Source: an uncultured Candidatus Binatia bacterium (GTDB taxonomy: Bacteria; Desulfobacterota; Binatia; Bin18). Taken from it: 64,000 nucleotides of DNA. The position numbers were made by a program, and so were the translations under genes. How positions within the stretch are numbered: position 1 is the stretch's first letter; each line of letters opens with the position of its first letter. Of the stretch, positions 1 through 64,000 are shown in pieces. Under the pieces are notes generated by a model. That model was not told where the DNA came from and did no database searches. It was given only the letters and a program-made list of their open reading frames with translations. The stretch covers positions 3,669,022 through 3,733,021 of the forward strand of contig OZ243979.1 of NCBI GenBank assembly GCA_965214755.1, in the 5' to 3' direction.

Positions 1-566
1 TGGAAGGGATAGGCGACTTTGCGCCAGGAACGACACCGACCGTTTTTGCTCTTCCCTTAAAGCGTCAACCTGTCCTCCCCTCGGACGGCAAAGCTATGGA
101 TGCTGACTCTTTTGAGACCTTCGGCGTGCTCATCTGCTATGAGGGCGTTTTTCCTGACCTCGCGCGTCGCTTCGTTCATAATGGCGCGCGGCTGCTGATC
201 AATGTGACCAATGATGCCTGGTTTGGAGAGACCTCGGCCCCCTATCAACATCTAGCCATGGAGGCCATGCGGGCCGTCGAGAATCGCGTTCCCCTAGTGC
301 GGTCCGCAAATACCGGGATTTCAGCTATTGTGAATATCGATGGACAGATTCAGGCCCAAACAGCGCTCCTGGAGACCACCTTTATTGCCGACCAGCTTGT
401 CTGGCCCCACGTGACCTCTTTCTATACCCGGTACGGTGATTGGTTCGTGACGTTGTGCGTCGTCGGGACGCTCGTTATGCTAAGCTACGCAGGGATAATT
501 GTATTATTCGTAAAGCGAAACGGAGGAGGCGGAGATGCTGGCAGAAATCAGAGAAAAACTAAATGA
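1..566 (+). CDS. lnt: Apolipoprotein N-acyltransferase, C-terminal part (5' partial; CN-hydrolase domain)
   Basis: Reading frame is open from position 3 to the stop at 566; translation ...VLICYEGVFPDLARR...NVTNDAWFGETSAPYQHL... matches the Lnt nitrilase-like domain; a TM-like C-terminal stretch follows. Confidence 0.6.
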   Translation, partial: EGIGDFAPGTTPTVFALPLKRQPVLPSDGKAMDADSFETFGVLICYEGVFPDLARRFVHNGARLLINVTNDAWFGETSAPYQHLAMEAMRAVENRVPLVRSANTGISAIVNIDGQIQAQTALLETTFIADQLVWPHVTSFYTRYGDWFVTLCVVGTLVMLSYAGIIVLFVKRNGGGGDAGRNQRKTK

Positions 567-1639
567 GTTGAGCGCACGCATTGAGAGTCTTGGGAGGCAT
601 CTTTGACATCCCGGACAAAGAAGCCCGTGCCGCAGCACTGGAAGAACAAACGCTGGCCGACGGATTCTGGCAAGATCAGGAAAAGGCGCAAGCCATCCTC
701 AAGGAGCGAGCAAGCCTACTCGACACGGTAACGGAGTGGAAAAAGCAGACCCAGGCCGCATCTGACGCGCTGATCTTTCTGGAACTGGCCGAAGCCGGAG
801 ACGCCGAGGCGGTTGAAGAAGTCGAGCGGGCGGTGCCCGAGCTTGAGGCGACCGTGAGTCGGGCGGAGTTGCAGCGGATGCTGGGCGGAGAACACGATGC
901 GCAGAGTGCCATCGTCAGTCTCCATCCTGGTGCGGGTGGTCTTGAGGCCCAGGACTGGGCCGATATGCTCCTCCGACTCTATCTGCGCTGGGCGGAACGA
1001 CGCAGCTATGGCGTAGAGATGGCCGAACACCTGCCTGGTGAGGGTGGTGGCGTAAAAAGTGCCACCTTTACCGTTGAGGGGGCCTACGCTTACGGCTATC
1101 TGCGGGCAGAGGCGGGCATTCATCGGCTCGTTCGGATTTCGCCGTTTGATGCCAATGCCCGGCGACATACCTCCTTTGCCTCTGTCTTTGTCTACCCGGA
1201 TATTGATGAGGCTGTCGAGGTCGATATCCGGCCTGAGGATTTGCGCGTTGATACCTACCGAGCCAGTGGAGCCGGGGGACAGCACGTCAACAAAACCGAC
1301 TCAGCGATTCGTCTGACCCACCTCCCGAGTGGGATTGTCGTGGCGTGTCAGAACGAGCGCTCCCAACATCGGAATCGAACCATGGCGATGAAAATTCTCC
1401 GTGCCCGTTTATACGAGTTGGAGATGGAGAAGCAAAAGGAGAAGATGGAGGGTCTGCATAAAAGCAAAAAGGATATTGCCTGGGGGAGTCAGATCCGCTC
1501 GTACGTCCTCCATCCCTACCGAATGGTCAAAGACCATCGCACCGGCGTGGAGGTCGGGAACGCCGACGCGGTTCTGGATGGCGATATCGATCAGTTTATT
1601 GAAGCCTATCTGCTCCAACAATCGACGGCAGCCGAGTAA
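535..1639 (+). CDS. prfB: Peptide chain release factor 2, with programmed +1 frameshift (535..603 joined to 605..1639)
   Basis: ATG at 535 gives MLAEIREKLNELSARIESLGRHL, then CTT TGA C at 601-607 preceded by GGGAGG; the +1 frame continues DIPDKEARAAALEEQ...SPFDANARRHTSFASVFVYP...GAGGQHVNKTDSAIRLTH (GGQ motif); colinear with E. coli RF2. Confidence 0.9.
592..607 (+). other. prfB programmed +1 ribosomal frameshift site (internal SD GGGAGG + CUU UGA C)
   Basis: GGGAGG at 592-597, 3-nt spacer, CTT(601-603) TGA(604-606) C(607); the downstream ORF is in the +1 frame. Confidence 0.85.
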
Positions 1640-1729
1640 CGGTCTCGACCGTTCTTGGTCCGTGAACCGGGTCACGAGACCAGCGCAATCTCTTGGCAAT
1701 CATCTGGGAAGCAGGTACACTCCTGCGAC

Positions 1730-1783
1730 AAAGAGGAAACGTGTCCACCAATCAGGCACAGAGGCTGGATACGTTTCCTCTTT
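1730..1783. repeat. Palindromic repeat element copy 1 (family consensus AAAGAGTAAACGTGTCC-N20-GGACACGTTTACTCTTT)
   Basis: aaagaggaaacgtgtccacc...ggatacgtttcctcttt; the two arms are complementary with compensatory changes; intergenic between prfB and the next gene. Confidence 0.8.
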
Positions 1784-1817
1784 CTGTCCTTGCCTGAGAC
1801 CAAGGGGTAAGCGCCTC

Positions 1818-1871
1818 AAAGAGTAAACGTGCTCTCCAACAGGCATGAGATGCTGAGCACATTCACTCTTT
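1818..1871. repeat. Palindromic repeat element copy 2 (tandem with copy 1)
   Basis: aaagagtaaacgtgctctcc...gagcacattcactcttt. Confidence 0.8.
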
Positions 1872-1885
1872 ACTAGGGGGAGACC

Positions 1886-2803
1886 ATGAACGCGCTGACG
1901 ATTGAACGAATTCCAGAACTGAACGATCCCGTCCTGATTGTCGCCTTTGCCGGCTGGAACGATGCTGGCAGTGCGGCGACGCATGCCACGCAATTCCTTA
2001 TCAAACGACTCCAGGCACGGCGTTTCGCGAAGATCGATCCTGAAGAATTTTATAATTTCAGTGAGGTCCGTCCCCACGTGCGTCTGCGAGATGGACTCTA
2101 CCGCGAGATTCGCTGGCCGGCCAACGAGTTCTTTGCGAGTAGTGCAGAGCAGCTCAAACGCAGCATGGTCCTTGGTCTGGGCATTGAGCCGCATCTCCGC
2201 TGGAAGGCGTATTCAGCGGCCTGCCTGGAGGTTGCCAAGCAATGCGGAGTACGCTTGGTGATTACCCTGGGTGCGCTCTTGGCCGATGTTGCCTACTCCA
2301 GACCGGTGCGCGTGGTCGGATTTAGCAGCGATCCCGATATTGCGACGCAACTCCAACTCACTCCGTCCCGTTACGAGGGCCCAACGGGCATCGTCGGGGT
2401 GCTGAACGATGCCTGCCGGCAGGCTGGACTGACGTCCATCAGTTTCTGGGCCAACGTGCCGCACTATATTTCCGCGTCTCCAAACCCCAAGGCGGCCCTG
2501 GCCCTCGTTAGCCGTCTCGAGTCCTTTCTCCACTTCGCCCTGGATACGACCGAGCTGGTGACCGGCGCGGCGGAGTTCGACGCCCAGGTCGCAAAGGCGA
2601 TTGCCGAGAATCCCAACCTGGCCGCCTATGTCAAGCGCCTGGAAGAACAGGAGCAGGAAGAGGGGCTGGAAATGGAGACGGCTGCTCAGGACAAAGCCGG
2701 CAACGGACACGGCAACGGCAATGGGCATGCCAATGGCAAAGATATGGCCGAAGAACTCCAGCGCTTTTTGCAGCAGCGTAAGGACCGCAAAGATGACGAG
2801 TAA
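1886..2803 (+). CDS. PAC2-family (proteasome assembly chaperone-like) protein with a C-terminal GNGH low-complexity tail
   Basis: 305 aa; LIVAFAGWNDAGSAATHA motif typical of the PAC2/DUF75 family; C-terminal GNGHGNGNGHANG encoded by a short tandem nucleotide repeat. Confidence 0.5.
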   Translation: MNALTIERIPELNDPVLIVAFAGWNDAGSAATHATQFLIKRLQARRFAKIDPEEFYNFSEVRPHVRLRDGLYREIRWPANEFFASSAEQLKRSMVLGLGIEPHLRWKAYSAACLEVAKQCGVRLVITLGALLADVAYSRPVRVVGFSSDPDIATQLQLTPSRYEGPTGIVGVLNDACRQAGLTSISFWANVPHYISASPNPKAALALVSRLESFLHFALDTTELVTGAAEFDAQVAKAIAENPNLAAYVKRLEEQEQEEGLEMETAAQDKAGNGHGNGNGHANGKDMAEELQRFLQQRKDRKDDE

Positions 2804-4307
2804 AACCCGGTCCGATCCGGACAAGTCCGTCTATCTGGTGAATCTGGGCTGTCCCAAAAATCTGGTGGATGGCGAGGTCATGCTCGGCCTGCTGGCGGAG
2901 GCGGGCTATACGCTGAGCCTTGACCCGGAACAGGCCGGGGTCCTGATGGTCAATACGTGCAGCTTTATTGATGAGGCCAAGGAAGAGTCGATTGAGACGA
3001 TCCTGGACCTGGCGGCCTATAAGGCGACGAAGACAAAGCGGAAACGTGTCCTCCAATCATCCAAAAAAGCTGGACACGTTTCCGCTTTCGAGAAACAGCT
3101 CATCGTGACCGGTTGTCTGGCCCAGCGCTACGGCCAAGAGCTGCGCGAAGTATTGCCCGAAGTGGACGTTTTTGTAGGAACGGGCGAGTTTCTGCGGATC
3201 ACCGAGATATTGGCACAGAAGCGGCGCGCGCTTGAAAAGCGGGAACGTGTCCTCCAATCATCCAAAAAGGCTGGACACGCTTCCTCTTTTGGCCCCACCC
3301 TGTATCTGGGGGCCTCCCACATCCTGCCGGACCACACCGTTCCGCGTATTCCGACCACCCATTTTTACTCGGCCTATCTCAAGGTTGCCGAGGGCTGCAA
3401 CCATAAATGCGCCTTTTGTATTATTCCGAAAATTCGCGGCTTACAGGAAAGTCGGCCGATCGCCTCTCTCGTGGAGGAGGCCACCGGACTGGTTGCGCAC
3501 GGGGTCAGAGAAATCAATCTCATTGCGCAGGACCTGACCGCCTATGGGCGAGAGCGCCGCGATGGGACAACCCTGCTCGCTCTGCTCAAATCTCTTGTGC
3601 GCGTTGAGGGTCTGGACTGGATTCGGCTGCTGTATTGCTATCCGAATTATCTTGATGAACCCCTGTTGCGTCTCATCGCTGAAGAAGAACGGGTGTGCTC
3701 GTATATTGATATGCCACTCCAGCACATCAGCGACCGGATGTTGAGGCGGATGAAGCGCGAGAAAAGTGGGGACGGCATTCGCCGCGTATTGGACCGGATT
3801 CGAGCCGCTATTCCGGGTGTGGTCTTACGCTCGTCTTTTATTGTTGGCTTTCCCGGTGAGCGGGAGGACGATTTTCAACAACTGAGCGATTTCGTGACCG
3901 AGGCAGCGCTCGACCACGTGGGGGTGTTTCGCTATTCCCAGGAGGAAGGGACGGCCGCGGGCACAATGGCCGACCAGATCAGCGAAGAGATCAAAGAAGA
4001 CCGCTGGCACAGGTTGATGGCCCGCCAGGCCGAGGTCGTGCGTAAAAAAAATATGGCGCTGGTGGGTGAGGAACGAGCGGTACTAGTCTGTGGCCAGGAC
4101 GATCACGACCGTTGGTGGGGACGGACGCAAGGCCAGGCTCCGGATATCGATGGCATCGTCTTCCTGGAACAGTGCCTGGCTGACAGCGGCGATATGATCC
4201 GCACCCGGATTACCGGGGCGTCCGGCTATGACCTGCAAGCTTTATGTCTTCCCGAACAGCCGCTTCAACAGCTCACAGCTCTTGACTTGGCCGCCGCTTC
4301 TCCCTAA
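2793..4307 (+). CDS. rimO: Ribosomal protein S12 methylthiotransferase RimO (MiaB-family radical SAM + TRAM), carrying two in-frame repeat-element insertions
   Basis: MTSKTRSDPDKSVYLVNLGCPKNLVDGEV...CNHKCAFCIIP (radical SAM CxxxCxxC)...TRAM-like C-terminus; about 60 aa longer than typical RimO because of two ~19-aa insertions (KRKRVLQSSKKAGHVSAFE and KRERVLQSSKKAGHASSFG) encoded by repeat copies 3 and 4. Confidence 0.8.
   Translation: MTSKTRSDPDKSVYLVNLGCPKNLVDGEVMLGLLAEAGYTLSLDPEQAGVLMVNTCSFIDEAKEESIETILDLAAYKATKTKRKRVLQSSKKAGHVSAFEKQLIVTGCLAQRYGQELREVLPEVDVFVGTGEFLRITEILAQKRRALEKRERVLQSSKKAGHASSFGPTLYLGASHILPDHTVPRIPTTHFYSAYLKVAEGCNHKCAFCIIPKIRGLQESRPIASLVEEATGLVAHGVREINLIAQDLTAYGRERRDGTTLLALLKSLVRVEGLDWIRLLYCYPNYLDEPLLRLIAEEERVCSYIDMPLQHISDRMLRRMKREKSGDGIRRVLDRIRAAIPGVVLRSSFIVGFPGEREDDFQQLSDFVTEAALDHVGVFRYSQEEGTAAGTMADQISEEIKEDRWHRLMARQAEVVRKKNMALVGEERAVLVCGQDDHDRWWGRTQGQAPDIDGIVFLEQCLADSGDMIRTRITGASGYDLQALCLPEQPLQQLTALDLAAASP
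3035..3089. repeat. Palindromic repeat element copy 3, in-frame inside rimO
   Basis: aaagcggaaacgtgtcctccaatcatccaaaaaagctggacacgtttccgctttc; lies entirely within the rimO reading frame without a stop. Confidence 0.8.
3235..3290. repeat. Palindromic repeat element copy 4, in-frame inside rimO
   Basis: aaaagcgggaacgtgtcctccaatcatccaaaaaggctggacacgcttcctctttt; same orientation and frame as copy 3. Confidence 0.8.
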
Positions 4308-4338
4308 GGTATCTGTCCTTTTTATCTCGACCGTGGTG

Positions 4339-4394
4339 AAAAAGGATAAACGTATCCAGCTTTTTTAGATTATTGGAGGATACGTTTATTCTTT
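4339..4394. repeat. Palindromic repeat element copy 5 (opposite orientation; arms carry a compensatory GTATCC/GGATAC change)
   Basis: aaaaaggataaacgtatccagcttttttagattattggaggatacgtttattcttt; the loop is the reverse complement of the loops in copies 3/4. Confidence 0.8.
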
Positions 4395-4406
4395 GGAGAA
4401 GGTGTC

Positions 4407-4826
4407 ATGAGAAAAACATTCCTCAAAAAAATGCGGACGACGCTCGCCGGCCAAAAACAGCAAATCCTGTTGCAGCTTGACGAAGAAATCCGAGAGGGAA
4501 AAGAGAGTGAGCTGGACGAAGGGATGGATACCTACGATCTCGCCAGCGAGGAGCGCGAACGGGAAATTCATCTGATTCTGAGTGACCGCGATCGGGACAA
4601 ACTGCAAGCCATAGAAAACGCACTGGAGCGGATCGAAGAGGGCGAATACGGCATTTGCGAAGACTGCGAAGAAGAGATCGCCCAAGCCCGTCTCGAAGCC
4701 TTGCCATTCACCAGACTGTGTATTGCCTGCCAAGAGGAACGCGAAAAGGAAGCGCGCTTTCAGCGCCGTATTGATGATGGGGGTGGATTCAGTCGGTCCA
4801 ACCTAGTTGATCTGGACGACGGGTAA
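4407..4826 (+). CDS. dksA: DksA/TraR-family C4 zinc-finger transcription factor
   Basis: 139 aa; acidic coiled-coil with DTYDLA (DxxDxA tip motif) and CEDCEEEI...CIAC zinc finger. Confidence 0.6.
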   Translation: MRKTFLKKMRTTLAGQKQQILLQLDEEIREGKESELDEGMDTYDLASEEREREIHLILSDRDRDKLQAIENALERIEEGEYGICEDCEEEIAQARLEALPFTRLCIACQEEREKEARFQRRIDDGGGFSRSNLVDLDDG

Positions 4827-4903
4827 GATCAGCCTCGCCTTTTTTCTCGGCCCATTCCGGTTGCCCGCACAAGGTGCCCCCTCTGTCGGCCCGCTGTGAT
4901 GAG

Positions 4904-6355
4904 ATGCGACCCGACGACCGACACACGCTGCTCACGGCACTCTTTTGGACGGCCATTGACGCGGTTCATCCGCGCCATCTGATCCCACAGACTGTTACGA
5001 TTGAAAAGGAACGGCTGATCGTTCGGCCACGTTCCCTCTTCGAGACCGCTGGCACGTTGACGCTCGCTCTGACGGGTCGCCTCTTCCTGATTGGGGCAGG
5101 GAAGGGGGCAGGCAGCATGGCCCAGGCGCTGATGTCCGTGCTCGGCCAGAGGAGAGAAAGAGTACGTGTGCCCTCCAACCATACAAAAAAGCAGGCCACG
5201 TGCCCTCTTTTTGGCGGCTGTATCATCATTCCGAGCGAGCAAGCGGTGTCTGAGCTGTCTCTGCCTGGAGTGCGGGTAGTGCAAGGCGAGCATCCCTTGC
5301 CTGGACCGGGCAGTGGGTACGCGACTCAAGCGCTTATGGAGAGCCTCTCCCAGACCCAACCCCACGACCTCGTCCTATTGTGTCTGACCGGCGGGGCTTC
5401 CAGTCTGCTCGTGCGCCCCGCGGTCGGGCTGACACTTTCAGACAAGACCATCACCAATGCTGTTTTATTGGAATGCGGAGCAGACATCCTGGCGCTGAAC
5501 ACCGTACGCAAACACATATCCCAGATAAAGGGCGGCTGGCTCGTGCACCACGCTCAGCCCGCGACTGTGGTCAGTCTGATTCTGTCGGACGTAATCGGTG
5601 ACGATATGAGCGTGATCGGCTCGGGCCCGACCGTCGCCGATCCAACGACGTTTATGGATGCCTGGCGGGTAGTGGAGCATTACGGCATCGCACCGCGGCT
5701 CCCTCAGTCCGTGCGTGCGCATCTGCAGAAAGGAGTCCGTGGAATCAGACCTGAGACGCCAAAACCCGGAGCCCCGATATTCTCTCGCGTCCACAATATA
5801 TTGATTGGGTCGAATCGCTTGGCCTTACAGGCTGTTCGCGAGGCTGCCGCGCACCGGGGGCTGCGCTCCCACCTGATTTCTCAGCCCCTCGCTGGTGACA
5901 CCCTCGTGGCCGGACGCGCTTTTGCCCAGACCCTGCGTACCGTTCGTCAACACTGCTCTGGCCCGACGTGCGTTCTGGCTGGTGGCGAGACAACGGTGCA
6001 GGTCCGGGGCACTGGGAAGGGAGGGCGCAATCAGGAGTTCGCGCTGACTGTCGCCCAAGAGCTCGCCGGGGAAGCCGGGTGGAGCCTGCTGAGTGCGGGA
6101 ACGGACGGCATAGATGGTCCGACCGATGCTGCCGGAGCCTTTGTGAACGGCCAGACGCTGAATCGAGCGCGTCGAAAAAATCTCGATCCCGCTCAATTTC
6201 TGCGCAATAATGACACTTATACTTTCTTTGCTGCTCTCGGTGACGTGTTTCGCCCAGGCCCAACGGGAACAAACGTGATGGACATTAAAATTGCGCTTGT
6301 GTATCCTCCCGGCGCTGAAGAGTGCTCCGGCAAAAAAGAACAGAACAGAGAGTAG
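4904..6355 (+). CDS. Glycerate 2-kinase / hydroxypyruvate reductase-like protein (MOFRL family) with an in-frame repeat-element insertion
   Basis: LIGAGKGAGSMAQAL, DVIGDDMSVIGSGPT, GGETTVQVRGTGKGGRNQEFAL motifs; alternative start at 4874; insertion RRERVRVPSNHTKKQATCPLFGG is encoded by repeat copy 6. Confidence 0.65.
   Translation: MRPDDRHTLLTALFWTAIDAVHPRHLIPQTVTIEKERLIVRPRSLFETAGTLTLALTGRLFLIGAGKGAGSMAQALMSVLGQRRERVRVPSNHTKKQATCPLFGGCIIIPSEQAVSELSLPGVRVVQGEHPLPGPGSGYATQALMESLSQTQPHDLVLLCLTGGASSLLVRPAVGLTLSDKTITNAVLLECGADILALNTVRKHISQIKGGWLVHHAQPATVVSLILSDVIGDDMSVIGSGPTVADPTTFMDAWRVVEHYGIAPRLPQSVRAHLQKGVRGIRPETPKPGAPIFSRVHNILIGSNRLALQAVREAAAHRGLRSHLISQPLAGDTLVAGRAFAQTLRTVRQHCSGPTCVLAGGETTVQVRGTGKGGRNQEFALTVAQELAGEAGWSLLSAGTDGIDGPTDAAGAFVNGQTLNRARRKNLDPAQFLRNNDTYTFFAALGDVFRPGPTGTNVMDIKIALVYPPGAEECSGKKEQNRE
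5155..5212. repeat. Palindromic repeat element copy 6, in-frame inside the glycerate-kinase-like gene
   Basis: agaaagagtacgtgtgccctccaaccatacaaaaaagcaggccacgtgccctcttttt. Confidence 0.75.
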
Positions 6356-6367
6356 AGAGAGTGGGGC

Positions 6368-6718
6368 ATGCCTCGTCGCCTGTTGTTACGCGGAGTGGCG
6401 GCTTTTAATGCGGGCCGCTTCTTCGATGCGCATGAAATCTGGGAAGTGCTCTGGAATGAGACGATTGGCGAAGAGAAACGCTTTGTCCAAGGGCTTGTGC
6501 AGTTGGCTGCCGGCTACCTCAAGCTTTCCAGCGCTCAGTATCCAGGCGCTCTCAAACTGCTCACGCGCGGTTGCCAGACCTTGCAGACCTATCCACCACT
6601 ATATGCCGGAATCCAGGTCAGCCTGCTGTCTGACGCCAGTCTCACCGTTATCCACCAACTGGAAACGGGGAGGACGGATACAGACATTCAGCCCCCGCAA
6701 ATCCAAACTGTTCCATAA
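6368..6718 (+). CDS. DUF309-domain protein
   Basis: FNAGRFFDAHEIWEVLW...QGLVQLAAGYLKL pattern typical of DUF309. Confidence 0.5.
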   Translation: MPRRLLLRGVAAFNAGRFFDAHEIWEVLWNETIGEEKRFVQGLVQLAAGYLKLSSAQYPGALKLLTRGCQTLQTYPPLYAGIQVSLLSDASLTVIHQLETGRTDTDIQPPQIQTVP

Positions 6719-6738
6719 GAACTCTCGATTCTCGTATT

Positions 6739-6762
6739 CTGAATGGGCATTCAGTCAGTTTT
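6739..6762 (+). terminator. Putative rho-independent terminator after the DUF309 gene
   Basis: ctgaatgggcattcag hairpin followed by tcagtttttc T-run. Confidence 0.35.
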
Positions 6763-6764
6763 TC

Positions 6765-6791
6765 TTGACAAAACCCAAGCGTCAATAGTAT
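6765..6791 (+). promoter_or_regulatory. Putative sigma70-like promoter (TTGACA, ~15-nt spacer, TAGTAT) upstream of the kinase gene
   Basis: ttgacaaaacccaagcgtcaatagtat; -35 is perfect, spacing suboptimal. Confidence 0.25.
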
Positions 6792-6840
6792 GACTGTATG
6801 TCTGGACAGTACGAGGATGGAGTGGAAAAGGTTGAGGCCG

Positions 6841-7899
6841 ATGTCCGAAGAAGTCTGCATGGCCGTCTATACTCCCCTTGACCGTAAAGCAGTTAATCGC
6901 CTCGTCAAAGACTATGGATTAGGGCGTTTGTCGACCATTCAGGGCATCTCTGCCGGATCGGTGAACACCCATTATTGCCTTGAGGCAGCGAAGGGAAAAT
7001 TCATTCTACGGATTGATGAGGTCAAAGACACCAGCGACGCGCAACGCGAAATCGACTTCCTGCTCTTTTTGCGTAAACATGGCTTCCCGTGTCCACGGCC
7101 GATGGCCGATAAAAACGGCTCCTATCTTCAGCCCTACGAAAAGAAGGCGGTCTCAATCTATCGCCATCTGTCCGGCAAAGACTTCTCGGCCGCAACGCTC
7201 ACCGATGATCATATAGAAAAGATTGGACAGACCCTGGCCCGACTCCATATCATTGGCCAGGAATATGATACCCCGATCAGAAACCGGTTTGCTTTTGACC
7301 GCGTACGCAGTATTTATCAAAACCTGCGCGGCCGTATTGCGGTCCATCTGAAGCATATCGGCCACGTCCTGGATGATGAAATCGCGCATCAGGAAGAATA
7401 TCGAGAGGAAAAGCTGCCAAAAGGTATGATCCACGGAGACCTCTTTCCTGATAACGTCCTGTTTCGTGGTGGGAGGGTCGTTGGTGTGCTCGACTTTGAA
7501 GCGGCCTGTTTTGGAAAGTTCATTGCTGACCTGGCCACTGCTGTCAACGCTATGTGCTATCACGAGGAGCGCTACCATATTGGCCGGTTCAATGCCCTCC
7601 TTGACGGTTATCAGTCCGAACGTACGCTTTCGCTGGCCGAGTGGGATGCCTTTCCGAATGAACTCCGCTTTTCCGCTTTCCGCTTTACCCTGACCCGGCT
7701 GCGTGATTTCTTCTTTCGCCATATAGATGAAAAACGACGGGTGAATAAGGATTATCGGGAATTCTTTCACCGTCTCAGAATCCTCCGCCGGGAGCGGAGC
7801 GGTGGGATGGACCAGATGCTCCTCACGATGGCAACCGGATATGATTACCGTAAGTATCAAAAGATCCCTGCGGAGGAAAAAGGCGTGAACGCCTCATGA
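6841..7899 (+). CDS. Homoserine kinase type II / aminoglycoside-phosphotransferase-fold kinase
   Basis: MAVYTPLD...; IHGDLFPDNVLF and LDFEAACFGKFIADLA motifs of the APH/ThrB-type-II family; start uncertain (6790, 6841 or 6859). Confidence 0.6.
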   Translation: MSEEVCMAVYTPLDRKAVNRLVKDYGLGRLSTIQGISAGSVNTHYCLEAAKGKFILRIDEVKDTSDAQREIDFLLFLRKHGFPCPRPMADKNGSYLQPYEKKAVSIYRHLSGKDFSAATLTDDHIEKIGQTLARLHIIGQEYDTPIRNRFAFDRVRSIYQNLRGRIAVHLKHIGHVLDDEIAHQEEYREEKLPKGMIHGDLFPDNVLFRGGRVVGVLDFEAACFGKFIADLATAVNAMCYHEERYHIGRFNALLDGYQSERTLSLAEWDAFPNELRFSAFRFTLTRLRDFFFRHIDEKRRVNKDYREFFHRLRILRRERSGGMDQMLLTMATGYDYRKYQKIPAEEKGVNAS

Positions 7900-7917
7900 T
7901 CTGTCCGGTACAGGAAA

Positions 7918-7973
7918 CGAAGAGGAAACGTGTCCAGCTTTTTTGTCTGATTGGAGGACACGTTCACTCTTTG
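7918..7973. repeat. Palindromic repeat element copy 7
   Basis: gaagaggaaacgtgtccagcttttttgtctgattggaggacacgttcactcttt. Confidence 0.8.
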
Positions 7974-8018
7974 CCCACCCCTGCGCCCTGACCGCATTGC
8001 GGAGACATCCAGACCACT

Positions 8019-9515
8019 GTGTTTTCAAAGATACTCATTGCAAACCGAGGTGAGATCGCCACTCGTATCGCTCGGACCTGTCGCGAAATGGATATTACGA
8101 CAGTGGCCGTGTACTCGGAGGCTGACCGTTCTTCACCCCATCTGTATGCGGCAGACGAGGCTGTGTGCGTGGGGCCGGCCCAGGCAAGCGAGAGCTATCT
8201 CAACGTGGAGTCTATCCTGGCCGTGGCCCGCCGGACCGGAGCCGACGCGGTCCATCCAGGGTATGGCTTTTTATCGGAGAATGCAACATTTGCTCGGGCC
8301 GTGGCTGATGCCGGTCTGACCTTTATCGGTCCTGCTCCAGATGCCCTGTCTGCGGTTGGAAATAAGATTGTTGCGCGCCGGACCGTGGCTCAACTCGGCG
8401 TTCCGGTGATTCCCGCCCTCGAAGACCCGGCGACCGACCCTGAGACTGTACGGGAGCAAGTTGCCGCACTCGGCTACCCCCTCTTGATTAAAGCAGCTGC
8501 GGGTGGGGGCGGTAAAGGAATGCGTATTGTGCGCCAGGAGGCCGAGTTGGTTGACGCCTTGTCCGCGGCGCAACGCGAAGCCGAAGCCGCCTTTGCCGAA
8601 GGCACGGTGTATGTCGAGCGTTTTCTCGAACGTCCACACCATGTGGAAGTCCAGATTCTTGGTGACACCGCCGGCAACATCGTCCATCTTGGCGAACGGG
8701 AGTGCTCCATTCAGCGCCGCTATCAAAAAATAGTCGAAGAGACCCCCTCGCCAGCCGTGTCCGAGTCCTTGCGGCAGGAGATGACGAGGGCCGCGCTGAC
8801 TGTGGCCAGGGCTGCGGGTTATGACAACGCCGGAACCGTAGAGTTCATCCTCGACAACGCCGGGAAATTCTATTTCCTGGAAGTCAACGCCCGTCTCCAA
8901 GTTGAGCATCCGATTACCGAGTGGATTACTGGTCTGGACCTGGTGCACGAACAAATTCGGATTGCCGCCGGAGAAACGCTGGGCTTCCAGCAAGACGACA
9001 TCTACCGTAATGGCCACGCCCTTGAGTGCCGTCTGTATGCGGAAGATGCCGCCCACGGGTTCCTGCCGTCACCCGGACATGTCCTGGCCTGGCATGCGCC
9101 CCAGGGGCCAGGAGTGCGGGTTGACTCCGGGGTCGAGTCGCAGACCGAGGTCCCGATATACTACGATCCCATGATTGCCAAGATTTCGACCTGGGGAGCG
9201 GACCGTGAACAAGCCCGGCGACGCATGGCCGGGGCGCTTCGTCAAACGGCAATTCTGGGACTCACGACCAATCTGCCTTTTTTGATTGAGCTCATGGACC
9301 ACCCTGCCTTTGCCGCCGGCGATACCCACACCGGCTTTCTGCCCGAGCATTTTCCGAACTGGCAGCCTGGCGAGCAGCCGCATACGCTTGCTGCCGCTTT
9401 GGCCGCCAGCCTGCACCGCGGTCCATATCGAAACGCTGATGGACAGACCGCTCTGCCCTCGCAGGACCCCTCGACACCGTGGCGACAGCTTGGCGGCTGG
9501 CGCCTCGGCTCCTGA
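8019..9515 (+). CDS. Biotin carboxylase subunit of an acyl-CoA carboxylase (BC domain + start of BT region)
   Basis: MFSKILIANRGEIATRIARTCREMDI...HPGYGFLSENA...ATP-grasp...EHPITE; 498 aa. Confidence 0.85.
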   Translation: MFSKILIANRGEIATRIARTCREMDITTVAVYSEADRSSPHLYAADEAVCVGPAQASESYLNVESILAVARRTGADAVHPGYGFLSENATFARAVADAGLTFIGPAPDALSAVGNKIVARRTVAQLGVPVIPALEDPATDPETVREQVAALGYPLLIKAAAGGGGKGMRIVRQEAELVDALSAAQREAEAAFAEGTVYVERFLERPHHVEVQILGDTAGNIVHLGERECSIQRRYQKIVEETPSPAVSESLRQEMTRAALTVARAAGYDNAGTVEFILDNAGKFYFLEVNARLQVEHPITEWITGLDLVHEQIRIAAGETLGFQQDDIYRNGHALECRLYAEDAAHGFLPSPGHVLAWHAPQGPGVRVDSGVESQTEVPIYYDPMIAKISTWGADREQARRRMAGALRQTAILGLTTNLPFLIELMDHPAFAAGDTHTGFLPEHFPNWQPGEQPHTLAAALAASLHRGPYRNADGQTALPSQDPSTPWRQLGGWRLGS

Positions 9516-9540
9516 TACCCGAATGATTCTGAAACGACTC

Positions 9541-9594
9541 AAAGAGTAAACGTGTCCTCCACTAGACATGATATGCTGGACACGTTTACTCTTT
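9541..9594. repeat. Palindromic repeat element copy 8, between the BC ORF and the BT/BCCP ORF
   Basis: aaagagtaaacgtgtcctccactagacatgatatgctggacacgtttactcttt. Confidence 0.85.
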
Positions 9595-10121
9595 CTGAAA
9601 TGAAGACCTTCCTCTATGCCGCGGGTGAAGAACTGGTGCTGGAGTATAACCAACACGGCGAGCGCGACGATCTGTACGAGCTTGTCTGGAACGGCCAGAC
9701 TCAGCAACCGGCACACGTGGTCGCTATCCGGGATGGTACGATCACCTTCCTGGTTGATGGTCTCCCTCTTCATGCCTATGTGGTCCGGGATGGTGACCGC
9801 AGCCTGATATCCATCGAGGGGCGGACCTACGAATTCAATCACACTCCACCTCAGCACACCCGAGCCCGTCAGCGGGGGACGAGTGGAAGCTTTGAGCCTG
9901 AGATCCGCTCTCCCATGCCAGGGAAAATTCTCAACGTCAAAGTCGTCGAAGGCGAGGTTGTAGGAGACGGCCAAACCCTCGTGCTCCTCGAAGCGATGAA
10001 AATGGAGAATGCGCTGACTGCCGAGGGGAATGCCCGGGTGGCAACCATCCATGTGGCCGACGGAGACCTTGTCGAGCTTGGTCAGGTTCTGGTCGAGCTT
10101 GAGCCAATCGAAGCAGAGTAA
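9552..10121 (+). CDS. Biotin carboxyl carrier (biotinyl domain) protein with an N-terminal BT-like region; the annotated start lies within repeat copy 8
   Basis: C-terminal EAMKMEN biotinylation motif; the N-terminal ~100 aa resemble the BT-domain hairpins of PCC/MCC alpha subunits; true start may be 9573 or 9601. Confidence 0.65.
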   Translation: MSSTRHDMLDTFTLSEMKTFLYAAGEELVLEYNQHGERDDLYELVWNGQTQQPAHVVAIRDGTITFLVDGLPLHAYVVRDGDRSLISIEGRTYEFNHTPPQHTRARQRGTSGSFEPEIRSPMPGKILNVKVVEGEVVGDGQTLVLLEAMKMENALTAEGNARVATIHVADGDLVELGQVLVELEPIEAE

Positions 10122-10138
10122 GCCCAGTGAACGTACTC

Positions 10139-11053
10139 TCAGTCGAGTTGGGAACCTATCTGAAGCCCGATATGCCGAGCGAGCTCGTCAGCGGCGATCT
10201 TTCCCTGCTCACCGCGAAGCTTTTTGGCGACGACCGTGCCACCGTTCAGGGCAATACTGACCGTCCCACCCCCAAGAGCGACCACTTGGCCTGGGGTTGC
10301 TGATCCGCCAGTCGGCTGCAGGCGACAGTCATACAAACGAATTTTCTGTCCGCGCCATGTTGTTGATGCGCCGGGCTGCGGGTCGCAACCGCGAATATGA
10401 TCAAAGACGGCGTGTGCTGGCTTAGACCAGTCAATGCCAGCATGTTCGTCCCGACACAACGGATCGTAATTGGCCTGGGATTCGTCTTGGACAATGCGCG
10501 GCGGACTGCCGGCTTGAATCAGATCGATCGCTTCGCCAGCGGCCTCAATACCGAGCGGGAAGAGTTTGTTGAAATACAGGGTTCCGGTTGTATCTTCCGG
10601 GCCAATTTCGACTTCTTTTTGAAGCAGTATCGGACCGGTATCAATGCCCTCGTCTACCCAGAACCAGGAGATCCCGGTCTTTTTCTCACCATTGATCAGG
10701 GTCCAGTTAATCGCACTCCCACCACGATACTTGGGTAAGAGTGACGGGTGAAAACAGATACTGCCGAGTTTGGGTGCGTTGAACACTGGAGGCGGAACAA
10801 TTTGGGTCACAAATGCCAATACGGCGAGGTCAGCGTCGAGTTCCTGAAATTTCTCCAGGACCTCAGGGCCCTTCATGGAGCGGTGTTGATACACGGGAAT
10901 GTCGAGTTCCCCTGCCCGCTTTTTGACCGGATCAAACTTTCCTTCGATTCTGTCCGGGGGGCAGAACACCGCCGGGATGTCCTGACCCTTGTCGCGGAGC
11001 TTATCGAGCGTTTTTTCCGCAAACGCGGCTTGACCGATGAGAATGATACGCAT
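10139..11053 (-). CDS. Formyltransferase-family protein (methionyl-tRNA formyltransferase-like)
   Basis: HPSLLPKYRGGSAINW and DTGPILLQ motifs of the formyl-transferase fold plus a C-terminal Fmt-like domain. Confidence 0.55.
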   Translation of the reverse strand: MRIILIGQAAFAEKTLDKLRDKGQDIPAVFCPPDRIEGKFDPVKKRAGELDIPVYQHRSMKGPEVLEKFQELDADLAVLAFVTQIVPPPVFNAPKLGSICFHPSLLPKYRGGSAINWTLINGEKKTGISWFWVDEGIDTGPILLQKEVEIGPEDTTGTLYFNKLFPLGIEAAGEAIDLIQAGSPPRIVQDESQANYDPLCRDEHAGIDWSKPAHAVFDHIRGCDPQPGASTTWRGQKIRLYDCRLQPTGGSATPGQVVALGGGTVSIALNGGTVVAKKLRGEQGKIAADELARHIGLQIGSQLD

Positions 11054-11801
11054 GTGGGTTCTCCTTTCCGTGTGGTGGGAATACGTCCTTCAGCACGTGG
11101 CTCAGCTTTTGGCCCATTGCAGCAATACTCATCCTGTTCAGCAATAAGCGGTTATTGATTTCGATTTCGAGATAGACGAGATGATGACGCTCGCCATGGT
11201 TCCGGGCGCTAAAGATAAGACCATCATAACCGGAGTAGGGCTCGTTATAGCGCACCCGATAGCCGGCGTGGCCCAGCCGTTGCCCGAACTCCTGAGCAAG
11301 GTCTTCGTAGCGGTCGAATAGGATACCTAAATCAAACGACCTTTTCTTCTCACCGAGGACCGGGGTAAAGCTGTGAACGCTGAGCAGAAAAACAGGCAGT
11401 GGCATTTTTTGCGTCAGCACGTGGTCAATAGCCGCATGATAGGGTTGGTAGAATTGCGTAATACGTTGCTGTTGTTCTACCTCGGTCAGATGCCTATTGG
11501 CCGGAACGCGCGTACCATTGCTCTCAGGAAGAATGAGATCATCGTCTGACAGGGCACGGTTGCAGTCAATTAAGAGGCGCGAGTATTGAGATAAAATAGC
11601 TGTGGAATCGACATGTTGGGTGATCTCCTGGACAACCGCCCGCGCACCAATGTCCCAGCCGATATGTCGTCGTAACTCGTCAGGAGGAATCCCGAGCGTC
11701 TCGTATTCAGGCGGGAGCGCGTATGACGCGTGTTCACAGGTCAGCACCACCGGAAAGGTGCCGTTCGGGTTGAGAAGCGTGAAGGGAGGCGCTGTGTGCA
11801 C
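11001..11801 (-). CDS. N-formylglutamate amidohydrolase family protein
   Basis: 266 aa; N-terminal LTCEHASYALP... pattern typical of FGase/HutG-like zinc amidohydrolases; overlaps the downstream formyltransferase by 53 nt. Confidence 0.55.
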   Translation of the reverse strand: MHTAPPFTLLNPNGTFPVVLTCEHASYALPPEYETLGIPPDELRRHIGWDIGARAVVQEITQHVDSTAILSQYSRLLIDCNRALSDDDLILPESNGTRVPANRHLTEVEQQQRITQFYQPYHAAIDHVLTQKMPLPVFLLSVHSFTPVLGEKKRSFDLGILFDRYEDLAQEFGQRLGHAGYRVRYNEPYSGYDGLIFSARNHGERHHLVYLEIEINNRLLLNRMSIAAMGQKLSHVLKDVFPPHGKENPHAYHSHRSSRVCGKNAR

Positions 11802-11863
11802 GTCGAAAATTCCTACAGAACAATTTTATAACTCTGTTGACAATCGAAGAGGGTTTAAATTAG

Positions 11864-11890
11864 AACAGTTTTTCCATTAGAAAACCGTTC
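11864..11890. promoter_or_regulatory. Imperfect palindrome in the divergent promoter region upstream of the iclR-family gene (candidate operator)
   Basis: GAACAGTTTTTccattagAAAACCGTTC. Confidence 0.3.
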
Positions 11891-11913
11891 TTGTTTCTGG
11901 CCAAGGAGATACC

Positions 11914-12693
11914 GTGGTGCGACGAGAGAAAAGCAATTATATTATCCAAGCGGTCGCCCATGCCCTCGACGTTCTTGAGCAATTCCATACTGATGCGGAG
12001 CTCGGTGTGACCGAACTGAGTAAACGACTCACCCTTCACAAAAATAACGTCTTCCGAATCCTAGCAACATTGGAATCACGCGGCTATATCGAACAAAACC
12101 GTTCGACCGAAAACTATCGTCTGGGCACAAAATGTCTGCAGCTCGGGCAGACCTATATCCAACACATGGGGCTGTTGCAACAAGCCAAGCCGGTCCTGTG
12201 TGAGGTCGTCCAAGCCTGTCGTGAGACGGCCTATGTGACCGTGATGCGGCAGGGAAAAGTCGTGCCGGTTGACATGGTTGAACCCGACCAGGCCGTTCGT
12301 ATCGTCTCGCATATTGGAGAGAGCCTGCCGCTGCACTGCACGGCTGCAGGGAAAGTCCATTTAGCCTTTGAGACCAGAGAAGAGGTACAACGTTCCCTGC
12401 TTGATTCGCTCCAGACGCATACCGAGCAAACCATTACCGACCTTACGCTGTTAGAAGCCCAACTCAAAGAGGTGTCACAGAAAGGCTATGCGCTCGAAAA
12501 CGGTGAGCACCTGACCGATGTCCGCGCGGTGGCCGTGCCGATCCGAGATTACACCCGTACGGTCGTCGGAAGCTTAGCGGTCAGCGGCCCTGCCTATCGG
12601 ATTGGGCTCGAACGGCTGGAGCAAGAGTTGGCCCCTTTGACAATCCAGGCGGGGAAAGATCTCTCCAGCCGCCTTGGTCATCCGCTTTCTTGA
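11914..12693 (+). CDS. IclR-family transcriptional regulator (GTG start)
   Basis: N-terminal wHTH (LGVTELSKRLTLHKNNVFRILATLESRGYIEQ) + C-terminal IclR effector domain. Confidence 0.8.
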   Translation: MVRREKSNYIIQAVAHALDVLEQFHTDAELGVTELSKRLTLHKNNVFRILATLESRGYIEQNRSTENYRLGTKCLQLGQTYIQHMGLLQQAKPVLCEVVQACRETAYVTVMRQGKVVPVDMVEPDQAVRIVSHIGESLPLHCTAAGKVHLAFETREEVQRSLLDSLQTHTEQTITDLTLLEAQLKEVSQKGYALENGEHLTDVRAVAVPIRDYTRTVVGSLAVSGPAYRIGLERLEQELAPLTIQAGKDLSSRLGHPLS

Positions 12694-12817
12694 GTGAGAC
12701 AGGTCGGAGGGCGGTCCTGATCGTGCACGCTTGACAGCCAGGGTGTGAAGCGTTGAACTAGGAGCCGTACCTGAAGCGATATAGATCTGCGCAATTTATG
12801 ACAGGAGGAAAACACTG

Positions 12818-13573
12818 GTGAAAGTACTTGTGACGGTCAAACGGGTCCCTGACCCGGAGACAACGATCCGTGTGAAATCTGATGGATCTGGCATTGAGAC
12901 GGATAATATCAAATATGTCATCAACCCGTTTGATGAGATCGCCCTTGAGGAAGCCCTGTGCATCAAAGAAAAGCTGGGCTCCGGTGAGGTGGTGTTAGTC
13001 AGTATTGGAGACCGCGTGGTGACTGAGCAACTCAGGACCGGGCTGGCGATGGGTGCTGATCGGGCCATCTTGGTTGGCTGTGACCAAGACTTGGATTCCT
13101 TGGCCGTCGCCCGGGTTCTGGCCAGAATTGTTGAAGAAGAAAGTCCTCAGCTCGTCCTCATGGGTAAACAGGCGATTGACGACGACGCCAACCAGGCCGG
13201 TCAGATGTTGGCAGCGCTGTTGGGGTGGCCTCAAGCGACCTTTGCCTCTGAAGTCGTGCTGTCCGATGACCAGCAAGCCGTCAAGGTCACGCGCGAAGTG
13301 GACGGTGGCCTGGAAACAATCGGCTTTGCCCTGCCCGGTATTATTACCTCTGATTTGCGGCTCAACGAACCCCGCTACGCCTCACTGCCCGGTATCATGA
13401 AGGCACGCAAAAAAGAGATCAAACAGATTGCCGCGGCCGACCTCGATGTTGATATGAGCCCCCGCTTGACGATCAATAGCCTTGAACCGCCAACCCAGAA
13501 AGAGGCCGGTAAAAAAGTCGAGACCGTGGAGGAGTTGATTGGTCTGCTGCACGATGAGGCGAAAGTGATCTAA
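12818..13573 (+). CDS. etfB: Electron transfer flavoprotein beta subunit
   Basis: MKVLVTVKRVPDPETTIRV... Confidence 0.9.
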   Translation: MKVLVTVKRVPDPETTIRVKSDGSGIETDNIKYVINPFDEIALEEALCIKEKLGSGEVVLVSIGDRVVTEQLRTGLAMGADRAILVGCDQDLDSLAVARVLARIVEEESPQLVLMGKQAIDDDANQAGQMLAALLGWPQATFASEVVLSDDQQAVKVTREVDGGLETIGFALPGIITSDLRLNEPRYASLPGIMKARKKEIKQIAAADLDVDMSPRLTINSLEPPTQKEAGKKVETVEELIGLLHDEAKVI

Positions 13574-13620
13574 CGCGGCTGCGCGGTTGCGCTATGCGAT
13601 GACATCTGGAGACGAGAATA

Positions 13621-14589
13621 ATGGGAAATATACTTGTTTTTGCAGAAACTCAAAAAGGGCGTGTCCCCAAGAGTTCGCTGATTGCCATTCAAGCCGGTAA
13701 AGACGCGGCGAGTAAACTCGGTGGTGACGTACTCGTGGCAGTCTTGGGCTCGGCCACCGCTGCCGCCGCCCAGGAAGCCGCAGGCTACGGGACGGCAAAG
13801 GTATTGGCCGTCGATGATGCGGCATTGGAAAACTATCTCGCAGACGCCTATGCGGCTACGCTCGAACAACTTGTGCAGGCCAATGATGTCACGCTGGTGG
13901 TGGCGACCGCGACGGCGGTGGGCAAAGATCTTTTGCCGCGGGTAGCAGCCCGACTGGGAGTGGGTATGGCCAGCGATGTGGTCAGCTTTCATGACGATGG
14001 GACCTTGCTGCGGCCCATGTATGCCGGCAATACCATGGCAACCGTAACGCTTGCGGACACGGTCAAGGTCGTGTCTGTCCGCAGCACTGCATTTGATGCC
14101 GCTCAGCCAGGAGAGCAGTCCGCAGTCGAGCAGATCAGTGTCAGCCTCGACGCGGACGTAACCAAAATGCAGTTTGTCGAGTTTAATGAAACCAAGTCCG
14201 ACCGGCCCAACCTGACGGAGGCCAGCATTGTGGTGTCTGGCGGGCGTGGGCTGAAGTCGGGTGAGAACTTCACAACCTATCTGGAGCCTTTGGTGAACGA
14301 GCTGAACGCGGCCATGGGGGCCAGTCGGGCGGCGGTTGATGCTGGCTTTGTTCCCAACGATCTGCAAGTTGGGCAGACCGGGAAAGTCGTGGCGCCGGAG
14401 TTGTATATTGCGGTGGGGATTTCCGGCGCGATTCAGCACTTGGCCGGCATGAAGGACTCAAAAGTCATTGTGGCGGTGAATAAAGATCCTGACGCACCGA
14501 TTTTCAACGTGGCTGACTACGGCTTGGTCGCGGACCTGTTCAAGGCCGTGCCCGAGCTGACCGAGGCAGTAAAAAAAGCCAAGGAGTAG
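13621..14589 (+). CDS. etfA: Electron transfer flavoprotein alpha subunit
   Basis: [13 protein letters not shown]...; FAD-binding C-terminal domain ([10 protein letters not shown]). Confidence 0.9.
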
Positions 14590-14725
14590 AAAATCGCGTC
14601 CCGCGAGGACCGCGTAACATAGACCCACCATGTAGGCCGCGGAATTCTCCGTGGCCCCATCTACACATTACATTTTGGGTAGGTCCGTTCAGTGTTCCTC
14701 GTCGTATGAAAGAATTATAGTGATA

Positions 14726-14779
14726 TCATATGATCGAATGATAGTCTTGCACCAGGCTCTGATAGATCATATGGTCGAT
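14726..14779. promoter_or_regulatory. Two direct repeats, each containing a CATATG palindrome, upstream of the MqsR-like gene (candidate TA operator)
   Basis: atcatatgatcga (14726-14738) and atcatatggtcga (14767-14779) in an AT-rich leader. Confidence 0.3.
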
Positions 14780-14808
14780 TCTAATGGAATCTCGCCAAAA
14801 CGTATGGG

Positions 14809-15174
14809 ATGACCGCTCCTGTGAGCATCGACGACTCGATAAGGCGTCAACTCGTTGTCCTCGCACGGCGAAGCAATGCTCGCGTGACCGAGCTCAGCTC
14901 CACCCGTCCGACAGACTGGCGGCCTGGAGAGGTTCGTGACCCGGCTGGAACGCTCTGGCCCTATTTTACCCGTACCTCGGCCTGGGAACTGATTGCGGAC
15001 ATGCTGGAAGGCGGGCACGATGTGGAAACTATTGAACTCCAAAAGCCTCCGGGAGCCAAAGGCTCTGTCATGAAAATCGACCTTGAGCCAAACAAACCAC
15101 TCCTGTACGTCAAGCTCCAATTGGGTTCTGGAAAGATCATTGGACGTAGTTTCCATTATTCGGAGTCGGAATAA
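14809..15174 (+). CDS. MqsR-like toxin (putative mRNA interferase)
   Basis: 121 aa; C-terminal LYVKLQLGSGKIIGRSFHYSE resembles the MqsR beta-strand core (YLKITVIHDVLIVSFKE); toxin-first order as in mqsRA. Confidence 0.45.
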   Translation: MTAPVSIDDSIRRQLVVLARRSNARVTELSSTRPTDWRPGEVRDPAGTLWPYFTRTSAWELIADMLEGGHDVETIELQKPPGAKGSVMKIDLEPNKPLLYVKLQLGSGKIIGRSFHYSESE

Positions 15175-15185
15175 GGAATTTGCGA

Positions 15186-15755
15186 ATGGAATCTCACACC
15201 TCGACAACCCCTATACCTACAGAAAACACAGCCTACGCCTGCCCACAGTGCGGAGAAAAAGGTGCGGTTACGACCTCGCCATACCTCTATACGTTTTGCT
15301 ACGGCTCTGGAGAGCCAACCGTTGATTTGACGGTTGAGTTACCGCTACGCCGATGTAGCTCCTGTGAGTTTGAGTTCTTGGATGATGAAGCCGAGAGACT
15401 TGAGCACGAAGCGATTTGCCAACACCTTGGGGTTCTTTCTCCCACTGAGATAGAAAGAATCAGGAGGAGTCACGACATGACACGTGCCGTCTTCGCGCAG
15501 GCTACAGGGCTTGGAGAGGCAACGCTGAACCGCTGGGAAAACGGTATCAAGATTCAGACGCTTGCGAATGACCGCTATCTCCGACTTCTGGCTGTACCCC
15601 TGAATATGCAGATACTCAAAAGGTTCGGTTCATCCGCACAGACATCGTCATATAGTGCGAATCTTAACGCCGGTAAATTCCAGGCGTTGAGTGAGTCCGA
15701 CCTTGTTCGGCATCGACGAGAACAAACATCTTTTGCCCTGCGATCGGCTGCCTGA
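15186..15755 (+). CDS. MqsA-like antitoxin (N-terminal CxxC..CxxC zinc ribbon + C-terminal XRE HTH)
   Basis: CPQCGEKG...CSSCEFEF zinc ribbon; HTH region LGEATLNRWENGIKIQTLANDRYLRLLAVP parallels MqsA GVNAFSRYEKGNAQPHPSTIKLLRVLDKHP; AAGGAA RBS upstream of ATG 15186 (ORF track begins at TTG 15180). Confidence 0.55.
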   Translation: MESHTSTTPIPTENTAYACPQCGEKGAVTTSPYLYTFCYGSGEPTVDLTVELPLRRCSSCEFEFLDDEAERLEHEAICQHLGVLSPTEIERIRRSHDMTRAVFAQATGLGEATLNRWENGIKIQTLANDRYLRLLAVPLNMQILKRFGSSAQTSSYSANLNAGKFQALSESDLVRHRREQTSFALRSAA

Positions 15756-15767
15756 CGACCTGACGAG

Positions 15768-17630
15768 ATGTACGTTACCACATTCTATTCTTTTAAAGGC
15801 GGCGTTGGGCGCACGATGGCGCTCGTGAACGCAGCCGTCGAACTTGCGAACACTGGCCGCCGAGTACTCGTGGTGGACTTTGACCTTGAAGCGCCCGGCC
15901 TCGACACCTTCGACATATTACACTCCGAAACTCAGGTCCCGGGAATCGTTGACTTCGTTAGCGGATATATAGCCTCTGGCCAAGCACCCGAAGTCGCCCA
16001 TTTTGTCAGCAAATCACCTAGCATCGGTGACAAGGGCGGCGGATTATGGATCATGCCGTCCGGCGCGCATGATAAGAGCTACGCGACGAATTTCAGTCAA
16101 ATCGACTGGGGGGCGCTCTATGAGCAGCATGACGGTTATCTTCTGTTCGAGGATCTCAAGGAGCAGTGGAGGCAGGTTCTCAAGCCCGATTATGTACTGA
16201 TTGATTCGCGCACGGGTCACACAGACAGCGGTGGCATCTGTACTCGGCAGATCCCCGACGCGGTGGCGATATTGTTTTTTCCGAATGAGCAGAATTTGCG
16301 GGGCTTGACCAAGGTCGTTCGTGACATTCGCGCGGAAGCAGAGGGACCACGCAAAAAGGAGATTGAACTCCACTTCGTGATGTCCAACGTGCCGGACTTG
16401 GACGACGAAGACCGGATTCTGGAGAGAAAAATTAAAGCGTTCCAAGACCAGCTTGGATTCAAGCGCGAACCGATGGTCGTACACAGATACGCCAGTATGT
16501 CATTGCTAAATCAAGTAGTGTTTACGAAGGACCGCCCGAGAAGTCGGCTCGCGCAGGAGTACCGTGACATCGTTCAAGAGATTGTCAGCCGCAATTTAGC
16601 AGACCGGGAGGGAGCGCTGGACTACATCCGACGGGCGAGCAGACGTTGGCGCCGTCGACCGATTGAGGAAGAATCTTCACACAGTACAAACAAGAAACTC
16701 CAGCAGATTGAGGATGTACATTCGGGCGATGGTGAGGTGTTGTTCAACCTTGGGGTACTTTGGAAGGATAACAGGCAGTTGGAACAGGCAGGGTTGTTAT
16801 TCGACCATGCGATTGAGGTGGGATACGACGAACCTGAGGCGTATCTAGAACGGGCTCGTCTTCGCGCCGAAAACAATGATCCGGACGGTGCGGGCAAGGA
16901 CGCATTAAAGGTTCTGCAGTCTGACAGATTACCCCCTTATATTGTCAGAGCGGCGATGGCGTTGATACGTGGTAATTCCGAAGATGTTATGGAGTCCCGG
17001 GCGCTGATGTCTTTGGAGACGGATGAACGTCTCTGGCTTGCGGATGAACTAGAGGGGTCGCCAGAAGAGATCAAAGCTACCATATCTATCTTACAGCCGC
17101 TTCTCGGCGACAATACTCTATCCGACGAAGACCGTCGTTCAGTAAGAGGTCAATTGGCGCTTGCGTATATTGGAAGCGGAGAATTTGCCCGGGCGACAGA
17201 ACTTCTCAGTTATGGAGGACGGCGCGTTGGTGATATGGAAATCCAAGACGCGTTCAACTATGGCATGGCGGTATGGGGGGCTACCTGCCATGTTGTTTCG
17301 GAGCCGTTTGCACGGGCAGTTGAACTTGATCGGGCAAATCAGGGCCCACCCGACAATAATCCGAATTACTTTCAGTGTATGGCGGTTGCCTATTGGGCCT
17401 ACGGCGATGTGGAGACCGCGCTAGAATTCATGCAAAAAGCGCGAGCGACACTAGACAAGATACGTCGTCCAGTGTTCAGCTGCTGGCGATATTACAGAGT
17501 GGGGGCAAAGGCATTTATAGACGACCTTGATGAGATCGTTGAATTGATTAGTGGTGATGCCTCACGAATCCCCCGCTTCATGGATGCTGCGGCTGAACCG
17601 GAGAAGACGGGACCTGCTGAATCCGATTAG
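15768..17630 (+). CDS. ParA/MinD-like P-loop NTPase (deviant Walker A FKGGVGRT) fused to C-terminal TPR-like repeats
   Basis: 620 aa; N-terminal ~260 aa align with MinD/ParA (FKGGVGRT; VVDFDLEAPGLD; YVLIDSRTG); C-terminal ~330 aa alpha-helical TPR-like; starts 13 nt after the MqsA-like stop. Confidence 0.6.
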   Translation: MYVTTFYSFKGGVGRTMALVNAAVELANTGRRVLVVDFDLEAPGLDTFDILHSETQVPGIVDFVSGYIASGQAPEVAHFVSKSPSIGDKGGGLWIMPSGAHDKSYATNFSQIDWGALYEQHDGYLLFEDLKEQWRQVLKPDYVLIDSRTGHTDSGGICTRQIPDAVAILFFPNEQNLRGLTKVVRDIRAEAEGPRKKEIELHFVMSNVPDLDDEDRILERKIKAFQDQLGFKREPMVVHRYASMSLLNQVVFTKDRPRSRLAQEYRDIVQEIVSRNLADREGALDYIRRASRRWRRRPIEEESSHSTNKKLQQIEDVHSGDGEVLFNLGVLWKDNRQLEQAGLLFDHAIEVGYDEPEAYLERARLRAENNDPDGAGKDALKVLQSDRLPPYIVRAAMALIRGNSEDVMESRALMSLETDERLWLADELEGSPEEIKATISILQPLLGDNTLSDEDRRSVRGQLALAYIGSGEFARATELLSYGGRRVGDMEIQDAFNYGMAVWGATCHVVSEPFARAVELDRANQGPPDNNPNYFQCMAVAYWAYGDVETALEFMQKARATLDKIRRPVFSCWRYYRVGAKAFIDDLDEIVELISGDASRIPRFMDAAAEPEKTGPAESD

Positions 17631-17657
17631 CGTGGACGGTGGTGTCCTAATAGCTGG

Positions 17658-20600
17658 ATGGTGGAAATGAGCCTGACGAGTCTTTTGATCGCTAATCGAG
17701 GGGAAATCGCTATCCGTGTCGCCCGCGCGGCGGCTGAACTCGGCATACGGACCGTTGCTATTTTCTCTGAAGATGATGCGCAGTCACTCCATACCCAAAA
17801 GACGGATGAAGCTCTGCCGCTCCAAGGCCGGGGTGCCGCGGCCTACCTCGATATCGAGCAGATCCTTGCGCTGGCCGAACAGGCGGGCTGCGATGCAATT
17901 CATCCCGGCTATGGGTTTCTGAGCGAAAACGCAGAGTTCGCCAGGCGCTGTGCCGAGGCTGGGATGACGTTTGTCGGACCCCAGGTCGAAACGCTGGCGC
18001 TGTTTGGTGACAAAGGACAGGCTAGAACGCTGGCCGAAAGATGCGAGGTGCCGGTCCTGCCCGGGACGTCCGGTCCGACGAGCGTCGACGAGGCCCAAGA
18101 GTTCCTGACTTCCTTGGGTGCCGACGGAGCTGTGATGATTAAAGCCCTGGCTGGTGGGGGCGGCCGCGGTATGCGGGCGGTGCAGGCGGGCGATGACCTT
18201 GAAGCGGCCTACGCGCGGTGTCAGTCCGAAGCAACTGCAGCGTTTGGCAACGGCGATGTGTATGTCGAGCAACTCATTCCCCGCGCGCGGCATATTGAGG
18301 TCCAGGTCGTCGGTGACGGGTCTGGCGCGGTCAGTCATCTTGGTGAGCGTGAGTGCAGCATCCAGCGCCGCAACCAGAAGCTGGTGGAACTCGCTCCGTC
18401 GCCCGGGCTGTCGTCTGCGCTCAGAGCGCGCTTGACCACCGCTGCGGTTCGACTTGCCCGGGAGGTGTACTACGCCAGCCTGGGTACGTTCGAGTTCCTG
18501 GTTGATGCGGAACATGGGAGCGATAACGCGATATTTGCCTTTATTGAGGCCAATGCGCGGCTACAAGTCGAGCACACCGTCACCGAAGAAGTGACGGGCG
18601 TGGACTTGGTCAAGGCGCAATTACACCTGGCCGGCGGCAGTTCGCTCGCTGACCTGGGACTCACTCAGGAACGTATTCCCGAGCCACGCGGCTTTGCCAT
18701 GCAGGTTCGTATCAATATGGAGACCATAGCGTCTGACGGCGCGCCGCGCCCGTCGGGTGGGACCTTAGCGGCGTTTGAAGTCCCGTCAGGCCCCGGCCTG
18801 CGAACCGATACCTTCGGCTATGTCGGCTATACCACTAGTCCGAGCTTCGATTCCCTGCTGGCCAAATTGGTCGGTTCTTCTCCCTCATCGGATTTCTCCG
18901 ATGTCGTGACCAGGACCTACCGGGCGCTGTGTGAATTCAAGATTGAAGGCGTGGCAACGAATATCCCATTCTTACAGAGCCTCTTACGGCATCCGGCGTT
19001 TGTGAAGAACCAGCTCTATACCCGCTTTGTCGAAGACCACAGTGCGGAGCTGATTCGGGCGGATCATCATCAACGCTTCTTTTTTCACACCGACCAGACC
19101 CAGCCAGAAGCTCCAGCGCTGGCTGGTGTGAAAGTGGATAGTATTGATCCTTTGGCCGTGCTTGAGCACGGCAGGTCTGCGGACCCGACAGCTACCGTTG
19201 CCATGACTCCGGTCGGACATGCACCCGAGGTGAGCGGTCCTGACGGGACCGTCGCCGTTCCGGCTCCTCTTCAGGGAACTATTGTCAGCCTTGACGTGAG
19301 TGAAGGCGACGAGGTGCATGTCGGCCAGCAGCTCCTCATCATGGAGTCCATGAAAATGGAACACGTGATCTCGACGGAAACGAGCGGCATTATCCGCCAA
19401 CTGACCGTCAGTCAGGGAGACGCGGTTTTTGAAGGCCACCCGCTTGCCTTTATTGAAGAGATCGAGGTGGAGATGACGGCAGTCGAAAAAGCGGCCGAGC
19501 TTGACCTCGACTATATCCGTCCGGACCTGGCTGAGATCGTTGAGCGGCATGAACTGGGCATGGACGCCGCTCGGCCCGAGGCGGTTGCGCGGCGGCGGAA
19601 GACCGGCCAACGCACGGCGCGTGAGAACATCTACGATATCTGTGACCCCGATAGCTATGTCGAGTACGGGCCCATGGTCATTGCGGCCCAACGGCAGCGG
19701 CGCTCGTTGGACGATTTAATCCGCCGCACCCCGGCAGACGGCATGATCGCCGGGGTCGGGAGTGTCAATGGCGATCTGTTTGATGAAAAAGCGGCTCAGT
19801 GTATCGTCATCTCCTACGATTACACTGTGCTGGCCGGGACACAAGGCTTTAAGAATCACTATAAAAAAGATCGTATGTTTGAGCTGGCCGAGCGCTGGAA
19901 GCTGCCGGTTGTCTTCTTTGCCGAAGGCGGCGGTGGTCGTCCGGGTGACACCGACTGGTCAAGTCCCTCCGGACTGGACGTGCCGGCCTTTTACCTGTGG
20001 GGCAAGCTCAGCGGCATGGTGCCCCTGGTCGGCATTACCTCAGGCCGGTGCTTTGCCGGCAATGCCGTGATTCTGGGCTGCTGTGATGTGATTATCGCGA
20101 CCGCAGGATCGAATATCGGCATGGGTGGCCCGGCCATGATTGAGGGGGGCGGCCTTGGGGTCTTCCGGCCGGAAGAGGTCGGGCCGATGGAAGAACAGGT
20201 GCCGAACGGCGTAGTGGATATCCCGGTCACAGACGAAGCCGAAGCAGTCCAGGTGGCGAAGCAATATCTCTCCTATTTTCAAGGACCAGTCGCCGAGTGG
20301 AACTGTGCCGACCAACGCCTGTTGCGTTATATCGTGCCGGAGAACCGCTTGCGCATTTATGAAGTCCGCGATGTGATCGAGATCCTGGCCGACACCGGTT
20401 CTGTGCTGGAAATCCGCAAGCATTTTGGTATCGGCATGGTCACCTCCTTTGTGCGGATTGAAGGCCGCCCGGTTGGGGTGATTGCCAACAACCCCAAACA
20501 TCTGGGCGGAGCCATTGATTCTGATGCGGCGGACAAAGCCACGCGGTTCATGCAGTTGTGTGACGCGTTTGACATTCCCATTCTCATGCTGTGCGACACT

Positions 20601-21071
20601 CCGGGTAATATGGTTGGCCCCGAGTACGAAAAGACCGCTCTGGTGCGTCACTGCTGTCGCATGTTTGTGACCGGTGCGAGCCTGACCGTGCCGTTCTTCA
20701 CCATCGTGTTGCGAAAATCGTATGGACTCGGCGCGCAGGGGATGGCCGGGGGGAGCTTCAAAGCCCCGGCTTTTGCGGTGTCCTGGCCAACGGGTGAGTT
20801 CGGGGGCATGGGGCTGGAGGGCGCGGTGAAGCTGGGTTACCGCAAGGAGTTGGAGGCGGAGACGGCCCCGTATAAGCGCAAGGAACTCTACGAACAACTC
20901 GTTGCCAAGATGTATGAAAGCGGCAAGGCGCTCAGCACCGCAACTTATTTTGAAATTGATGACGTAATTGATCCTGCCGAGTCTCGACGCTGGATTATGG
21001 CCGCCCTGCGCTCCTCGCCTCCGCCCGTTCCCCGTACGGAGAAAAAACGGCCGTGTATTGATACGTGGTGA
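17658..21071 (+). CDS. Single-chain biotin-dependent acyl-CoA carboxylase (BC-BCCP-carboxyltransferase fusion, LCC-like)
   Basis: 1137 aa; N-terminal BC (LIANRGEIAIRVARAA...), central biotinyl motif IMESMKMEH, C-terminal carboxyltransferase domain (GGGRPGDTD...GITSGRCFAGNAV...). Confidence 0.8.
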   Translation: MVEMSLTSLLIANRGEIAIRVARAAAELGIRTVAIFSEDDAQSLHTQKTDEALPLQGRGAAAYLDIEQILALAEQAGCDAIHPGYGFLSENAEFARRCAEAGMTFVGPQVETLALFGDKGQARTLAERCEVPVLPGTSGPTSVDEAQEFLTSLGADGAVMIKALAGGGGRGMRAVQAGDDLEAAYARCQSEATAAFGNGDVYVEQLIPRARHIEVQVVGDGSGAVSHLGERECSIQRRNQKLVELAPSPGLSSALRARLTTAAVRLAREVYYASLGTFEFLVDAEHGSDNAIFAFIEANARLQVEHTVTEEVTGVDLVKAQLHLAGGSSLADLGLTQERIPEPRGFAMQVRINMETIASDGAPRPSGGTLAAFEVPSGPGLRTDTFGYVGYTTSPSFDSLLAKLVGSSPSSDFSDVVTRTYRALCEFKIEGVATNIPFLQSLLRHPAFVKNQLYTRFVEDHSAELIRADHHQRFFFHTDQTQPEAPALAGVKVDSIDPLAVLEHGRSADPTATVAMTPVGHAPEVSGPDGTVAVPAPLQGTIVSLDVSEGDEVHVGQQLLIMESMKMEHVISTETSGIIRQLTVSQGDAVFEGHPLAFIEEIEVEMTAVEKAAELDLDYIRPDLAEIVERHELGMDAARPEAVARRRKTGQRTARENIYDICDPDSYVEYGPMVIAAQRQRRSLDDLIRRTPADGMIAGVGSVNGDLFDEKAAQCIVISYDYTVLAGTQGFKNHYKKDRMFELAERWKLPVVFFAEGGGGRPGDTDWSSPSGLDVPAFYLWGKLSGMVPLVGITSGRCFAGNAVILGCCDVIIATAGSNIGMGGPAMIEGGGLGVFRPEEVGPMEEQVPNGVVDIPVTDEAEAVQVAKQYLSYFQGPVAEWNCADQRLLRYIVPENRLRIYEVRDVIEILADTGSVLEIRKHFGIGMVTSFVRIEGRPVGVIANNPKHLGGAIDSDAADKATRFMQLCDAFDIPILMLCDTPGNMVGPEYEKTALVRHCCRMFVTGASLTVPFFTIVLRKSYGLGAQGMAGGSFKAPAFAVSWPTGEFGGMGLEGAVKLGYRKELEAETAPYKRKELYEQLVAKMYESGKALSTATYFEIDDVIDPAESRRWIMAALRSSPPPVPRTEKKRPCIDTW

Positions 21072-21213
21072 TGAGCGCGGGTTACGGCCTGCCCTGTGTA
21101 CACCGGCCGCTCATACGCCGTTTACTATGACCCATCCCGAAGGCGCGCTCCGTGTTGCGGCTTGAGGCAGACCGCCCGCAGAGCCTTGCGCCCATTCTGC
21201 TCTTGGATTGAAG

Positions 21214-21996
21214 CTACCGTCCCACAAAATTTCCAGGTCGCCGCTCAGCTACGGCTTTAATGCCCTCTTTGTGATCTTCCGTTTGCTGGAGTCGGTGCTG
21301 CTCTCGAAACTCGTGATCCGTCGCCGCTTTGATCGCGGCGGCAATGCCGTCTCGCATGGTTGCCCGCACGGACTGCACGGCCAGGGGTGCATTCTCGGCA
21401 ATTTCCTTGGCGAGTTCCAGCGCCGCAGAGCGGATGTTCTCCTTTGTGGTCAGGACCTCGCCCAAGCCCCAGCTATAGGCCTCCTCGCCTCCAATCCTCC
21501 TGCCGGTTTGAAAGATCAGGTTTGCGCGTGGATCACCGATCAGACGGGGTAGGGTATAGGTCAGGCCGAAGCCCGGATGAAAGCCGAGTTTGACAAAGTT
21601 TGCCGCAAATCGTGTTTCCGGGCAGAGCACGCGGAAATCGGGTACCAGTGCGAGTCCAAAGCCGCCCCCAATGGCCGCTCCCTGGATCGCGCCAACAACC
21701 GGCTTTTTGCAGGAAAACAGGCGCACAGCCTGGGCGTAGAGCGGATTGCCCGTTTCAACATCGCGCAGATCACGCTCTGCCTGGCCACTGTGAAAATTTG
21801 CCCCGGCACAAAAATGTTTACCGTCTGCCGCGAGGACGATGGTTCGACAATCCGTTTCTGTATCCAAAGCTTCAAACGCATCAGCCAGGGACTGAATGAG
21901 AGCCGTATCAAAGAAATTGTTTGGCGGCCGTTGAATCTCGGCGGTCGCCACATGATCGGTCAAGCTTACTTCAACATCTCCGTAGCGTGTCTCCAT
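21214..21996 (-). CDS. Enoyl-CoA hydratase/isomerase (crotonase family)
   Basis: IVLAADGKHFCAGANF... crotonase fold. Confidence 0.8.
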   Translation of the reverse strand: METRYGDVEVSLTDHVATAEIQRPPNNFFDTALIQSLADAFEALDTETDCRTIVLAADGKHFCAGANFHSGQAERDLRDVETGNPLYAQAVRLFSCKKPVVGAIQGAAIGGGFGLALVPDFRVLCPETRFAANFVKLGFHPGFGLTYTLPRLIGDPRANLIFQTGRRIGGEEAYSWGLGEVLTTKENIRSAALELAKEIAENAPLAVQSVRATMRDGIAAAIKAATDHEFREQHRLQQTEDHKEGIKAVAERRPGNFVGR

Positions 21997-22153
21997 CGGT
22001 GTGCTCCTTTTACGGTATCAGTCTTACTCTCACAGCAGGGCTGGCGTTGCCCATCGGATATAGCATTATCCGCTCGCTCCCGGTAGCGTTCTCCTTCTTG
22101 CCTTGTCCACTGTCATCTTCTGCACTACATTGCCGTACGCGAGAGGTCTCAGT

Positions 22154-22384
22154 ATGGATACTCAACTGTCCCTTCGTCTGCCCGCCTCACTTGCCAAAAA
22201 GCTCGATGAGGCTGCTCTACGGCTGAAGCGCAAACGCTTCGAGGTCGCCCGCTTGGCCCTGGAACAATTCCTTGAGACGGATATCGAGGTTCGCCCTATC
22301 GAACGCGTGGGTGACCTTTCGGGGAAAGTCGAAAGTGGGATTCCAGACCCTGGCGAACGGCACCGCGATTACCTCCTCCCATAA
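22154..22384 (+). CDS. Ribbon-helix-helix (CopG/Arc-like) protein, orphan
   Basis: MDTQLSLRLPASLAKKLDEAALRLKRKRFEVARLALEQFLE; RHH pattern. Confidence 0.4.
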   Translation: MDTQLSLRLPASLAKKLDEAALRLKRKRFEVARLALEQFLETDIEVRPIERVGDLSGKVESGIPDPGERHRDYLLP

Positions 22385-22396
22385 GAAAGGACATGC

Positions 22397-23296
22397 ATGG
22401 CGGGACAACACATTCTCGGACCGACCTCGCATTACTTCTACTCGCAGCGCCTCAAGCTGCACTATGTTGACTGGGGCAACCCTGACAGACCTCTGCTCGT
22501 CCTGATTCATGGCGGGCGGGATCATTGTCGGAATTGGGACTGGGTCGCTCAGGCCCTGCGCGAAGACTATCACATCGTTGCCCCGGATTTACGCGGACAT
22601 GGCGACTCGGAGTGGGCTCGCGGCAGTGAGTATTCGATGATTGACCACGTTGTCGATATTGCGCAGTTGCTGGCTCAGCTCGACTCGTTTCCGGTCACGT
22701 TGATCGGGCATTCTCTCGGCGGTGGCATCGTGCTCCAGTACGCCGGTGTGTACCCCGAAAAGGTACAGAAGGTCGTATCCATTGAGGGCTGGGGACCCCC
22801 TCCGCAGATGCTCAAAGAGCAGCCGAAAAGCGCGTTTGAGCGGATGCAGCACTGGGTTGATGAAATGCGTGGGTTCGCCGGTCGCCTGCCAAAACGCTAT
22901 CGGACGCTGGAGGAGGCGGTCGAACGCATGCGTGAAGCCAATCCGCCTCTCAGCCCGGAGCAGGCCCACCAGCTGACCTTGTATGGGACCCACCGCAACG
23001 AGGACGGGACCTATACCTGGAAGTTTGATAATTATGTCCGTGCCCGCTCACCGTATCGCTTTAATATGGCGGATGCCCAAGAAATCTGGGGACGTATTAC
23101 CTGCCCGCTCCTCCTCCTTCGAGGCAGCGAATCCTGGGCGGTTGATCTGGAGAAAGATAGTGAGCGCGCCAAGGCATTCCACGATCCCTGTCTGGTGACG
23201 ATCCCCAAGGCCGGCCACTGGGTTCACCATGACCAACTTGAGCACTTCCTGCGGGTGACCACGGAGTTTCTGTTTCAGTCCAAGTCGGCCGGATAG
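22397..23296 (+). CDS. Alpha/beta-fold hydrolase
   Basis: HGGRDH...GHSLGGGI nucleophile elbow. Confidence 0.7.
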   Translation: MAGQHILGPTSHYFYSQRLKLHYVDWGNPDRPLLVLIHGGRDHCRNWDWVAQALREDYHIVAPDLRGHGDSEWARGSEYSMIDHVVDIAQLLAQLDSFPVTLIGHSLGGGIVLQYAGVYPEKVQKVVSIEGWGPPPQMLKEQPKSAFERMQHWVDEMRGFAGRLPKRYRTLEEAVERMREANPPLSPEQAHQLTLYGTHRNEDGTYTWKFDNYVRARSPYRFNMADAQEIWGRITCPLLLLRGSESWAVDLEKDSERAKAFHDPCLVTIPKAGHWVHHDQLEHFLRVTTEFLFQSKSAG

Positions 23297-23316
23297 CTCT
23301 ACCCGGTGAAGCGGAT

Positions 23317-23973
23317 TCAGGACGCCAGGACCACCTCTTCCTGGAGCCAGTTCGACAGGTCGGTCAGGCTGCGAGCATTGATTTCGTGCCCCATATCATA
23401 CTCCCGGTAGGTCACGGGCGCTTTGACATCACGCAGGATTTCGACGGATTGACGGGCGCGGCCCACATCAATCAACTCGTCCTTACTGCCGTGTTGGACC
23501 AGCACGGGAAGCTGCTCGGTTGCCGGCACATCCGGTAATACCGTCAGCATATCTTTCGGCAGCCACGAGCTGAGTGCTGCTAGTCCGGCAAAGCGCTCGG
23601 GCTCGCCCAGGGCCAGGCTATAGGCCATGACCCCGCCTTGACTGAAACCCACCATACATAGTTTCTTGGAATCAACAGGGTAGCGCTGCATTGCTTCGTC
23701 AAGAAAGGTGCGAACGGTCTCGCGCGCAGAGAGAACCGCCTGGACATCGATCGGTCCGCCACTCGTCAGCGGAAACCAGCCATGACCAACCATGTTCGGA
23801 CCGATGGGGACCTGAAGCGGGCCCTGCGGACAGAGGACGAGGAACCGGCCGCGACACAGATGGGGAGATAAGCCCAGGAGGTCAAGCGCATTGGCACCCC
23901 AGCCGTGCAGGGCGAGAATGGTGGGATGTAGGCCTGCGCCTTCGGGTTCAAAAACCGTGTGGATAAGATTCAT
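23317..23973 (-). CDS. Phospholipase/carboxylesterase-family alpha/beta hydrolase
   Basis: LHGWGANALDL...GFSQGGVMA. Confidence 0.65.
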   Translation of the reverse strand: MNLIHTVFEPEGAGLHPTILALHGWGANALDLLGLSPHLCRGRFLVLCPQGPLQVPIGPNMVGHGWFPLTSGGPIDVQAVLSARETVRTFLDEAMQRYPVDSKKLCMVGFSQGGVMAYSLALGEPERFAGLAALSSWLPKDMLTVLPDVPATEQLPVLVQHGSKDELIDVGRARQSVEILRDVKAPVTYREYDMGHEINARSLTDLSNWLQEEVVLAS

Positions 23974-24059
23974 AGTCCCTATCTTGCCATGACTCTTATC
24001 TCTCTGCGAGGGGCAGGAAAAGTGAGATAAAGTCAGGAATACGGCGGACAGGACTTTCC

Positions 24060-25079
24060 TTATTTTTTGGGGACGTGTTTCAGCAGCAGTTGGATGAGCT
24101 GGTCGGCACTAATGCCCTCGGCCTCAGCCTGAAAGTTCAGCAGGCAGCGATGCCGCAGGGCCGATAGCGCAACATCGGTGATGTCCTCAAAACTGACATG
24201 TACCCGCCCGGCGAGCAGGGCGTTGACCTTGGCCCCTAAGGTGAGCGCCTGAGCCCCACGCGGGCTGGGACCATAGCGGAGATACTGCGTGACCTCGGGC
24301 ACCGGAGAATTCGGGCTGCTGGGCGTGGCGGCCTCAATAAGCCGGGCAATATACAAACTCAGCGGAGGAGCCAGCAGGACTTCGCGCACCAGATTTTGCA
24401 TCTCGGTGATGACCGTCGGAGCCGTCTCTGCCGAGAGGACCGGACTGATGCGGTACTGCGTCTCTTTTGTGGTGCGCTCAAGAATTTCGGCCACCTCATC
24501 CGCGCTGGGCGATTCGATAATCAGCTTGAGCAGAAAACGGTCTAGTTGGGCTTCGGGGAGCGGGTAGGTCCCCTCGATCTCAACCGGGTTCTGGGTCGCC
24601 ACAACAAGAAAAGGGGGCGTGAGGGTATGCGTCTCCCCAAAAACCGTAACCTGCTGCTCCTCCATTGCTTCAAGGACAGCCGACTGGGTCTTGGGCGTGG
24701 CACGGTTAATTTCGTCTGCCAGAACGATGTTGGCAAAGACCGGACCGGGCTTGAATTCAAAATAGCGCCGGCCGTCCGCGCCTTCAGACAGGACTTGGGT
24801 CCCAACAATATCAGACGGCATGAGGTCTGGCGTAAACTGAATACGCTTGGCGCTCAGCGCCAGGGCCTGGCTGAGTGACTTGGCCATCAACGTCTTGCCC
24901 AGACCCGGCACGCTTTCAATAAGGACGTGCCCGCCGGCAAAAAAGGCGGTTAAGATCTTCCGCAAGATACTCCGCTGGCCAACGATCACCTGCCCGACCT
25001 CTTCTTCGATGGTCGCAAAGATGTGTCGAAAGCGTTCAACCCGTTGTTCTGAGGATAATGGCGAGGGCGAAGCTGGCAT
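24060..25079 (-). CDS. MoxR-family AAA+ ATPase
   Basis: VIVGQRSILRKILTAFFAGGHVLIESVPGLGKTLMAKSL; alternative upstream start 25106 lies inside repeat copy 9. Confidence 0.8.
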   Translation of the reverse strand: MPASPSPLSSEQRVERFRHIFATIEEEVGQVIVGQRSILRKILTAFFAGGHVLIESVPGLGKTLMAKSLSQALALSAKRIQFTPDLMPSDIVGTQVLSEGADGRRYFEFKPGPVFANIVLADEINRATPKTQSAVLEAMEEQQVTVFGETHTLTPPFLVVATQNPVEIEGTYPLPEAQLDRFLLKLIIESPSADEVAEILERTTKETQYRISPVLSAETAPTVITEMQNLVREVLLAPPLSLYIARLIEAATPSSPNSPVPEVTQYLRYGPSPRGAQALTLGAKVNALLAGRVHVSFEDITDVALSALRHRCLLNFQAEAEGISADQLIQLLLKHVPKK

Positions 25080-25088
25080 GCTGCTCCT

Positions 25089-25143
25089 AAAGAGTAAACG
25101 TGCCAACAGCTATGCATGATACGGACGGCACGTCTACTCTTTC
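25089..25143. repeat. Palindromic repeat element copy 9
   Basis: aaagagtaaacgtgccaacagctatgcatgatacggacggcacgtctactctttctg. Confidence 0.75.
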
Positions 25144-26600
25144 TGTAAAATTGCTTGATATTCGAGCGGAATGCGCTGCTGGGGGGCATTTTTCTCCGGC
25201 GGACGATCAGCGAGCGGGGCGTTGCTATACGGTGTGGACGGGACAGCCGGGCTGGTATTTTCGGTCAATTCCTGGCTGTCCTGTTCCGCCCTGATACCGG
25301 TCGGAATACGAATTTTGACATAGCGGGCAGCCTGCGTCAGAAATCCGCCGGGCCGCTCGCCCGGTTGGTAAAAACGCTCGCCTTTTCCCTGCCCGCCAGA
25401 TTGTCCGGGCTGCTGGCCTGACTGCTCTGGGGCCTGCTGAGGCTGTTTTCTCTCATTGCTCTGCTGCGTGGCGTGACGGCGCTGTTCGTGCCCTGCTTTG
25501 TGCGGATCTACCCCGGAAGGTGGCTGCTGGGCGTCCGGTTGTTGGCCTGGTTGCGGTGTTTGTTGTTGCTGACCGGAGGTATTCTGTTGGGCCTGTTGCT
25601 TGCCTTTTTGTTCTTGAGACTGGGGCTGGTCAAATTTGATGCCGCCGCCGGATTCCTGGGGAGCGCTTTGGTGCTGTGACTGTTGCTTGTCTGATTGATC
25701 CGTCTGGTTTGTATTTTGCGCGCCCGGCTGCGTCTTGTCTCTCTGAGCAGACAGCGACTGCTTGAGGTGCTCCAGATTTTCATGTGTTTTCGCTAGCGGC
25801 GTATGCTCCGGCTGCGGGCTGTCGCCCTGGTTGCCCGGACTATCGTTTTGCTTGCTGTCGCTCCCGAAGAGCTTGGGATCAAGCGGAAGAATCTGCGGCA
25901 TTGGCAGCGGCAGATTCATGCGTTTTTGCGCCTCATCAATCAGGCGCATCTTCTCCTGGGGAGTCAGCGCTGGATTCTTGAGCTCCTGAGAGAGTACGAG
26001 GAGTTGGGCTCCGACTTGCTGTTCTTCAGGAGAAGACTGTGAGCGGATTAACTGCCGGGCCATGTCTTCAATATCCCGGAGCAGGGTTTCAGGCGTCGGC
26101 GCAACAGGTGAGGGGCGGCTTGGAGCCAGGGCTGCGCTGCCGGATGGTAAAAACACGAAGAGCAGACCACTCAGGACGGCACCGACGCACGCAAAAGGAA
26201 CACGCCTGTCGAGTTGGAAAGGTAGGTCTCGATCAGGAACGAAGAAGGCTGCCTTCCGAGCGGCTTCGCTCCGAACCTGGGCCACGAAGTCTGAGGAAGA
26301 GGGCAGGGTCGCCAGGGTGAGAAAACGCTCTTGGCCATCCGTCTTCTCGTCTAGCAGGCTTGCAATGTTCTCGTCTTGGCACCCCTTTTTTCCCTGTCTG
26401 AGGGATTTGAGTAGAAAGCTGAAGACGACGACGGATGGAAGAAAGGAAAATCCAATGGGTAGCGCATATGCCAGGATCAGACGGTACCCCAGGAAAAAAA
26501 CAGCAATCCCCAGGGGTAGAAAAAATCCGAGGGCATTGGCGCTCCGCTGCCACAATACCCGGCGGGCCGTAGTCGTGAACAGGTGAGACAAGCTATCCAT
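25134..26600 (-). CDS. Membrane protein with a long Gln/Pro-rich low-complexity C-terminal region (MoxR partner?)
   Basis: Start MDSLSHLF at 26600 (ATGgaTAG overlap with the mltG stop); TM helices then a Q/P-rich segment; the longer ORF-track start 26924 overlaps mltG and is rejected. Confidence 0.5.
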   Translation of the reverse strand: MDSLSHLFTTTARRVLWQRSANALGFFLPLGIAVFFLGYRLILAYALPIGFSFLPSVVVFSFLLKSLRQGKKGCQDENIASLLDEKTDGQERFLTLATLPSSSDFVAQVRSEAARKAAFFVPDRDLPFQLDRRVPFACVGAVLSGLLFVFLPSGSAALAPSRPSPVAPTPETLLRDIEDMARQLIRSQSSPEEQQVGAQLLVLSQELKNPALTPQEKMRLIDEAQKRMNLPLPMPQILPLDPKLFGSDSKQNDSPGNQGDSPQPEHTPLAKTHENLEHLKQSLSAQRDKTQPGAQNTNQTDQSDKQQSQHQSAPQESGGGIKFDQPQSQEQKGKQQAQQNTSGQQQQTPQPGQQPDAQQPPSGVDPHKAGHEQRRHATQQSNERKQPQQAPEQSGQQPGQSGGQGKGERFYQPGERPGGFLTQAARYVKIRIPTGIRAEQDSQELTENTSPAVPSTPYSNAPLADRPPEKNAPQQRIPLEYQAILQKE

Positions 26601-27600
26601 TGCGCGAGCCACGTTTCTGAAACCGGCGAACCGCGCGATTATGATCCGCAAGCCGGGAAGAGAATACGTGTGTGCCATCTCCCCGAGCAACAAAATAGAG
26701 GTAGTCCGTTTCGGCTGGGGAGAGGACGGCTTGAATAGCCGCGAGTCCCGGGTTGGCAATCGGGCCAGGCGGAAGGCCAGTAAACAGATAGGTATTATAC
26801 GGCGTGGGCGTCCGTAGATGGCGACGGGTGATATTCCCGTCAAAGTTCGGAATGCCATAGATGACGGTTGGATCACACTGGAGTGGAATATTTTGCCGGA
26901 GCCGATTGTGAAAGACTCCGGCAATCAGCGGACGTTCCTCTGCCGCCCCGGTTTCTTTCTCAATGAGCGAGGCCAAGGTCAGGACCTCATGCCGGGAGAA
27001 CCCCAACTCTTGGGTCTGTTGTTGCATGGCCGGGGTGAAGACTTCGGACAGACGTGTGACCATACGTCCCAGAATATCAGCCGCAGAGCTTTGCTTTGAA
27101 AAAAAATAGGTGTCCGGGTACAGGTAACCTTCAAGTCCGTATTCCTGGAGGTCCCATCTGGCTAAGAACTGAGCAGAGGTGCTCAGAGACAGGAATTGCT
27201 CTTGGGGGCCCAACCCCTGGTCTTCCAGTCTTTTGGCAATTTGTTTGAGTGTCAGTCCTTCCGGGATCATAACCATGTGGTGGATGACCTGACCTTGGGT
27301 CAATGTCTCAAGCAACCTCCGCGGGGTCAGCGGGGTTTCCAGGAGATACTCCCCACTCTGTATGGAATGGTCTTTGCCTGTGAATTGCGCCCAGAAACGA
27401 AATGGCTGAACGCTTGCCAGGATGCCTTCGACAACAAGCATCTGCGCCGTCTGTTGGAGAGTACTGCCCGGAGAGATAAAGATTCGAGCAGGAGCCGCTA
27501 AAGACGGGCCTGGTGTGTTGAGCCGGGCATAGACGTAACAGGCGGTGAGTCCGCTGACGCCAATGACAAGCCACGCGGTGAGAGGCAGAACTTTTTTCAC
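26593..27600 (-). CDS. mltG: Endolytic murein transglycosylase MltG (YceG family)
   Basis: C-terminal YLYFVARGDGTHVFSSRLADHNRAV; likely GTG start near 27600 (VKKVLPLTAWLVIGV TM helix); the ORF track extends to 27735. Confidence 0.65.
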   Translation of the reverse strand: MKKVLPLTAWLVIGVSGLTACYVYARLNTPGPSLAAPARIFISPGSTLQQTAQMLVVEGILASVQPFRFWAQFTGKDHSIQSGEYLLETPLTPRRLLETLTQGQVIHHMVMIPEGLTLKQIAKRLEDQGLGPQEQFLSLSTSAQFLARWDLQEYGLEGYLYPDTYFFSKQSSAADILGRMVTRLSEVFTPAMQQQTQELGFSRHEVLTLASLIEKETGAAEERPLIAGVFHNRLRQNIPLQCDPTVIYGIPNFDGNITRRHLRTPTPYNTYLFTGLPPGPIANPGLAAIQAVLSPAETDYLYFVARGDGTHVFSSRLADHNRAVRRFQKRGSRNG

Positions 27601-27685
27601 CGCCGCCCACCCTATCACCGGTATGACAGCGAAACAATGTCGGACTGTATCTCCTTGACTTTTCTGTGTTCTGCTGGCACTCTCT

Positions 27686-29194
27686 GTGAGCATGAAAAGC
27701 CGGTGGGTGGAGTATTGCAAGGAAATACTCTGCATCTCTCTTGGGCGCCAGAACGGCCACGTTCAGGCGCTGCTTATTGCCCCCATCCTGGTAGTCGGTT
27801 TTCTTGGGTTTGTTGTTCGGGCGGCGAGCCCGGCCGTTGATTCTACGCTTGCCAAGAATGGGGTGATCGCTCAACTCCAACAGCGTCTCAGCGAGATTCG
27901 GCAAAAAAGCGTGCCGGGAGGCGACGTTCCGAACAGTGTGGAAACGCTTCCGGCCGAAGAGCCACCGGCTCTGGAAGAAAAAACAGTTGCCCTCCTATTG
28001 CCGTCCGAGCCGGGAGCCCCGCTCCGTAAGCCGCGCCAAATCGTACATCTCATCAAGCAGAATGAGACATTTGAGACCATCCTGAAAAAAGAAAAGCTTC
28101 CCTGGAGACAGTTCGCCGCCTGGATTACTGCGGCGCAGAAAATAGACGAGTTGCGGCGTTTGCAGATCAATCATGCGATAATGCTCTCCTATGCTCCCGA
28201 TCAAAAAGGGCTGCCAACGCTACGGACTGTTGCCTACAGCATTGATAAGCGTTCCATGCTCGTGCTTGAGAAGGATGAGAACGGGCGTGTTCAGTCACGA
28301 CTCGAGACCGCTCCCACGACCCTTGTCTGGCGTGCCGTTGGTGGCCGTATTACCCATAGTTTGGGTCGGGCAGCCAGCAAGATAGGTGTCCCGGCCAGTA
28401 TCATCGACGCGGTGGCAGATATGGGCTGGGATCTGAACCTTTCATACGACCTTCAGCCGGGTGACCCGTTCAAAATCATTTTTGAGGAAATTCAGCATAA
28501 CGGGCAAGCAGTGAAGCATGGTAAAGTGCTTGCCGCAGAAATCGTGAACAAGGGGAAAAAACATAGAGTCTTTCCCCTTGACGAAGAAGAAGGGATGGGG
28601 GTTGGGCGGCAGTTTCTGCGTTACCCTGTCCGATTCACCCGTGTCTCGTCGGTCTATAGCGATGCCCGGCTGCATCCCATTTACAAACGGAAACGTCCCC
28701 ACCGTGGCGTGGATTTCGCTGCCCCAACGGGAACACCGGTACGCGCGGTGGCAGATGGCAAGGTCACCTACGCCGGCTGGAAAGGCAACTATGGCCGTTT
28801 TCTCAAGATTGACCATAACGGACCCTATAGTTCGGCATACGCCCACCTGCGACGGATCAAAAAAGGAGTGAGAGCAGGAACTTTTGTAAAAAGGGGCCAG
28901 GTTATCGGCTATGTCGGGTCTTCGGGGGCCGCAACCGGGCCGCATCTGCACTTTGAGATGCATAAAAATGGCAAGTATATCAATCCATTAAAAAAAGTGC
29001 CGGCGCCAAAGACCCTTGCTTGGCAAAAAAGATCGCCTGCGGTGCGGCCTGACCCACAGCTCACGGCAATACGAAAGAAACTGGAAGAGTATCTCGCCGG
29101 GTTGAGCGTACAGAACGGACCCGAGAGCCGTGTCTATACAGCTATCCCACGGATTCAAACCGCGGCCCGTGAGGCTGCTGAGCCACAAGCGTAA
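27686..29194 (+). CDS. M23-family peptidase (LytM-like), membrane-anchored
   Basis: HRGVDFAAPTGTPVRAVADGKVTYAG...GPHLHFEMHKNG; start uncertain. Confidence 0.7.
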   Translation: MSMKSRWVEYCKEILCISLGRQNGHVQALLIAPILVVGFLGFVVRAASPAVDSTLAKNGVIAQLQQRLSEIRQKSVPGGDVPNSVETLPAEEPPALEEKTVALLLPSEPGAPLRKPRQIVHLIKQNETFETILKKEKLPWRQFAAWITAAQKIDELRRLQINHAIMLSYAPDQKGLPTLRTVAYSIDKRSMLVLEKDENGRVQSRLETAPTTLVWRAVGGRITHSLGRAASKIGVPASIIDAVADMGWDLNLSYDLQPGDPFKIIFEEIQHNGQAVKHGKVLAAEIVNKGKKHRVFPLDEEEGMGVGRQFLRYPVRFTRVSSVYSDARLHPIYKRKRPHRGVDFAAPTGTPVRAVADGKVTYAGWKGNYGRFLKIDHNGPYSSAYAHLRRIKKGVRAGTFVKRGQVIGYVGSSGAATGPHLHFEMHKNGKYINPLKKVPAPKTLAWQKRSPAVRPDPQLTAIRKKLEEYLAGLSVQNGPESRVYTAIPRIQTAAREAAEPQA

Positions 29195-29294
29195 TTACCC
29201 ACCCTGGGCTTCCCTATTTTACCGTGTGTGCCCGTGTTTTACCCTTATCCTTTGAGGACACGCGCCCTGCCGGTTAAGGAAATTCCATAAAACC

Positions 29295-29693
29295 ATGCTG
29301 TCCCATACGGAAAAACTTCGGGTTCGGTGGGTCGACACTGATGCGTCGGGTCGCATTCATTACACAGCAGCGTTCCGGTATTTTGAGATAGCCGAGTGGG
29401 AATTGATGCGGCAGGCCGGGTTCCCGTTGTCCGATCACCGCAAAATATCAGGGCTGCCGCGGGTGAACGTCTCGGCAACATTTTATGCTCCCCTCTGTGT
29501 CGATGAACCGATTGAGGTAAAGGTCTGGGCTGAGCGGATTGGGACCACCTCCATTACCTTTGCCGGGGAAATCCACCGAGCCGGAGAGCGCTGCGTCAGT
29601 GGGTTGATTACCGCGGTTTTTGTGAATCCGCAGGACCAGCCTCAGCCCATTCCCGAGGCCGTTCGCCATGCTCTGAGCGCTGCGAAAGAGTAA
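29295..29693 (+). CDS. Acyl-CoA thioesterase (hotdog / 4HBT family); stop codon supplied by repeat copy 10
   Basis: RVRWVDTDASGRIHYTAAFRYFEIAEWELMRQAG. Confidence 0.7.
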   Translation: MLSHTEKLRVRWVDTDASGRIHYTAAFRYFEIAEWELMRQAGFPLSDHRKISGLPRVNVSATFYAPLCVDEPIEVKVWAERIGTTSITFAGEIHRAGERCVSGLITAVFVNPQDQPQPIPEAVRHALSAAKE

Positions 29694-29738
29694 ACGTGTC
29701 CAGCTGTGTAGCGGTAGAGAAGGACACCTTTATTCTTT
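29685..29738. repeat. Palindromic repeat element copy 10
   Basis: aaagagtaaacgtgtccagctgtgtagcggtagagaaggacacctttattcttt; its AAAGAG-TAA supplies the last two codons and the stop of the thioesterase gene. Confidence 0.75.
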
Positions 29739-29757
29739 GTGACGAAGTGCTTGGGAG

Positions 29758-29786
29758 TTGACAGAAAAAACCCGCTCGCATAGGTA
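29758..29786 (+). promoter_or_regulatory. Putative promoter of the rplU-rpmA-obg operon (TTGACA-17 nt-TAGGTA)
   Basis: ttgacagaaaaaacccgctcgcataggta, then GGGAG RBS before the rplU ATG. Confidence 0.3.
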
Positions 29787-29793
29787 ACGGGAG

Positions 29794-30114
29794 ATGTCAT
29801 ACGCAGTGATTCGTACGGGTGGAAAACAATATCGAGTGACGCAGGGCGAGTTCCTGCGCGTGGAATCTCTCCCAGGAGAGACAGGGAGTGATATTACGTT
29901 CTCTGATGTGCTGCTCACCTCAGCCGAGGGCGCTATTCAGGTTGGCACTCCGCTTGTTCCCGGCGCTTCGGTCACGGCCCGCGTTGTTGAGCATGGGAAA
30001 GAGAAAAAGATTATTGTTTTTAAGAAGAAGCGGCGCAAAGGGTATCGGCGCAAACAGGGTCATCGGCAGCCCTTTACGGCCGTACAGGTCAAATCCATCA
30101 ACCTGGGAGGATAA
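29794..30114 (+). CDS. rplU: 50S ribosomal protein L21
   Basis: [15 protein letters not shown]. Confidence 0.95.
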
Positions 30115-30116
30115 AG

Positions 30117-30371
30117 GTGGCACATAAAAAAGGACAAGGCTCCAGTCGGAATGGCCGAGACAGCCCAGGCCAACGCCGCGGCGTCAAGCTTTTTGCCGGG
30201 CAGTTTGCAAAAGCCGGGAATATTATTGTCCGGCAGCTCGGAACGCGTATCTACCCAGGAACCAATGTCGGCATGGGACGGGATTATACGCTGTTTGCGA
30301 AGACTGACGGAGTAATTCAGTTCGAACATATGGGCAAAACGCGGAAGCGGGTCTGCGTCTACCCGCAGTAA
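30117..30371 (+). CDS. rpmA: 50S ribosomal protein L27
   Basis: [16 protein letters not shown]. Confidence 0.95.
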
Positions 30372-30407
30372 ACCGCTCGGCCGCACGCGTGAGCACAAGG
30401 TTATAGG

Positions 30408-30434
30408 AAAAGCCCCACTTCGGGGCTTTTTTTA
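30408..30434 (+). terminator. Rho-independent terminator after rpmA
   Basis: aaaaGCCCCacttcGGGGCttttttt. Confidence 0.75.
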
Positions 30435-30474
30435 TTGGCCTTCTGCAGTCCTGCATTCTTGATATACATGGGCC

Positions 30475-31518
30475 ATGAACTTCGTTGACGAAGTGACCAT
30501 GACAGTCAAAGCCGGTGATGGCGGGCGCGGCTGTGTCAGCTTTCTGCGCGAGAAGTTCCGGCCCTGGGGGGGGCCGAACGGCGGAAATGGCGGAAATGGT
30601 GGAGATGTCGTCCTGCGCGTTGACCCGCAACGCCACACCCTGCTTGATCTCGCCCATCGGCATCACGTCAAAGCGGCACGGGGCGAACATGGACGCGGCA
30701 AGGACCAACACGGGAAAAATGCAAAGTCCCTCATTCTTCCTGTCCCAGCCGGAACCATTGCGCGCGATATGGAGAATGGAGAAATACTCGCCGACCTGCG
30801 AACTGCCGGGCAACAGGTTGTGGTCGCTCAGGGCGGAAGAGGTGGAAGAGGGAATGCCGCTTTCGCCACCTCCACCAATCGTGCCCCCCGGTTCGCTCAA
30901 CCGGGATTGCCTGGAGAGACGCGGCAGGTCCGGCTGGAACTTCGCTTATTGGCTGACGTTGGCCTGGTTGGGTTTCCCAATGTCGGGAAGTCGACGCTGA
31001 TATCTGCTGTGTCCGCGGCGCGTCCACGGGTTGCTGCCTTTCCCTTTACGACCCTCGTTCCCCACCTCGGCGTTGTGCGCTATGGCGATACAGGCTCATT
31101 TGTCATGGCTGACGTGCCAGGGCTCATTGAGGGCGCGCATACCGGACATGGCCTGGGCGTGCGTTTTCTGCGCCACCTCTCGCGGACTTCTATTCTGGTT
31201 CATCTTCTTGATATATCTGATCCAGCACGAGACCCGTATGCCGACTTCAGCGTCATCAACTGTGAACTTACCGCTTTTGATACTGCCCTGGCTCGTCGTC
31301 CGCAGATCGTGGTCGTCACAAAAGCGGACCTGCCGGGCACACGCGAACGTTTTCCTGAGGTGCAGGAAGTTTTTGTCCGGCATGAGAAAAAATTACATCT
31401 CATTTCTGCTGCAACCGGGGAGGGGAAACAGGAATTGGTAAGAGCAATTGCCCATCTGCTTGAACAGAGACAACGCCGGGTGGGCGACGAAGGGGAGACC
31501 GAGGGTTCCCCACCATGA
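30475..31518 (+). CDS. obg: GTPase Obg/CgtA
   Basis: MNFVDEVTMTVKAGDGGRGCVSFLREKF...GGNGGNGGDVVL; G1-G4 motifs. Confidence 0.95.
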   Translation: MNFVDEVTMTVKAGDGGRGCVSFLREKFRPWGGPNGGNGGNGGDVVLRVDPQRHTLLDLAHRHHVKAARGEHGRGKDQHGKNAKSLILPVPAGTIARDMENGEILADLRTAGQQVVVAQGGRGGRGNAAFATSTNRAPRFAQPGLPGETRQVRLELRLLADVGLVGFPNVGKSTLISAVSAARPRVAAFPFTTLVPHLGVVRYGDTGSFVMADVPGLIEGAHTGHGLGVRFLRHLSRTSILVHLLDISDPARDPYADFSVINCELTAFDTALARRPQIVVVTKADLPGTRERFPEVQEVFVRHEKKLHLISAATGEGKQELVRAIAHLLEQRQRRVGDEGETEGSPP

Positions 31519-32660
31519 GCGACTACACTATCCAACTCACACATAAAGCGCGTATTCTTGAGAAGACGAGGCGTATTGTGGTGAAGGTCGGGAGCAGTGT
31601 GCTATCCAATGGAGACGGTGTCTATCCTCCACGGATCGGCCAACTCGCGACGACCCTTTCTACCTTGCAGCAGGCGGAGGTGGTCTTAGTCACTTCGGGA
31701 GCCGTGGCTGCTGGAATGGGCGTCCTCAATATGAAACAGCGCCCGAGGACGATACCGGCGAAACAGGCGGCGGCAGCCATTGGACAGATTACGCTCATGG
31801 CGTTGTATGAAGAATGCTTTTCGCAGCACGCTACCCGGGTGGCGCAGATTCTGCTCACCCATGACGATCTGGCCAACCGCAGACGCTATTTGAACGCCAA
31901 GCATACCCTCCTGACGCTGATTGAATCCGGGGTTGTGCCCATCGTGAACGAGAATGACACGGTGGCGGTTGAAGAAATCCAGTTTGGCGACAACGATAAT
32001 CTCTCTGCCCAAGTCGCCGTCCTGGTCGAGGCGGATCTGTTGATCATCTTGAGCGATGTTGCTGGTCTATATGAAACAGACCCCCGTCTGGACCAGCACG
32101 CGAAACGTATTGCTCTGGTCGATCAGTTCGACGAACAATTGATACAGCGGTGCGGTGCAGCCGGTCCGTTAGGCCGCGGCGGGATGACCTCTAAAATCGA
32201 AGCCGCTCAAAAGGCGGCCCTGTCGGGTATTCCGTCCCTTCTTATAGATGGGCGACGCGCTGAAGAGCTCGGTGCCGCTTTTGACCCGCAGCAGGAAGTG
32301 GGCACGCTGTTTCTGCCAGTCTCGGACAGGATTGCGAGTCGGAAACATTGGATTGCCTATACATTGAAGCCGGCCGGCTCACTCCATCTCGATGCTGGGG
32401 CCGCGGCGGCGATTCGGCGGGATGGGAGGAGTCTGTTACCTGCCGGGGTGCGTGGCGTATATGGGAGCTTTGAGGAAGGGGACTGTGTGACCTGTCTCGA
32501 CGAAAGCGGATATGAATTTGCGCGGGGCTTAGTGAATTATAGCGCCGCCGCTCTGATGCAAATTCAAGGCGTCCACACGAGCCAGATCGAACAGACGCTC
32601 GGCTATAAGGTGAGTGATGAAGTGATTCATCGGGACGACTTGGCCCTGCTACAAGACTAG
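31515..32660 (+). CDS. proB: Glutamate 5-kinase (with PUA domain)
   Basis: VVKVGSSVLS... amino-acid kinase fold + C-terminal PUA. Confidence 0.9.
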   Translation: MSDYTIQLTHKARILEKTRRIVVKVGSSVLSNGDGVYPPRIGQLATTLSTLQQAEVVLVTSGAVAAGMGVLNMKQRPRTIPAKQAAAAIGQITLMALYEECFSQHATRVAQILLTHDDLANRRRYLNAKHTLLTLIESGVVPIVNENDTVAVEEIQFGDNDNLSAQVAVLVEADLLIILSDVAGLYETDPRLDQHAKRIALVDQFDEQLIQRCGAAGPLGRGGMTSKIEAAQKAALSGIPSLLIDGRRAEELGAAFDPQQEVGTLFLPVSDRIASRKHWIAYTLKPAGSLHLDAGAAAAIRRDGRSLLPAGVRGVYGSFEEGDCVTCLDESGYEFARGLVNYSAAALMQIQGVHTSQIEQTLGYKVSDEVIHRDDLALLQD

Positions 32661-32684
32661 TGAAGAGACACAAAGGGAGAGGCG

Positions 32685-33941
32685 ATGAGTCTTGAAAATA
32701 TGGTGATCGCATTAGCCCACACCGCAAAAAAAGCCGCCCGGGTACTGGCAACAATGTCAACGCAGACGAAAAATAATGCACTTCTTGCCGCCGCCCAGCA
32801 ACTCCGGGATCAGACGGAAGTCCTCCTCGCTGCCAATGCACAGGATGTTGCTCGGGGGAAAGACAACGGTTTATCTACCGCTCTGCTCGACCGGCTGACG
32901 CTGAATCAATCGCGCATACACGCTATGGCCACAGGGCTCGAAATTATGGTCGATCTGCCGGACCCGGTCGAGGAAACGGTCGCGACCTGGAAGCGACCAA
33001 ATGGCCTGGAAATCAGCCAGGTCCGCGTTCCGCTCGGTGTTGTCGGAATTATTTACGAGTCGCGGCCGAATGTCACGGCCGATGCCGCCGGCCTGTGTCT
33101 CAAGGCTGGCAATGCGGTTGTTCTCAAAGGGGGGTCGGAGGCGTTTACAACGAACAGCGCTATTGTCGATATTCTCGCGCAGGCCTTTGCCGAAGCGGGT
33201 TTGCCGGCCGGGGCAGTCCAACTGGTCCGTTCGACCGACCGACAGGCCGTCACCTTTCTCCTCCAACAAGACCGCTATATTGATGTCATTATTCCGCGTG
33301 GCGGAGAGGAATTGATACGCGCCGTCACGCGCGAATCCGCTATCCCCGTCATTCAGCATTTCTCCGGCCTGTGTCACACCTATGTCGATGCTGCGGCTGA
33401 TATTGAAAAAGCGCACCAAGTTTGCCTGAACGCCAAGGCACAAAGACCCTGGGTGTGCAATGCGATGGAGAACCTGCTGGTGCATGAGGCCGTTGCGCCT
33501 CGTTTTCTGCCAGACTTTGTGGCGCGACTCGAACAAGAGGGCGTCGAGGTTCGTGGCTGCGACCAGACGCGCCAGGTCGTCCCTCAGGTGGGCGTCGCGA
33601 CTGAGACGGATTGGCAAACCGAGTATCTTGATAAAATTCTCTCGGTCAAAGTGGTACGCTCGCTTGATGAGGCGCTGGATTTCATTCATACCAACGGGTC
33701 AGGACTGGCCGATTGTATCGTGAGCGAAGATTACACCTGCGTCCGGCGGTTTCTGCGTGAAGTCGACTCTGCGACGGTCTATGCAAACGCTTCGACGCGA
33801 TTCACCGATGGCTTTGAGTTCGGATTTGGGGCTGAGGTTGGCATTTCGACGAACCGACTCCACGCCAGGGGACCCATGGGGCTGCGTGAGCTGACAACGT
33901 ATAAATATGTGGTCTACGGAGATGGTCAGATACGAGCATAA
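32685..33941 (+). CDS. proA: Gamma-glutamyl phosphate reductase
   Basis: 418 aa aldehyde-dehydrogenase-like; position after proB. Confidence 0.9.
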   Translation: MSLENMVIALAHTAKKAARVLATMSTQTKNNALLAAAQQLRDQTEVLLAANAQDVARGKDNGLSTALLDRLTLNQSRIHAMATGLEIMVDLPDPVEETVATWKRPNGLEISQVRVPLGVVGIIYESRPNVTADAAGLCLKAGNAVVLKGGSEAFTTNSAIVDILAQAFAEAGLPAGAVQLVRSTDRQAVTFLLQQDRYIDVIIPRGGEELIRAVTRESAIPVIQHFSGLCHTYVDAAADIEKAHQVCLNAKAQRPWVCNAMENLLVHEAVAPRFLPDFVARLEQEGVEVRGCDQTRQVVPQVGVATETDWQTEYLDKILSVKVVRSLDEALDFIHTNGSGLADCIVSEDYTCVRRFLREVDSATVYANASTRFTDGFEFGFGAEVGISTNRLHARGPMGLRELTTYKYVVYGDGQIRA

Positions 33942-33962
33942 CATGCCAATAGGCTCTGACGT

Positions 33963-34631
33963 ATGAAAGTCGGCCTGTTCGGCGGAACGTTTAACCCCAT
34001 CCATTGCGGTCATTTGCGCAGTGCGGAAGAAGTCTGCGCAGCGTTTACCCTTGACCGCATCTACTTCGTTCCTTCTGCCTCTCCTCCGCACAAGCGCACA
34101 ACGGATATTGCCCCTGCTCATCATCGCTACAATATGGTGGAGCGGGCCGTTGCCGCCAACCCTGCTTTCTTTGCCTCTCGTATCGAACTCGACCGTGCAG
34201 GCCCCTCGTTTTCGATTGATACGATACGCACCTTTCGGACAAGAGGAACATGGACCTCTCTCGCTTTTCTTATCGGGATGGATGCGTTCCGTGAGATAGA
34301 GACGTGGAAGGATTACCTGGAAATCCCCAGCTTATGCGACCTGATTGTCACCTCGCGTCCCGGGGTTCCCACACCACCACTTGACCAGTTCCTTCCCGTT
34401 GCTCTGCGGTCCGCCTTTTGGTATGATTCAGTTCGGCAGAGATATCAGCACGAATCAGGGCATACGTTGACGCTCTATACACTGAACGGTCTCCATATTT
34501 CGGCCTCCAGCATCCGCGACAACCTGCGCGCCGGTCGGCCCACATCCTGCCAACTCCCGCCTGCCGTGGCAGACTACATCGCTACTCACGCTCTCTATCG
34601 TCCGCAAAAGGCTCTTTCCCTTGAAGGCTGA
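33963..34631 (+). CDS. nadD: Nicotinate-nucleotide adenylyltransferase
   Basis: MKVGLFGGTFNPIHCGHL. Confidence 0.9.
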   Translation: MKVGLFGGTFNPIHCGHLRSAEEVCAAFTLDRIYFVPSASPPHKRTTDIAPAHHRYNMVERAVAANPAFFASRIELDRAGPSFSIDTIRTFRTRGTWTSLAFLIGMDAFREIETWKDYLEIPSLCDLIVTSRPGVPTPPLDQFLPVALRSAFWYDSVRQRYQHESGHTLTLYTLNGLHISASSIRDNLRAGRPTSCQLPPAVADYIATHALYRPQKALSLEG

Positions 34632-35016
34632 CGCCAGCTGGCAAAAAGTCCTGAGGTGCGCTCAATCCGCGCTGGATAAAAAGGCCTACGACCTGGTTGT
34701 CCTCGACGTCGAAGCGCTGACGTCTGTTGCCTCTTATTTTGTGATTTGTACCGGGCGGTCGGATATTCAGGTACAGACGATCAGCCAAGCGATTGAGGAG
34801 GCCCTCCGGCGGGAAGGCCACCGCCCGTTAGCCCTTGAAGGCGTCTCGCACGGACAATGGATCCTCATGGATTTCGGGGATGTCATTGTCCATATTTTCT
34901 ACGAAACAGTCCGAGCGTTTTACAATCTTGAAGGACTCTGGGCCAAGGCTCCACGCTGTACGCTACCTGAACCCTACTCGACGCAAGCCATGGACCTCCG
35001 ACTCGAAACCGGCTAG
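34621..35016 (+). CDS. rsfS: Ribosomal silencing factor RsfS (Iojap), TTG start
   Basis: KKAYDLVVLDVEALTSVASYFVICTGRSDIQVQ...HIFYETVRAFYNLEGLW. Confidence 0.85.
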   Translation: MKADASWQKVLRCAQSALDKKAYDLVVLDVEALTSVASYFVICTGRSDIQVQTISQAIEEALRREGHRPLALEGVSHGQWILMDFGDVIVHIFYETVRAFYNLEGLWAKAPRCTLPEPYSTQAMDLRLETG

Positions 35017-35122
35017 CAGCCTTTCCCTGGTGCTGAGAAAATCCGCCTTCTCTTTCTTTCCACACGACTTTCCTCGTATACTAGGAGCAGGAACCAGCGA
35101 GCACACCTCGGTGGGAGATGCT

Positions 35123-35527
35123 ATGGGTCGAACGGCTTCTGCGCAAGAGATTCTGTATTACGGCAGTACCCCTAAACACCAGTATTGGGAAAACGAAAAA
35201 CAGACCCTGCGTCTCGTCCGCGACCGGGCTGCGTCCGTCTGGCGGGCGTATCACAAGCAAAACGGTCGGTATCGCCCCTTGCTCGGGAAGTCTCGCCCCC
35301 CAGCCGGACCCCGAAAAGGGAAACGGAAATCGACGCCGCTGACGGGCAGAAGCGCTGAAGAAGTCGTGGCTAATATCAAACATGACTATCAGCTGCGGTT
35401 GGTGCTTGAGCAACGACTGCGTCGCTGGATGGACAAGTCGTCAGGAAAGCGTGTGCTGGCCTTTCTCGATCCAAACCAGGGAGGTGCGCCAGCAATGACG
35501 GACCCAGGCACGTATAATGCCCAATAA
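35123..35527 (+). CDS. Hypothetical basic protein
   Basis: 134-aa ORF from ATG 35123; no recognisable family; ORF-track upstream extension (34835) overlaps rsfS and is rejected. Confidence 0.3.
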   Translation: MGRTASAQEILYYGSTPKHQYWENEKQTLRLVRDRAASVWRAYHKQNGRYRPLLGKSRPPAGPRKGKRKSTPLTGRSAEEVVANIKHDYQLRLVLEQRLRRWMDKSSGKRVLAFLDPNQGGAPAMTDPGTYNAQ

Positions 35528-35659
35528 TACCAGCTCATCTCTCTCAGCAGAAAAATACAGAAAAATCAGTTGTCTACCGAGCGTGGCAGACTACAGGGAC
35601 GCCGGGAGCAGAGAACCTTCACCACGGGAATATGTCTCTGCAGCGCGGATGTGTTGACC

Positions 35660-36634
35660 CTACCAGCGCGCAACCGATGCCCCCCAGGTGAGCCCGCCCC
35701 CACAGCCGTTGAGCACGACAATATCGTCCTCCTGCACTTTGCCTGCTCGAACCGCCTCATCCAGGGCTATCGGAATAGAAGCCGCAGACGTATTTCCGAA
35801 GCGGTCCACATTGCAGTGCACCTTGTCCATACTCGCACCCAAACGGTCGGCCACCGCTTGGATAATGCGTAAATTTGCCTGATGGGGGACCATCAGCTTG
35901 ATATCTTCTGGAGCGAGGCCAGCTTTTTCAAGGGCTTTTTTTGTCACGTCGGACAGGGCGCGAACGGCGACCTTGAACAGTTCAGGGCCTCGCATCTGAA
36001 TTCCCCAGTCCGGTTCCTGCTCTCCGGCTTGATCAAACGTTTGCCGCAGACCGGACCGAACGTGGAGCAATTGCCACAGGGCTCCGCTGGACTCGACGAC
36101 CGTGCTGAGCAGACCTCGATCGTTTGGCTGATTGTCTAACACGACGGCCCCGGCGCCATCCCCGAACAGGACACACGTCGTCCGGTCTCCCCAGTTGACC
36201 ATGGAACTCAGGGCATCTGCGCCAACCAGCAGAATACGGTTATACTCGCCGCTTTTGAGGTAGCTATGGGCAACCGACATGCCGTACACAAACCCGGCGC
36301 AGGCCGCCGCAACATCAAAGGCAGGAATATTATCCACGCCCAGGCGCGTTTGGAGTAAGCAGGCCGTGGAAGGAAAGGCATATTCCCCGGAGACTGTGGC
36401 GATCAGGATCACATCCAAGTCCTGCGCAGACAGGCCTGCCGCCTTGAGCGCCGTTTCACTCGCCGCGTGAATGAGGTCGAGCAAGTCCTCATCCTTGCGG
36501 AGGACTCGTCGCTCCTGTATGCCGGTTCGCGTGACGATCCATTTATGATTGGTGTCAACTCGCCCGGCCAGATCATCATTGGTGAGACAGGTCGAAGGGA
36601 CGGCGGAACCCGTGCCGATAATACGTGCGCCCAT
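35660..36634 (-). CDS. fabH: 3-oxoacyl-ACP synthase III
   Basis: MGARIIGTGSAVPSTCLTNDDLAGRVDTNHKWIVTRTGIQERR. Confidence 0.9.
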   Translation of the reverse strand: MGARIIGTGSAVPSTCLTNDDLAGRVDTNHKWIVTRTGIQERRVLRKDEDLLDLIHAASETALKAAGLSAQDLDVILIATVSGEYAFPSTACLLQTRLGVDNIPAFDVAAACAGFVYGMSVAHSYLKSGEYNRILLVGADALSSMVNWGDRTTCVLFGDGAGAVVLDNQPNDRGLLSTVVESSGALWQLLHVRSGLRQTFDQAGEQEPDWGIQMRGPELFKVAVRALSDVTKKALEKAGLAPEDIKLMVPHQANLRIIQAVADRLGASMDKVHCNVDRFGNTSAASIPIALDEAVRAGKVQEDDIVVLNGCGGGLTWGASVARW

Positions 36635-36668
36635 GCGCTACCTCTTTAGTCCTTCTTGCCCAGCGAGA

Positions 36669-36725
36669 TAAAGAGTACACGCGCCCTCCAAACCATACAA
36701 AGCTGTTGGCACGCTTACTCTCTCA
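36669..36725. repeat. Palindromic repeat element copy 11 (degenerate arms)
   Basis: aaagagtacacgcgccctccaaaccatacaaagctgttggcacgcttactctctc. Confidence 0.65.
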
Positions 36726-36812
36726 GGCCAATCAATACGTTTCATGCTGTGTCGCTCAAGGCAGGTTCTGATTGCTTCGGTTCCAGTGTTCTCGTTATGC
36801 CGCCCGCCCGTT

Positions 36813-38090
36813 CTACCGATTTGTGCTCTGTCCGCTTTGATCGTTGTCCCATTTGCGAAAGACGAGACAGGCATTAGTGCCCCCAAAGCCGAAGGAATTG
36901 GATAAGACGGCCCGGACTGGTGTCGGGCGGGCCGTGTTGGGCACATAGTCTAAATCACACTCCGGATCAGGCTCCTCATAGTTAATGGTTGGCGGTATGA
37001 TCTGATGATGGAGCGCCAAAGCGGAATAGACGGCTTCGACGCCGCCGGCAGCCCCAAGTAAGTGGCCGGTCATAGACTTGGTTGAGCTGATAGCGAGCTT
37101 TGCGGCGTGTTCGCCAAAGACTCTTTTCAGGGCCAGGGTTTCGGTTGCGTCGTTATACGGTGTTGAAGTTCCGTGCGCGTTGACGTAATCGATCTCAGTG
37201 GGATCAAGTCCGCTGCTCCGGAGGGCCAGCCGCATGCATCGGACTGCTCCCTCACCTTCGGGCGAGGGGGCAGTGATATGATGCGCGTCCCCATTGGCAC
37301 CGTAGCCGACCACTTCAGCGTAGATGGTTGCCCCATGACTCTTTGCGAACTCGAGTTCCTCCAACACAATGATACCGGCGCCTTCGGCCATGACAAAGCC
37401 GTCACGATTCTTGTCAAACGGACGGCTGGCCCTCTCAGGCTCGTCGTTTCGCGTCGAGACCGCTCGCATGGCAACAAAGCCGCCCAGCCCTAAAGAGGTC
37501 AACGCTGCCTCTGCTCCCCCAGCAATAACCGCGTCTTGGTCGCCCAGTCGAATGGCCCGGTACGCTTCACCAATGGCATGCGCACCAGAAGAGCAGGCAC
37601 TCGTTGGCGTATAATTAATACCTTTGGCGCCATAGCGAATAGAGATTTGGCCGGGTGCCAGGTTGCTCAACAGCTTGGGGATAAAGAAGGGAGAAACGCG
37701 TTTGAGACGGGTATCGAGAAAGAGCAGATGATTCTCCTCAATACTGGTCAGCCCACCAATCCCCACCCCGATAATACACCCCACCAGATCCTCATTGTCC
37801 GGCGTGATCGGGAGCTTGGCCTCATCCATTGCCATCTGGGCCGCGGCCACACTGTACTGGATGAAGAGGTCCATCTTTTTGACCTCTTTCTTCTCGATAA
37901 AATCGGTGGGCGTGAAGTCAGTGACCTCACCAGCGATCCGCGTGGGAAAGTCTGAGACGTCAAAGCGGGTTAACGGTCCTACCCCAGAACGGCCTTCAAG
38001 CAGTGCTTGCCAGTTTTTCTCCACCCCAGTGCCCAGTGGAGTGACCGCTCCCAGCCCAGTAATGACGACACGGCGTTGCCCGTCTTGCAT
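36813..38090 (-). CDS. fabF: 3-oxoacyl-ACP synthase II
   Basis: [15 protein letters not shown]...; KAS II motifs; alternative start 38108. Confidence 0.9.
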
Positions 38091-38353
38091 GATATCCTGC
38101 CTTAACACACTACTGCTGCCACCGTCCCAATGATGGGCTCAACAGTTTTTTCCCAGCACCTCTCTGTTCCCCAAACACGCTGCTCAGGCCGTGTATCTTA
38201 AAGACTCCGGGAACCCCCTGCAACCAGCATAGCCATCTCATCAAGAATCCGGATCGGGTGAACGAGGACCAAAGGGAGTCCCTTTTCTGACAGTGGGCTG
38301 CTATACGGAATGCTCCAAAGACCATACCGTGATCAGGAGGAGTTGCCAGGCGT

Positions 38354-39619
38354 ATGCCAGAACAGGGACAGGATCGATACTCCCAAACGGTGTGCCTGAA
38401 CCAACGGGCCTACGCCTTCCCGCATCGGCCTGTAGTCGTGATCTGTATAGACGGGTGCGATCCAGCTTATATCAAGACCGGGCTGGCCCAGAACATTCTA
38501 CCCAACATCCAGCGCTTTCTCACCCAAGGGTTTGGCACTTGGGCGGACGCGGTCGTCCCAACGTTTACGAATCCGAACAACCTGTCCATTGTCACGGGCA
38601 GTCCGCCCGCCGTGCATGGGATTTCGGGGAATTACTTTCTTGATCCGACAACAGGACAGCCGGTCATGATGACCGATCCCCGCCAACTCCGCTCAGAAAC
38701 CCTGCTGGCGCGCTTCTCCCACAGCGGGGCCAAAGTCATCGTCATCACCGCCAAAGAGAAACTGCGCCGTTTACTTGGCCACGGCATCGCCGACGGGATG
38801 TGTTTCTCTGCCGAAAAAGCGGAGGAGTGTACCATCCCCGTGCATGGTATTGAGAACGTGTGTCAGCGGCTTGGTCGTCCACAGCCCGCCGTCTACTCTG
38901 CCGAGCTGTCACTTTTTGTCTTGGAAGCCGGCCTCGCCCTGCTCGAACAACACCGACCGGATCTGATGTATCTCTCGCTGAGCGACTACGTCCAACATAA
39001 ACATGCGCCGGGGAGTGCAGAAGCGAACGCGTTCTATGCCGCGCTTGACCGGGCGTGCGGTCAGCTGGCTCAGGCAGGAGCCTTGGTCGCCCTCGCCGCC
39101 GACCATGGGATGAACGCCAAACCGCGGGTCGTATTTCTCCAGGATATCCTGGACACGAGTTGCGGTCAGGGCAAGACACGCGTGATCTGCCCGATTACCG
39201 ACCCCTACGTAGCCCATCATGGTGCCTTGGGGTCCTGTGTCCGCGTCTACTGTCCTGGTACGGACCGGGCTGCCGTGCGGGCTATCATCGCAAACATTCC
39301 TGGGGTTGAGGCGGTCTATGAGAGGCCCACCGCGTGTGCACAGTTTTGCCTGCCGCCCGACCGTGAGGCTGATCTCCTTGTACTTGGCGATCAACTCACG
39401 GCCGTTGGTGCGGCAGAACGAGACCATGATTTGTCCGGGTTAGGAGGTACGCCGCTCCGCTCTCATGGCGGACGCGCGGAACAGGTGGTGCCATTCATTC
39501 TTTCTGAGCCCGTCTCCGAGGCGTACCATACCCGCGCGGCAACCGTTCGGCCCAGCAACTTTGACCTGTTCGACTACGCTTTGAATGGGACAAAAAGAGT
39601 AAACGTGCCAACCGTTTGA
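38354..39619 (+). CDS. Alkaline-phosphatase-superfamily hydrolase (phosphonoacetate hydrolase / nucleotide pyrophosphatase-like); C-terminus and stop encoded within repeat copy 12
   Basis: VVICIDGCDPAYI...TFTNPNNLSIVTGSPPAVHGISGNYF (AP-superfamily metal-site motifs). Confidence 0.55.
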   Translation: MPEQGQDRYSQTVCLNQRAYAFPHRPVVVICIDGCDPAYIKTGLAQNILPNIQRFLTQGFGTWADAVVPTFTNPNNLSIVTGSPPAVHGISGNYFLDPTTGQPVMMTDPRQLRSETLLARFSHSGAKVIVITAKEKLRRLLGHGIADGMCFSAEKAEECTIPVHGIENVCQRLGRPQPAVYSAELSLFVLEAGLALLEQHRPDLMYLSLSDYVQHKHAPGSAEANAFYAALDRACGQLAQAGALVALAADHGMNAKPRVVFLQDILDTSCGQGKTRVICPITDPYVAHHGALGSCVRVYCPGTDRAAVRAIIANIPGVEAVYERPTACAQFCLPPDREADLLVLGDQLTAVGAAERDHDLSGLGGTPLRSHGGRAEQVVPFILSEPVSEAYHTRAATVRPSNFDLFDYALNGTKRVNVPTV

Positions 39620-39646
39620 TCTGTTTGGAGGCGCGTTTACTCTTTT
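39593..39646. repeat. Palindromic repeat element copy 12 (opposite orientation)
   Basis: aaaaagagtaaacgtgccaaccgtttgatctgtttggaggcgcgtttactctttt; its left arm encodes the last residues (KRVNVPTV) and TGA of the upstream gene. Confidence 0.75.
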
Positions 39647-39723
39647 GCGAGCGGTAGTCTCCCGCGCTTTTTCCGTGGTCTCACGCCTTGTGTCAGGAAA
39701 ATGGAGTCTATAGACTGGAGGCA

Positions 39724-40356
39724 ATGGATGTCTCAGGCGTGGTGCAGCAACTGTCCATTTGGGGACTACCGGTCCTTGTGGCGGTTATCCTGCACGAACT
39801 CGCGCATGGCTATAGCGCCTATCTGTTAGGAGACCCGACCGCCGCCCGAATGGGCCGACTGACCCTGAATCCGCTTGCCCATATCGATCTGTTTGGAACC
39901 CTCTTGTTACCCTTCCTGCTGATCATGACTGGCGCGCCGTTTCTGTTTGGCTATGCCAAGCCCGTTCCCGTAAACTTTACGAATCTGCGTAACCCCCGGC
40001 GAGACATGGTGCGCGTGGCCGCGGCTGGTCCGATTATGAACCTGATATTAGCCGGGCTGTCCGCCTTTGCGCTGAAGTTCCTGCTGTCCTTACAACTCAT
40101 CACCGATGGACTGGTCGCCCGCAGCCTGTTGGCGAGTGTCCTGATCAATGTTGTACTGGCCGTCTTTAATTTATTTCCGCTCCCGCCGCTCGACGGCGGG
40201 CGAGTCGCCACGGGACTGCTGCCGCGGCAACCGGCTCTGGCGCTCGCCAAGCTTGAGCCCTATGGCATGTTGATTGTGATCCTGCTGTTGATGACCGGGA
40301 TTCTTAGCGACCTGCTCCAACCGCTGACGCTATTCGTCCTCAGCACGCTCCTGTGA
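39724..40356 (+). CDS. Site-2 protease family (M50) membrane metalloprotease
   Basis: HELAHG zinc motif; polytopic membrane protein. Confidence 0.7.
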   Translation: MDVSGVVQQLSIWGLPVLVAVILHELAHGYSAYLLGDPTAARMGRLTLNPLAHIDLFGTLLLPFLLIMTGAPFLFGYAKPVPVNFTNLRNPRRDMVRVAAAGPIMNLILAGLSAFALKFLLSLQLITDGLVARSLLASVLINVVLAVFNLFPLPPLDGGRVATGLLPRQPALALAKLEPYGMLIVILLLMTGILSDLLQPLTLFVLSTLL

Positions 40357-40366
40357 GATTTTCTTC

Positions 40367-41392
40367 ATGACCGACAACACAACGACGCGACAAACGATTG
40401 TGAGTGGATTTCGTCCAACCGGTAAGCTTCATCTTGGGCATTTACACGGCACGCTCACCAACTGGGTCCGGCTCCAGAGCGAGTACCGGTGTTTTTTCTT
40501 CGTGGCTGACTGGCACGCCCTGACCACCGGGAAGACCGATGCCGCAAGCATTCGGAGCAATACCGAAGAGATGGTAATTGACTGGTTGAGCGTTGGACTC
40601 AACCCAGCCCAGTCTGTGATTTTTCGTCAGTCCGATGTGAAAGAGCACGCCGAGCTGCACCTCTTGTTTTCGATGATTACACCGACGCCGTGGCTGATTC
40701 GGAACCCCACCGTCAAAGAGCAAGCGCGTGAGCTGGGTTTCATCGACTCCGATGATGAAGCCGCGGTGACCACGATTCACTATGGTCTGCTCGGTTATCC
40801 CGTGCTCCAGGCTGCCGACATCCTGATGTATAAGGCGCAACGGGTTCCCGTCGGGGTCGATCAGGTTCCGCATATTGAGCTGACCCGCGAGATTGCTAGG
40901 CGCTTTAATGCGGTCTATGAGGCCGGCATCTTTCCTGAGCCCCGGGCCCTGCTGACGGAGATTCCAAAAATTCTTGGCGTTGACGGCCGTAAGATGAGCA
41001 AGAGCTATGGCAACGCGGTCGTCCTGTCAGACCCGCCGCAAGAGGTCGATACGAAGCTGTCACGAATGATGACCGACCCGCGTCGGGCGCGGCGGCGCGA
41101 CCCTGGCGACCCAGCCGACTGCCCGGCTTTTCACCTGCACCGCCTCTACTGCACGCCGGAAGAAATCGAGTTTGTCACGAACGGGTGTAAAACAGCGGAC
41201 ATTGGCTGTCTTGAATGTAAGAAGATTATGATCAAGCATGTGCTTGACGATCTGGCCCAATTCAGGGAAAAACGAAAGTACTGGGAAAACCACCGCGGCG
41301 ATGTGCGCGACGTCCTCCGGGAAGGGGAACGCCAGGCTCATGAAATCGCCCGTCAAACCATGGCGGAGGTACGGGAGGTGGTTGGTGTGTAA
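40367..41392 (+). CDS. trpS: Tryptophanyl-tRNA synthetase
   Basis: SGFRPTGKLHLGHLHG (HIGH) ... KMSKS. Confidence 0.95.
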   Translation: MTDNTTTRQTIVSGFRPTGKLHLGHLHGTLTNWVRLQSEYRCFFFVADWHALTTGKTDAASIRSNTEEMVIDWLSVGLNPAQSVIFRQSDVKEHAELHLLFSMITPTPWLIRNPTVKEQARELGFIDSDDEAAVTTIHYGLLGYPVLQAADILMYKAQRVPVGVDQVPHIELTREIARRFNAVYEAGIFPEPRALLTEIPKILGVDGRKMSKSYGNAVVLSDPPQEVDTKLSRMMTDPRRARRRDPGDPADCPAFHLHRLYCTPEEIEFVTNGCKTADIGCLECKKIMIKHVLDDLAQFREKRKYWENHRGDVRDVLREGERQAHEIARQTMAEVREVVGV

Positions 41393-41459
41393 GCTGGCGG
41401 AAGGGGCAGGCCACGAGAGTTGGTGAGACGGTGCCGGCCCTCCCTTTTTGCCACATGGG

Positions 41460-41516
41460 AAAAAGAGTCGACACGCTAGCAGCTTTGCATGACTTGGAGA
41501 GTGTGTTGACTCTTTA
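41460..41516. repeat. Palindromic repeat element copy 13 (degenerate)
   Basis: aaaagagtcgacacgctagcagctttgcatgacttggagagtgtgttgactcttta. Confidence 0.6.
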
Positions 41517-41557
41517 TGACGAACGGCGAAGCGTGTTCAGCCGATAAAGCCCCTACC

Positions 41558-42304
41558 ATGTTCTATCGCGTTAAACTCAGCGTCTTTGAAGGTCCGCTCG
41601 ACTTATTGCTCCATCTCATCAAAAAGAACGAAGTGGAGTTGCCCGACATCCCCATTGCCGAAATTACCGACCAGTATTTAGCCTATCTCGACCTCCTCAA
41701 ACAGCTCGACCTTGACATCGCGGGAGAATACCTGGTGATGGCGGCGAGCCTGCTCTACCTTAAATCGCGTCTCCTGCTGCCTATCGAGGAAACACCCGAA
41801 GAAGAAGAGGGCGAAGACCCGCGCGCGGAACTGGCCCGCCAACTGCTCGAATACCAGCGCTTCAAAGAAGCGGCCGAGGCGCTGGTTGGCCGGGAGATGC
41901 TCAACCGCGACGTGTTTATTCGCCCACCCATGCCCGTTGAACCGGATGGCAAAAACGATGTCGTGTATGAGCTGTCGCTGGGCGATCTGCTTGATGCCCT
42001 GCACGATGTGATGACCCGCGCGGACTCTCAAGAAGCGCATCAGATCATGCTTGAGCATGTGTCTTTACGTGACCGATTGTGTGCGGTGCTTGATACCTTA
42101 CGGGAAAAAAGAGAGGTGCTCCTCGAACAGCTCTTTCCCCAGGACTCAACCCGACTGCAGGTCCTAGTGACCTTCCTGGCCGTTCTCGAACTGGTCCGCA
42201 ATCGGATGATCCATGTGCGCCAAGAGAATCTCTTCGGCCCGATCGTTGCCTCCCTGGCGGTGAGCCTAGAGGAGCCTTTGCCCGAGGCGCTCGGACACCT
42301 ATGA
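41558..42304 (+). CDS. scpA: Segregation and condensation protein A
   Basis: MFYRVKLSVFEGPLDLLLHLIKKNEVEL; ORF-track start 41516 begins inside repeat copy 13. Confidence 0.85.
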   Translation: MFYRVKLSVFEGPLDLLLHLIKKNEVELPDIPIAEITDQYLAYLDLLKQLDLDIAGEYLVMAASLLYLKSRLLLPIEETPEEEEGEDPRAELARQLLEYQRFKEAAEALVGREMLNRDVFIRPPMPVEPDGKNDVVYELSLGDLLDALHDVMTRADSQEAHQIMLEHVSLRDRLCAVLDTLREKREVLLEQLFPQDSTRLQVLVTFLAVLELVRNRMIHVRQENLFGPIVASLAVSLEEPLPEALGHL

Positions 42305-42996
42305 AAACAGATCACATCAAGGCGATCGTCGAAAGTCTGTTATTTGCATCCGGCGTACCCTTACCGCTCCGCCGTCTGGTTGAGGTCACTGGCGCAACCA
42401 AGGCAGAAGTAAAGGCAGCCCTCGTCGCCCTGCGCGCCGAGTATACCGGCCCCTACCGGGGGGTGCGGCTCAGAGAAGTAGCGAGCGGCTATCAGTTTCG
42501 GACGGTGGCCGACCATGCCGACTACGTGAAGGCCCTCGGTCGGGATAAGCCGGTCAAGTTGAGCCGTGCGGCACTCGAAACGCTCGCCATTATTGCCTAT
42601 CGTCAACCCGTGACCAAGATCGAGATTGAAGCCATTCGTGGCGTCGATGTGGACGGCGTGTTACACTCGCTCCTCACCCGCAAGCTCATCACGGTCCTGG
42701 GGCGCAAGGACGTGCCCGGTCGACCGTGGATATACGGAACGAGCCAGCAGTTTCTTGAGATTTTCAATCTGGAGAGTATTACCGACCTTCCCCCGTTGCC
42801 TGACATCCACGAGCCAACGGCAAATGCGCATGCAGAAGACCTCCCAGACCCAGCGGCTCCAGAAAATCCTGAGTCAGGCCGGGATCTCTTCGCGACGGGC
42901 GGCGGAGCGGTTGATCCAGGCCGGTCGCGTGCGGGTGAATGGACAAACGGTCACACGTCTGGGAACAACGGCGGACCCGCGACAGGACCACATTGA
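42301..42996 (+). CDS. scpB: Segregation and condensation protein B
   Basis: LFASGVPLPLRRLVE...LETLAIIAYRQPVTKIEIEAIRGV; the 3' end may be shorter than the ORF. Confidence 0.8.
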   Translation: MKTDHIKAIVESLLFASGVPLPLRRLVEVTGATKAEVKAALVALRAEYTGPYRGVRLREVASGYQFRTVADHADYVKALGRDKPVKLSRAALETLAIIAYRQPVTKIEIEAIRGVDVDGVLHSLLTRKLITVLGRKDVPGRPWIYGTSQQFLEIFNLESITDLPPLPDIHEPTANAHAEDLPDPAAPENPESGRDLFATGGGAVDPGRSRAGEWTNGHTSGNNGGPATGPH

Positions 42997-43573
42997 AGTT
43001 GATGGGCACTTGATCGATTTGCCCACCGGTTGGCTGTATTTTCTGCTGCACAAACCGCCTCGCGTGGTCAGTACCCTGAGAGACCCAGAGGGGCGTCCAA
43101 CAGTCCGCGACCTACTCTCCGGCGTTCGCGAACGCGTCTTTCCGGTCGGTCGCCTTGACTATGACTCGTCCGGGCTGCTGCTGCTGACAAATGACGGCGC
43201 GCTGACGGAACGCCTCCTGCATCCACGTTTTCAGGTGCCTCGTACTTACCAGGCAAAGGTCGGCGGCGTGGTTGCCAGAAGAGCGCTGGCTGAGCTTCGC
43301 CACGGCGTACGCTTGGACGATGGCACGCTCGCAGCCCCCGCCAAGGTATATATCCTCCGGGCAACGACCCGCAAAACCTGGCTTGAACTTGTGCTGCGCG
43401 AAGGCCGCAACCGCGCGGTACGCCGGATGTGTGAAGCGCTCGGCTATCGGGTGGAGAAACTGGTCCGCGTGCAGTACGGCCCACTCAGTTTGGACGTGCC
43501 GGTTGGTACCTATCGCCCGCTCACTCCCAAAGAGATCAAACAACTGAAGCGCCTGGTCGAAAAGCCCGCGTAA
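42824..43573 (+). CDS. rluB: 23S rRNA pseudouridine synthase (RluB/RsuA family, S4 domain + PUS core)
   Basis: MRMQKTSQTQRLQKILSQAGISSRRAAERLIQAGRVRVNG...VGRLDYDSSGLLLLTNDG. Confidence 0.8.
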   Translation: MRMQKTSQTQRLQKILSQAGISSRRAAERLIQAGRVRVNGQTVTRLGTTADPRQDHIEVDGHLIDLPTGWLYFLLHKPPRVVSTLRDPEGRPTVRDLLSGVRERVFPVGRLDYDSSGLLLLTNDGALTERLLHPRFQVPRTYQAKVGGVVARRALAELRHGVRLDDGTLAAPAKVYILRATTRKTWLELVLREGRNRAVRRMCEALGYRVEKLVRVQYGPLSLDVPVGTYRPLTPKEIKQLKRLVEKPA

Positions 43574-43663
43574 TCACGGCCCGAACTGTACTCTCGGTCT
43601 TGACTCTCCCTTTTTAGAGCGATACATCTATACCCACGCGGCACACGCTGTATTGCCGTCCTG

Positions 43664-43739
<76 letters not shown>

Positions 43740-43818
43740 TATGAGAGCTCCGTAAGTTCAAGAACTTCGGGGCTCTCGCCATTTATACGGCCCGTCAAAC
43801 AAGCGAGATGGTGGAGGT

Positions 43819-45558
43819 ATGGAAGCAGATACGACGCGTGGCAAAGACTCTATTCGCTACCAGCCTGACGAAAACCCACCGCCCCTCCTCTCCTTCGGTA
43901 TCGGCTTTCAGGCGGCCATGCTCGTGATAGGTGGGATCGTGTTGACCCCTGCGATTGTGCTCCGGGCGGCCGACCAGAGCGAGGTCTATCTATCCTGGGC
44001 GATCTTCGCAGCGCTCATCATCAGTGGGGCAACCACCGTCCTGCAATCCGTCCGGGTCGGGCGCTTCGGAGCCGGTCACATCCTGATCATGGGGACCTCC
44101 GGCGCTTTCATTGCGGTGTGTATCACCGCCCTGGTGGAGGGCGGGCCGGCCTTGCTGGCGACACTCATCTTTATCTCATCCTTGTTTCAGTTCGCCTTGG
44201 CGACTCGACTGTCGCTCCTGCGACGAATCATTACGCCGGTTGTTTCGGGCACGGTGGTCGCGCTGATTGCCGTGACCATTATGCCCATCGCATTTCAGAT
44301 GGTGTCGGACGTGCCTCAGGGCGCGCCGCCGGCCGCAGCGCCAGTGTCCGCTACGGCCACCCTGATCGCCATTGCGGCGCTGGCCTTGCGCACGTCGGGT
44401 GTATGGCGGCTCTGGGCGCCGGTCATCGGCATTGCGGTGGGCTGTCTGGTGGCCTCGTTCTTCGGGCTCTATGACATTGCACGTGTGGCCGAGACAGCGT
44501 GGATTGGCATACCGACATCTGGCTGGCCCGGCTTTGACCTGTCGTTTGGGAGCGAATTCTGGGTACTGCTGCCGGCCTTCGTGTTTGTGACCCTGGTCGG
44601 TGCCATTGAAACAATAGGTGATTCGGTGGCCATTCAGCGCGTCTCATGGCGTACCCCCCGGGCGGTCGATTTCCGGACGGTCCAGGGTGCGGTTAATGCC
44701 GATGGTCTGGGCAATCTGTTGTCCGGTCTGGCCAGTACTGTGCCGAATACGACCTATTCGAGCAGCATCCCGCTCACCGAACTGACCGGAGTGGCGGCGC
44801 GCAATGTCGGGGTCAGCCTTGGTCTCATCTTCATCGCGCTCGCCTTTCTGCCCAAGGGAGCGGCCCTGATACTCGCCATTCCCAGCCCGGTGGTGGCCGC
44901 CTATCTCATGGTGCTGATGGGCATGCTTTTCGTCCAGGGTATGAAGATCATCATGCAGGACGGGCTCGACTATCGGAAAGGCGTGGTGGTCGGGATTTCC
45001 TTCTGGCTCGGTGCGGGCTTTCAGAACCAGGCTATCTTCGCCGACCAACTCGGCGAGCAGTGGAGGGCGCTGCTTGGCAACGGCATGACGGCCGGCGGCT
45101 TGGCCGTCCTCGCCCTGACCCTGTTCACGGAACTGACAGGTCCGCGTCGCCACCGTCTGGAAATGGACCTGGACATAGCGGCCCTGCCCAAGATCAACGG
45201 GTTTCTGCGTGAGTTGGCCTCACGCTTCGGCTGGAATACTGCCTCGATGGAGCGCTTGTGCGCGGCTGGTGAGGAAACGCTGCTGAGTCTTGTGCAGCCG
45301 GAGGACGAAACCATCCCCGACAAGCGGCAGCTCTTCGTTGTTGCACATGGCGACCGCGCGGAAGTCGAGTTGGAATTTGTGGCCGCGGTCGGGGATGAAA
45401 ATCTTGAAGACCGCCTGGCCCTGCTCGGTGAGGGGAGCGCCACACCCGAAGAGCACGAGATTTCCCTCCGTCTGCTGAAACATTTTGCGGCCTCGGTCCA
45501 TCACCAGCAATACCACGATATCGACATCGTGACCGTGCGGGTCGAAGCGGCGCGCTAG
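43819..45558 (+). CDS. NCS2-family nucleobase (xanthine/uracil) permease with a ~140-aa C-terminal cytoplasmic extension
   Basis: Polytopic membrane protein with NCS2-like N-terminal helices; hydrophilic C-terminal domain. Confidence 0.6.
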   Translation: MEADTTRGKDSIRYQPDENPPPLLSFGIGFQAAMLVIGGIVLTPAIVLRAADQSEVYLSWAIFAALIISGATTVLQSVRVGRFGAGHILIMGTSGAFIAVCITALVEGGPALLATLIFISSLFQFALATRLSLLRRIITPVVSGTVVALIAVTIMPIAFQMVSDVPQGAPPAAAPVSATATLIAIAALALRTSGVWRLWAPVIGIAVGCLVASFFGLYDIARVAETAWIGIPTSGWPGFDLSFGSEFWVLLPAFVFVTLVGAIETIGDSVAIQRVSWRTPRAVDFRTVQGAVNADGLGNLLSGLASTVPNTTYSSSIPLTELTGVAARNVGVSLGLIFIALAFLPKGAALILAIPSPVVAAYLMVLMGMLFVQGMKIIMQDGLDYRKGVVVGISFWLGAGFQNQAIFADQLGEQWRALLGNGMTAGGLAVLALTLFTELTGPRRHRLEMDLDIAALPKINGFLRELASRFGWNTASMERLCAAGEETLLSLVQPEDETIPDKRQLFVVAHGDRAEVELEFVAAVGDENLEDRLALLGEGSATPEEHEISLRLLKHFAASVHHQQYHDIDIVTVRVEAAR

Positions 45559-45585
45559 GCGAGGGTCATCTTCGACCCGCAATCC

Positions 45586-47001
45586 CTACGCAATGGACGG
45601 TTTAGCGTCCTGCCAGGGGCACATCTTCTCGAACGCAGCGGAGGCACGTAGCACGCCGGCGTCGTCAAACCGTCGTCCCACAATCTGGAGGCCAACCGGT
45701 AAGCCATCTTTGGTAAACCCACACGGAATGGACGCCGCCGGATTCCCGGTCAGGTTGAAGGGAAACGTAAAGGTAAGCCACTCGTACGGGGCCAGCCGGG
45801 TGCCGTTGACTGATTGGGCGTTGTCGAGCCCGACCGCAAATGGCGGGCAGGGCAGGGTCGGGGTGAGCAGCAGGGTGTATTTCTCAAAAAATTTCTGGAC
45901 CCCGGTATTCCAGTCCAGGCGCTCAAACCACGAGTCAATATAGTGGTTGGCTTTCCATTTATGTGTTTTCTCAATCAGCTTCACCAAGTTGGGATCAATA
46001 TCCGACCGGCGCGTTTTAAGTGCCGGCCCCAACCGGGCGGCAATCCCGCCACAAAACAGACCCTCCCAGGCCCGTTGCGGATTTGGCCACTTGGGCTTGA
46101 CGTTTTCGACCCGACACCCCAGGCCCCTGAACCGTCGGGCCGCTTTGGCGCACAGGGCTTTGACCTCTGGATCGAGCGCCTTGGTAAAGCCAAGATCATC
46201 GCACCATGCTACCCGCCAGCCTTGCAGTGAGCCCTTGAGGGCTTTGACATAGTCGGTCGTGTCCGCCGGCAGAGAGTACTGATCGTGCCCGTCCGATCCT
46301 GCTGTGACGTTCAGCATGAGTGCGGCATCGGCCACCGTCCGCGTCATCGGCCCAACATGAGACAAACTCCAGGCTCCGCTCGGCGGATACACGGGAATCC
46401 GGCCAAAAGACGGCTTGAGCCCATACACCCCGCTGAACGACGACGGGATACGAATCGAGCCGCCCCCGTCCGTTCCTATGGCGAGGGGTCCCAGGCCGGC
46501 TGCAATCGCCGCTCCGGCCCCACCGCTTGAGCCACCCGGTGTCAGGGCGACATTCCACGGATTCCGGGTTGGCCCGAACAAGAGATTGTGCGTGACTCCC
46601 AGCCAGCCAAATGTTGGTGTGTTTGTTTTGCCGAGTTGGATAGCCCCCGCCGCTTTCATACGCGCCACCATGGGCGCATCTTCGGTCGGGATATTGTCGG
46701 CGAAAAGCGGCGTCCCAAACGTCGTGCGAATGCCTTTGGTTATCACCAAGTCCTTGGTTGAGAACGGAACGCCATGGAGTGGGCCAAGTGAAGCCGAGTG
46801 CTGCATGAGCATTTTCTCGGCTCTACGCGCGGCGCGCAGCGCGGCTTTGTCCGTCAGGGTGACAAACGCGTTGAGCTGCGGGTTGAGTTGGTCAATTCGA
46901 TCAAGGATCGCTCTCGTGACTTCGACCGGGGAGATCTGTTTACGCCGAATCGCTTTCGCTAGTTCGGTTGCGGACAGCCAGCAGATGTCGTCCTTTGCCA
47001 T
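45586..47001 (-). CDS. Amidase (amidase-signature family, GatA-like)
   Basis: GGSSGGAGAAIAAGLGPLAIGTDGGGSIRIPSSFSGVYGLKPSFG (AS signature, Ser-cisSer-Lys). Confidence 0.85.
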   Translation of the reverse strand: MAKDDICWLSATELAKAIRRKQISPVEVTRAILDRIDQLNPQLNAFVTLTDKAALRAARRAEKMLMQHSASLGPLHGVPFSTKDLVITKGIRTTFGTPLFADNIPTEDAPMVARMKAAGAIQLGKTNTPTFGWLGVTHNLLFGPTRNPWNVALTPGGSSGGAGAAIAAGLGPLAIGTDGGGSIRIPSSFSGVYGLKPSFGRIPVYPPSGAWSLSHVGPMTRTVADAALMLNVTAGSDGHDQYSLPADTTDYVKALKGSLQGWRVAWCDDLGFTKALDPEVKALCAKAARRFRGLGCRVENVKPKWPNPQRAWEGLFCGGIAARLGPALKTRRSDIDPNLVKLIEKTHKWKANHYIDSWFERLDWNTGVQKFFEKYTLLLTPTLPCPPFAVGLDNAQSVNGTRLAPYEWLTFTFPFNLTGNPAASIPCGFTKDGLPVGLQIVGRRFDDAGVLRASAAFEKMCPWQDAKPSIA

Positions 47002-47206
47002 GTCATCCTCCTTGGCCCTCCCTGTGTACGAATCTTCCGAGAGAGAGGCAAGCGCTCACGTTCCGGTTGCAGCTTAATTGAGAGATATTGCTAATCATCT
47101 TGACGAAGGGCTAGGAATGGGAGAAAACCAAGCCCCTGACTAAGTTTGAGACAGCGACGATTGCCTATCAGATATTTATGAGGGGCTTCTAAAAGGTGAC
47201 CGTATT

Positions 47207-47875
47207 ATGCGTCATTTCTATTGGATAGGATTGGTTCTTTTTGGATTTTTCCTATTCCCTGATTTTCTTTTTGCCCAATCCTCTACGCTCCAATATACAC
47301 AAGACGATATGACTGATGAGATTACCGGTGCGAGTCTTGAGATTGCTCATGCTCACGGATTCTTTGGCTGTACTTGTGATACTGAAGAAACGAAGGCTGT
47401 TCGCCAGCTAGCAGAAGCCGCACAAATATCGCGATATTTTTTGGATCGTATGCCAAAAGGGATCGGCATTACGTTTGTGTACAGACCAAAAGAATTTCTG
47501 GTTCATTTAGAGGAATTCATTGATGTTTCTATGCGGATTGATTCTCAACCAGTGACAGAAGCTTCATGGAAATGGGCAGATAACGCCGCGTTTCTTGTGT
47601 CAGGAACGGATATTTTTGGAGAAACTGTCTCTGGACAACTACGGTCTAAGATAAGCTTTGCTATTCGTAACCGTTTTGGATTCACCCACCCTAGTTTAGA
47701 AGCCCTTTCTTTGTTTCTTCGAGCACCAAGTACTCGTGATTTATTAAAAACTATAAGTACTGCACAACAAGTGAGAATAAAAATAGAAGGGGGTAAGGCA
47801 CTTCGATTTGATTTAGTCAAAGCACGGAAAGACATCCAGGAGTTCAAGAAGATTTGTTATAATTATAGATTCTAG
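47207..47875 (+). CDS. Hypothetical secreted protein (signal peptide), in an AT-rich island
   Basis: MRHFYWIGLVLFGFFLFPDFLFAQSS signal peptide; ~42% GC versus ~60% in flanking DNA. Confidence 0.5.
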   Translation: MRHFYWIGLVLFGFFLFPDFLFAQSSTLQYTQDDMTDEITGASLEIAHAHGFFGCTCDTEETKAVRQLAEAAQISRYFLDRMPKGIGITFVYRPKEFLVHLEEFIDVSMRIDSQPVTEASWKWADNAAFLVSGTDIFGETVSGQLRSKISFAIRNRFGFTHPSLEALSLFLRAPSTRDLLKTISTAQQVRIKIEGGKALRFDLVKARKDIQEFKKICYNYRF

Positions 47876-47891
47876 AACTGGAGTATAGCTC

Positions 47892-48269
47892 ATGAAAAGA
47901 GACATGGATTTGGTCAGGAACCTCCTTCTTGCTATTGAGAGTGCGGAAGGGTCATTGACGAATACAACGCTCAGTATTGCACTTAAAAAGTTATACATGG
48001 ACGATTCTCAAATTCCGTCTTACCAGACAATCGTTGGTCACATCGAGATCATGGAAGAAGCAGAGCTTGTGTCTGTGAAACTGGTTCCGCATATGGGTGG
48101 CCCGCCTGCCTTCCTGGGGTTGAGGATGACCTGGCATGGACAAGATTTTCTAGCCAATGCCCGTAACTCTTCCATTTGGGAAAAGGCACGGCCAAAGATG
48201 GAGTCGCTAAGCTTTGACTTGGTAAAACAACTCTTGAGCCTCCTGGTGAAAGAGGCAATGCTGCCCTAA
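47892..48269 (+). CDS. DUF2513-like small protein, in the AT-rich island
   Basis: MKRDMDLVRNLLLAIESAEG... N-terminus characteristic of DUF2513 phage-associated proteins (from memory). Confidence 0.4.
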   Translation: MKRDMDLVRNLLLAIESAEGSLTNTTLSIALKKLYMDDSQIPSYQTIVGHIEIMEEAELVSVKLVPHMGGPPAFLGLRMTWHGQDFLANARNSSIWEKARPKMESLSFDLVKQLLSLLVKEAMLP

Positions 48270-48330
48270 TCAGCATCCTTTCCCGCCACACAGAGTCTCT
48301 CCTTGGTGACTTGACTCAGAAATTCCGTCT

Positions 48331-48361
48331 TCTATCAAGCGCCTGGAAAAATCTTGATAGA
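48331..48361. repeat. Inverted repeat at the right edge of the AT-rich island
   Basis: TCTATCAAG-cgcctggaaaaat-CTTGATAGA. Confidence 0.4.
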
Positions 48362-48488
48362 GGAAGGGACGCTACGAAATGTGCCCAGAGCCTTCCGTCC
48401 GTACCTTGTCACTGTTCGGGCTGAATGGTAGGGTTCCCCTCGATTTTACGGCTCGTCCCTCGACTGGAACGTATTCAGGAGTGCATAC

Positions 48489-49367
48489 ATGTCCGAACAG
48501 CAAGCAGACATTTCAGCCCAGCGCGTGACCTATCGTGTCGAAGAAGAACTCACCATTATCGGCGACGCCTGGGGAAACGCCGACAATCCGCCCGTCCTGC
48601 TCTTGCACGGCGGCGGCCAAACGCGCTTTGCCTGGGGCAATACGGCCCGGACCCTGGCCGAGCAAGGCTGGTATGCAGTATCCCTGGACCTGCGTGGTCA
48701 TGGAGAGAGCGGCTGGGCTCCGGACGGCAACTATAATATCGAGAAGTTTTCCGCGGACCTCCACGTCGTGTTGGGTCATTTCGACCGGCGTCCGGTCCTG
48801 GTGGGGGCCTCCCTCGGCGGCATTACCTCAATGCTGACCGAAGGGGAAGCGCCGCAGCCGGTGAGTGCCGGGGTGGTGCTGGTTGATGTCACGCCGCGGG
48901 TGGAGCAGAAAGGCGTAGACCGCATTCGAGCCTTCATGACCGCCCGGCCCGATGGCTTTGAGAGCCTGGAAGAAGTTGCCGATACCATCGCTGCGTATAT
49001 TCCTCACCGTCCTCGCCCCAAGGATGTGAGCGGTCTGGCCAAAAACCTGCGTAAGGGAGAGGACGGCCGCTATCGCTGGCACTGGGACCCGAACCTCATG
49101 CACCCGGCCCGCTTTCGGCGCGACCCCGAACGGCTCATGGCCGCGGCCCGCGGGCTGCGGCGGGTGCCGACCCTGCTGGTCCGGGGGAAGCTCAGCGATG
49201 TGATCAGCGACGAAACGACCCAGGAATTTCTCGACGCCGTGCCGCACGCCAAATATATAGACGTGTCTGATGCCGGCCATATGGTCGCCGGAGATAAAAA
49301 CGATATCTTCAGCCAAGCGGTGATCGAGTTCCTGACTGATATCAAGACAACCGCGCCGGCCGCCTAG
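48489..49367 (+). CDS. Alpha/beta-fold hydrolase
   Basis: VLLLHGGGQTRFAW...GASLGG nucleophile elbow. Confidence 0.7.
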   Translation: MSEQQADISAQRVTYRVEEELTIIGDAWGNADNPPVLLLHGGGQTRFAWGNTARTLAEQGWYAVSLDLRGHGESGWAPDGNYNIEKFSADLHVVLGHFDRRPVLVGASLGGITSMLTEGEAPQPVSAGVVLVDVTPRVEQKGVDRIRAFMTARPDGFESLEEVADTIAAYIPHRPRPKDVSGLAKNLRKGEDGRYRWHWDPNLMHPARFRRDPERLMAAARGLRRVPTLLVRGKLSDVISDETTQEFLDAVPHAKYIDVSDAGHMVAGDKNDIFSQAVIEFLTDIKTTAPAA

Positions 49368-49626
49368 GCAAATTGCGATTCCGTGTAGCCGCCCGCTGGA
49401 TGCCGGATTACGTCCGGCATGACGGGAGCCCCCTGCACGGCTGGAGCTTATCGTGCAACGCTCTAGGCAAGCTCTTCGGCAGAGCCGGGTCTACCGCCCT
49501 CGGCCCATGGTGTAAAACTCGGCGTTGGGTCGCATAAGTGCTTGCCAAAGAATCTTGGCTTTCACCATGGAGCCGGCTAGGCTAGGGGCTCGCCCGTGAG
49601 CCCTTGGGAGGCGAAAGGAGGACCCC

Positions 49627-50049
49627 ATGGAAAACAAGCCGGAAAAAACCGCACTGCAAGACGATTACTCCTACCGGGCGGTTGACGCCTATAACACCCG
49701 GATATACCTCCTCCCGGCTTTGGCCGACCCCGAGCGCCGCGCCGCGCTTATTGCCGAGCACCGCGCCCGCCCGCTGTATGAGGCCGCCCAGCCCGGCAAG
49801 CCGGCACCCATGGACAGCCCGGCCCTGGCCCGTCTGCTGGACCGCCTGCGCGTTGTCCCCCAACAGGACAAGCACGTCATTATCGAAACGCGCCCTTGGG
49901 AAGAATATCGTATTGGGGTTCTGCCCGGCGTCCGGGGCAAGGCGGTTGAAATAACGGACGAAGCCTATCCCACCCGCGAAGACGCCGAGCATGCGATTTT
50001 CCTCAAACGCCTCAACGCCTTACTCGACGCGTACGGGATTACCGACTGA
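49627..50049 (+). CDS. N,N-dimethylformamidase small (alpha) subunit-like protein
   Basis: 140 aa; C-terminal ...RPWEEYRIGVLPGV...EDAEHAIFLKRL parallels the Paracoccus DmfA1 C-terminus (...WDAYRIAT...EEAMHAVFLRRI); located immediately upstream of the large subunit. Confidence 0.55.
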   Translation: MENKPEKTALQDDYSYRAVDAYNTRIYLLPALADPERRAALIAEHRARPLYEAAQPGKPAPMDSPALARLLDRLRVVPQQDKHVIIETRPWEEYRIGVLPGVRGKAVEITDEAYPTREDAEHAIFLKRLNALLDAYGITD

Positions 50050-50073
50050 GCCGCCATTTGTCAGGAGGGACGT

Positions 50074-52443
50074 ATGACGACACTGGGTATTACCGGCTAT
50101 AGCGACCGTATTTCCGTGCAGCCCGGACAGACTGTTCGATTCTATGTGCACTCCGAACGCAACCAAGCCTACCGGGCCGATATCGTGCGGCTCATCCATG
50201 GCGACACCAATCCTGACGGTCCCGGCTATAAGGAAGAAGAGATTGCGAGCTGTGGTGAATATCCGGGGCGTCACCAAGCCGTCCATGCCGGCTCGTATAT
50301 TTGTGTGCCACACGATACGCGGTTCGATATCAGCAGCTTTACCCTGATGGCCCTGGTTTTTCCCACGACGCCAACCAAAGGGGTGCAGGGCATTGTCACG
50401 AAATGGTCCGGGCCGGAAGAGACGGGCTACGGCCTGTTTATTGACGAGCAGAGCGAGCTGGCCGTGCGCATAGGCCGGGGAAAGGGCGTGGTCGAACAGC
50501 TTTCCTCAGGCAAACCGCTGTTCCGTAAGGTGTGGTATCTGGTGGCCGCGAGCTTTGACGCGGCCAGCGGTCATATCAGCCTGGTGCAAGAACCGATTGT
50601 GACCAGCACCAACACGGGACACGGGATGCGTTTTATCCATCCTATCGAAGAAACCCGTGCCGCAGTTGAGCGGTCTGGCTCTCCCCAGGCACCCGCCGCG
50701 AATGACTGTCCGGTGCTGATTGCCGCGGCAACGACCCAGGCGCATTCAGGGCGGTCTGTCTGGGGCGGACACTTCAGTCATGTGCACTCGCCCATCGAGA
50801 TTCCAGAACACGAAGCCAAGTTCAACGGACGGATCGAACGCCCGACTATTGCCAATCGCGTGCTCAATCGGGCGGAAATCGAACGTGTCCTGCACGGTCC
50901 TCGGCCCCTCCCGACCGAGCTGCGACCGGCGCTGGTTGCAGCCTGGGATTTTGCGGCCAATATCGTTCCAAACGCGTCCTCAACCCAGGTGCTGGACGAC
51001 TCCCTGCACCGTCTGCACGGCCACTGCATTAATATGCCGTCACGCGGCATGCCCGGTCACAACTGGACTGCGGATCAGATGAGTTTTACTGCCGCGCCAC
51101 AGGAGTACGGGGCGATTCATTTTCATGACGACGCCATAGACGACGCGCGCTGGGAGGTTGATTTCGAGTTTCCTATTCCCGACGACCTGAAAAGTGGGGT
51201 GTACGCCGCCCGGCTGCGTTTGGGCGGGCAGGACACACCCGGCAATGAAGACTATATCCCCTTCTTTGTGCGTCCTCCGGCCGGTCGCCCTACCGCCAGG
51301 ATCGCAGTAATTATTCCGACGGCCAGCTATATGGCCTATGCCAACGAAAATCTCAGCGCGGACTCACAAGTCGCCCAACTCCTGACCGGCCGCGTGCCGC
51401 TGATGCAGCCTGGGGACCTCTTACTCCAAGAGAAAGACGGCTACGGCTACGGCACCTACACCGTTCATAGTGACGGCTGGGGGGTGCATATCTCCTCGCG
51501 GCTGCGGCCCATTCTCAATATGCGGCCCAAATACACCCACGTGCTGTCGCCGTCGGTCTGGCAACTGAACGCCGACCTCCATCTGACCGACTGGCTTGAA
51601 GCCATGGCGTTTGACTTTGACGTGCATACGGATGAAGACCTGCAACGCGAAGGGGTCGAACTGCTGAAGCAATACCGCGTCGTGCTGACCTGTCATCATC
51701 CCGAGTATTGCTCGGAAGAAATGCTGGACGCCTACGAAGCCTACCAGCAGCAAGGCGGCCGCTGGCTGTATCTGGCGGCCAACGGCTTTTACTGGTGTAC
51801 GGTGTTTCATCCTGATAATCCCGCTCTCATCGAAGTCCGTAAGGGCGACAACGGCACGCGGGCCTGGACCATTAGCCCAGGGGAATACTGCAATGCCTTC
51901 GATGGAAAACACGGCGGCCTGTGGCGGGTACGGGGTCGGAATATGAGTAAGCTGACCGGTGTGAGTTTTACCTCGTTCGGTCTGACGGCCTCCAGCTATT
52001 ACCGCCGAGCCCCGGACAGCTTCCGACCGGAATGTGCCTGGATGTTCGCAGGCATAGGCGAAGACGAGCCGATTGGAAATTTCGGTCTGGTCGGGGGTGG
52101 AGCCGCCGGGCTGGAGCTCGACCGCTACGACCTGGAACTCGGGACGCCCCACAACGCCTTTCTGCTCGCCCACTCCGAGGGACATAACGATATCTTTGTG
52201 ACGGTCTCAGAGGAATCGACGTTCAATGCGCGTGGCTATTTTGCGGCTGGTGGTACCGGCGACCAGAATCCCTATATCCGGGCGGACATTGTCTACTTCA
52301 AAACGCCAAATGACGGGGCGGTGTTCTCGGCTAGCTCCATGGCCTGGTGTGGGAGTCTTTCGCACAACAACTATGACAATAATGTGTCGCGTCTGACCGC
52401 CAATGTCATTCGCGGCTTTCTCCAAGACGGACCGTTGCCGTAG
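50074..52443 (+). CDS. N,N-dimethylformamidase large (beta) subunit-like amidohydrolase
   Basis: 789 aa; many blocks shared with DMFase large subunit: RLIHGDTNPDGPGYKEE, QEYGAIHFHDDAIDDARWEVDFEF, IPFFVRPP, ASYMAYANE, LNMRPK, ADLHLTDWL, GLVGGGAAGLELDRYDLELGTP, VRADIVYF, SLSHNNYDNNVSRLTANV. Confidence 0.7.
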   Translation: MTTLGITGYSDRISVQPGQTVRFYVHSERNQAYRADIVRLIHGDTNPDGPGYKEEEIASCGEYPGRHQAVHAGSYICVPHDTRFDISSFTLMALVFPTTPTKGVQGIVTKWSGPEETGYGLFIDEQSELAVRIGRGKGVVEQLSSGKPLFRKVWYLVAASFDAASGHISLVQEPIVTSTNTGHGMRFIHPIEETRAAVERSGSPQAPAANDCPVLIAAATTQAHSGRSVWGGHFSHVHSPIEIPEHEAKFNGRIERPTIANRVLNRAEIERVLHGPRPLPTELRPALVAAWDFAANIVPNASSTQVLDDSLHRLHGHCINMPSRGMPGHNWTADQMSFTAAPQEYGAIHFHDDAIDDARWEVDFEFPIPDDLKSGVYAARLRLGGQDTPGNEDYIPFFVRPPAGRPTARIAVIIPTASYMAYANENLSADSQVAQLLTGRVPLMQPGDLLLQEKDGYGYGTYTVHSDGWGVHISSRLRPILNMRPKYTHVLSPSVWQLNADLHLTDWLEAMAFDFDVHTDEDLQREGVELLKQYRVVLTCHHPEYCSEEMLDAYEAYQQQGGRWLYLAANGFYWCTVFHPDNPALIEVRKGDNGTRAWTISPGEYCNAFDGKHGGLWRVRGRNMSKLTGVSFTSFGLTASSYYRRAPDSFRPECAWMFAGIGEDEPIGNFGLVGGGAAGLELDRYDLELGTPHNAFLLAHSEGHNDIFVTVSEESTFNARGYFAAGGTGDQNPYIRADIVYFKTPNDGAVFSASSMAWCGSLSHNNYDNNVSRLTANVIRGFLQDGPLP

Positions 52444-52459
52444 GGGGTCAGAGCATGTC

Positions 52460-52759
52460 CTATTGAGATGAAAGACGTTCTGTAATGCGTGTGTAGACAT
52501 CGCGCCGATGAATAACTCCGTAAATCAACACTTCTCTTCGGAGGATGCGAAAGACGACCCGATAGTCTCCAACCCGGAGCTTCCAATAGCCCTTGAGTGT
52601 TCGTTTCAGAGGTTCCCCATACTGCTGTGGTGCTGTCCCCAGTCTGGTCTGAATGGCGCGGGCGATACGTTTGCGAAGATTCCGATTGATCCGAGGGATA
52701 TCTTCAGAGTGGACAGAGGGATGGTAGAGCAACCGATAGGGCGGAGCGGTATCAGTCAT
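52460..52759 (-). CDS. RelE/ParE-family type II toxin
   Basis: 99 aa; ...KGYWKLRVGDYRVVFRILRREVLIYGVIHRRDVY. Confidence 0.7.
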   Translation of the reverse strand: MTDTAPPYRLLYHPSVHSEDIPRINRNLRKRIARAIQTRLGTAPQQYGEPLKRTLKGYWKLRVGDYRVVFRILRREVLIYGVIHRRDVYTRITERLSSQ

Positions 52760-52982
52760 CCCAGGTCGCCTGATGCGTCAGGGCCTGAGTTCGTTGAAAG
52801 GTGCGTGCCCGCTCTTCAGCAAACCGCCCAAGCTCTTCGTCTTCCTGAGCGTCCAGCGCTTCTCGAACGAGGTCGCGGATTTTAAGGGAGAGGGAGATGT
52901 GCTCTTTCTTGGCGAGCTTCTGGACCCGCTCATACAAGGGCTTTTCCAAAACAACGTTGATACGTGGATTCCTGGTTGGCAT
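52752..52982 (-). CDS. Ribbon-helix-helix antitoxin (cognate of the RelE/ParE toxin)
   Basis: MPTRNPRINVVLEKPLYERVQKLAKKEHISLSLKIRDLVREALD; overlaps the toxin start by 8 nt. Confidence 0.6.
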   Translation of the reverse strand: MPTRNPRINVVLEKPLYERVQKLAKKEHISLSLKIRDLVREALDAQEDEELGRFAEERARTFQRTQALTHQATWDD

Positions 52983-53055
52983 ACGTTTGTCTCCTGAGTG
53001 GTTGCAGTAGTGTATCATTTGTGGAGAACCATACTCAAGCGGCGGTAGTCTTCAG

Positions 53056-53646
53056 ATGGGAGAATCAATGGACCCGGTTACCCGCTGCGCGTGGGCCAAA
53101 AACGAGTTGTCGATTCAGTACCACGACGAGGAATGGGGCGTATCGGTGCGCGACGACCGGACGCTGTTCGAGCTTCTCATCCTCGAAGGGGCCCAGGCTG
53201 GTCTGAGTTGGGACACCATCCTCAAAAAGCGCGCTCACTATCGGACCGTCTTTGACCACTTCGACCCCGTTCGTGTCGCCCGATACACCCCGCGTAAAGT
53301 TGAGCGGCTACTGGCCGACCCCGGTATCGTGCGAAACCGGCTGAAGGTCGAGTCCGCCATAAAGAACGCGAACGCCTTCCTCGCTGTCCAGAAAGAGGCG
53401 GGTAGTTTCGATACTTATATCTGGCAGTTTGTCGGTGGGCGGTCGCGTCAGAACACGTGGCGCACACGGCAAGAGGTCCCGGCGCGCACCGCGCAGTCGG
53501 ACGCGATGAGCAAGGGCCTCAAGAAGCGTGGCTTCTCTTTTGTGGGATCAACAATCTGTTACGCCTTCATGCAGGCCACCGGTATGGTCAACGACCACAC
53601 CACAGACTGTTTTCGCTATGCTGAAGTGGAATCCCTTAACCCGTAA
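53056..53646 (+). CDS. tag: DNA-3-methyladenine glycosylase I
   Basis: YHDEEWGVSVRDDRTLFELLILEGAQAGLSWDTILKKR. Confidence 0.85.
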   Translation: MGESMDPVTRCAWAKNELSIQYHDEEWGVSVRDDRTLFELLILEGAQAGLSWDTILKKRAHYRTVFDHFDPVRVARYTPRKVERLLADPGIVRNRLKVESAIKNANAFLAVQKEAGSFDTYIWQFVGGRSRQNTWRTRQEVPARTAQSDAMSKGLKKRGFSFVGSTICYAFMQATGMVNDHTTDCFRYAEVESLNP

Positions 53647-54646
53647 TGACGATCTTGCCAAAATGCGTGGCACTTTCCATGAGTTTCAGGGCTTCTTGGG
53701 CTTCCTCGAAAGGATACACCCGATCAATCACCGGCTTGATATGATTCACGGTCATGGCCGTATTCATGTCTTCAAACATCTCGCGTGAGCCAACATAGAC
53801 ACCCTGGAGTCGCAGGCTCTTCATCAGCACCGGAATGGGATTGACCTCACCATCCGTGCCGGCCAGAATCCCGATCAGACCAATAAAACCGCCGACCCGC
53901 GTGGCTTCCATCGATTGCACCAGCGTCCCGGCTCCAGCCACTTCGACTACCTGATTGACCCCCACACCATCGGTGAGTTCCAACACCTTTTTGCCCCACT
54001 CTTGTGTGGTCTTGTAATTAATCACTTCGGACGCGCCGAGCTGTGTGGCGCGTCCGAGTTTTTCGTCACTGCTCGAGGTAATAATCGTGCGCACCCCGGC
54101 GGCCTTGGCAAACTGAAGGGCAAAGATCGACACGCCCCCGGTTCCCAGAATCAAGATCGTGTCACCGGCTTTCATATTGCCCAGCGTGACCATACTCTGC
54201 CAGGCGGTGACCGCGGCGCAGGGAAGCGTGGCCGCGTCTTCATACGTCATATAATCGGGGAGCTTCACGACCCCGTCTTCGTGCAAGACGACCAGTTCGG
54301 CCCACATGCCGTCCAGGGCACCACCGAGCGCCGAGGCCGCATGGGACGCGTCCGACCCACCGGCCAGCCAGTTCTGAAAGAAAATACCCGCGACCCGGTC
54401 GCCCGGTTTGACCCGAGTGACGCCCTCGCCAGTGGCCACCACCTCGCCCGCGCCATCGGACAGGGGAATCAACGGCAGCTTGAGGCCCCGCATTCCACCG
54501 TATTTGACGGTCATGAGGTCCCGATAATTGAGTGACGTGGATTTGACCTGAATGACGATCTGACCGTGACCGGGCTGCGGGTCTGGCCGGTCTGCGAGGG
54601 TTAAATTTTCAATGCCGAATTCCTGATTGATTTGCCACGCGCGCAT
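53636..54646 (-). CDS. Zinc-type alcohol dehydrogenase-like / NAD(P)H quinone oxidoreductase (MDR family)
   Basis: MDR fold with GTGGVS Rossmann motif. Confidence 0.75.
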   Translation of the reverse strand: MRAWQINQEFGIENLTLADRPDPQPGHGQIVIQVKSTSLNYRDLMTVKYGGMRGLKLPLIPLSDGAGEVVATGEGVTRVKPGDRVAGIFFQNWLAGGSDASHAASALGGALDGMWAELVVLHEDGVVKLPDYMTYEDAATLPCAAVTAWQSMVTLGNMKAGDTILILGTGGVSIFALQFAKAAGVRTIITSSSDEKLGRATQLGASEVINYKTTQEWGKKVLELTDGVGVNQVVEVAGAGTLVQSMEATRVGGFIGLIGILAGTDGEVNPIPVLMKSLRLQGVYVGSREMFEDMNTAMTVNHIKPVIDRVYPFEEAQEALKLMESATHFGKIVITG

Positions 54647-54669
54647 GTCACAGACTCCTTATTTATATT

Positions 54670-55686
54670 TTATGCGGAAAACGCTTTGACTATCGAGCGC
54701 CAGCGGGCATCGTTCACGCCCGGGCGGTCGGGATGATAGAAGGCCACCCGGTCGAGCAGGCCGTCGTATTTTTCTTTGAGCATGGCCGGAACTTCAGCTG
54801 GGGAACCGGTCACCGCGTACGCGTCCAGCATCTCGTCGGTCACGTCCCTGGCCATGGCCTGCCACTCGCCCTTGGCCGCTTTGGCGTTCAGGCGGAGACA
54901 CACGTCGCCCCAGCCGTGGACGTCCAGCACGGGTTTATACGTTCGGGTAGAGGCATAGAACGCAATCTGCATACGCACCTTTTCGCGCATGGCGTCCATT
55001 TCTTTTTGCGTGTCACCCATAATCACAAAAGACGAGCTTGAGACTATGATGTCTTTTCGGCTACGATCGGATTTCTGCGCTCCCTCTTCAATCTGGGGGA
55101 GCACCCGTTCGCGCAGAAATTTCGCCGAATGAAACGGGTGGGCGTGAAAGCCGTCGCACAACTCGCCCGCCAAACGGCAGATATACGGGTTCACCCCGGC
55201 GATATAGATGGGAATCTGCGGATGGTCGATTTTTCCTGGCGAAAAGGCCGGGGTCATCAGCGTATGCTGATAAAACTCGCCCTGAAAGTCCAACGGCGCG
55301 CCGTTCTGCCAGCAGTCCCAAATCGCTCGCAGCGCCAGAACAATCTCGCGCAGCTTCGGACCCGGCGATTCCCATTTTACACTATACCGCCGCTGGTTAT
55401 GGCCCTTCACCTGGGTGCCGAGTCCCAGAACGAAGCGCCCGTTTGAGGCACGTTGCAGGTCCCAGGCCGTATAGGCCAGCGACATCGGGCTGCGCGGAAA
55501 CGCCAGGGCAATCGCCGTGCCGAGGGTGAGCTTGGTGGTGACGGTCGCCGAGACGGCGAGCGAAAGAAAGGGGTCGTGCTGGTTCTCCATGCTCCACACC
55601 CCGTCAAAACCCATGTCTTCGGCAGTGCGCGCAATCGCAATCGCTTCGTCGAGCGAGCGGGCGGTCAGTAAGCTGTCGAGTTTCAT
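54670..55686 (-). CDS. LLM-class (luciferase-like) flavin/F420-dependent oxidoreductase
   Basis: MKLDSLLTARSLDEAIAIARTAEDMGFDGVWSMENQHDPF. Confidence 0.75.
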   Translation of the reverse strand: MKLDSLLTARSLDEAIAIARTAEDMGFDGVWSMENQHDPFLSLAVSATVTTKLTLGTAIALAFPRSPMSLAYTAWDLQRASNGRFVLGLGTQVKGHNQRRYSVKWESPGPKLREIVLALRAIWDCWQNGAPLDFQGEFYQHTLMTPAFSPGKIDHPQIPIYIAGVNPYICRLAGELCDGFHAHPFHSAKFLRERVLPQIEEGAQKSDRSRKDIIVSSSSFVIMGDTQKEMDAMREKVRMQIAFYASTRTYKPVLDVHGWGDVCLRLNAKAAKGEWQAMARDVTDEMLDAYAVTGSPAEVPAMLKEKYDGLLDRVAFYHPDRPGVNDARWRSIVKAFSA

Positions 55687-55757
55687 CGCTTCTCCGTTTC
55701 TGTCATCAGGATGCCCAAGACGCTATGGGAAACACACTCACCGCGGGAAATCAACGT

Positions 55758-57002
55758 CTAGGGTTTTCCCAGTCTCTCTCCCTCTAAGGAATCGACTCGG
55801 CGTAACTGCGGAAAGATACGCACCCACAGACCAACAACGGCCAGGGTGCCGAGTCCGCCCAGCACCACTGCGGGCACAACCCCAAACCAGGCCGCGGTGA
55901 CGCCGGATTCAAATTCCCCGAGCTCGTTTGACGCCCCAATAAAGACCGATTCGACCGCGCTGACCCGGCCGCGCATATCGTCCGGTGTTTTCACTAAAAC
56001 CAGGACCCGACGAATGACAACACTGACCATGTCTGACGCGCCCAGGATGGCGAGGGCCAGCAACGACAGCCAGAGATTGTGAGACAGCCCAAAGACGACG
56101 ATGGACAGACCGAAGACTCCGACTGCCCCCAGAAGAATCGCGCCCGCATGACGCTGAATCGGTCGGCGCGCGACGATCAGCACCGTAATCAGCGCCCCAA
56201 CTGCCGGCGCGCTTCTCAGCAGCCCCAACCCCCAGGGACCAACGTGCAGAATATCCCGCGCATAGACCGGCAGCAGGGCGGTTGCTCCGCCCAACAGGAC
56301 GGCAAACAGGTCGAGGGATACGGCACCTAGGACAACCGGCTGGCCCCGGATAAAAGAAATCCCGGCCACAACAGACTTCCAGGTGGCGGCCATCTGCTCT
56401 TTCTCGCGTTGTTCAATGCGGATGGTATTCACCAAAAAAACGGAAAGAAGGAACATCAGGACACAGCAGCCATACACCGCCTCCGGTCCAATGGCGTAGA
56501 GCAGCCCGCCTATTGCCGGGCCGACAATGGTCGCGGCCTGCCACGCGGACGAACTCCAGGCCGCGGCATTGGTGAAAAGGCGCTGGGGCACGAGATTGGG
56601 CATAAGCGCAACCGAGGCCGGAAACTCGAAGGCGCGGGCCGTCCCGAACAGGATAAGCACCCCAAAGAGGAAGAGCGTGTTTGTGCCGCCTTGCAGCGTA
56701 AACGTCAGAAAGAGCACAGCGCACAGCGCCTCAACAATGATGCATAGCGCCATCACGATTCGCCGGTCATAGCGATCAGCGACGTGACCGGTCACCAGAG
56801 CGAGGCCGAGCGACGGGAGAAATTGAGCCAGGCCGACCAGGCCGAGGTCGAGTGGCCGGCGCGTCAGATCGTAGATCTGCCAGCCAATGGCCACCGCCTG
56901 CATCTGAATGGCCAGAGTGACACACAGCCGGGCGGCCCAATAGCGTTGGAAGCTGGGGTAGGTAAAGGCCGATGCTGAAGAAAGGGCTGTCCGTTGTTCC
57001 AA
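55758..57002 (-). CDS. MFS transporter
   Basis: 12-TM MFS pattern. Confidence 0.75.
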   Translation of the reverse strand: MEQRTALSSASAFTYPSFQRYWAARLCVTLAIQMQAVAIGWQIYDLTRRPLDLGLVGLAQFLPSLGLALVTGHVADRYDRRIVMALCIIVEALCAVLFLTFTLQGGTNTLFLFGVLILFGTARAFEFPASVALMPNLVPQRLFTNAAAWSSSAWQAATIVGPAIGGLLYAIGPEAVYGCCVLMFLLSVFLVNTIRIEQREKEQMAATWKSVVAGISFIRGQPVVLGAVSLDLFAVLLGGATALLPVYARDILHVGPWGLGLLRSAPAVGALITVLIVARRPIQRHAGAILLGAVGVFGLSIVVFGLSHNLWLSLLALAILGASDMVSVVIRRVLVLVKTPDDMRGRVSAVESVFIGASNELGEFESGVTAAWFGVVPAVVLGGLGTLAVVGLWVRIFPQLRRVDSLEGERLGKP

Positions 57003-57168
57003 AAAACCCGCCTAGCCTCGCTATAAGGCAAACTCCATAGCCGCCTCCTGTTGGGCTTGGTCTCAAAAGAAGAGGAGTGTAGACACGAACGCCGAGAGCG
57101 TCAATGAAGCGGGCGCTTGGCGGTGCGCCTCGCTCGGGGCATACTAACAAGCCTAAGGAGGATATCTC

Positions 57169-57954
57169 ATGTCAGAACCAGTCCTCATGGTTGAGAAAAC
57201 CGATGGGATCGCAACCCTGACCCTGAACCGCCCACGGGCGATGAATGCCCTGTCTCGTGAACTCCGGCTCGAAATTGTCAGAGCCTTTGCAGCACTGCAA
57301 AGCGACCCGGCGACTCATGTCGTGATCCTGACCGGTGCCGGTCGGGCATTCTGTGCAGGCATGGACCTCAAAGAGCTGAGCCGGACGAGCGAACCCCTAC
57401 AAGAACCGCAACCAACGCCGGGTAGCATGGATGTGGTGCGGGTCATGGAGGCGTTTGACCGCCCCATTATTGGTGCGATCAACGGTTTTGCCATCACTGG
57501 CGGGTTTGAGTTGGCCCTGGCCTGCGATGTCCTGATCGCGTCCAGCGATGCGCGTTTTGCGGATACGCACGCCCGGATGGGGGTCATGCCGGGGTGGGGC
57601 CTGAGCCAGAAACTCTCTCGCGTGATTGGCATTTACCGGGCGCGTGAATTGTCTCTGACCGGAAACTATCTGTCTGCCCAGCAAGCCGAAGCCTGGGGGC
57701 TGGTGAACCGCGTTGTTGCGCCCGACGACTTGCTGTCGACCTGTCGCTCGTTGGCCACAGATATGCTGTCGTGTCTGCCTGACATGCTGCGCAATATGAA
57801 GCGCGTGATTAACGAAGGCTACGCCCGGACGCTCAGCGACGGGCTCCAACTCGAATCAACCGCCTGGCGTGAACAGGTCCGTGGCGTCACTCCAGAGGCG
57901 ATTGCCACTAGGGTCGAAAGGGTGAAACAATGGGGGCGAACACAGACATCCTGA
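57169..57954 (+). CDS. Enoyl-CoA hydratase/isomerase (crotonase family)
   Basis: VVILTGAGRAFCAGMDLKE. Confidence 0.8.
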   Translation: MSEPVLMVEKTDGIATLTLNRPRAMNALSRELRLEIVRAFAALQSDPATHVVILTGAGRAFCAGMDLKELSRTSEPLQEPQPTPGSMDVVRVMEAFDRPIIGAINGFAITGGFELALACDVLIASSDARFADTHARMGVMPGWGLSQKLSRVIGIYRARELSLTGNYLSAQQAEAWGLVNRVVAPDDLLSTCRSLATDMLSCLPDMLRNMKRVINEGYARTLSDGLQLESTAWREQVRGVTPEAIATRVERVKQWGRTQTS

Positions 57955-58133
57955 GTCAGGTACGCTGGGTTATGCGTGTGAACACGTCCTAGAGCGTTTC
58001 TCGCTAGGCTGTTCCTGTGCCGTTTCGCTCTCGTCATGCCGGCCTTGATCCAGCATCCAGAAGTCGGGGTCTCGGGGGCTGGATTCCTGCTTTCGTAGGA
58101 ATGACGGGTGGCTATAAAAGATTGTAATTTGCC

Positions 58134-59009
58134 CTATACCCGCCCAATAACCGTGTCCCCAATCTCTTTGACATAATCTGTAATTTCTGTCTCAGTAGAG
58201 CTGAGTGTGAACAGGGCGTCTCCTTTGGGCGGGAAGAGCAGAATCAAACGATCCACGCCCAGGTCCGCATAACGTTTGGCCGTGTCGAGATCGATCCGTC
58301 CAACCGGAGTCACGCTGATTTCGAGCGTGCCTAAGCTACTCGGGCGTTCATTTTGTTCTTCTGCAGCTTTCAGGCCATCGAAGCATTTTTTGGTTCCGTC
58401 CACATCGAGGGCAAAGCCGTACCAGCCGTTGCCATGGGTCACGGAACGCTGAAACGCCTGGGGGGTCATACCGCCAAACACGACCGGCGGACCGGGCTGC
58501 TGCACCGGCTTGGGAAATGCCTTGATCCCACTAAAAGAGGCAAACTGGCCCTGGTAGGACGGGTCGTCCTGACTCCAAATAGTCCGCATGGCATCAACGT
58601 AATCAAGCGTGCGCGGCCCTTTATGGCTGAACGGCGCTCCGAGGGCGTCAAATTCCGGCTTGAGATAGCCAATGCCAACACCAAAGATCAGGCGTCCGCC
58701 TGACAGAACATCCAGGCTGGCCATCTCTTTTGCCAGCACCAGCGGATTCCGTTGCGGCAAAATAATAATGCCGGTTCCCATGCGGATGGTTTGGGTCTGG
58801 CCGGCCAGAAAGGCAAAGGCGATATTGGGGTCGAGCATGGGGTAGGTTGGCGGTAACGGCGAAGGCGGCTCCTGCGGGTCCGGCAACACAATGTGTTCGC
58901 CCGCCCAGACGGATTCAAACCCAGCGGCCTCGGCTGCCTGCGCCACCCGCGCTGATGCGTCCGGCGTACTGCACGGTCCCATATTGATGCCAAAGAGTCC
59001 AAGTTGCAT
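58134..59009 (-). CDS. LLM-class flavin/F420-dependent oxidoreductase
   Basis: MQLGLFGINMGPCSTPDASARVAQAAEAAGFESVWAGEHIVLP. Confidence 0.75.
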   Translation of the reverse strand: MQLGLFGINMGPCSTPDASARVAQAAEAAGFESVWAGEHIVLPDPQEPPSPLPPTYPMLDPNIAFAFLAGQTQTIRMGTGIIILPQRNPLVLAKEMASLDVLSGGRLIFGVGIGYLKPEFDALGAPFSHKGPRTLDYVDAMRTIWSQDDPSYQGQFASFSGIKAFPKPVQQPGPPVVFGGMTPQAFQRSVTHGNGWYGFALDVDGTKKCFDGLKAAEEQNERPSSLGTLEISVTPVGRIDLDTAKRYADLGVDRLILLFPPKGDALFTLSSTETEITDYVKEIGDTVIGRV

Positions 59010-59099
59010 GTCTTTCCTCCTTTATTATCAAGTGTAGAGAGACATACGCCGAAATGGCACAGATGAGAAGGTGGGCGAGAAATAACGTTCCCGTGGTTC

Positions 59100-59870
59100 T
59101 AGGCTGAATCGGCATTGAATGCTGCCGGAGGGCGAAGGCGGCGAGGTGTAAGCAGGCGAGGAAGGGGGCGGTCTTGCGGGCATAGCGGGAAGCAAGGCGG
59201 CGGCAGTGTTTGCGCCGATTGCAGGTGCGCTCAATCCAGTTCCGCTGCTTGTAGAGCGTCCGGTCATAGGGCCGGGCCACCCGGCGCCCGGGCCGGGATC
59301 ACCGGCGTGGCTCCTTGGCCTTTAATGGACGCAATGAGGGCCGGATTATCAGAGGCGTTGTCGACAATGCCGGAGCGGGCGCGGAGGCCGGTGAGCAGCG
59401 CCTTGGCCTGCGGCCTGTCGTGCCGCGGCCCAGCAGTGCCCAGCAAGCAGCCGGGCCGCCCGTGGCCGTCTACGGCCAGAGGAAGCGTGGGGGTCAATCC
59501 GCCTCGGGCACGCCCCACAGGCGGCCGGGCGGCCCCCCTTTTCCAGTCACCGCTTGCTGCTGCGCTCGCCCGCTCGTACGGTCGAGCATAAGAGAGGCGT
59601 TGGGACGGGCCGCCGTCAGGGGCGCCAACACGCGCGCCTACACCCCGGCCCGCGCCCCGCGCGTCAAGCGTTTCTGGATGCGCTTCCAGTGGCCGGAGCG
59701 CGCCGGGAGGGCACCCCACCGCGCCCCGCTCCGCACGCCCCACAGGCCGCCGTTGACGAACCGGCGATTATCGCCCGCCGGCCGCCCGCGGTCCGTTCCC
59801 TTGCCGGGGTGGCTATCCTTGAGCTGCTCCCAGTGCTGCGGACTCCATTCATACCGCTTCGCCATGCTCC
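59100..59870 (-). mobile_element. IS5-family (IS427-group-like) insertion sequence, very GC-rich; transposase reading frame split over three frames
   Basis: Minus-strand ORF fragments: 59865-59638 (KRYEWSPQHWEQLKDSHPGKGTDRGRPAGDNRRFVNGGLWGVRSGARWGALPARSGHWKRIQKRLTR, the classic IS427 orfA N-terminus), 59743-59264 (DGHGRP...TAGPRHD...VIPAR), 59280-59130 (DRTLYKQRNWIERTCNRRKHCRRLASRY, the IS5 C-terminal signature); ends not mapped. Confidence 0.7.
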
Positions 59871-59970
59871 CGCCCTGGCCTGCCTTGCATGGCTTTATCG
59901 CTTCCTCCCTAAACCTGTGTTAATTGTCGAGTCGCCCTAGTCCCTTACCAGGGACGAGAGAAAATTTAAG

Positions 59971-60615
59971 ATGAATGAGAAGTTTCTGAAACGATTTGAA
60001 GAACTCCAGGAGCAATCGGATTCGTTGCCGTTTGAACAAGGTGGATATTCCCGGTACGTATCGGAAGGAAGGTGGCAAAGATGGGCCACAAGTTGTCAAA
60101 ATCTCATCAGGGCCGTGTTCGGGGAAGAATCTCCTCACTATAACAACTTTGTAGAAGCACTAAAGGGATGTCGCGGAGGTGAGGGCGAGATAAATGCCCT
60201 CCAAGGAGTCTTCCAAAGCGCCAAAGAAGATTTTGAAGGCGGCTACGTTTTCAATGTGGACCTCAGAATTTCTGGAGAGGTCTTCGGCGATTTCGTCGTT
60301 CTGGCTAAGCAGTCTCTTACTGATGGTCACAAAGATGTGGCGGCGGTTTTGGCATCTGCCGCGTTGGAGGACGCGTTGAAACGTTACGCAAACGCTGAAG
60401 GTCTGAATATCGACAACCAATCGATGTCAGAAGTCATTAATGCACTCAAATCAAAAAGGCTAGTGTCAGGAGCCCAGAAATCCCTATTGGACGCCATGCC
60501 ACGTATAAGAAATTTTGCAATGCACGCCAATTGGGAAAAAATATCAGAGCCGGACGTTAACGGGGTTATCGGTTTTGTTGAGCAGTTCCTCCTAACAAAA
60601 TTCAGCCAGGACTAA
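59971..60615 (+). CDS. HEPN-domain protein (DUF4145-like), in an AT-rich island
   Basis: 214 aa; C-terminal RNFAMHANWEKIS contains an Rx4H HEPN motif; ~45% GC. Confidence 0.4.
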   Translation: MNEKFLKRFEELQEQSDSLPFEQGGYSRYVSEGRWQRWATSCQNLIRAVFGEESPHYNNFVEALKGCRGGEGEINALQGVFQSAKEDFEGGYVFNVDLRISGEVFGDFVVLAKQSLTDGHKDVAAVLASAALEDALKRYANAEGLNIDNQSMSEVINALKSKRLVSGAQKSLLDAMPRIRNFAMHANWEKISEPDVNGVIGFVEQFLLTKFSQD

Positions 60616-60617
60616 CT

Positions 60618-61199
60618 ATGCCTGACTCCATACTCAAACGGTGGAACATTACTGTCGAAGAACTTACGCAAGTAGTCGACCAGAACCCCAGTCTCAGAGG
60701 AATGATCCTCGGCTACCTTGCCGAGTTGAAGCTAGAGCAGCTCTGGCTCGGGCGCGAAGGGATTTCTCAGGTATCAAAGCATGATGACCATAACAGGAAA
60801 AAGAAAGGCGACCGTGTCGTTACGTACAAAGGTAAGGAATTCATTTTTGAATCGAAATCTCTTCAGACAAACACCATACGGAAAACGGATGAGGGTTGGG
60901 TTGGCAAAGCCCAGGTAGATGCGAGTGACCTGCGCGCGGTCATTCTCCCTAATGGAACTGAAGTACACACAACCTGTTTACTTCGGGGAGAATTTCATAT
61001 TCTGGCTGTCAATATTTTCGCCTTTGAAGAGAAGTGGAGGTTTGTCTTTGCAAAAAACGATGAGTTGCCCTCATCAAGGTATAGAGGCTACGACGAGTAT
61101 CAACGAGACCATTTACTTGCCACCCTTGTAACGGTTCGTTGGCCCCCCAAGCCTCCGTTTTATGAAGAACCGTTTACCCTGATGAACGAGTTGCTGTAG
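60618..61199 (+). CDS. Hypothetical protein with a PD-(D/E)xK-like motif (candidate restriction endonuclease)
   Basis: 193 aa; [17 protein letters not shown] (D...ExK); starts 3 nt after the HEPN gene; converges on the MTase gene. Confidence 0.35.
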
Positions 61200-61959
61200 C
61201 GAATCGCATCTGCGACGCTTTCGTGTTCCTTGGTATCTTCACAAAGATCAGAAAGTATGAATGATTTTTTCGCGCATGTACCTGATTGATTACTCTACTC
61301 ATCCCCGGTTTGTTAGGGCGAACTACGATAAACAAGTCTTTGCAGAAGAAACCGATTTCGGCGAATGAGTTTATAATCTCGACGTGGGTAAGATTTTGTC
61401 TGTTTGCACTGACTTCGTCTTGACATTTGACGATATATACACCTCTCTCTTTCAGAATGCGGCGCGCCTCCTTCCCTCCCTCATTGTACATCTCTAAAAC
61501 TGCCGCGTGCCATTTCGCGCCATTAGGTTTGGGCGCTTCATCACCGTTGGAGTAATGGTCTCTGAACGCAGTGTGTGTCCCATCGCCCGCCTTTATGGCG
61601 TTACTATTCCTGTAGAATCCTTCCATGTATGGCGGGTCGAAAACGACAACATCAAATGAGCTATCTTCATAGGGAAGCTTCCGGCAGTCTATGCCATCCG
61701 CGATATCGGACGGGAAAAATCGATATTTACTTGTATCTACATTTCTCCAGAAAATCCCTTTGCCATATGTTACGTCGGCAATGCGTGCGCCATCTGCTAC
61801 GTGAAGTTGCAGCACTTTCGGAAAGATATCAGCATTATTACCAATATACGCAGAAAATATGAGGTCTGAGGTTGCCACGCCCTCAGGACTTTTTCTTCCT
61901 GACGGGGTGCGGTGTTCCTCAGTCAGGTCAAAGAGCATTTTAACTTGTTCCGTACCCAT
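61174..61959 (-). CDS. DNA methyltransferase (N6-adenine or N4-cytosine, DPPY motif)
   Basis: VVFDPPY catalytic motif; upstream [14 protein letters not shown]-binding-like block; 261 aa. Confidence 0.65.
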
Positions 61960-61965
61960 ATTATA

Positions 61966-62199
61966 TTAATCGACATTTCCAAACTTCTCTTCCAGAAGTT
62001 TTCTTATTGCGTCTGCCATCTTGATTCCCTGTCGTGCGCAGCCTGCCTTAACGTTGGCGTGGAGTTCGGATGGAATATCAATTGTTAGGCGTTTCATCGC
62101 GGGTCGCCCTTCAAATTGAGGAGAGTGTTCGTGGACCACCGGTTCATACGATAATTTATTTTTTCTGTAATTCATTATTTGCGACTTTACGGAAAACAT
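61966..62199 (-). CDS. Ribbon-helix-helix (ParG/CopG-like) small protein upstream of the MTase
   Basis: MKRLTIDIPSELHANVKAGCARQGIKMADAIRKLLEEKF. Confidence 0.5.
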   Translation of the reverse strand: MFSVKSQIMNYRKNKLSYEPVVHEHSPQFEGRPAMKRLTIDIPSELHANVKAGCARQGIKMADAIRKLLEEKFGNVD

Positions 62200-62261
62200 G
62201 CCCGCAGGTCAAGATTGAAGCGTTCTCATTCAAGTGACACAGGCGTCGGGACCGCGCCGCA

Positions 62262-63134
62262 CTACCTCTCCGGCGCGAATGCCTCAATCGCCCGCTCGTC
62301 CGGCACCATGCCACCCTTGGGGCTCAGTGGCATGATACATACGTGTGACGCTCCCGCCTCATAATAGGCAGCAATCCGCTCGCGAATTTTTGCCTCGTCC
62401 CCCCAGGCAATAACCGCGTCTACGATCTGGTCACTGCCGCCGTTTGCCATGTCGGCGTCAGTAAAACCGACCTCTTTGAAGCGTTGGACGTAGTGATCGA
62501 TTTGGAGATAGGTCTGCATGTAACTGCGGGCGGCCGCACGGGCCGTATCCGCATTCGACTCCAGCATGACGCCCAACTCGGCACACAGCCACGGCTCCGG
62601 TCCAAGGGTCTTGCGGGTTGCCGCAATCTGCTCAAGCACGGTGAAATAGGTATGCGTCCCCTGGGTCTGCGTTGCGGAAAGCGCGAGCATCTTGGGCATC
62701 ATCCCGGCCAGCACCACGGGCGGGTCGTTTTGCGGGGCTGGTGCGGCGTACGGTGCGGCTTTCATCTTGGTCAGATATTCGCGCGTGAAGCTGAGGGGCT
62801 TGCCATACGGAATACCGCGCCGGGCGTTACCCTGCGCATTACTCACGCCCAGGCCGAGCACAAAGCGGTCGCCGTATAGCTCGGCGAGCGTCCGGGTCGC
62901 ATTGGCAATCGCAATCGGCTCATACGCATAGGTCACCACAATACCGGTGGCGATGACCAGACGCTCGGTTTGGCTCAGCAAATACGAGGCAAACGAAAAG
63001 CTTTCGCGGCCCAGGGTCTCGGGAAACCACAGGGCGCTATAGCCGAGCTGTTCGACTCTGCGGGCGAGCTGGCCGGTCTGGGCGCCGGTGAGGCCGTCCA
63101 GAAAGGTAAAAACGCCGGGAGGTCGGAGGTTCAT
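62262..63134 (-). CDS. LLM-class flavin/F420-dependent oxidoreductase
   Basis: LGYSALWFPETLGRESFSFASYLL...; LLM TIM-barrel pattern. Confidence 0.7.
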   Translation of the reverse strand: MNLRPPGVFTFLDGLTGAQTGQLARRVEQLGYSALWFPETLGRESFSFASYLLSQTERLVIATGIVVTYAYEPIAIANATRTLAELYGDRFVLGLGVSNAQGNARRGIPYGKPLSFTREYLTKMKAAPYAAPAPQNDPPVVLAGMMPKMLALSATQTQGTHTYFTVLEQIAATRKTLGPEPWLCAELGVMLESNADTARAAARSYMQTYLQIDHYVQRFKEVGFTDADMANGGSDQIVDAVIAWGDEAKIRERIAAYYEAGASHVCIMPLSPKGGMVPDERAIEAFAPER

Positions 63135-63150
63135 AACCTGCTCCTGGGGA

Positions 63151-64000
63151 CTAGCGAAAGGCCGGAATGACCTTGCTGGTAAACAGCTCTAAATGAGGCT
63201 GAATCCAGCTTGCCGGCAGGCCCGGCGGCAGCGTCCACGAATAATAATGCGTCAGCGGAGTCTCTAAGGCATAGTCGCGAATCATCTGAATGCAGGTGTC
63301 AACATCTACCACCTGGAACAGACCCGATTCACGTAATGCCGCGGTATCCGGCACTTTTGGAAACAGGGGCATGCCGGCCTTTTCCGACCACTCAGCATAG
63401 GCATTGACCTGATAGCGGACGTGTTCGGCTGCTTCGTTCCAGGTCTTGTCCGGGTCTTCGGACGGAATCAGCCAAAAATAGCCACCTGCGAGACGAATAT
63501 CCGTGGTGGATTTCCCGACTTTTTCCAAGGCGGTCACATAGCGTTCATACGCCTCTTTCAGCGGACCGACGCCGATATACCCGTCGCCATACTTTGCCGC
63601 CCGCCGGAGTGCCGGCGGGGTGAAACCGCCGACCCAAATCGGTGGTCGTGGTTGCTGAATCGGCTCCGGGGTGAGCCTGGCTTTGGTCACCGTGTAGTAT
63701 TTCCCCTCAAACGTCAGGGTCTCGCCCTCCCACAGGCGACGAATGATTTCGAGGCCCTCATTCGTGCGCGCGCCGCGTTCTTTGCTCGAAATCGCGAAGC
63801 TCTCAAACTCCTCGACTTTATACCCAACGCCCACACCCAGCTCGAACCGGCCACCCGAAATCACGTCCACCGTGGCCGCATCTTCGGCCAACCGGACCGG
63901 ATTATGAAACGGCAGGAGCACCACGCTCGTCCCGATATGAATTTTCCTGGTCCGCGAGGCAATCGCGGCGGCAATCGGCATCAGCGCAGGAGAATAGCCA
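63151..64000 (-). CDS. LLM-class flavin/F420-dependent oxidoreductase (5' partial, runs off the window)
   Basis: ...IHIGTSVVLLPFHNPVRLAEDAATVDVISGGRFELGVGVGY; N-terminus beyond position 64000. Confidence 0.65.
   Translation of the reverse strand, partial: GYSPALMPIAAAIASRTRKIHIGTSVVLLPFHNPVRLAEDAATVDVISGGRFELGVGVGYKVEEFESFAISSKERGARTNEGLEIIRRLWEGETLTFEGKYYTVTKARLTPEPIQQPRPPIWVGGFTPPALRRAAKYGDGYIGVGPLKEAYERYVTALEKVGKSTTDIRLAGGYFWLIPSEDPDKTWNEAAEHVRYQVNAYAEWSEKAGMPLFPKVPDTAALRESGLFQVVDVDTCIQMIRDYALETPLTHYYSWTLPPGLPASWIQPHLELFTSKVIPAFR

Follow-up and report, generated by a model that had tools for sequence, protein, structure and literature searches.

A 54-bp hairpin-capable repeat placed between genes and in frame within genes of uncultured Candidatus Binatia bacteria

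The 54-nt element and its copies in the window

The window, the whole stretch of 64,000 nt from an uncultured Candidatus Binatia bacterium analysed here (OZ243979.1:3669022-3733021), contains 14 copies of a 54-nt palindromic element, all inside its first 41.5 kb and neighboured by syntenic housekeeping genes. In each unit a loop of 20 nt separates two complementary arms of 17 nt, with the consensus AAAGAGTAAACGTGTCC for one arm. A search of the window with the arm consensus, allowing up to 3 mismatches, gives 21 matches against 0.07 expected from shuffles, and these matches pair as inverted arms with 20 nt between them. This is the architecture described in an earlier note on this DNA, 17-nt complementary arms around a loop of about 20 nt. 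The same note counted 13 or more copies of a palindromic repeat of about 55 nt; the family and its two orientations are real, and the figures become 14 copies and 54 nt. A profile made from 12 window copies recovers its source copies strongly, together with two degenerate ones at 5157-5210 (E=3.5e-5) and about 41462-41515 (E=0.12). It yields no credible copy past 41.5 kb of the window, in line with the earlier remark that the last 22 kb are devoid of copies.

The loop reads TCCA...GCT on the plus strand in 8 copies and is reversed in 6. The copies are mutually diverged, with a median identity of 65%. The compensatory arm variants pointed out before are present in the copies at 4341 (GTATCC/GGATAC) and 1730 (GGAAAC/GTTTCC). 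Two further points go beyond the earlier note: the element length corresponds to 18 codons, and 4 copies lie in frame within genes, one in lnt, two in rimO and one in a glycerate-kinase-like gene. The copies are listed below with the strand of the element; L numbers designate loci sampled from related genomes.

59..112, plus strand: decayed old copy, in frame in the apolipoprotein N-acyltransferase gene (lnt, CN_hydrolase); peptide KRQPVLPSDGKAMDADSF
1730..1783, plus strand: intergenic copy between prfA (RF-1) and a PAC2-family gene; identical copy in L001, site empty in L002
1818..1871, plus strand: second prfA/PAC2 intergenic copy; PAC2 start 14 nt downstream
3035..3088, plus strand: 18-codon in-frame insert at rimO site 1 (N-terminal UPF0004 domain); peptide KRKRVLQSSKKAGHVSAF
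3236..3289, plus strand: 18-codon in-frame insert at rimO site 2 (linker preceding the radical-SAM domain); peptide KRERVLQSSKKAGHASSF
4341..4394, minus strand: intergenic copy between rimO and dksA; loop opposite to that of the orthologous copies in L001 and L002
5157..5210, plus strand: degenerate 18-codon in-frame insert in the glycerate-kinase-like gene (DUF4147/MOFRL), second open frame; peptide RVRVPSNHTKKQATCPLF
7919..7972, minus strand: intergenic copy between an APH-family kinase gene and accC (biotin carboxylase); missing from L001
9541..9594, plus strand: perfect-stem copy between accC and accB (biotin carboxyl carrier protein); missing from L001, where the spacer is 18 nt
25089..25142, minus strand: copy between two minus-strand genes; arm TAG (25134-25136) is the stop of the upstream gene 25134-26924
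29685..29738, minus strand: copy upstream of rplU; arm TAA (29691-29693) is the stop of the thioesterase gene 29295-29693
36670..36723, plus strand: intergenic copy between fabH-like and ketoacyl-synthase genes, both on the minus strand
39594..39645, minus strand: 52-nt copy upstream of an M50 peptidase gene; overlaps the last 8 codons and the stop of the phosphodiesterase gene 38354-39619
41462..41515, minus strand: degenerate copy touching the scpA start codon (41516); weak profile match, E=0.12

The gene downstream of the copy at 25089 encodes a MoxR-like AAA ATPase. The arms of the last copy, read from the sequence, are AAAGAGTCGACACGCT and AGTGTGTTGACTCTTT, complementary at 14 of 16 positions. 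The copy in lnt has decayed orthologous copies at the same site in L001 (7323) and L002 (7377). The second prfA/PAC2 copy is missing at that position in L001 and L002, and the PAC2 gene of L162 likewise has two copies upstream.

Several known classes of repeated or structured DNA were rejected for this set. A CRISPR array, discarded before on account of the irregular spacing, is incompatible with distances of 88 to 20144 nt between copies, palindromic units and mixed orientation. An integron attC or cassette array does not agree with mixed and flipping orientations, syntenic housekeeping flanks, intragenic copies and the absence of an integrase from the window. Intrinsic terminators were dismissed as a terminator scan of window positions 1-10200, where nine copies lie, flagged 0 of them; the loop is 20 nt and the tail only TTT. 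Rfam gave only a tRNA at gathering score in the window. At E<=1 in positions 1-10200 the sole match over a copy is RF04341 at 7921-7969, which is at chance level (24.1 bits for a gathering score of 53.1, E=0.68).

Spread among related genomes

The earlier note had made the family depend on the existence of further copies elsewhere, and these are abundant. At least 113 stretches matched in the scan of genome contigs and 45 in that of metagenome contigs. The loci listed from the genome contigs are all from MAGs labelled Ca. Binatia save three, which belong to one chromosome labelled Thermodesulfobacteriota. Viral contigs gave 0 matches, and a viral origin of the element was rejected on this basis. 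The 1.38 Mb of related DNA hold 244 near-full copies at 145 independent sites, all of them in Ca. Binatia genomes or in metagenome contigs that bear no label; these were sampled via fixed sequence patterns and include related genomes, so that the copy counts are not genome-wide frequencies.

Filled and empty sites

Comparison of orthologous loci reveals how the element enters the chromosome. RimO orthologues more than 85% identical to one another are 468, 486 or 504 amino acids long, corresponding to 0, 1 or 2 inserts, and each insert occurs independently. Site 1 (3035) is empty in L162, L163 and L002 (AAGAC|CGAGAA), the difference being exactly 54 nt, and the segment is also missing from Thermotoga maritima RimO (4JC0). 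Site 2 (3236) is empty in L162 and L002 (CTTGA|TGG), again with a difference of exactly 54 nt and no duplication. The same holds for the prfA-PAC2 site (1730), empty in L002 (GCGAC|CTGTC). The empty alleles of these clean pairs keep identical flanks. An AlphaFold model of RimO with both inserts has a mean pLDDT of 59 and is too poor to tell more than that confidence is low at insert 1.

The insert at 5157 is missing from L001, L002, L162 and L163 and is therefore specific to the lineage of the window; L162 has an independent insert at another place in the same glycerate-kinase-like gene. The filled and empty alleles at 7919 differ from a simple insertion by about 12 extra nt in the comparison with L001, and at 9541 the window has about 15 extra nt besides the copy, indicating that not all events are clean 54-nt insertions. 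With this reservation for two of the compared sites, insertion into the chromosome involves a precise block of 54 bp and leaves no target duplication: none is found at the three clean sites (both rimO sites and prfA-PAC2), and direct duplications of 2-5 nt flanking the element show no enrichment over 146 sites.

A weak signature, symmetric about the element, marks the flanking sequence. Counted at 108 independent sites, A falls to 3% at position -6 and 6% at -3, while G reaches 53% at -5 and C 46% at -4, the opposite side showing the mirror image (p from 1e-8 to 1e-16). The flanks on the two sides are not complementary to each other, which rejects an extension of the stem into them. The signature could partly mirror the survival of insertions rather than the choice of site by an enzyme.

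Target preferences of some DDE transposases resemble a weak symmetric consensus of this sort. One candidate origin is a classical MITE, which arises from an insertion sequence by internal deletion, keeps terminal inverted repeats that match those of its parent and is moved by a DDE transposase. The terminal inverted repeats, the small size, the interspersed distribution and the polymorphism in insertion are all features of such elements. We nevertheless regard this origin as highly improbable. Target-site duplications are missing both from the three clean sites and statistically. No longer element with the same ends and no pair of arms at long spacing was detected in the 1.38 Mb genome sample, where just 3 solo arms occur. 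Moreover, the inverted repeats make up nearly the whole element and the loop is conserved at its edges only.

Copies within genes and at gene ends

Twenty of the 145 independent sites (14%, for a DNA that is about 85% coding) lie at least 40 codons within genes, and the host genes encode unrelated housekeeping proteins. At 19 of these 20 deep sites the length is divisible by three, against 63% of all copies, and 19 of 20 have one and the same loop orientation. Two reading frames are used, at 10 and 9 sites, and stop codons do not account for the orientation bias.

Copies are strongly enriched at the 3' ends of genes and within operons. Arm positions 7-9 act as the stop codon of the host gene in 22 copies at 17 sites, and a stop codon is found within or abutting the first 9 nt in about 51 of 176 copies. 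The previous observation that all copies lie within genes or at their boundaries is correct, although it understates both the insertion in frame into coding sequence and the donation of stop codons.

The genome retains copies only where harm is small. Three kinds of place are tolerated. The first is at or just past the end of a gene, where the TAA of either arm can stop the frame, and the second between the genes of an operon. The third is within a gene, when a length that is a multiple of three and an open frame lead to the addition of an 18-residue, mostly hydrophilic peptide.

Hairpin structure, covariation and decay

Intact copies fold as DNA with -17 to -19 kcal/mol (z about -8 to -9 relative to shuffles) and as RNA with -25 to -28 kcal/mol, also far better than shuffles. 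The 17-bp stem is perfect in 41 of 110 copies and is topped by mismatches that are themselves frequent, T.T in 98 and C.C in 92 of the 110. Partial matches are accounted for by edge truncations and by terminal variants that covary, AATGAG/CTCATT for example.

A formal covariation test was carried out on 41 copies that had not been chosen via the search pattern. Paired cells amount to 89.9% of the stem, compared to 37-59% in slid-register controls, and both sides have changed in 10 of the 17 pairs. Double changes fill 44 cells against 15.6 in shuffles, none of 500 shuffles being as high. The covariation of the arms, on which the earlier note had also staked its proposal, is therefore genuine.

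Changes observed in place give a different picture. At orthologous sites, 54 arm changes are one-sided, 37 of which break a pair, versus 6 double changes that preserve pairing. Orthologous copies also differ in loop orientation: inversion in place is seen at 9 of 40 sites, and in L113/L115 the loop is an exact reverse complement. The copy at 4341 matches its L001 and L002 orthologues in flanks and boundaries with the loop in opposite orientation, and the copy at 36670 has an orthologue in L038 (4088) with a flipped loop. The lnt copy has lost its fold (z = -0.7). After insertion, decay is thus the usual fate of a copy, and its loop can turn around without the copy moving. Real covariation of the arms combined with decay in place suggests that the hairpin is needed for the spread of the element; it seems to be required for propagation and not for a local function.

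The earlier note had taken the compensatory changes as a sign that a hairpin acting on RNA stability is selected for wherever a copy lies. In a broader form, the host would keep every copy for the RNA or DNA structure it forms, which could for instance stabilise the 3' end of an mRNA, regulate genes from within an operon or bind a nucleoid or topoisomerase protein as in BIMEs; mobility would be incidental or absent. Stable hairpins, co-varying arms, the enrichment at gene 3' ends and in operons and the retention of some orthologous copies across several genomes would all be expected from such a role. We consider it quite unlikely, since near-identical orthologous loci differ by presence or absence of the copy through exact gains and losses of 54 nt, and at least 20 sites lie in frame in many unrelated genes. 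The loop orientation flips freely, changes in place mostly break pairing, and the oldest copy, in lnt, no longer folds. The large loop and the lack of a T-run make a poor intrinsic terminator, and no Rfam family matches. Given the exact gains and losses, the in-frame intragenic copies, the loop flips and the predominance of one-sided arm changes, the reading as an RNA element selected locus by locus is not supported.

Relationship to known palindromic repeats

The closest analogues of the 54-nt element are the Rickettsia palindromic elements (RPEs) and REPINs. RPEs are interspersed palindromes of about 100-150 bp, restricted to Rickettsia, which are found in intergenic positions and in frame in unrelated housekeeping genes without an associated transposase (PMC10969869). 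The Binatia element shares with them the palindrome capable of a stable hairpin, the in-frame insertion that spares the host gene and lengthens its product by a conserved peptide, and the absence of an associated transposase from the window and the sample. It differs by its 54 bp or 18 codons, its unrelated host lineage, an almost perfect 17-bp stem, the TAA in both arms that ends host genes, the frequent inversion of the loop in place and the symmetric flank signature; this distinction is drawn from the published descriptions of RPEs.

REPINs are composed of inverted conserved arms and a spacer, form hairpins with compensatory changes, and persist vertically in hundreds of copies (PMC3116915). 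The 54-nt element resembles them in each of these respects, and neither kind shows an obvious duplication of the target. We weighed whether the element is a REPIN in the strict sense, two inverted REPs moved by a RAYT encoded once per genome. The long hairpin and its compensatory changes match the published description (PMC3116915), the lack of target duplication is as in single-strand transposition of the IS200/IS605 type, and a RAYT-like protein with an HUH motif is encoded in Binatia (L011). However, tblastn with E. coli RayT and this Binatia protein against 1.0-1.38 Mb of sampled loci retrieved that gene only (L011 166-834), and the repeats clustered on its flanks belong to another REP, GC-rich (GCGGGCTGGAAGCCCGC) and missing from the window. 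The 17-nt arms, as read from the consensus, are not palindromes themselves and contain no internal inverted repeat beyond ACGT, unlike REPs. REPs are extragenic by definition, whereas 14% of the sites of the element are deep within genes. The signature of its sites is two-sided and symmetric instead of a one-sided tetra- or pentanucleotide, and REPINs described so far are roughly twice as long as the unit. Membership of the REPINs so defined is accordingly doubtful, if less so than a role kept by the host at each locus.

Bacterial MITEs such as Correia, ERIC, RUP and BOX are likewise short, interspersed, non-coding or peptide-coding sequences with terminal inverted repeats, and sometimes give in-frame fusions or gene ends (PMC10969869). 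The element is much smaller, lacks a target-site duplication and has no parent insertion sequence in the sample. The earlier designation of REP/MITE-like was a step in the right direction for an interspersed repeat found in both orientations. Mobile palindromic GC clusters and hairpin elements of tens of bp, which also land in coding regions, exist in mitochondria and plastids; those are organellar, GC-rich and of other sequences. The 54-nt element is a new family of an already known kind.

Proposed mode of spread

We privilege the explanation that these copies represent a family of small, non-autonomous, mobile or once mobile 54-bp DNA elements capable of forming a hairpin, restricted to one lineage among the uncultured Candidatus Binatia bacteria. 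Taken as a whole this is the probable one. The arms would be complementary across the family because only copies able to fold get copied again, and templated correction from arm to arm may add to the covariation. Folding probably takes place in single-stranded DNA and gives a hairpin whose stem is capped by the conserved T.T and C.C mismatches. The enzyme responsible for copying would act in trans, in line with what has been proposed for REPINs and for elements of the IS200/IS605 type. Pfam detects no transposase or other mobilising gene in the window, and all-against-all blastp finds no recurrent ORF between neighbouring copies, the only matches being syntenic orthologues. The median identity of 65% among window copies indicates that the family may be extinct in the source genome.

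A bolder version is that the element moves by a mechanism new for bacterial repeats, which we put forward as a speculation no stronger than the REPIN assignment. An enzyme would recognise the folded 54-nt hairpin with its T.T/C.C mismatches and insert it flush into a weakly palindromic 12-bp target that avoids A at -6 and -3, prefers GC at -5/-4 and is mirrored on the opposite side. The built-in stops and the two hydrophilic open frames would then be adaptations to colonise coding DNA. If this were true, some of the 18-residue inserts could have gained a function in host proteins.

Implications

In-frame entry of a palindromic repeat into essential genes has been seen as particular to Rickettsia, and the mechanism by which the RPEs move is not established (PMC10969869). 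The small mobile element proposed here provides an independent and much smaller case in a different, uncultured bacterial lineage. As several complete related chromosomes carry filled, empty and flipped alleles, comparative analysis can address its movement, the missing duplication, the flank signature and the tolerance of proteins to the inserts. Gene callers will be misled by the start and stop codons inside the repeat, which also inflates the apparent length variation among orthologous proteins. The repeat could also act as a strain-typing marker for these bacteria.

A palindromic element among housekeeping genes

The window contains 21 matches to the 17-nt arm consensus (0.07 expected by chance), and these pair up inverted, 20 nt apart, confirming that the palindromic repeat family described in the earlier note is real. 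The 54-nt unit consists of AAAGAGTAAACGTGTCC, a 20-nt loop with conserved edges (TCCA...GCT) and GGACACGTTTACTCTTT. A profile made from 12 copies recovered all 12 and added two degenerate ones (5157-5210 and about 41462-41515). The resulting 14 copies, eight with the loop sense TCCA...GCT on the + strand ('+' orientation) and six with it reversed ('-'), agree with the 13 or more copies in both orientations first reported. All are found among conserved housekeeping genes, nine in 0-10 kb and five in 25-41.5 kb, with none in 10-25 kb. The final 22 kb, already noticed to be free of copies, gave no credible hit in the profile search. The window shows no further repeat family of note.

The tRNA-Met gene at 43664-43739 marks a boundary between copy-bearing housekeeping genes and copy-free accessory metabolic genes. 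Downstream of it (43.66 kb) there is no copy, and the accessory genes include a permease, an amidase, a DMFase-like gene and luciferase-like oxidoreductases. The stretch to the right of the gene is a possible island or flexible region, and the idea that this copy-free tail is of younger origin is no more than a guess. A low-GC islet at 59971-61959 (GC 0.47 versus about 0.57) codes for a DUF4145 protein, an ORF without Pfam match and, on the opposite strand, an N6_N4 DNA methylase, and may be a restriction-modification or defence islet. A single 1137-aa ORF (17658-21071) fuses biotin carboxylase, biotin carrier and carboxyltransferase domains, 8 kb away from separate accC and accB genes.

Distribution in related genomes

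Proteins of the window that were looked up have no identical database entry; the RimO-like one has homologues at 91% identity and less. Contig L001 (4.9 Mb) carries one with the gene order of the window and contig L002 (6.04 Mb) a more distant one. Beyond these, pattern GCTGGACACGTTTNCNCTTT, scanned in one genome per species, matches at least 113 genome stretches, and an independent second pattern matches 45 metagenome contig stretches and no viral contig, so that the family extends well outside the window. The 80 loci listed among the genome matches come from roughly 20 MAG assemblies and are all labelled Candidatus Binatia except three (L015, L034, L072) on one chromosome labelled Thermodesulfobacteriota, OZ219926.1. 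Of the syntenic relatives this chromosome is the closest to the window, and as it shares the repeat with MAGs labelled Ca. Binatia, the taxonomic labels are inconsistent. Binatota are named in several sponge microbiome papers, from which we infer that the Ca. Binatia genomes with the element are sponge-derived.

In a census of 1.38 Mb (the window, syntenic L001 and L002, the 113 genome loci and the 45 metagenome loci) the profile gives 265 hits, 244 of them near full length, at 145 independent sites. Copy length peaks at 54 nt, 53 and 55 being common too. The density, after subtraction of one selecting copy per locus, roughly suggests a few hundred copies per genome; the first 41 kb of the window are several-fold denser than this genome-wide estimate.

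Copies inside genes and at gene ends

A length of 54 nt corresponds to 18 codons, an in-frame insert. Pfam places copies 3035 and 3236 (named by their start) within the gene for RimO, where the UPF0004 domain exceeds the Pfam profile by ~19 residues; they are translated as KRKRVLQSSKKAGHVSAF and KRERVLQSSKKAGHASSF, respectively. RimO orthologues of >85% identity have 504, 486 or 468 aa, each 18-residue block being present or absent independently of the other, and in some relatives a block is shortened in frame by 2 or 4 residues. RimO of T. maritima (4JC0) lacks both segments. The RimO frame most likely begins within the PAC2-family gene before it, 11 nt ahead of that gene's stop (2793-2803); the called genes of L001, L002, L162 and L163 repeat this overlap. 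Two further copies are in frame, at 59 within lnt and at 5157 within a glycerate-kinase-like gene, the latter being absent from four relatives. In one of these four, L162, the glycerate-kinase-like gene carries its own, independent insert (5146-5197), at another site and with opposite loop orientation; it is read in the frame that normally bears TAA, here a G variant, giving the peptide KEGTYPAFLDNWRTRSLS.

Sites at least 40 codons inside called genes number 20 independent ones, or 14% of sites versus ~85% coding DNA, these counts being approximate with a home-made codon-usage caller. Element length is divisible by three in 19 of the 20, versus 63% of all copies. The '+' orientation likewise accounts for 19 of the 20, and the sites fall into two frames, reading K[RS]KRVLQSSKKAGHVSSF or RVNVSSN..(E)MLDTFTL. 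Open frames are similarly numerous in both orientations, so stop codons are not the cause of the bias. Peptides of the '+' orientation are more hydrophilic than those of the '-' orientation, and the latter would put GGAGG into the mRNA; either property could account for the preference. Outside the window the host genes include those for AlaRS, MnmG (two inserts), an AddB-like nuclease, a Mrp antiporter subunit, MltA, BamD, a CoA-transferase and a TolC-like protein. At L074 6602-6656 and L065 1610-1664 a called ORF of 424 aa without Pfam match contains a 55-nt copy, and a switch from frame B to frame A would fall within this copy. Either the gene call is false, or the ORF is a pseudogene, or the frameshift is compensated.

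In the third frame both arms read AAA GAG TAA, and in 22 copies, at 17 sites, the neighbouring gene ends on this TAA. In the window, the genes stopped in this way are:

genes ending at 29693 and 25134 (minus strand), stopped by an arm stop codon

A stop codon lies within or abuts the first 9 nt of the element in about 51 of 176 copies. Between tandem genes the median distance of the element is 0-9 nt from the upstream stop and 16-32 nt to the downstream start.

Insertion sites

DNA alignment with relatives gives three empty alleles (slash, insertion point):

rimO site 1, AAGAC/CGAGAA
rimO site 2, CTTGA/TGG
prfA-PAC2 site, GCGAC/CTGTC

At all three, filled minus empty is exactly 54 nt, from AAAG to CTTT. 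Comparisons at copies 7919 and 9541 show 12-15 additional nt, so not every event was clean. Flanking direct repeats of 2-5 nt are not above chance over 146 sites, giving no sign of target duplication. Read towards the element, both flanks of 108 independent sites are depleted in A (3% at -6, 6% at -3) and favour G at -5 (53%) and C at -4 (46%). This signature is symmetric (-6 to -3 and +3 to +6; p-values 1e-8 to 1e-16), with no complementarity between left and right flanks. Flanks are identical in the empty alleles of clean pairs, so the signature seems to belong to the insertion site and not to the element. It could reflect the target preference of an enzyme or the survival of insertions.

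Covariation of the arms and change after insertion

In 41 copies that were not picked by the search pattern, 89.9% of stem cells are paired, while slid-register controls pair at 37-59% only. Ten of the 17 stem pairs have changes on both sides, and there are 44 double changes where shuffles give 15.6, the observed number being reached in 0 of 500 shuffles; the arms co-vary, as had been proposed. The stem is perfect in 41 of 110 copies. Directly above it two mismatches are conserved, T.T in 98 and C.C in 92 of the 110, followed by a C-G pair. These mismatches alone tell the two strands apart, a hint that a folded single strand may be what is recognised.

The earlier note read the compensatory changes as pointing to selection on hairpin structure (RNA stability element, REP/MITE-like); comparison of orthologous copies does not support selection for a local RNA structure. 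Matching flanks define 40 groups of such copies. Over 595 stem-pair comparisons there are 54 one-sided changes, 37 of them breaking pairing, and nine double changes versus 2.2 expected by chance, six of which keep pairing, the fixed right-arm pattern used for locus selection lowering apparent arm divergence. Some compensatory change does occur in place (C:G versus A:T at position 5/50, window 3035 versus L001 10243), yet decay dominates; the lnt copy, the oldest, no longer folds. The best reading of the family-wide covariation is therefore that propagation requires the hairpin, not that a local RNA structure is under selection. Templated correction from arm to arm would possibly add to the covariation.

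Loop orientation differs between genomes in 9 of the 40 groups, with identical boundaries. The L113 and L115 loops are exact reverse complements, and the loops of window copies 4341 and 36670 run opposite to those of their orthologues. In-place inversion fits better than repeated insertion at the same nucleotide, and could proceed by recombination or template switching between the arms.

A new family for which no mobilising enzyme was found

Most of the substantial ORFs of the window were scanned with Pfam; they show housekeeping and metabolic genes, with no transposase or integrase. A tblastn search of the sampled related DNA with E. coli RayT gave one RAYT-like gene, in a Ca. Binatia MAG (OZ244620.1):

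L011 166-834, minus strand, RAYT-like gene of 222 aa with HVHVL and YIENNPV motifs

It is bordered on both sides (L011 1-1250) by tandem clusters of a GC-rich REP (…TGCGGGCTGGAAGCCCGCNCTCCCAG…) that differs from the 54-nt element and does not occur in the window. The arrangement has the look of a classical REP/RAYT system, present alongside the 54-nt family. Searches for longer elements sharing the ends of the 54-nt element and for a recurrent ORF between neighbouring copies were negative in the sampled DNA, so that none of these approaches yielded a mobilising enzyme.

The literature searched has no published description of the element. It resembles the Rickettsia palindromic elements (RPE) in being palindromic and in frame inside unrelated genes, without transposase, but differs from their description in size and host. 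It shares with REPINs a hairpin architecture with compensatory changes; however, neither arm is itself a REP, copies also occur inside genes, and the one RAYT-like gene found is not associated with the element. Unlike MITEs, it shows no target duplication, and the sampled DNA contains no parent element. We file it as a new family behaving like known palindromic elements, whose notable traits are in-frame inserts of 18 codons, the donation of stop codons, flush insertion with symmetric flanks and frequent loop flips.

Follow-up and report, generated by a model that had tools for sequence, protein, structure and literature searches.

Rickettsia palindromic elements (RPEs) inhabit obligate intracellular Alphaproteobacteria with reduced genomes and add roughly 35–50 aa to a protein; the typical MITE combines terminal inverted repeats with target-site duplications and has a parent IS that can be recognised. 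RPEs are ~105–146 bp long (PMC3184786), and RPE-1 to RPE-10 are palindromic selfish repeats that occupy intergenic DNA as well as unrelated housekeeping genes, where they sit in-frame without inactivating the protein and can hit one gene twice (PMC10969869, PMC3733652); the short RPE-4 and RPE-6 have a CGTC end tag (PMC3733652). REPs are smaller (20–40 nt, 5–13 bp stems, terminal GTAG or CGTC, often inverted dimers), with the GTAG type flanking RAYT genes, and REPs lying in-frame within genes are on record for Opitutus, Thauera, Xanthomonas, Stenotrophomonas and sphingomonads, flexible linkers/loops being the insertion sites proposed by Di Nocera et al. 2013 (PMC3733652). Small non-autonomous MITE hairpins (ERIC/IRU, RU-3, YPAL, BOX/SPRITE, Coxiella QMITE1, Anabaena) are sometimes fused in-frame to genes or extend their 3′ ends, and intragenic ERIC and other MITE fusions have been reviewed (PMC3184786, PMC10969869). 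The behaviour described below is already known for small palindromic repeats, and the element from Candidatus Binatia is a new example of it; the original prediction that such insertions are rarely reported outside Rickettsiales was overstated, given the intragenic REPs and MITE fusions catalogued elsewhere (PMC3733652, PMC3184786, PMC10969869).

The stretch of DNA analysed (64 kb; hereafter the window) contains 12 clear and two divergent copies of a 54-nt palindromic repeat, laid out as AAAGAGTAAACGTGTCC, a 20-nt loop and GGACACGTTTACTCTTT, with a stem of 17 bp. Copies were located with an explicit arm-mismatch scanner and scored with a covariance model (CM), which gave E-values of 1e-13 to 1e-19 (n = 12); the core pattern of the repeat has three matches in the window, against none expected by chance. 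A scan of the window at Rfam gathering thresholds returned tRNA only, with no family match on the repeat. Three copies lie entirely within intact genes, two in rimO and one in a glycerate-kinase-like gene. These inserts are very probably copies of a lineage-specific, high-copy, hairpin-forming selfish repeat, REP/MITE-like in behaviour, that has spread through one clade of Candidatus Binatia genomes and whose stop-free in-gene copies survive in protein loops. The copies and host genes in the window are as follows.

59..112, + strand: probable decayed, old copy inside lnt (..LKRQPVLPSDGKAMDADSF..); CM 23.2 bits, E = 0.001
1730..1783, + strand: intergenic copy in the prfB / PAC2 gene interval; scanner and CM
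1818..1871, + strand: intergenic copy, 34 nt past the preceding copy; scanner and CM
2793..4307, + strand: rimO host gene, 504 aa (UPF0004, radical SAM and TRAM); Pfam, best homologs 91% identity
3035..3088, + strand: rimO insert 1, encoding KRKRVLQSSKKAGHVSAF, RimO aa 82–99; CM 78.4 bits
3236..3289, + strand: rimO insert 2, encoding KRERVLQSSKKAGHASSF, RimO aa 149–166; CM 72 bits
4341..4394, − strand: intergenic copy in the rimO / dksA interval, inverted orientation; scanner and CM
4904..6355, + strand: glycerate-kinase-like host gene (DUF4147 and MOFRL); Pfam, PDB relatives 1X3L and 2B8N
5157..5210, + strand: diverged copy inside the glycerate-kinase-like gene (..RVRVPSNHTKKQATCPLF); CM 63.9 bits
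7919..7972, − strand: intergenic copy; core pattern, scanner and CM
9541..9594, + strand: intergenic copy, arms a perfect match to the consensus; scanner and CM
25089..25142, − strand: copy between two minus-strand genes, giving the last two codons and stop to ORF 25134-26924; scanner and CM
29685..29738, − strand: intergenic copy; scanner and CM
36670..36723, + strand: diverged intergenic copy; scanner and CM
39594..39645, − strand: 52-nt copy, forming the last ~8 codons and TGA stop of ORF 38354-39619; scanner and CM, frame from sequence
41462..41515, − strand: divergent intergenic family member with compensated arms; CM 27.8 bits, MFE −22.9 kcal/mol

The coordinates bear out the original prediction that two copies lie within the rimO ORF and one within the MOFRL gene, all stop-free, and the peptides it quoted were correct, although every insert measures 18 aa exactly (54 nt), not ~19 aa. 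Orthologs of RimO at 85–92% identity carry both inserts, one of either, or none, and measure 504, 486 or 466 aa. Against its closest insert-free orthologs (466 aa), the 504-aa protein of the window has 38 extra residues, not ~60 as had been estimated; 36 of them are repeat-derived. Precisely 54 nt are absent from the L113 and L111 orthologs at insert 1 and from the L112 and L111 orthologs at insert 2, and the 54-nt element is the sole difference between filled and empty sites (AAGAC^CGAG and CTTGA^TGG). The ortholog alignment called for in the original prediction thus places both inserts in one lineage, with boundaries that coincide with the repeat to the base. Both are restricted to the 85–92%-identity clade, where their distribution on a single-protein NJ tree is patchy (12/10/02/00), with partial deletions in P0008, P0009 and P0011; recombination instead of repeated gain and loss could account for the patchiness in part.

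That these segments are native ancestral protein resembling the repeat by chance has practically no probability: nothing was found in its favour, neither outgroup orthologs nor the solved T. maritima RimO (4JC0, which has a gap at insert 1) contain them, and their nucleotide match to intergenic copies extends over all 54 nt, the unpaired loop included. Only marginally better placed, and still extremely unlikely, is the reading that the hosts are pseudogenes or the inserts assembly artefacts, considered because MAG assemblies can be chimeric but with nothing in its support. The hosts are full-length ORFs whose Pfam architecture is complete and whose catalytic residues do not vary, the flanks are 85–92% identical (protein) across species, and the same inserts were found again in independent assemblies (ENA, NCBI and Logan). 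In RimO the cluster cysteines are conserved (Cys20/56/108 and C202xxxC206xxC209), the catalytic Cys being invariant in the orthologs.

Insert 1 had been assigned to the inter-domain linker; it lies instead inside UPF0004 (aa 13–129 by Pfam), and it is insert 2 that occupies the linker toward the radical-SAM domain. In an AlphaFold model of moderate quality (mean pLDDT 73), both fall in low-confidence segments (pLDDT <50 at 82–98 and 159–165) between secondary-structure elements, insert 1 being flanked by a helix (DSSP, to residue 88; low confidence from 82) and strand 102–107. This low confidence and position suggest that the inserts are surface loops. The insert in the glycerate-kinase-like gene is missing in three syntenic orthologs (net +54 nt, +18 aa). 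Its peptide, ERVRVPSNHTKKQATCPLF, is in the ‘RGNVSSN..DTFPL’ frame and not the ‘KRKRVLQ..AGHVSSF’ frame of the rimO copies, the first full codon starting at element base 3 here and at base 2 in rimO; contrary to what had been proposed, the three copies do not share one element-relative frame, the 5157 copy being one base off.

A genome scan for the 54-nt repeat gave matches almost solely in Candidatus Binatia MAGs, at a density of ~1 copy per 12 kb outside ascertained copies. In the window plus loci (0.96 Mb) there are 199 copies, with a modal length of 54 nt (134/199). Stem positions are paired in 95% of cases, vs 90% in shuffles, and pairs co-vary (pair 7–48, T-A 69 times and G-C 40 times; pair 15–40, T-A 105 times and C-G 11 times), which points to a role for structure in spread. 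The majority of surviving copies are intergenic: among 186 scored, ~89% are not in-frame intragenic, while 21 (~11%) lie in-frame inside genes, an uninterrupted coding frame running through from one flank to the other. Hosts with Pfam support include AlaRS, MnmG (two sites), MnmE, MnhA, UvrD-like, AddB-like, CoA-transferase III and MoxR, the insert frequently being within a catalytic domain; the second insert of MnmG corresponds to a gap of exactly 18 aa when genomes at 94% identity are compared. Some candidate in-gene copies had no Pfam match and were set aside as lying in spurious or antisense ORFs: 55-nt copies in long stop-free stretches (L042, L070, L100) and, in antisense ORF window:9072-10187, the 54-nt copy at 9541.

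All 21 in-frame copies are stop-free, and 20 of them are 3n long, a figure that is partly circular because copies were classed as in-frame only if their two flanks shared a frame. These counts bear on whether the inserts go untranslated, either through excision from the mRNA or through ribosomes passing over them as in T4 gene 60 and the mitochondrial ‘byp’ elements, to which stable ~50-nt hairpins in coding sequence have a superficial likeness. Bypass or removal would constrain neither the length nor the stops of an insert, whereas the Binatia in-frame copies are free of stops and, with the circularity noted, restricted in length. Two observations are more independent of the class definition: same-frame copies with a stop are not in excess (18 vs ~13 expected, as calculated with 26 same-strand, different-frame neighbours), and the four scanned 55-nt copies in long stop-free ORFs had no Pfam match, so that this explanation is very unlikely. 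If the inserts are instead tolerated copies of a selfish repeat, an in-gene copy would survive only where it adds a whole number of codons (54 nt = 18), is stop-free in the host frame and falls in a loop or linker. As judged from sequence, survivors would be transcribed and translated as an 18-aa disordered loop; they may be roughly neutral passengers, decaying by point mutation and small deletions and being lost again in some lineages.

Alternatively, the element may be domesticated, with in-gene copies or their mRNA hairpins kept as useful (translational pause, RNase site or functional basic loop). The stems of the in-gene window copies retain most of their pairing (17/17, 15/17 and 14/17; rimO insert 1, with all 17 pairs formed, has an RNA MFE of −28.4 kcal/mol), and the decayed lnt segment, mostly gapped (~17 residues) against P. 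aeruginosa Lnt (5N6M), is kept in five Binatia Lnt proteins, all the relatives examined; copies homologous to it were scored in L112 and L019. A G7:C48 subfamily, which encodes Gly/Pro/Ser where others encode Val/Thr/Tyr, is also commoner among in-frame copies (12/19 vs 30/108, p = 0.0066), but copies in this test are not independent and purifying selection filtering the surviving insertions explains the enrichment equally well. Domestication further sits poorly with inserts that are patchy among near-identical orthologs and sometimes partly deleted, with host proteins that have no functional relation, and with copies read in at least four orientation/frame combinations to give unrelated peptides, and it appears distinctly improbable.

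Intergenic copies have 3.76 of six frames open vs 2.16 in shuffles, although the copies are related; the two main consensus forms have an unremarkable three open frames (P = 0.32) and G7:C48 has five of six (P = 0.04). Stop-codon avoidance as a property of the family is thus suggestive, not established. With a modal length of 18 codons and a G7:C48 form that is open in five of six frames, loop-friendly and enriched in genes, the family might have evolved to be ‘codon-compatible’, adapted to colonise the coding sequence of a gene-dense genome by a hairpin-specific mechanism, neither GTAG-RAYT nor classical MITE, with exact excision; this extension of the selfish-repeat explanation is speculative and rather doubtful.

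The likeness to RPEs that was originally proposed holds for the in-frame, tolerated insertion of a palindromic repeat, in intergenic regions and unrelated housekeeping genes alike and twice in one gene, but the element is an analogue and not a member: it is 54 nt/18 aa long with AAAG/CTTT ends and no terminal CGTC, belongs to a different phylum, is read in several orientation/frame combinations and is carried by MAG chromosomes of ~3.8–5.2 Mb, so that reduced intracellular genomes are no precondition for the phenomenon. With intragenic GTAG/CGTC REPs it shares the form of a high-copy short hairpin that is mainly extragenic, a minority of copies lying wholly in ORFs of known proteins, and a striking overlap in hosts (UvrD/Rec-type helicase-nucleases, tRNA synthetases, tRNA-modification enzymes; double insertions) (PMC3733652). 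It differs from REPs in its length, 17-bp stem and 20-nt loop, and in occurring almost always as singletons with no tag and no RAYT seen (0.96 Mb, approximate queries). As in MITE fusions, the window copies at 39594 and 25089 supply neighbouring genes with their last codons and stop, and the arms could act as terminal inverted repeats, but no duplication (173 copies) and no parent element (8-kb blocks around copies) were found. The Binatia repeat provides a cleanly documented case, in an uncultured candidate phylum (Binatota), of small palindromic repeats that essential enzymes have taken up as additional loops. The many closely related complete MAGs, whose sites may be filled, empty or partly deleted, offer a natural series for following the tolerance of proteins to random 18-aa loops and the rates of insert decay and loss. 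In Binatia MAGs the inserts can mislead gene calling, the drawing of domain boundaries and alignment, as they make orthologs longer by 18 aa or a multiple of it.

The repeat inserts as a single unit whose ends, AAAG...CTTT (present in more than 80–95% of copies), are sharp, and without target-site duplication: direct flank repeats of 1–5 nt occur at chance frequency (173 unique copies), with none at the rimO empty sites. Neither GTAG nor CGTC is present at the termini in the consensus or end profiles. Almost all copies are singletons, with only seven REPIN/BIME-like inverted pairs within 200 bp (194 copies) and no orientation bias. A tblastn search of the 0.96 Mb with E. coli RAYT and IS608 TnpA, both approximate queries, gave nothing significant (E ≥ 0.26), and no transposase-like ORF or autonomous parent element was noticed in 8-kb blocks around copies; ORFs between neighbouring copies (250–1500 bp apart) are ordinary genes, e.g. 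lipoproteins and enoyl-CoA hydratase-like. Movement by a structure-specific single-strand mechanism, e.g. one involving an IS200/IS605-type (RAYT-like) Y1 transposase, would be consistent with the hairpin, with stem subfamilies that co-vary, with empty sites that look exact and with the lack of duplication. At ~5–6 nt beyond the repeat ends there is a weak symmetric preference for G/C, absent at the rimO empty sites.

Twelve clear copies of the element are present in the window (whole-window repeat search plus explicit arm-mismatch scan), four of them within 3035-5212, and all except one are exactly 54 nt long. The consensus consists of AAAGAGTAAACGTGTCC, a 20-nt loop (e.g. TCCAATCATCCAAAAAAGCT) and GGACACGTTTACTCTTT, folding into a 17-bp stem whose asymmetric loop sets orientation; predicted RNA hairpin energies of the copies range from -12 to -29 kcal/mol. 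A covariance model trained on the window copies scored them at 58-78 bits (E = 1e-13 to 1e-19) and added two divergent candidates (41462-41515 and 59-112), and a 28-nt core pattern matched three times, against none expected from shuffles. Scanning the window against Rfam gave no family matching the element, the sole match being a single tRNA gene (43664-43737). Positions 1-10000, covering lnt-prfB-PAC2-rimO-dksA-glycerate kinase, are a local hot-spot with 9/12 clear copies (~1 per 1.1 kb), the other 54 kb holding three. As predicted originally, rimO carries two stop-free copies and the glycerate-kinase-like gene one:

2793-4307, rimO ORF, with UPF0004, radical-SAM and TRAM domains
3035-3088, element copy, rimO insert 1 (RimO aa 82-99), stop-free
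3236-3289, element copy, rimO insert 2 (RimO aa 149-166), stop-free
4904-6355, glycerate-kinase-like ORF (DUF4147/MOFRL)
5157-5210, element copy, glycerate-kinase insert, stop-free

Two further copies overlap gene 3′ ends and provide the stop codon:

25089-25142, minus strand, last 2 residues and stop of ORF 25134-26924
39594-39645, last ~8 residues and TGA of ORF 38354-39619

RimO homologs identified by search are 504, 486 or about 466 aa long at 85-92% identity, and in the alignment each length step equals one 18-aa block matching one element copy (P-handles are alignment rows):

Both blocks: P0001, P0002
First block only: P0003, P0005, P0007, P0010, P0011
Second block only: P0004, P0008, P0009, P0012
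Neither block: P0013-P0018 and all more distant orthologs

The window RimO, in which ..KATKTKRKRVLQ.. and ..HVSAFEKQLIV.. span the insert sequence if it is read through, exceeds the nearest insert-free orthologs by 38 aa, of which the element accounts for 36, rather than by the ~60 aa first estimated; the inserted peptides, put at ~19 aa, are real but each 18 aa long, as the glycerate-kinase orthologs also indicate. The expectation that the inserts would be lineage-specific and coincide with the repeat was borne out. Both are limited to the clade of at least 85% identity (neighbour-joining tree, insert columns left out), and in syntenic DNA of three relatives filled and empty sites (AAGAC^CGAG and CTTGA^TGG) differ by exactly the 54-nt element, with no duplication of the flank. 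Within this clade the pattern of both, first, second or neither insert (12/10/02/00) is patchy, and partial deletions occur in P0008, P0011 and P0009, the last having lost part of the second insert and all but two residues (‘NF’) of the first. Together, patchiness and partial deletions suggest repeated gain, loss or recombination, an indication that comes from the tree of a single protein.

When the window RimO was modelled with AlphaFold2 (72-sequence alignment as input, mean pLDDT 73), insert 1 (pLDDT <50 at 82-98) lay between a helix, drawn by DSSP to residue 88 but of low confidence from 82 on, and strand 102-107, which runs to the third cluster cysteine, C108. Insert 2 falls where helix 133-157 ends, with pLDDT <50 at 159-165. 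Both thus fall in low-confidence segments next to or between secondary-structure elements, and T. maritima RimO (PDB 4JC0) has a gap at the position of insert 1. Insert 1 had been placed in the inter-domain linker; it is inside UPF0004 (Pfam aa 13-129), and the linker to radical-SAM instead holds insert 2. Nothing marks the gene as a pseudogene: Pfam domains are complete, and no sequence in the alignment deviates at the three N-terminal cysteines or the CxxxCxxC motif. Such features are consistent with a working enzyme that tolerates insertions in its loops, as far as a model of moderate quality can indicate.

At the glycerate-kinase site, orthologs of the three syntenic relatives lack exactly 18 aa, and the DNA differs by a net 54 nt, its left junction also carrying two substitutions. 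The gene has another indel, unconnected with the element, at ~5030-5053 (aa 43-50: RPRSLFETAGTL in the window, RP--------TL in relatives L111 and L113, RPRD--ETVGAL in relative L112), where an N-terminal loop varies in length independently. The copies do not all share one reading frame, as had been claimed: the first full codon is at element base 2 in rimO (K-R-K-R-V-L-Q...A-G-H-V-S-x-F), whereas reading starts at base 3 in the kinase gene (R-V-R-V-P-S-N...C-P-L-F). The base-3 frame in other genes gives ‘RGNVSSN..DTFPL’, and overall in-gene copies use at least four orientation/frame combinations, yielding unrelated peptides.

One exact-pattern scan over 185,579 species genomes returned at least 110 matching 8-kb blocks; among the matches listed, nearly all are from Candidatus Binatia MAGs. 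One of the sources, a 4.9-Mb chromosome labelled Thermodesulfobacteriota, is also where RimO homolog P0002 is encoded. The window and listed blocks contain 199 copies (134 of 54 nt, 35 of 55 nt, others 46-60 nt), nearly all standing alone instead of in inverted doublets. With one ascertained copy subtracted for each block, about 69 remain in 840 kb (roughly 1 per 12 kb), which as a rough estimate that ignores clustering would put a genome at a few hundred. Two blocks show local clusters of copies resembling those described for pneumococcal repeats: in L076 two copies overlap by 22 nt (4609-4700) and may represent an element within an element, and in L043 three are spaced about 100 nt apart (4783-5153).

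Pfam-verified ORFs were used to train a codon-usage log-odds model, which recovered the true frame in 31/31 held-out 240-nt chunks and, applied to both flanks, placed 21/186 scorable copies in one continuous open coding frame. Nineteen of them measure 54 nt and one 51 nt, the remaining, doubtful case being 55 nt; this restriction to 3n lengths is partly circular, since the class required flanks in a shared frame. Pfam supported none of four 55-nt copies in the long stop-free ORFs scanned. Hosts identified by Pfam are:

alanyl-tRNA synthetase
MnmG (two sites)
MnmE
Mrp/MnhA antiporter subunit
UvrD-like helicase
AddB-like helicase-nuclease (two sites)
CoA-transferase III
MoxR AAA+ ATPase
less certain: BamD; acyl-CoA dehydrogenase

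The second MnmG insert is an exact 18-aa difference between two genomes at 94% identity. Same-strand, same-frame neighbours parted by a stop numbered 18, against about 13 expected from 26 different-frame neighbours; this is no excess, and the scored copies give no hint of an overlooked group of in-gene copies with stops.

Co-variation between subfamilies preserves the stem: pair 7-48 occurs as T-A (69) or G-C (40), pair 15-40 as T-A (105) or C-G (11), and stem positions are 95% paired overall (90% in shuffles). The G7:C48 variant (AAAGAGGAAACG...CGTTTCCTCTTT) removes the lone arm stop codon, replaces encoded Val/Thr/Tyr with Gly/Pro/Ser and leaves 5/6 frames open (P = 0.04). It is enriched among in-frame copies from loci L001-L113 (12/19 vs 30/108; Fisher p = 0.0066, copies not independent), but a protein-tolerance filter explains this equally well as adaptation, which is not established.

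Element ends are discrete (AAAG/CTTT, 54-nt unit), no target-site duplication was seen in 173 unique copies, and empty sites exist that are apparently exact. The element is most likely selfish and may spread by a mechanism that recognises structure and probably acts on single strands, as in REP/RAYT or IS200/IS605; in-gene copies would then be those that purifying selection let through because their length is 3n, their frame open and their position in a loop. No RAYT-like gene was found in 0.96 Mb using approximate query sequences, and no transposase-like gene among ORFs bracketed by element copies. Flanks of the 173 copies have a weak symmetric base preference (G/T-rich at -6/-5, C-rich at +5, T depleted at +6) that is absent from the rimO empty sites; a target preference that is palindromic, or an ancestral stem that was slightly longer, could account for it.

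The likeness to Rickettsia palindromic elements (RPEs) drawn in the original prediction holds for in-frame behaviour, which is the same, but not for structure: RPEs are about 105-146 bp with a CGTC tag, while the element is 54 nt and untagged. Closer still in behaviour are intragenic GTAG/CGTC REPs, catalogued in Opitutus, Thauera, Xanthomonas, Stenotrophomonas and sphingomonads (Di Nocera et al., PMC3733652), whose hosts are often UvrD/Rec-type enzymes, tRNA synthetases and tRNA-modification enzymes, some hit twice (PMC3733652); however, the element departs from the defining features of REPs in length, stem and tag (20-40 nt, 5-13 bp stem, GTAG or CGTC tag), no RAYT association was seen in the 0.96 Mb covered and, unlike MITEs, it has no target-site duplication. 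It thus acts like these three families yet belongs to none. In-frame fusions have also been reviewed for ERIC, BOX/SPRITE, QMITE1 and cyanobacterial MITEs (PMC3184786, PMC10969869), so that in-frame repeat insertion is already known outside Rickettsiales, where it had been thought rarely reported. The element itself was not described in the literature on Binatota and palindromic repeats, and its insertions are a real, robust and unusually clean example.

A decayed copy is apparently fixed within lnt (apolipoprotein N-acyltransferase) in 5/5 Binatia relatives (..LKRQPALHPDxKAGxVEAF..):

59-112, window
329-382, relative L112
7643-7696, locus L019

The segment is largely gapped (about 17 residues) relative to P. 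aeruginosa Lnt (5N6M) and, judging from these alignments, is probably an old insertion kept longer than those in rimO.

In the neighbouring prfB, positions 535-607 contain a classic programmed +1 frameshift: the ATG at 535 starts a short frame ending ..GGGAGG CAT CTT TGA C, with the shift site CTTTGAC at 601-607 and the SD-like GGGAGG upstream. The listed ORF (352 aa, 581-1639) is the post-shift frame, and gene calls in relatives are likewise only 351-352 aa.

Follow-up and report, generated by a model that had tools for sequence, protein, structure and literature searches.

Three adjacent genes (g1, g2 and g3 below) have been inherited together across at least seven phyla. The first belongs to a distinct family of small proteins whose predicted fold is closest to that of MqsR, the second is, by its sequence, a divergent MqsA-family zinc-ribbon and HTH protein, and the third fuses a KGGVGR-clade ParA/MinD-fold NTPase to a rapidly diverging TPR array. 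We lean, with modest confidence, towards reading the triad as a self-contained, mobile and autoregulated three-gene operon, a tripartite toxin-antitoxin conflict module that would exert sensor-controlled abortive infection or growth arrest. In the window, by which we mean the whole 64-kb stretch of DNA analysed, the locus is laid out as follows:

13621-14589, etfA, flanking the module on the g1 side
14706-14734, + strand, promoter-like site from a consensus scan (9/12): -35 ATGAAA, 17-nt spacer, -10 TATGAT
14725-14737, putative operator repeat 1, ATCATATGATCGA (13 nt), which holds the perfect 10-nt palindrome ATCATATGAT (14725-14734)
14766-14778, putative operator repeat 2, ATCATATGGTCGA (13 nt), with one mismatch to ATCATATGAT, 41 nt downstream of repeat 1
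14809-15174, + strand, g1, putative toxin of 121 aa (ORF call)
15180-15755, + strand, g2, predicted MqsA-family antitoxin and autorepressor, 191 aa when read from TTG
15768-17630, + strand, g3, ATPase-TPR protein of 620 aa (ORF call)
17658-21071, biotin carboxylase/carboxyltransferase fusion gene, flanking the module on the g3 side

The first-pass annotation had described a three-gene insert of low GC between etfA and the carboxylase gene. This description holds, the drop being real but modest (52.8% in the module and 47% in the leader versus 56-59% in the flanks), and GC3 is 52-58% in the module genes versus 64-67% in the flanks. The tiny intergenic gaps that it reported stand for g1-g2, which are separated by 5 nt from the TTG or by 11 nt from the ATG at 15186, the likelier start of g2; the g2-g3 gap is 12 nt, not 13. 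In public annotation, the start of g3 is placed past the Walker A motif and g1 is frequently uncalled.

A neighbourhood survey found g1 and g2 directly upstream of g3, on the same strand, at 80/80 loci selected through g3, with g3 identities as low as 40%, and g2 and g3 downstream of g1 at all four loci selected through g1. The suspected linkage of the ATPase-TPR gene to an MqsRA-like pair therefore recurs in other genomes. Relatives of g3 occur in at least 585 species-level genomes, and plasmids of cultured Rhizobium and Massilia carry the whole triad as well (g3 identity 37%). The 80 best loci lie on chromosomes, in single copy and between housekeeping genes, with surroundings that vary and no replicon or island signature. 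No fourth gene recurs, the commonest neighbour family (7 of 82 loci) reflecting synteny among related Binatia, and no linked integrase or transposase is conserved at the 82 loci.

The CATATG repeats of the leader are a putative operator that is family-wide. They had been singled out as two direct repeats and a possible operator, a suggestion borne out by comparison of the related loci: 73/80 of them have ATCATATGAT, with at most one mismatch, in the 200 nt that precede g1, and 39 have at least two sites. Its density is 6.5/kb upstream of g1 versus 0.0097/kb in the remaining 1.03 Mb of these loci, an enrichment of about 680-fold, and the sites cluster at -100 to -80 and -60 to -20 relative to the g1 start. 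Under the same tolerance, the two repeats are the only matches in the whole window, and repeat 2 is kept in four syntenic Binatia genomes. Recurrence of the triad in 80/80 independent loci, and of the palindrome in 73/80, is far beyond chance. Promoter-like consensus sites are no more numerous in the region than expected by chance; the site at 14706-14734 may be credible because its -10-like hexamer, TATGAT, sits within the conserved palindrome of repeat 1. The leader has no known RNA match in Rfam at E<=1. In E. coli, the MqsA operator is ACCT-N-AGGT, a sequence different from the predicted site described here.

MqsR is an RNase toxin neutralised by MqsA, and its catalytic residues are K56, Q68, Y81 and K96. 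The g1 product is predicted to adopt an alpha/beta fold of the MqsR type (RelE/BECR superfamily), with MqsR as the best match. The initial proposal that it is MqsR-like is thus upheld for the predicted fold and not for the sequence. Indeed, g1 has no Pfam match at E<=1 and no match among PDB sequences, hhalign gives a probability of 0.3-0.7% against MqsR, and none of 93 diverse family members matches PF15723 (MqsR). Sequence homology to MqsR, or to any Pfam family of the BECR group, was accordingly rejected, with a single sequence, with 48- and 93-sequence profiles and in the 93-member scan. Over a short fragment only, hhalign places the invariant Y100 of g1 opposite MqsR Y81 (LYVKLQ / VYLKIT). 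The C-terminal motif of the family is Y100-x-K102...G112-R-S-F-H116, in which Y100, K102, R113, S114, F115 and H116 are conserved. At 80/80 loci, g1 lies directly upstream of and co-directional with the MqsA-family antitoxin gene, the toxin-first order being that of mqsRA.

The g2 protein has three recognisable parts:

15240-15365 (aa 21-62), zinc ribbon, C21xxC24...C59xxC62
15435-15599 (aa 86-140), XRE HTH (HTH_3, 2.8e-6)
15672-15752 (aa 165-191), conserved C-terminal tail ending in F-x-L-R-x-A-A

The MqsA architecture read from the sequence in the first pass, CxxC...CxxC plus HTH, is confirmed by a profile match to MqsA 3gn5 (E 5e-6, chain residues 3-130) and by hhalign (95.4% over 121 columns); across 81 sequences, none of the four cysteines (C21, C24, C59 and C62) varies. 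Family models score below their cut-offs (TIGR03830, 5.8e-15 and 55.2 bits versus 61.8; PF15731, 19.8 bits versus 30), and RefSeq labels plasmid homologues of g2 'MqsA family protein'. The greater length than E. coli MqsA was also correctly seen and amounts to about 19 additional N-terminal and about 50 additional C-terminal residues. The linker ahead of the tail is variable; that the tail is conserved despite it speaks for the conflict-module reading.

The g3 protein divides into two domains:

15768-16622, + strand (aa 1-285), KGGVGR-clade ParA/MinD-fold ATPase domain
16722-17582, + strand (aa ~319-605), all-helical TPR-like array

Its N-terminus reads MYVTTFYSFKGGVGRT, with the Walker A motif FKGGVGRT at nt 15792-15815. 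The Arg in place of the P-loop Lys, previously noted as unusual, proved to be invariant in 20 aligned homologues (FKGGVGR[T/S]). The switch-I-like DFDLEAPG and Walker B VLIDSRTG motifs are invariant too, and the signature Lys10, the DxD of switch I and the Walker B Asp146 do not vary. The proposed NTPase-TPR fusion is well founded: residues 2-187 match NF047398 (1e-48, 166.3 bits, cut-off 90), Foldseek relates the ATPase domain to FlhG/Soj/ParA/MinD/NifH (probability 1.0, target TM 0.6-0.74), and the C-terminal domain matches TPR_2 and further TPR Pfam families, with a helical AF2 model (pLDDT mostly 85-95). Scores against ParA_partition (26.8, cut-off 180) and MinD (23.6, cut-off 212.9) are well under equivalog level. 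Relatives in the KGGVGR clade include the PADLOC candidate PDC-M28B and a TIR fusion within a TIR-rich locus; another clade cassette adjoins FRG, SIR2 and nucleoside deoxyribosyltransferase genes.

The triad appears to be previously undescribed, as the first pass had supposed: literature searches returned no description of it, and it is neither MqsRAC nor PDC-M28. Compared with MqsR-MqsA (E. coli ygiU-ygiT; PDB 3HI2, 3GN5, 3O9X), g1 lacks detectable sequence similarity to MqsR, g2 carries the extensions and conserved tail described above, and a third gene is obligate. MqsRAC, which protects E. coli from phage T2 (Vassallo et al. 2022, PMC9519451), likewise joins an MqsRA-type pair to a third protein and, as in other TAC systems, has an antitoxin with a C-terminal extension. 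However, that third protein is a SecB-like chaperone, whereas g3 is a ParA-fold ATPase with TPRs, which rules out MqsRAC/TAC membership. NF047398, the 'KGGVGR-motif variant AAA ATPase', has the same Walker A variant as g3 and is a domain model alone, with no system, partners or function attached; literature searches found no paper on it. PDC-M28 (A/B/C) is a PADLOC phage-defence candidate proposed by 'guilt-by-embedding' (Payne et al. 2024 preprint). PDC-M28B shares the KGGVGR, DLE[A/S]PG and D[S/A]R[T/S]G motifs with g3 and occupies the middle or last place in a cassette of three genes, frequently beside integrases; unlike g3, it is extended N-terminally by 125 aa and lacks TPRs. Membership was ruled out because only the ATPase core is common and the true cassette looks different: g3 matches the PDC-M28B model with 109 bits over positions 131-354 of 438 only, a true member scores 415, 448 and 576 bits (A, B and C), and neither g1 nor g2 matches the PDC-M28A/C models.

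Two wider comparisons concern the logic of the system. MinD/ParA-like SIMIBI domains that are predicted to be inactive are listed in NTP-dependent conflict systems (Kaur et al. 2020, PMC7159879); as in g3, a predicted catalytic defect occurs alongside TPR-type repeats. Those domains are effectors in vWA-MoxR/VMAP ternary systems or kinase fusions, and an association with MqsR/MqsA is not mentioned in that paper. STAND/Avs pattern-recognition NTPases with TPR sensors follow the same logic of an NTPase switch, a fast-evolving helical-repeat sensor and a toxic effector. This is an analogy only, since g3 is of the SIMIBI ParA/MinD class and its effector would be a separate toxin-antitoxin pair rather than a fused domain.

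Under the conflict-module reading, g1 would be an mRNA-cleaving toxin whose activity the zinc-ribbon domain of g2 blocks, in the manner of MqsR-MqsA, and a g2 HTH dimer would repress the operon from the ATCATATGAT sites, the first of them coinciding in part with the -10 hexamer. The g3 protein would act as a nucleotide-dependent switch or sensor whose TPR array reads a variable ligand; a protein of a phage or other mobile element is the most plausible candidate. By ATP-dependent dimerisation, the ATPase domain of g3 may act on g2, probably via the C-terminal tail; a contact between this tail and g3 is our guess. Recognition of the ligand by the TPRs would then free or activate the toxin and arrest the cell. 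The module could therefore work like an MqsRAC-type defence, with a SIMIBI-class ATPase-TPR protein in place of the SecB chaperone, and we infer a defence or abortive-infection role.

The pattern of divergence bears on this proposal. Purifying selection acts on g1, g2 and g3 alike (omega 0.07-0.30). It is strong, at 0.07-0.11, in the ATPase domain of g3, where mean pairwise identity is 0.74-0.78; the TPR part is the fastest-evolving section of the module (mean pairwise identity 0.48; dS 0.7-0.9 and dN/dS 0.20-0.26 versus syntenic relatives). The flanks retain 92-98% protein-level identity in four syntenic Binatia MAGs, which points to a Candidatus Binatia bacterium as the source, and g3 dS (0.65-0.9) exceeds flank dS in 4/4 of these genomes. 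Against the closest relative (L010), dS is 0.22-0.90 for g1-g3 and 0.10 for the flanks. Allele exchange at a fixed site is therefore indicated. In four loci (L037, L046, L079 and L080) the TPR part is naturally deleted while g1 remains intact at 25/25 invariant residues, so a sensory rather than neutralising role of the TPRs fits.

Natural damage to the ATPase domain points in another direction. The domain is split by an IS in L040, uncoupled by an IS in L034 and truncated in the decaying L078, and g1 at these loci has lost invariant residues (a Y100C change, or W59 missing) or is cut short. Such changes would suit the ATPase as a guardian or co-antitoxin rather than as a pure trigger. In such a TAC-like addiction arrangement, which we judge unlikely, the ATPase would be a constitutive co-antitoxin or chaperone-like stabiliser of g2 via its C-terminal tail, g3 would be required for neutralisation, the default state would differ from that of the conflict-module reading, and the toxin would be released once g3 is titrated or inhibited, the TPRs being a modulator only. 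The intact g1 of the TPR-less loci agrees with it, as do the conserved g2 extension, which recalls chaperone-addicted antitoxins, and the precedent of MqsRAC, where neutralisation of MqsR needs MqsA and MqsC together (PMC9519451). However, the informative loci are only three, all from metagenome assemblies. ParA-fold ATPases are not known to serve as chaperones.

It is improbable, in our view, that the triad is an ordinary stress-responsive or selfish type II toxin-antitoxin locus with an accessory regulator and no part in conflict with phages or mobile elements. Its genomic setting is what such a locus would show, toxin-antitoxin loci being commonly scattered: the immediate neighbours are mostly metabolic, and the cassette was absent from 50,697 phage records and from IMG/VR, two observations that weigh against the conflict-module reading. 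The defence-island survey suggested by the first-pass annotation did not support a systematic location, the nearest neighbours being mostly metabolic, and did yield occasional defence neighbours: roughly 8-10 of 126 (raw count) match defence models, with one or two each of MADS, AriA, type I RM, CBASS cyclase and SIR2. Strict three-gene conservation across seven phyla, the fast evolution of the TPRs, the exchange of alleles at a fixed site and the conflict-type contexts of ATPase-clade relatives weigh against an ordinary locus.

A partition or stability cassette has a low probability. In that case g3 would be the motor, g2 the centromere-binding adaptor, the ATCATATGAT repeats the centromere and g1 a post-segregational killer, and the module would stabilise plasmids or genomic islands instead of sensing invaders. 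The layout is formally small-par-like, with repeated palindromes in the leader followed by genes for an HTH DNA-binding protein and a ParA-fold ATPase; no ParB or MinE is present, a place that g2 and the palindromes could formally fill, and five full-length copies are plasmid-borne, the Massilia copy near repA. However, the Massilia plasmid already has its own canonical parA and partition determinant, the 80 best loci are chromosomal, and g3 falls far under the ParA/MinD cut-offs, reasons for which this reading was down-weighted. Partition ATPases share the fold of g3, yet the P-loop Lys of their KGGxxGK[ST] motif is replaced by Arg in all members here; a 330-aa fast-evolving TPR array would have no role, and clade relatives are TIR-fused or PDC-M28 members. 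Least probable is that g3 itself is the effector, an impaired MinD/ParA-like domain that poisons division or segregation when unleashed, with g1 and g2 as regulators: the invariant P-loop Arg and the classing of predicted-inactive domains as cell-division-related effectors (PMC7159879) would suit it, but the invariant Lys10, DxD and Asp146 are unexpected in a dead enzyme, purifying selection acts strongly on the ATPase domain, and g1, with its predicted MqsR-like fold, holds the classical toxin position beside an MqsA-type antitoxin.

From a broader perspective, g1 would be a new toxin family of predicted MqsR fold with neither a Pfam nor an NCBIfam model, and ATCATATGAT a new putative MqsA-type operator. 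The g3 protein, in which the P-loop Lys is invariably Arg while the remaining catalytic motifs are kept, is a natural experiment in the retuning of a SIMIBI switch. Because the module is compact (2.9 kb), has a defined putative operator and is present in culturable Rhizobium and Massilia, it is directly testable. Were it only a stability cassette, it would still be a well-defined and widespread operon for which the public annotation of the g3 start and of g1 needs correction. Should the conflict-module reading hold, a ParA/MinD-like clade so far represented only by the NF047398 model and a PADLOC candidate would gain a function, and type II toxin-antitoxin pairs a third wiring to a sensor, beside chaperone-coupled TAC systems and proteins in which sensor and effector are fused. 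A bolder reading, which we rate as less likely than not, is a widespread and hitherto undescribed immune or conflict class in which a SIMIBI NTPase with a Lys-to-Arg P-loop and a hypervariable TPR sensor is the pattern-recognition switch and controls an MqsR-fold RNase via the conserved g2 tail. Such a class would stand beside NLR/Avs-like sensors as their non-STAND counterpart, and the KGGVGR clade, with PDC-M28B and the TIR fusions, would be a dedicated family of immune NTPases.

Between etfA and a gene coding for a biotin carboxylase/carboxyltransferase fusion, the window carries three co-directional open reading frames, at the positions where the first-pass annotation had placed them:

14809-15174, g1, putative toxin, 121 aa
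15180-15755, g2, MqsA-family antitoxin, 191 aa counted from TTG
15768-17630, g3, KGGVGR ATPase-TPR protein, 620 aa

For g2, the ATG at 15186, two codons after the TTG, is the likelier start. The gap between g1 and g2 is 5 nt (11 nt from the ATG), as first reported, and that between g2 and g3 is 12 nt rather than 13. The lower GC content noted at first sight is real, if modest: the module has 52.8% and its leader 47%, the flanks 56-59%. For GC3 the values are 52-58% in the module and 64-67% in the flanks. Just 3′ of the etfA stop, a stable hairpin, GGCCGCGGA-AUUC-UCCGUGGCC, occupies positions 14635-14657, and the 84-nt region around it has a folding z of -3.3. The surrounding block, CCATGTAGGCCGCGGAATTC, is the same in all five syntenic Binatia genomes, while the remaining spacer varies. 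The hairpin lacks a U-run and matches nothing in Rfam; it could be a terminator or stabiliser of etfA, or a REP-like element.

These three genes are one unit. With one genome scanned per species, g3 relatives turned up in at least 585 genomes, and the 80 best loci come from Binatia, Acidobacteriota, Latescibacterota, Spirochaetia, Gamma- and Alphaproteobacteria, Planctomycetota, and Myxococcota. In all 80, with g3 identity down to 40%, homologues of g1 and g2 lie directly upstream of g3 on the same strand. The reverse search, from four g1 homologues, led each time (4/4) to an MqsA-like gene and a downstream CbiA/AAA_31 protein of 619-688 aa, and the recurrent link between the ATPase-TPR gene and an MqsRA-like pair, on which the original proposal turned, holds from both ends. 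Full triads are also found in cultured bacteria, on plasmids of Massilia forsythiae (GN2-R2, NZ_CP051687), Rhizobium gallicum (R602, pRgalR602b), and R. phaseoli (g3 identity 37-38%), where g1 is present yet unannotated. Within the 80 loci, sequences from different phyla are 50-65% identical, which suggests horizontal spread. Some module-bearing MAGs have names that suggest sponge symbionts (Candidatus Poriferihabitaceae; bins COS3, RHO1, RHO3, and CAR1).

No recurrent fourth gene was found, the commonest neighbour family being present in only 7 of 82 loci. At least four Binatia loci have, 33-188 nt after g3 and on the same strand, a gene for a 221-229-aa protein with no Pfam match (for example L003 7916-8581, L078 6873-7562, and L081 12090-12761; near-start sequence ...IGSLHITGMQWHAGRLWL...), which is probably lineage synteny and not a fourth component. 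The nearest neighbours of the module are mainly metabolic genes. A minority match defence models (MADS, AriA, type I RM, CBASS cyclase, and SIR2), and at one locus the module has an MmeI-type RM/Schlafen gene cluster on one side and a DUF4062 gene on the other. As raw neighbour matches, these make the association with defence islands, which the first-pass annotation had raised, an occasional one and not a systematic one. No triad copies were found in phage records or viral contigs.

The assignment of g2 to the MqsA type, made at first from its zinc ribbon and HTH, is supported by profile comparison. As a single sequence, g2 matches TIGR03830 (5.8e-15, 55 bits) and PF15731 (19.8 bits) below their respective cut-offs of 61.8 and 30, and it also matches HTH_3. 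A profile of 38 g2 homologues matches residues 3-130 of the E. coli MqsA structure 3gn5, over both domains (E 5e-6), and hhalign of g2 against an MqsA sequence, on which the 3gn5 match does not depend, gave 95% probability over 121 columns. All four zinc-ribbon cysteines are invariant among 81 sequences. Compared with MqsA, g2 has an N-terminus about 19 residues longer and, after the HTH, a linker with little conservation and then a conserved tail (aa 165-191) with the motif "(R/K)FRxL ... FxLRxA(A/S)" at the extreme C-terminus.

The direct repeats proposed as an operator, two copies of 13 nt built around CATATG, are present at 14725 and 14766. Their palindrome, ATCATATGAT, occurs with at most one mismatch in 73 of the 80 loci, no more than 200 nt ahead of g1, and 39 loci have at least two sites. 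The sites cluster at -100 to -80 and -60 to -20 from the g1 start. Upstream of g1 the density is 6.5 per kb, compared with 0.0097 per kb over the other 1.03 Mb of these loci, and the 64-kb window has no sites beyond the two named above. Site 1 includes a -10-like TATGAT, with ATGAAA 17 nt ahead, so a bound repressor would occlude the promoter. There is strong comparative evidence that g2 would autoregulate the module through binding of its HTH to this palindrome. The operator of E. coli MqsA is different.

The one direct link between g1 and MqsR is the predicted fold. Its family consists of compact single-domain proteins of 110-140 aa (485 clusters at 50% identity), in which Y100, S114, and F115 are invariant and R12, W37, P39, F53, W59, K102, G112, R113, and H116 nearly so. 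No match to g1 was found among Pfam, NCBIfam, or PADLOC models, a Foldseek search gave nothing significant, profile-sequence comparison with MqsR was negative even with a 93-sequence profile, and none of the 93 family members matches PF15723. The MqsR likeness first suggested for g1 is therefore kept for the assigned fold and not for the sequence, and from its modelled structure we take g1 to be an MqsR-fold protein that founds a new sequence family. Its role as a toxin is inferred from the fold, the toxin-first position as in mqsRA, and the obligate MqsA-type partner. In the plasmids of M. forsythiae (L086 5060-5392) and R. gallicum (L087 6117-6449), g1 was recovered by hmmsearch (E 1e-35 and 1e-30), and the PLSDB tables have no entry for it; the module's toxin gene may often be uncalled or unlisted in records.

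The third protein proved to have the predicted ParA/MinD-type NTPase and TPR-like helices. Residues 2-187 of g3 match NCBIfam NF047398, 'KGGVGR-motif variant AAA ATPase' (166 bits, cut-off 90), and the N-terminal ~280 residues of its model superpose on FlhG, Soj, ParA, MinD, and NifH (Foldseek probability 1.0). The rest of the protein, also modelled with confidence, is an array of TPRs that is helical throughout. The unusual Walker A FKGGVGRT is confirmed: 20 homologues show no variation in signature Lys10, P-loop Arg15, the switch-I-like DFDLEAPG, or the Walker B VLIDSRTG. The Arg therefore characterises the clade, and the active site is otherwise intact. The public record of g3 (P0121, 604 aa) takes Met17 as its first residue, which leaves out the Walker A (window 15768-15815). 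Homologues P0128, P0131, P0157, and P0196 are also of ~600-604 aa and have no CbiA/AAA_31 Pfam match, probably through a systematic start-codon miscall. Longer forms exist as well, with DUF7662 (PF24698) added C-terminally (L095 5428-7494, 688 aa) or with ~120 extra C-terminal residues (P0232, 740 aa).

Evolutionary rates were compared between the window and four Binatia MAGs sharing the insertion site iclR-etfB-etfA/module/carboxylase.

Divergence of the module and its flanks from the syntenic Binatia MAGs (protein identity; dN/dS; dS)
Flanking genes: 92-98%; 0.05-0.21; 0.10-0.39
g1 and g2: 78-92%; 0.22-0.30; 0.22-0.42
g3 ATPase domain: 86-91%; 0.07-0.11; 0.65-0.79
g3 TPR region (L001 and L010 only, where intact): 68-70%; 0.20-0.26; 0.68-0.90

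From these values, g1, g2, and g3 are all functional. Excess synonymous divergence stands out most in the comparison with L010, the closest relative (flank dS ~0.10, module 0.27-0.68), and indicates allele exchange at a fixed site rather than merely faster evolution. Across the family, the ATPase domain has a mean pairwise identity of 0.74-0.78 and the TPR array one of 0.48. Shortened g3 genes in L079 (284 aa), L080 (307 aa), L037 (409 aa), and L046 (433 aa) encode little or none of this array, and g1 keeps 25 of 25 family-invariant residues there. In L040 (2650-6000), g1 has the substitution Y100C, and two tandem IS copies (410-416-aa transposase with an N-terminal zinc finger) interrupt g3 beyond residue ~58. 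In L034 (4630-6000), an IS with a 370-aa DDE transposase lies on the minus strand between g2 and g3, and the family-invariant W59 of g1 is deleted. L078 has a g3 shortened to 284 aa, likewise with little or none of the TPR array, a 27-aa remnant of g1, and no ATCATATGAT operator, which is also absent from L079. The loci with a shortened g3 (L037, L046, L078, L079, and L080; g3 from position 6001 onward) look like decay stages. These few cases give only a hint, suggesting that TPR loss is tolerated with a live toxin and loss of the ATPase domain is not.

The best-supported reading is that of a tripartite TA-type conflict module. The MqsR-fold g1 would be an RNase toxin, and g2 its zinc-ribbon antitoxin and an autorepressor acting on ATCATATGAT. 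The third protein, g3, would switch in a nucleotide-dependent way: its variable TPR array would sense a trigger, and g3 would in turn act on g2, plausibly via the conserved g2 tail. In this scheme g3 may serve either as a 'trigger' or as a 'guardian'. A precedent for an MqsRA pair with a third protein is MqsRAC, which protects against phage T2 (PMC9519451); there, the third protein is a SecB-like chaperone. A partition or stability cassette is unlikely, since the loci lie on chromosomes, a parA and a partition gene of its own are present on the Massilia plasmid, g3 falls short in the equivalog tests for ParA and MinD, and a TPR array has no role in partition.

The KGGVGR clade recurs in other conflict-type cassettes, with the common motifs KGG[V/S]GR[S/T], DLE[A/S]PG, and D[S/A]R[T/S]G. 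The PADLOC candidate PDC-M28 comprises three genes (A, 179 aa; B, 438 aa; C, ~480 aa), and a copy on an Enterobacter plasmid scores 415, 448, and 576 bits for A, B, and C. Identity with PDC-M28 was rejected: g3 matches only the core of PDC-M28B (109 bits) and g1 and g2 match neither A nor C, so the window module is a sister system. A Sinorhizobium chiapasense plasmid (L088 4989-7193) encodes a 734-aa KGGVGR ParA-like protein fused to TIR (TIR_2, 3.6e-15), preceded by a 106-aa ORF and with two further TIR proteins nearby; g1 and g2 are absent from this locus. On a Rhizobium sp. CC1099 plasmid (L091 4324-8671), a 737-aa KGGSGR ATPase fusion shares a cassette with two other proteins, one winged-HTH/MarR-like (221 aa) and one with a weak CN-hydrolase match (488 aa). 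FRG, SIR2, and nucleoside 2-deoxyribosyltransferase genes flank the cassette, in a setting that resembles a defence island. MinD/ParA-like domains 'predicted to be inactive' have been described in conflict systems (Kaur et al. 2020, PMC7159879), with no link to MqsR or MqsA mentioned.

The first-pass annotation knew of no described system of this composition, and the literature searched likewise yielded no paper describing the triad. Its parts are of familiar types (an MqsA-family protein, an MqsR fold, and an ATPase domain already catalogued), and tripartite MqsRA-based defence is known as well. The scope for surprise lies in a SIMIBI-class NTPase that would, if this proves true, serve as an immune sensor.
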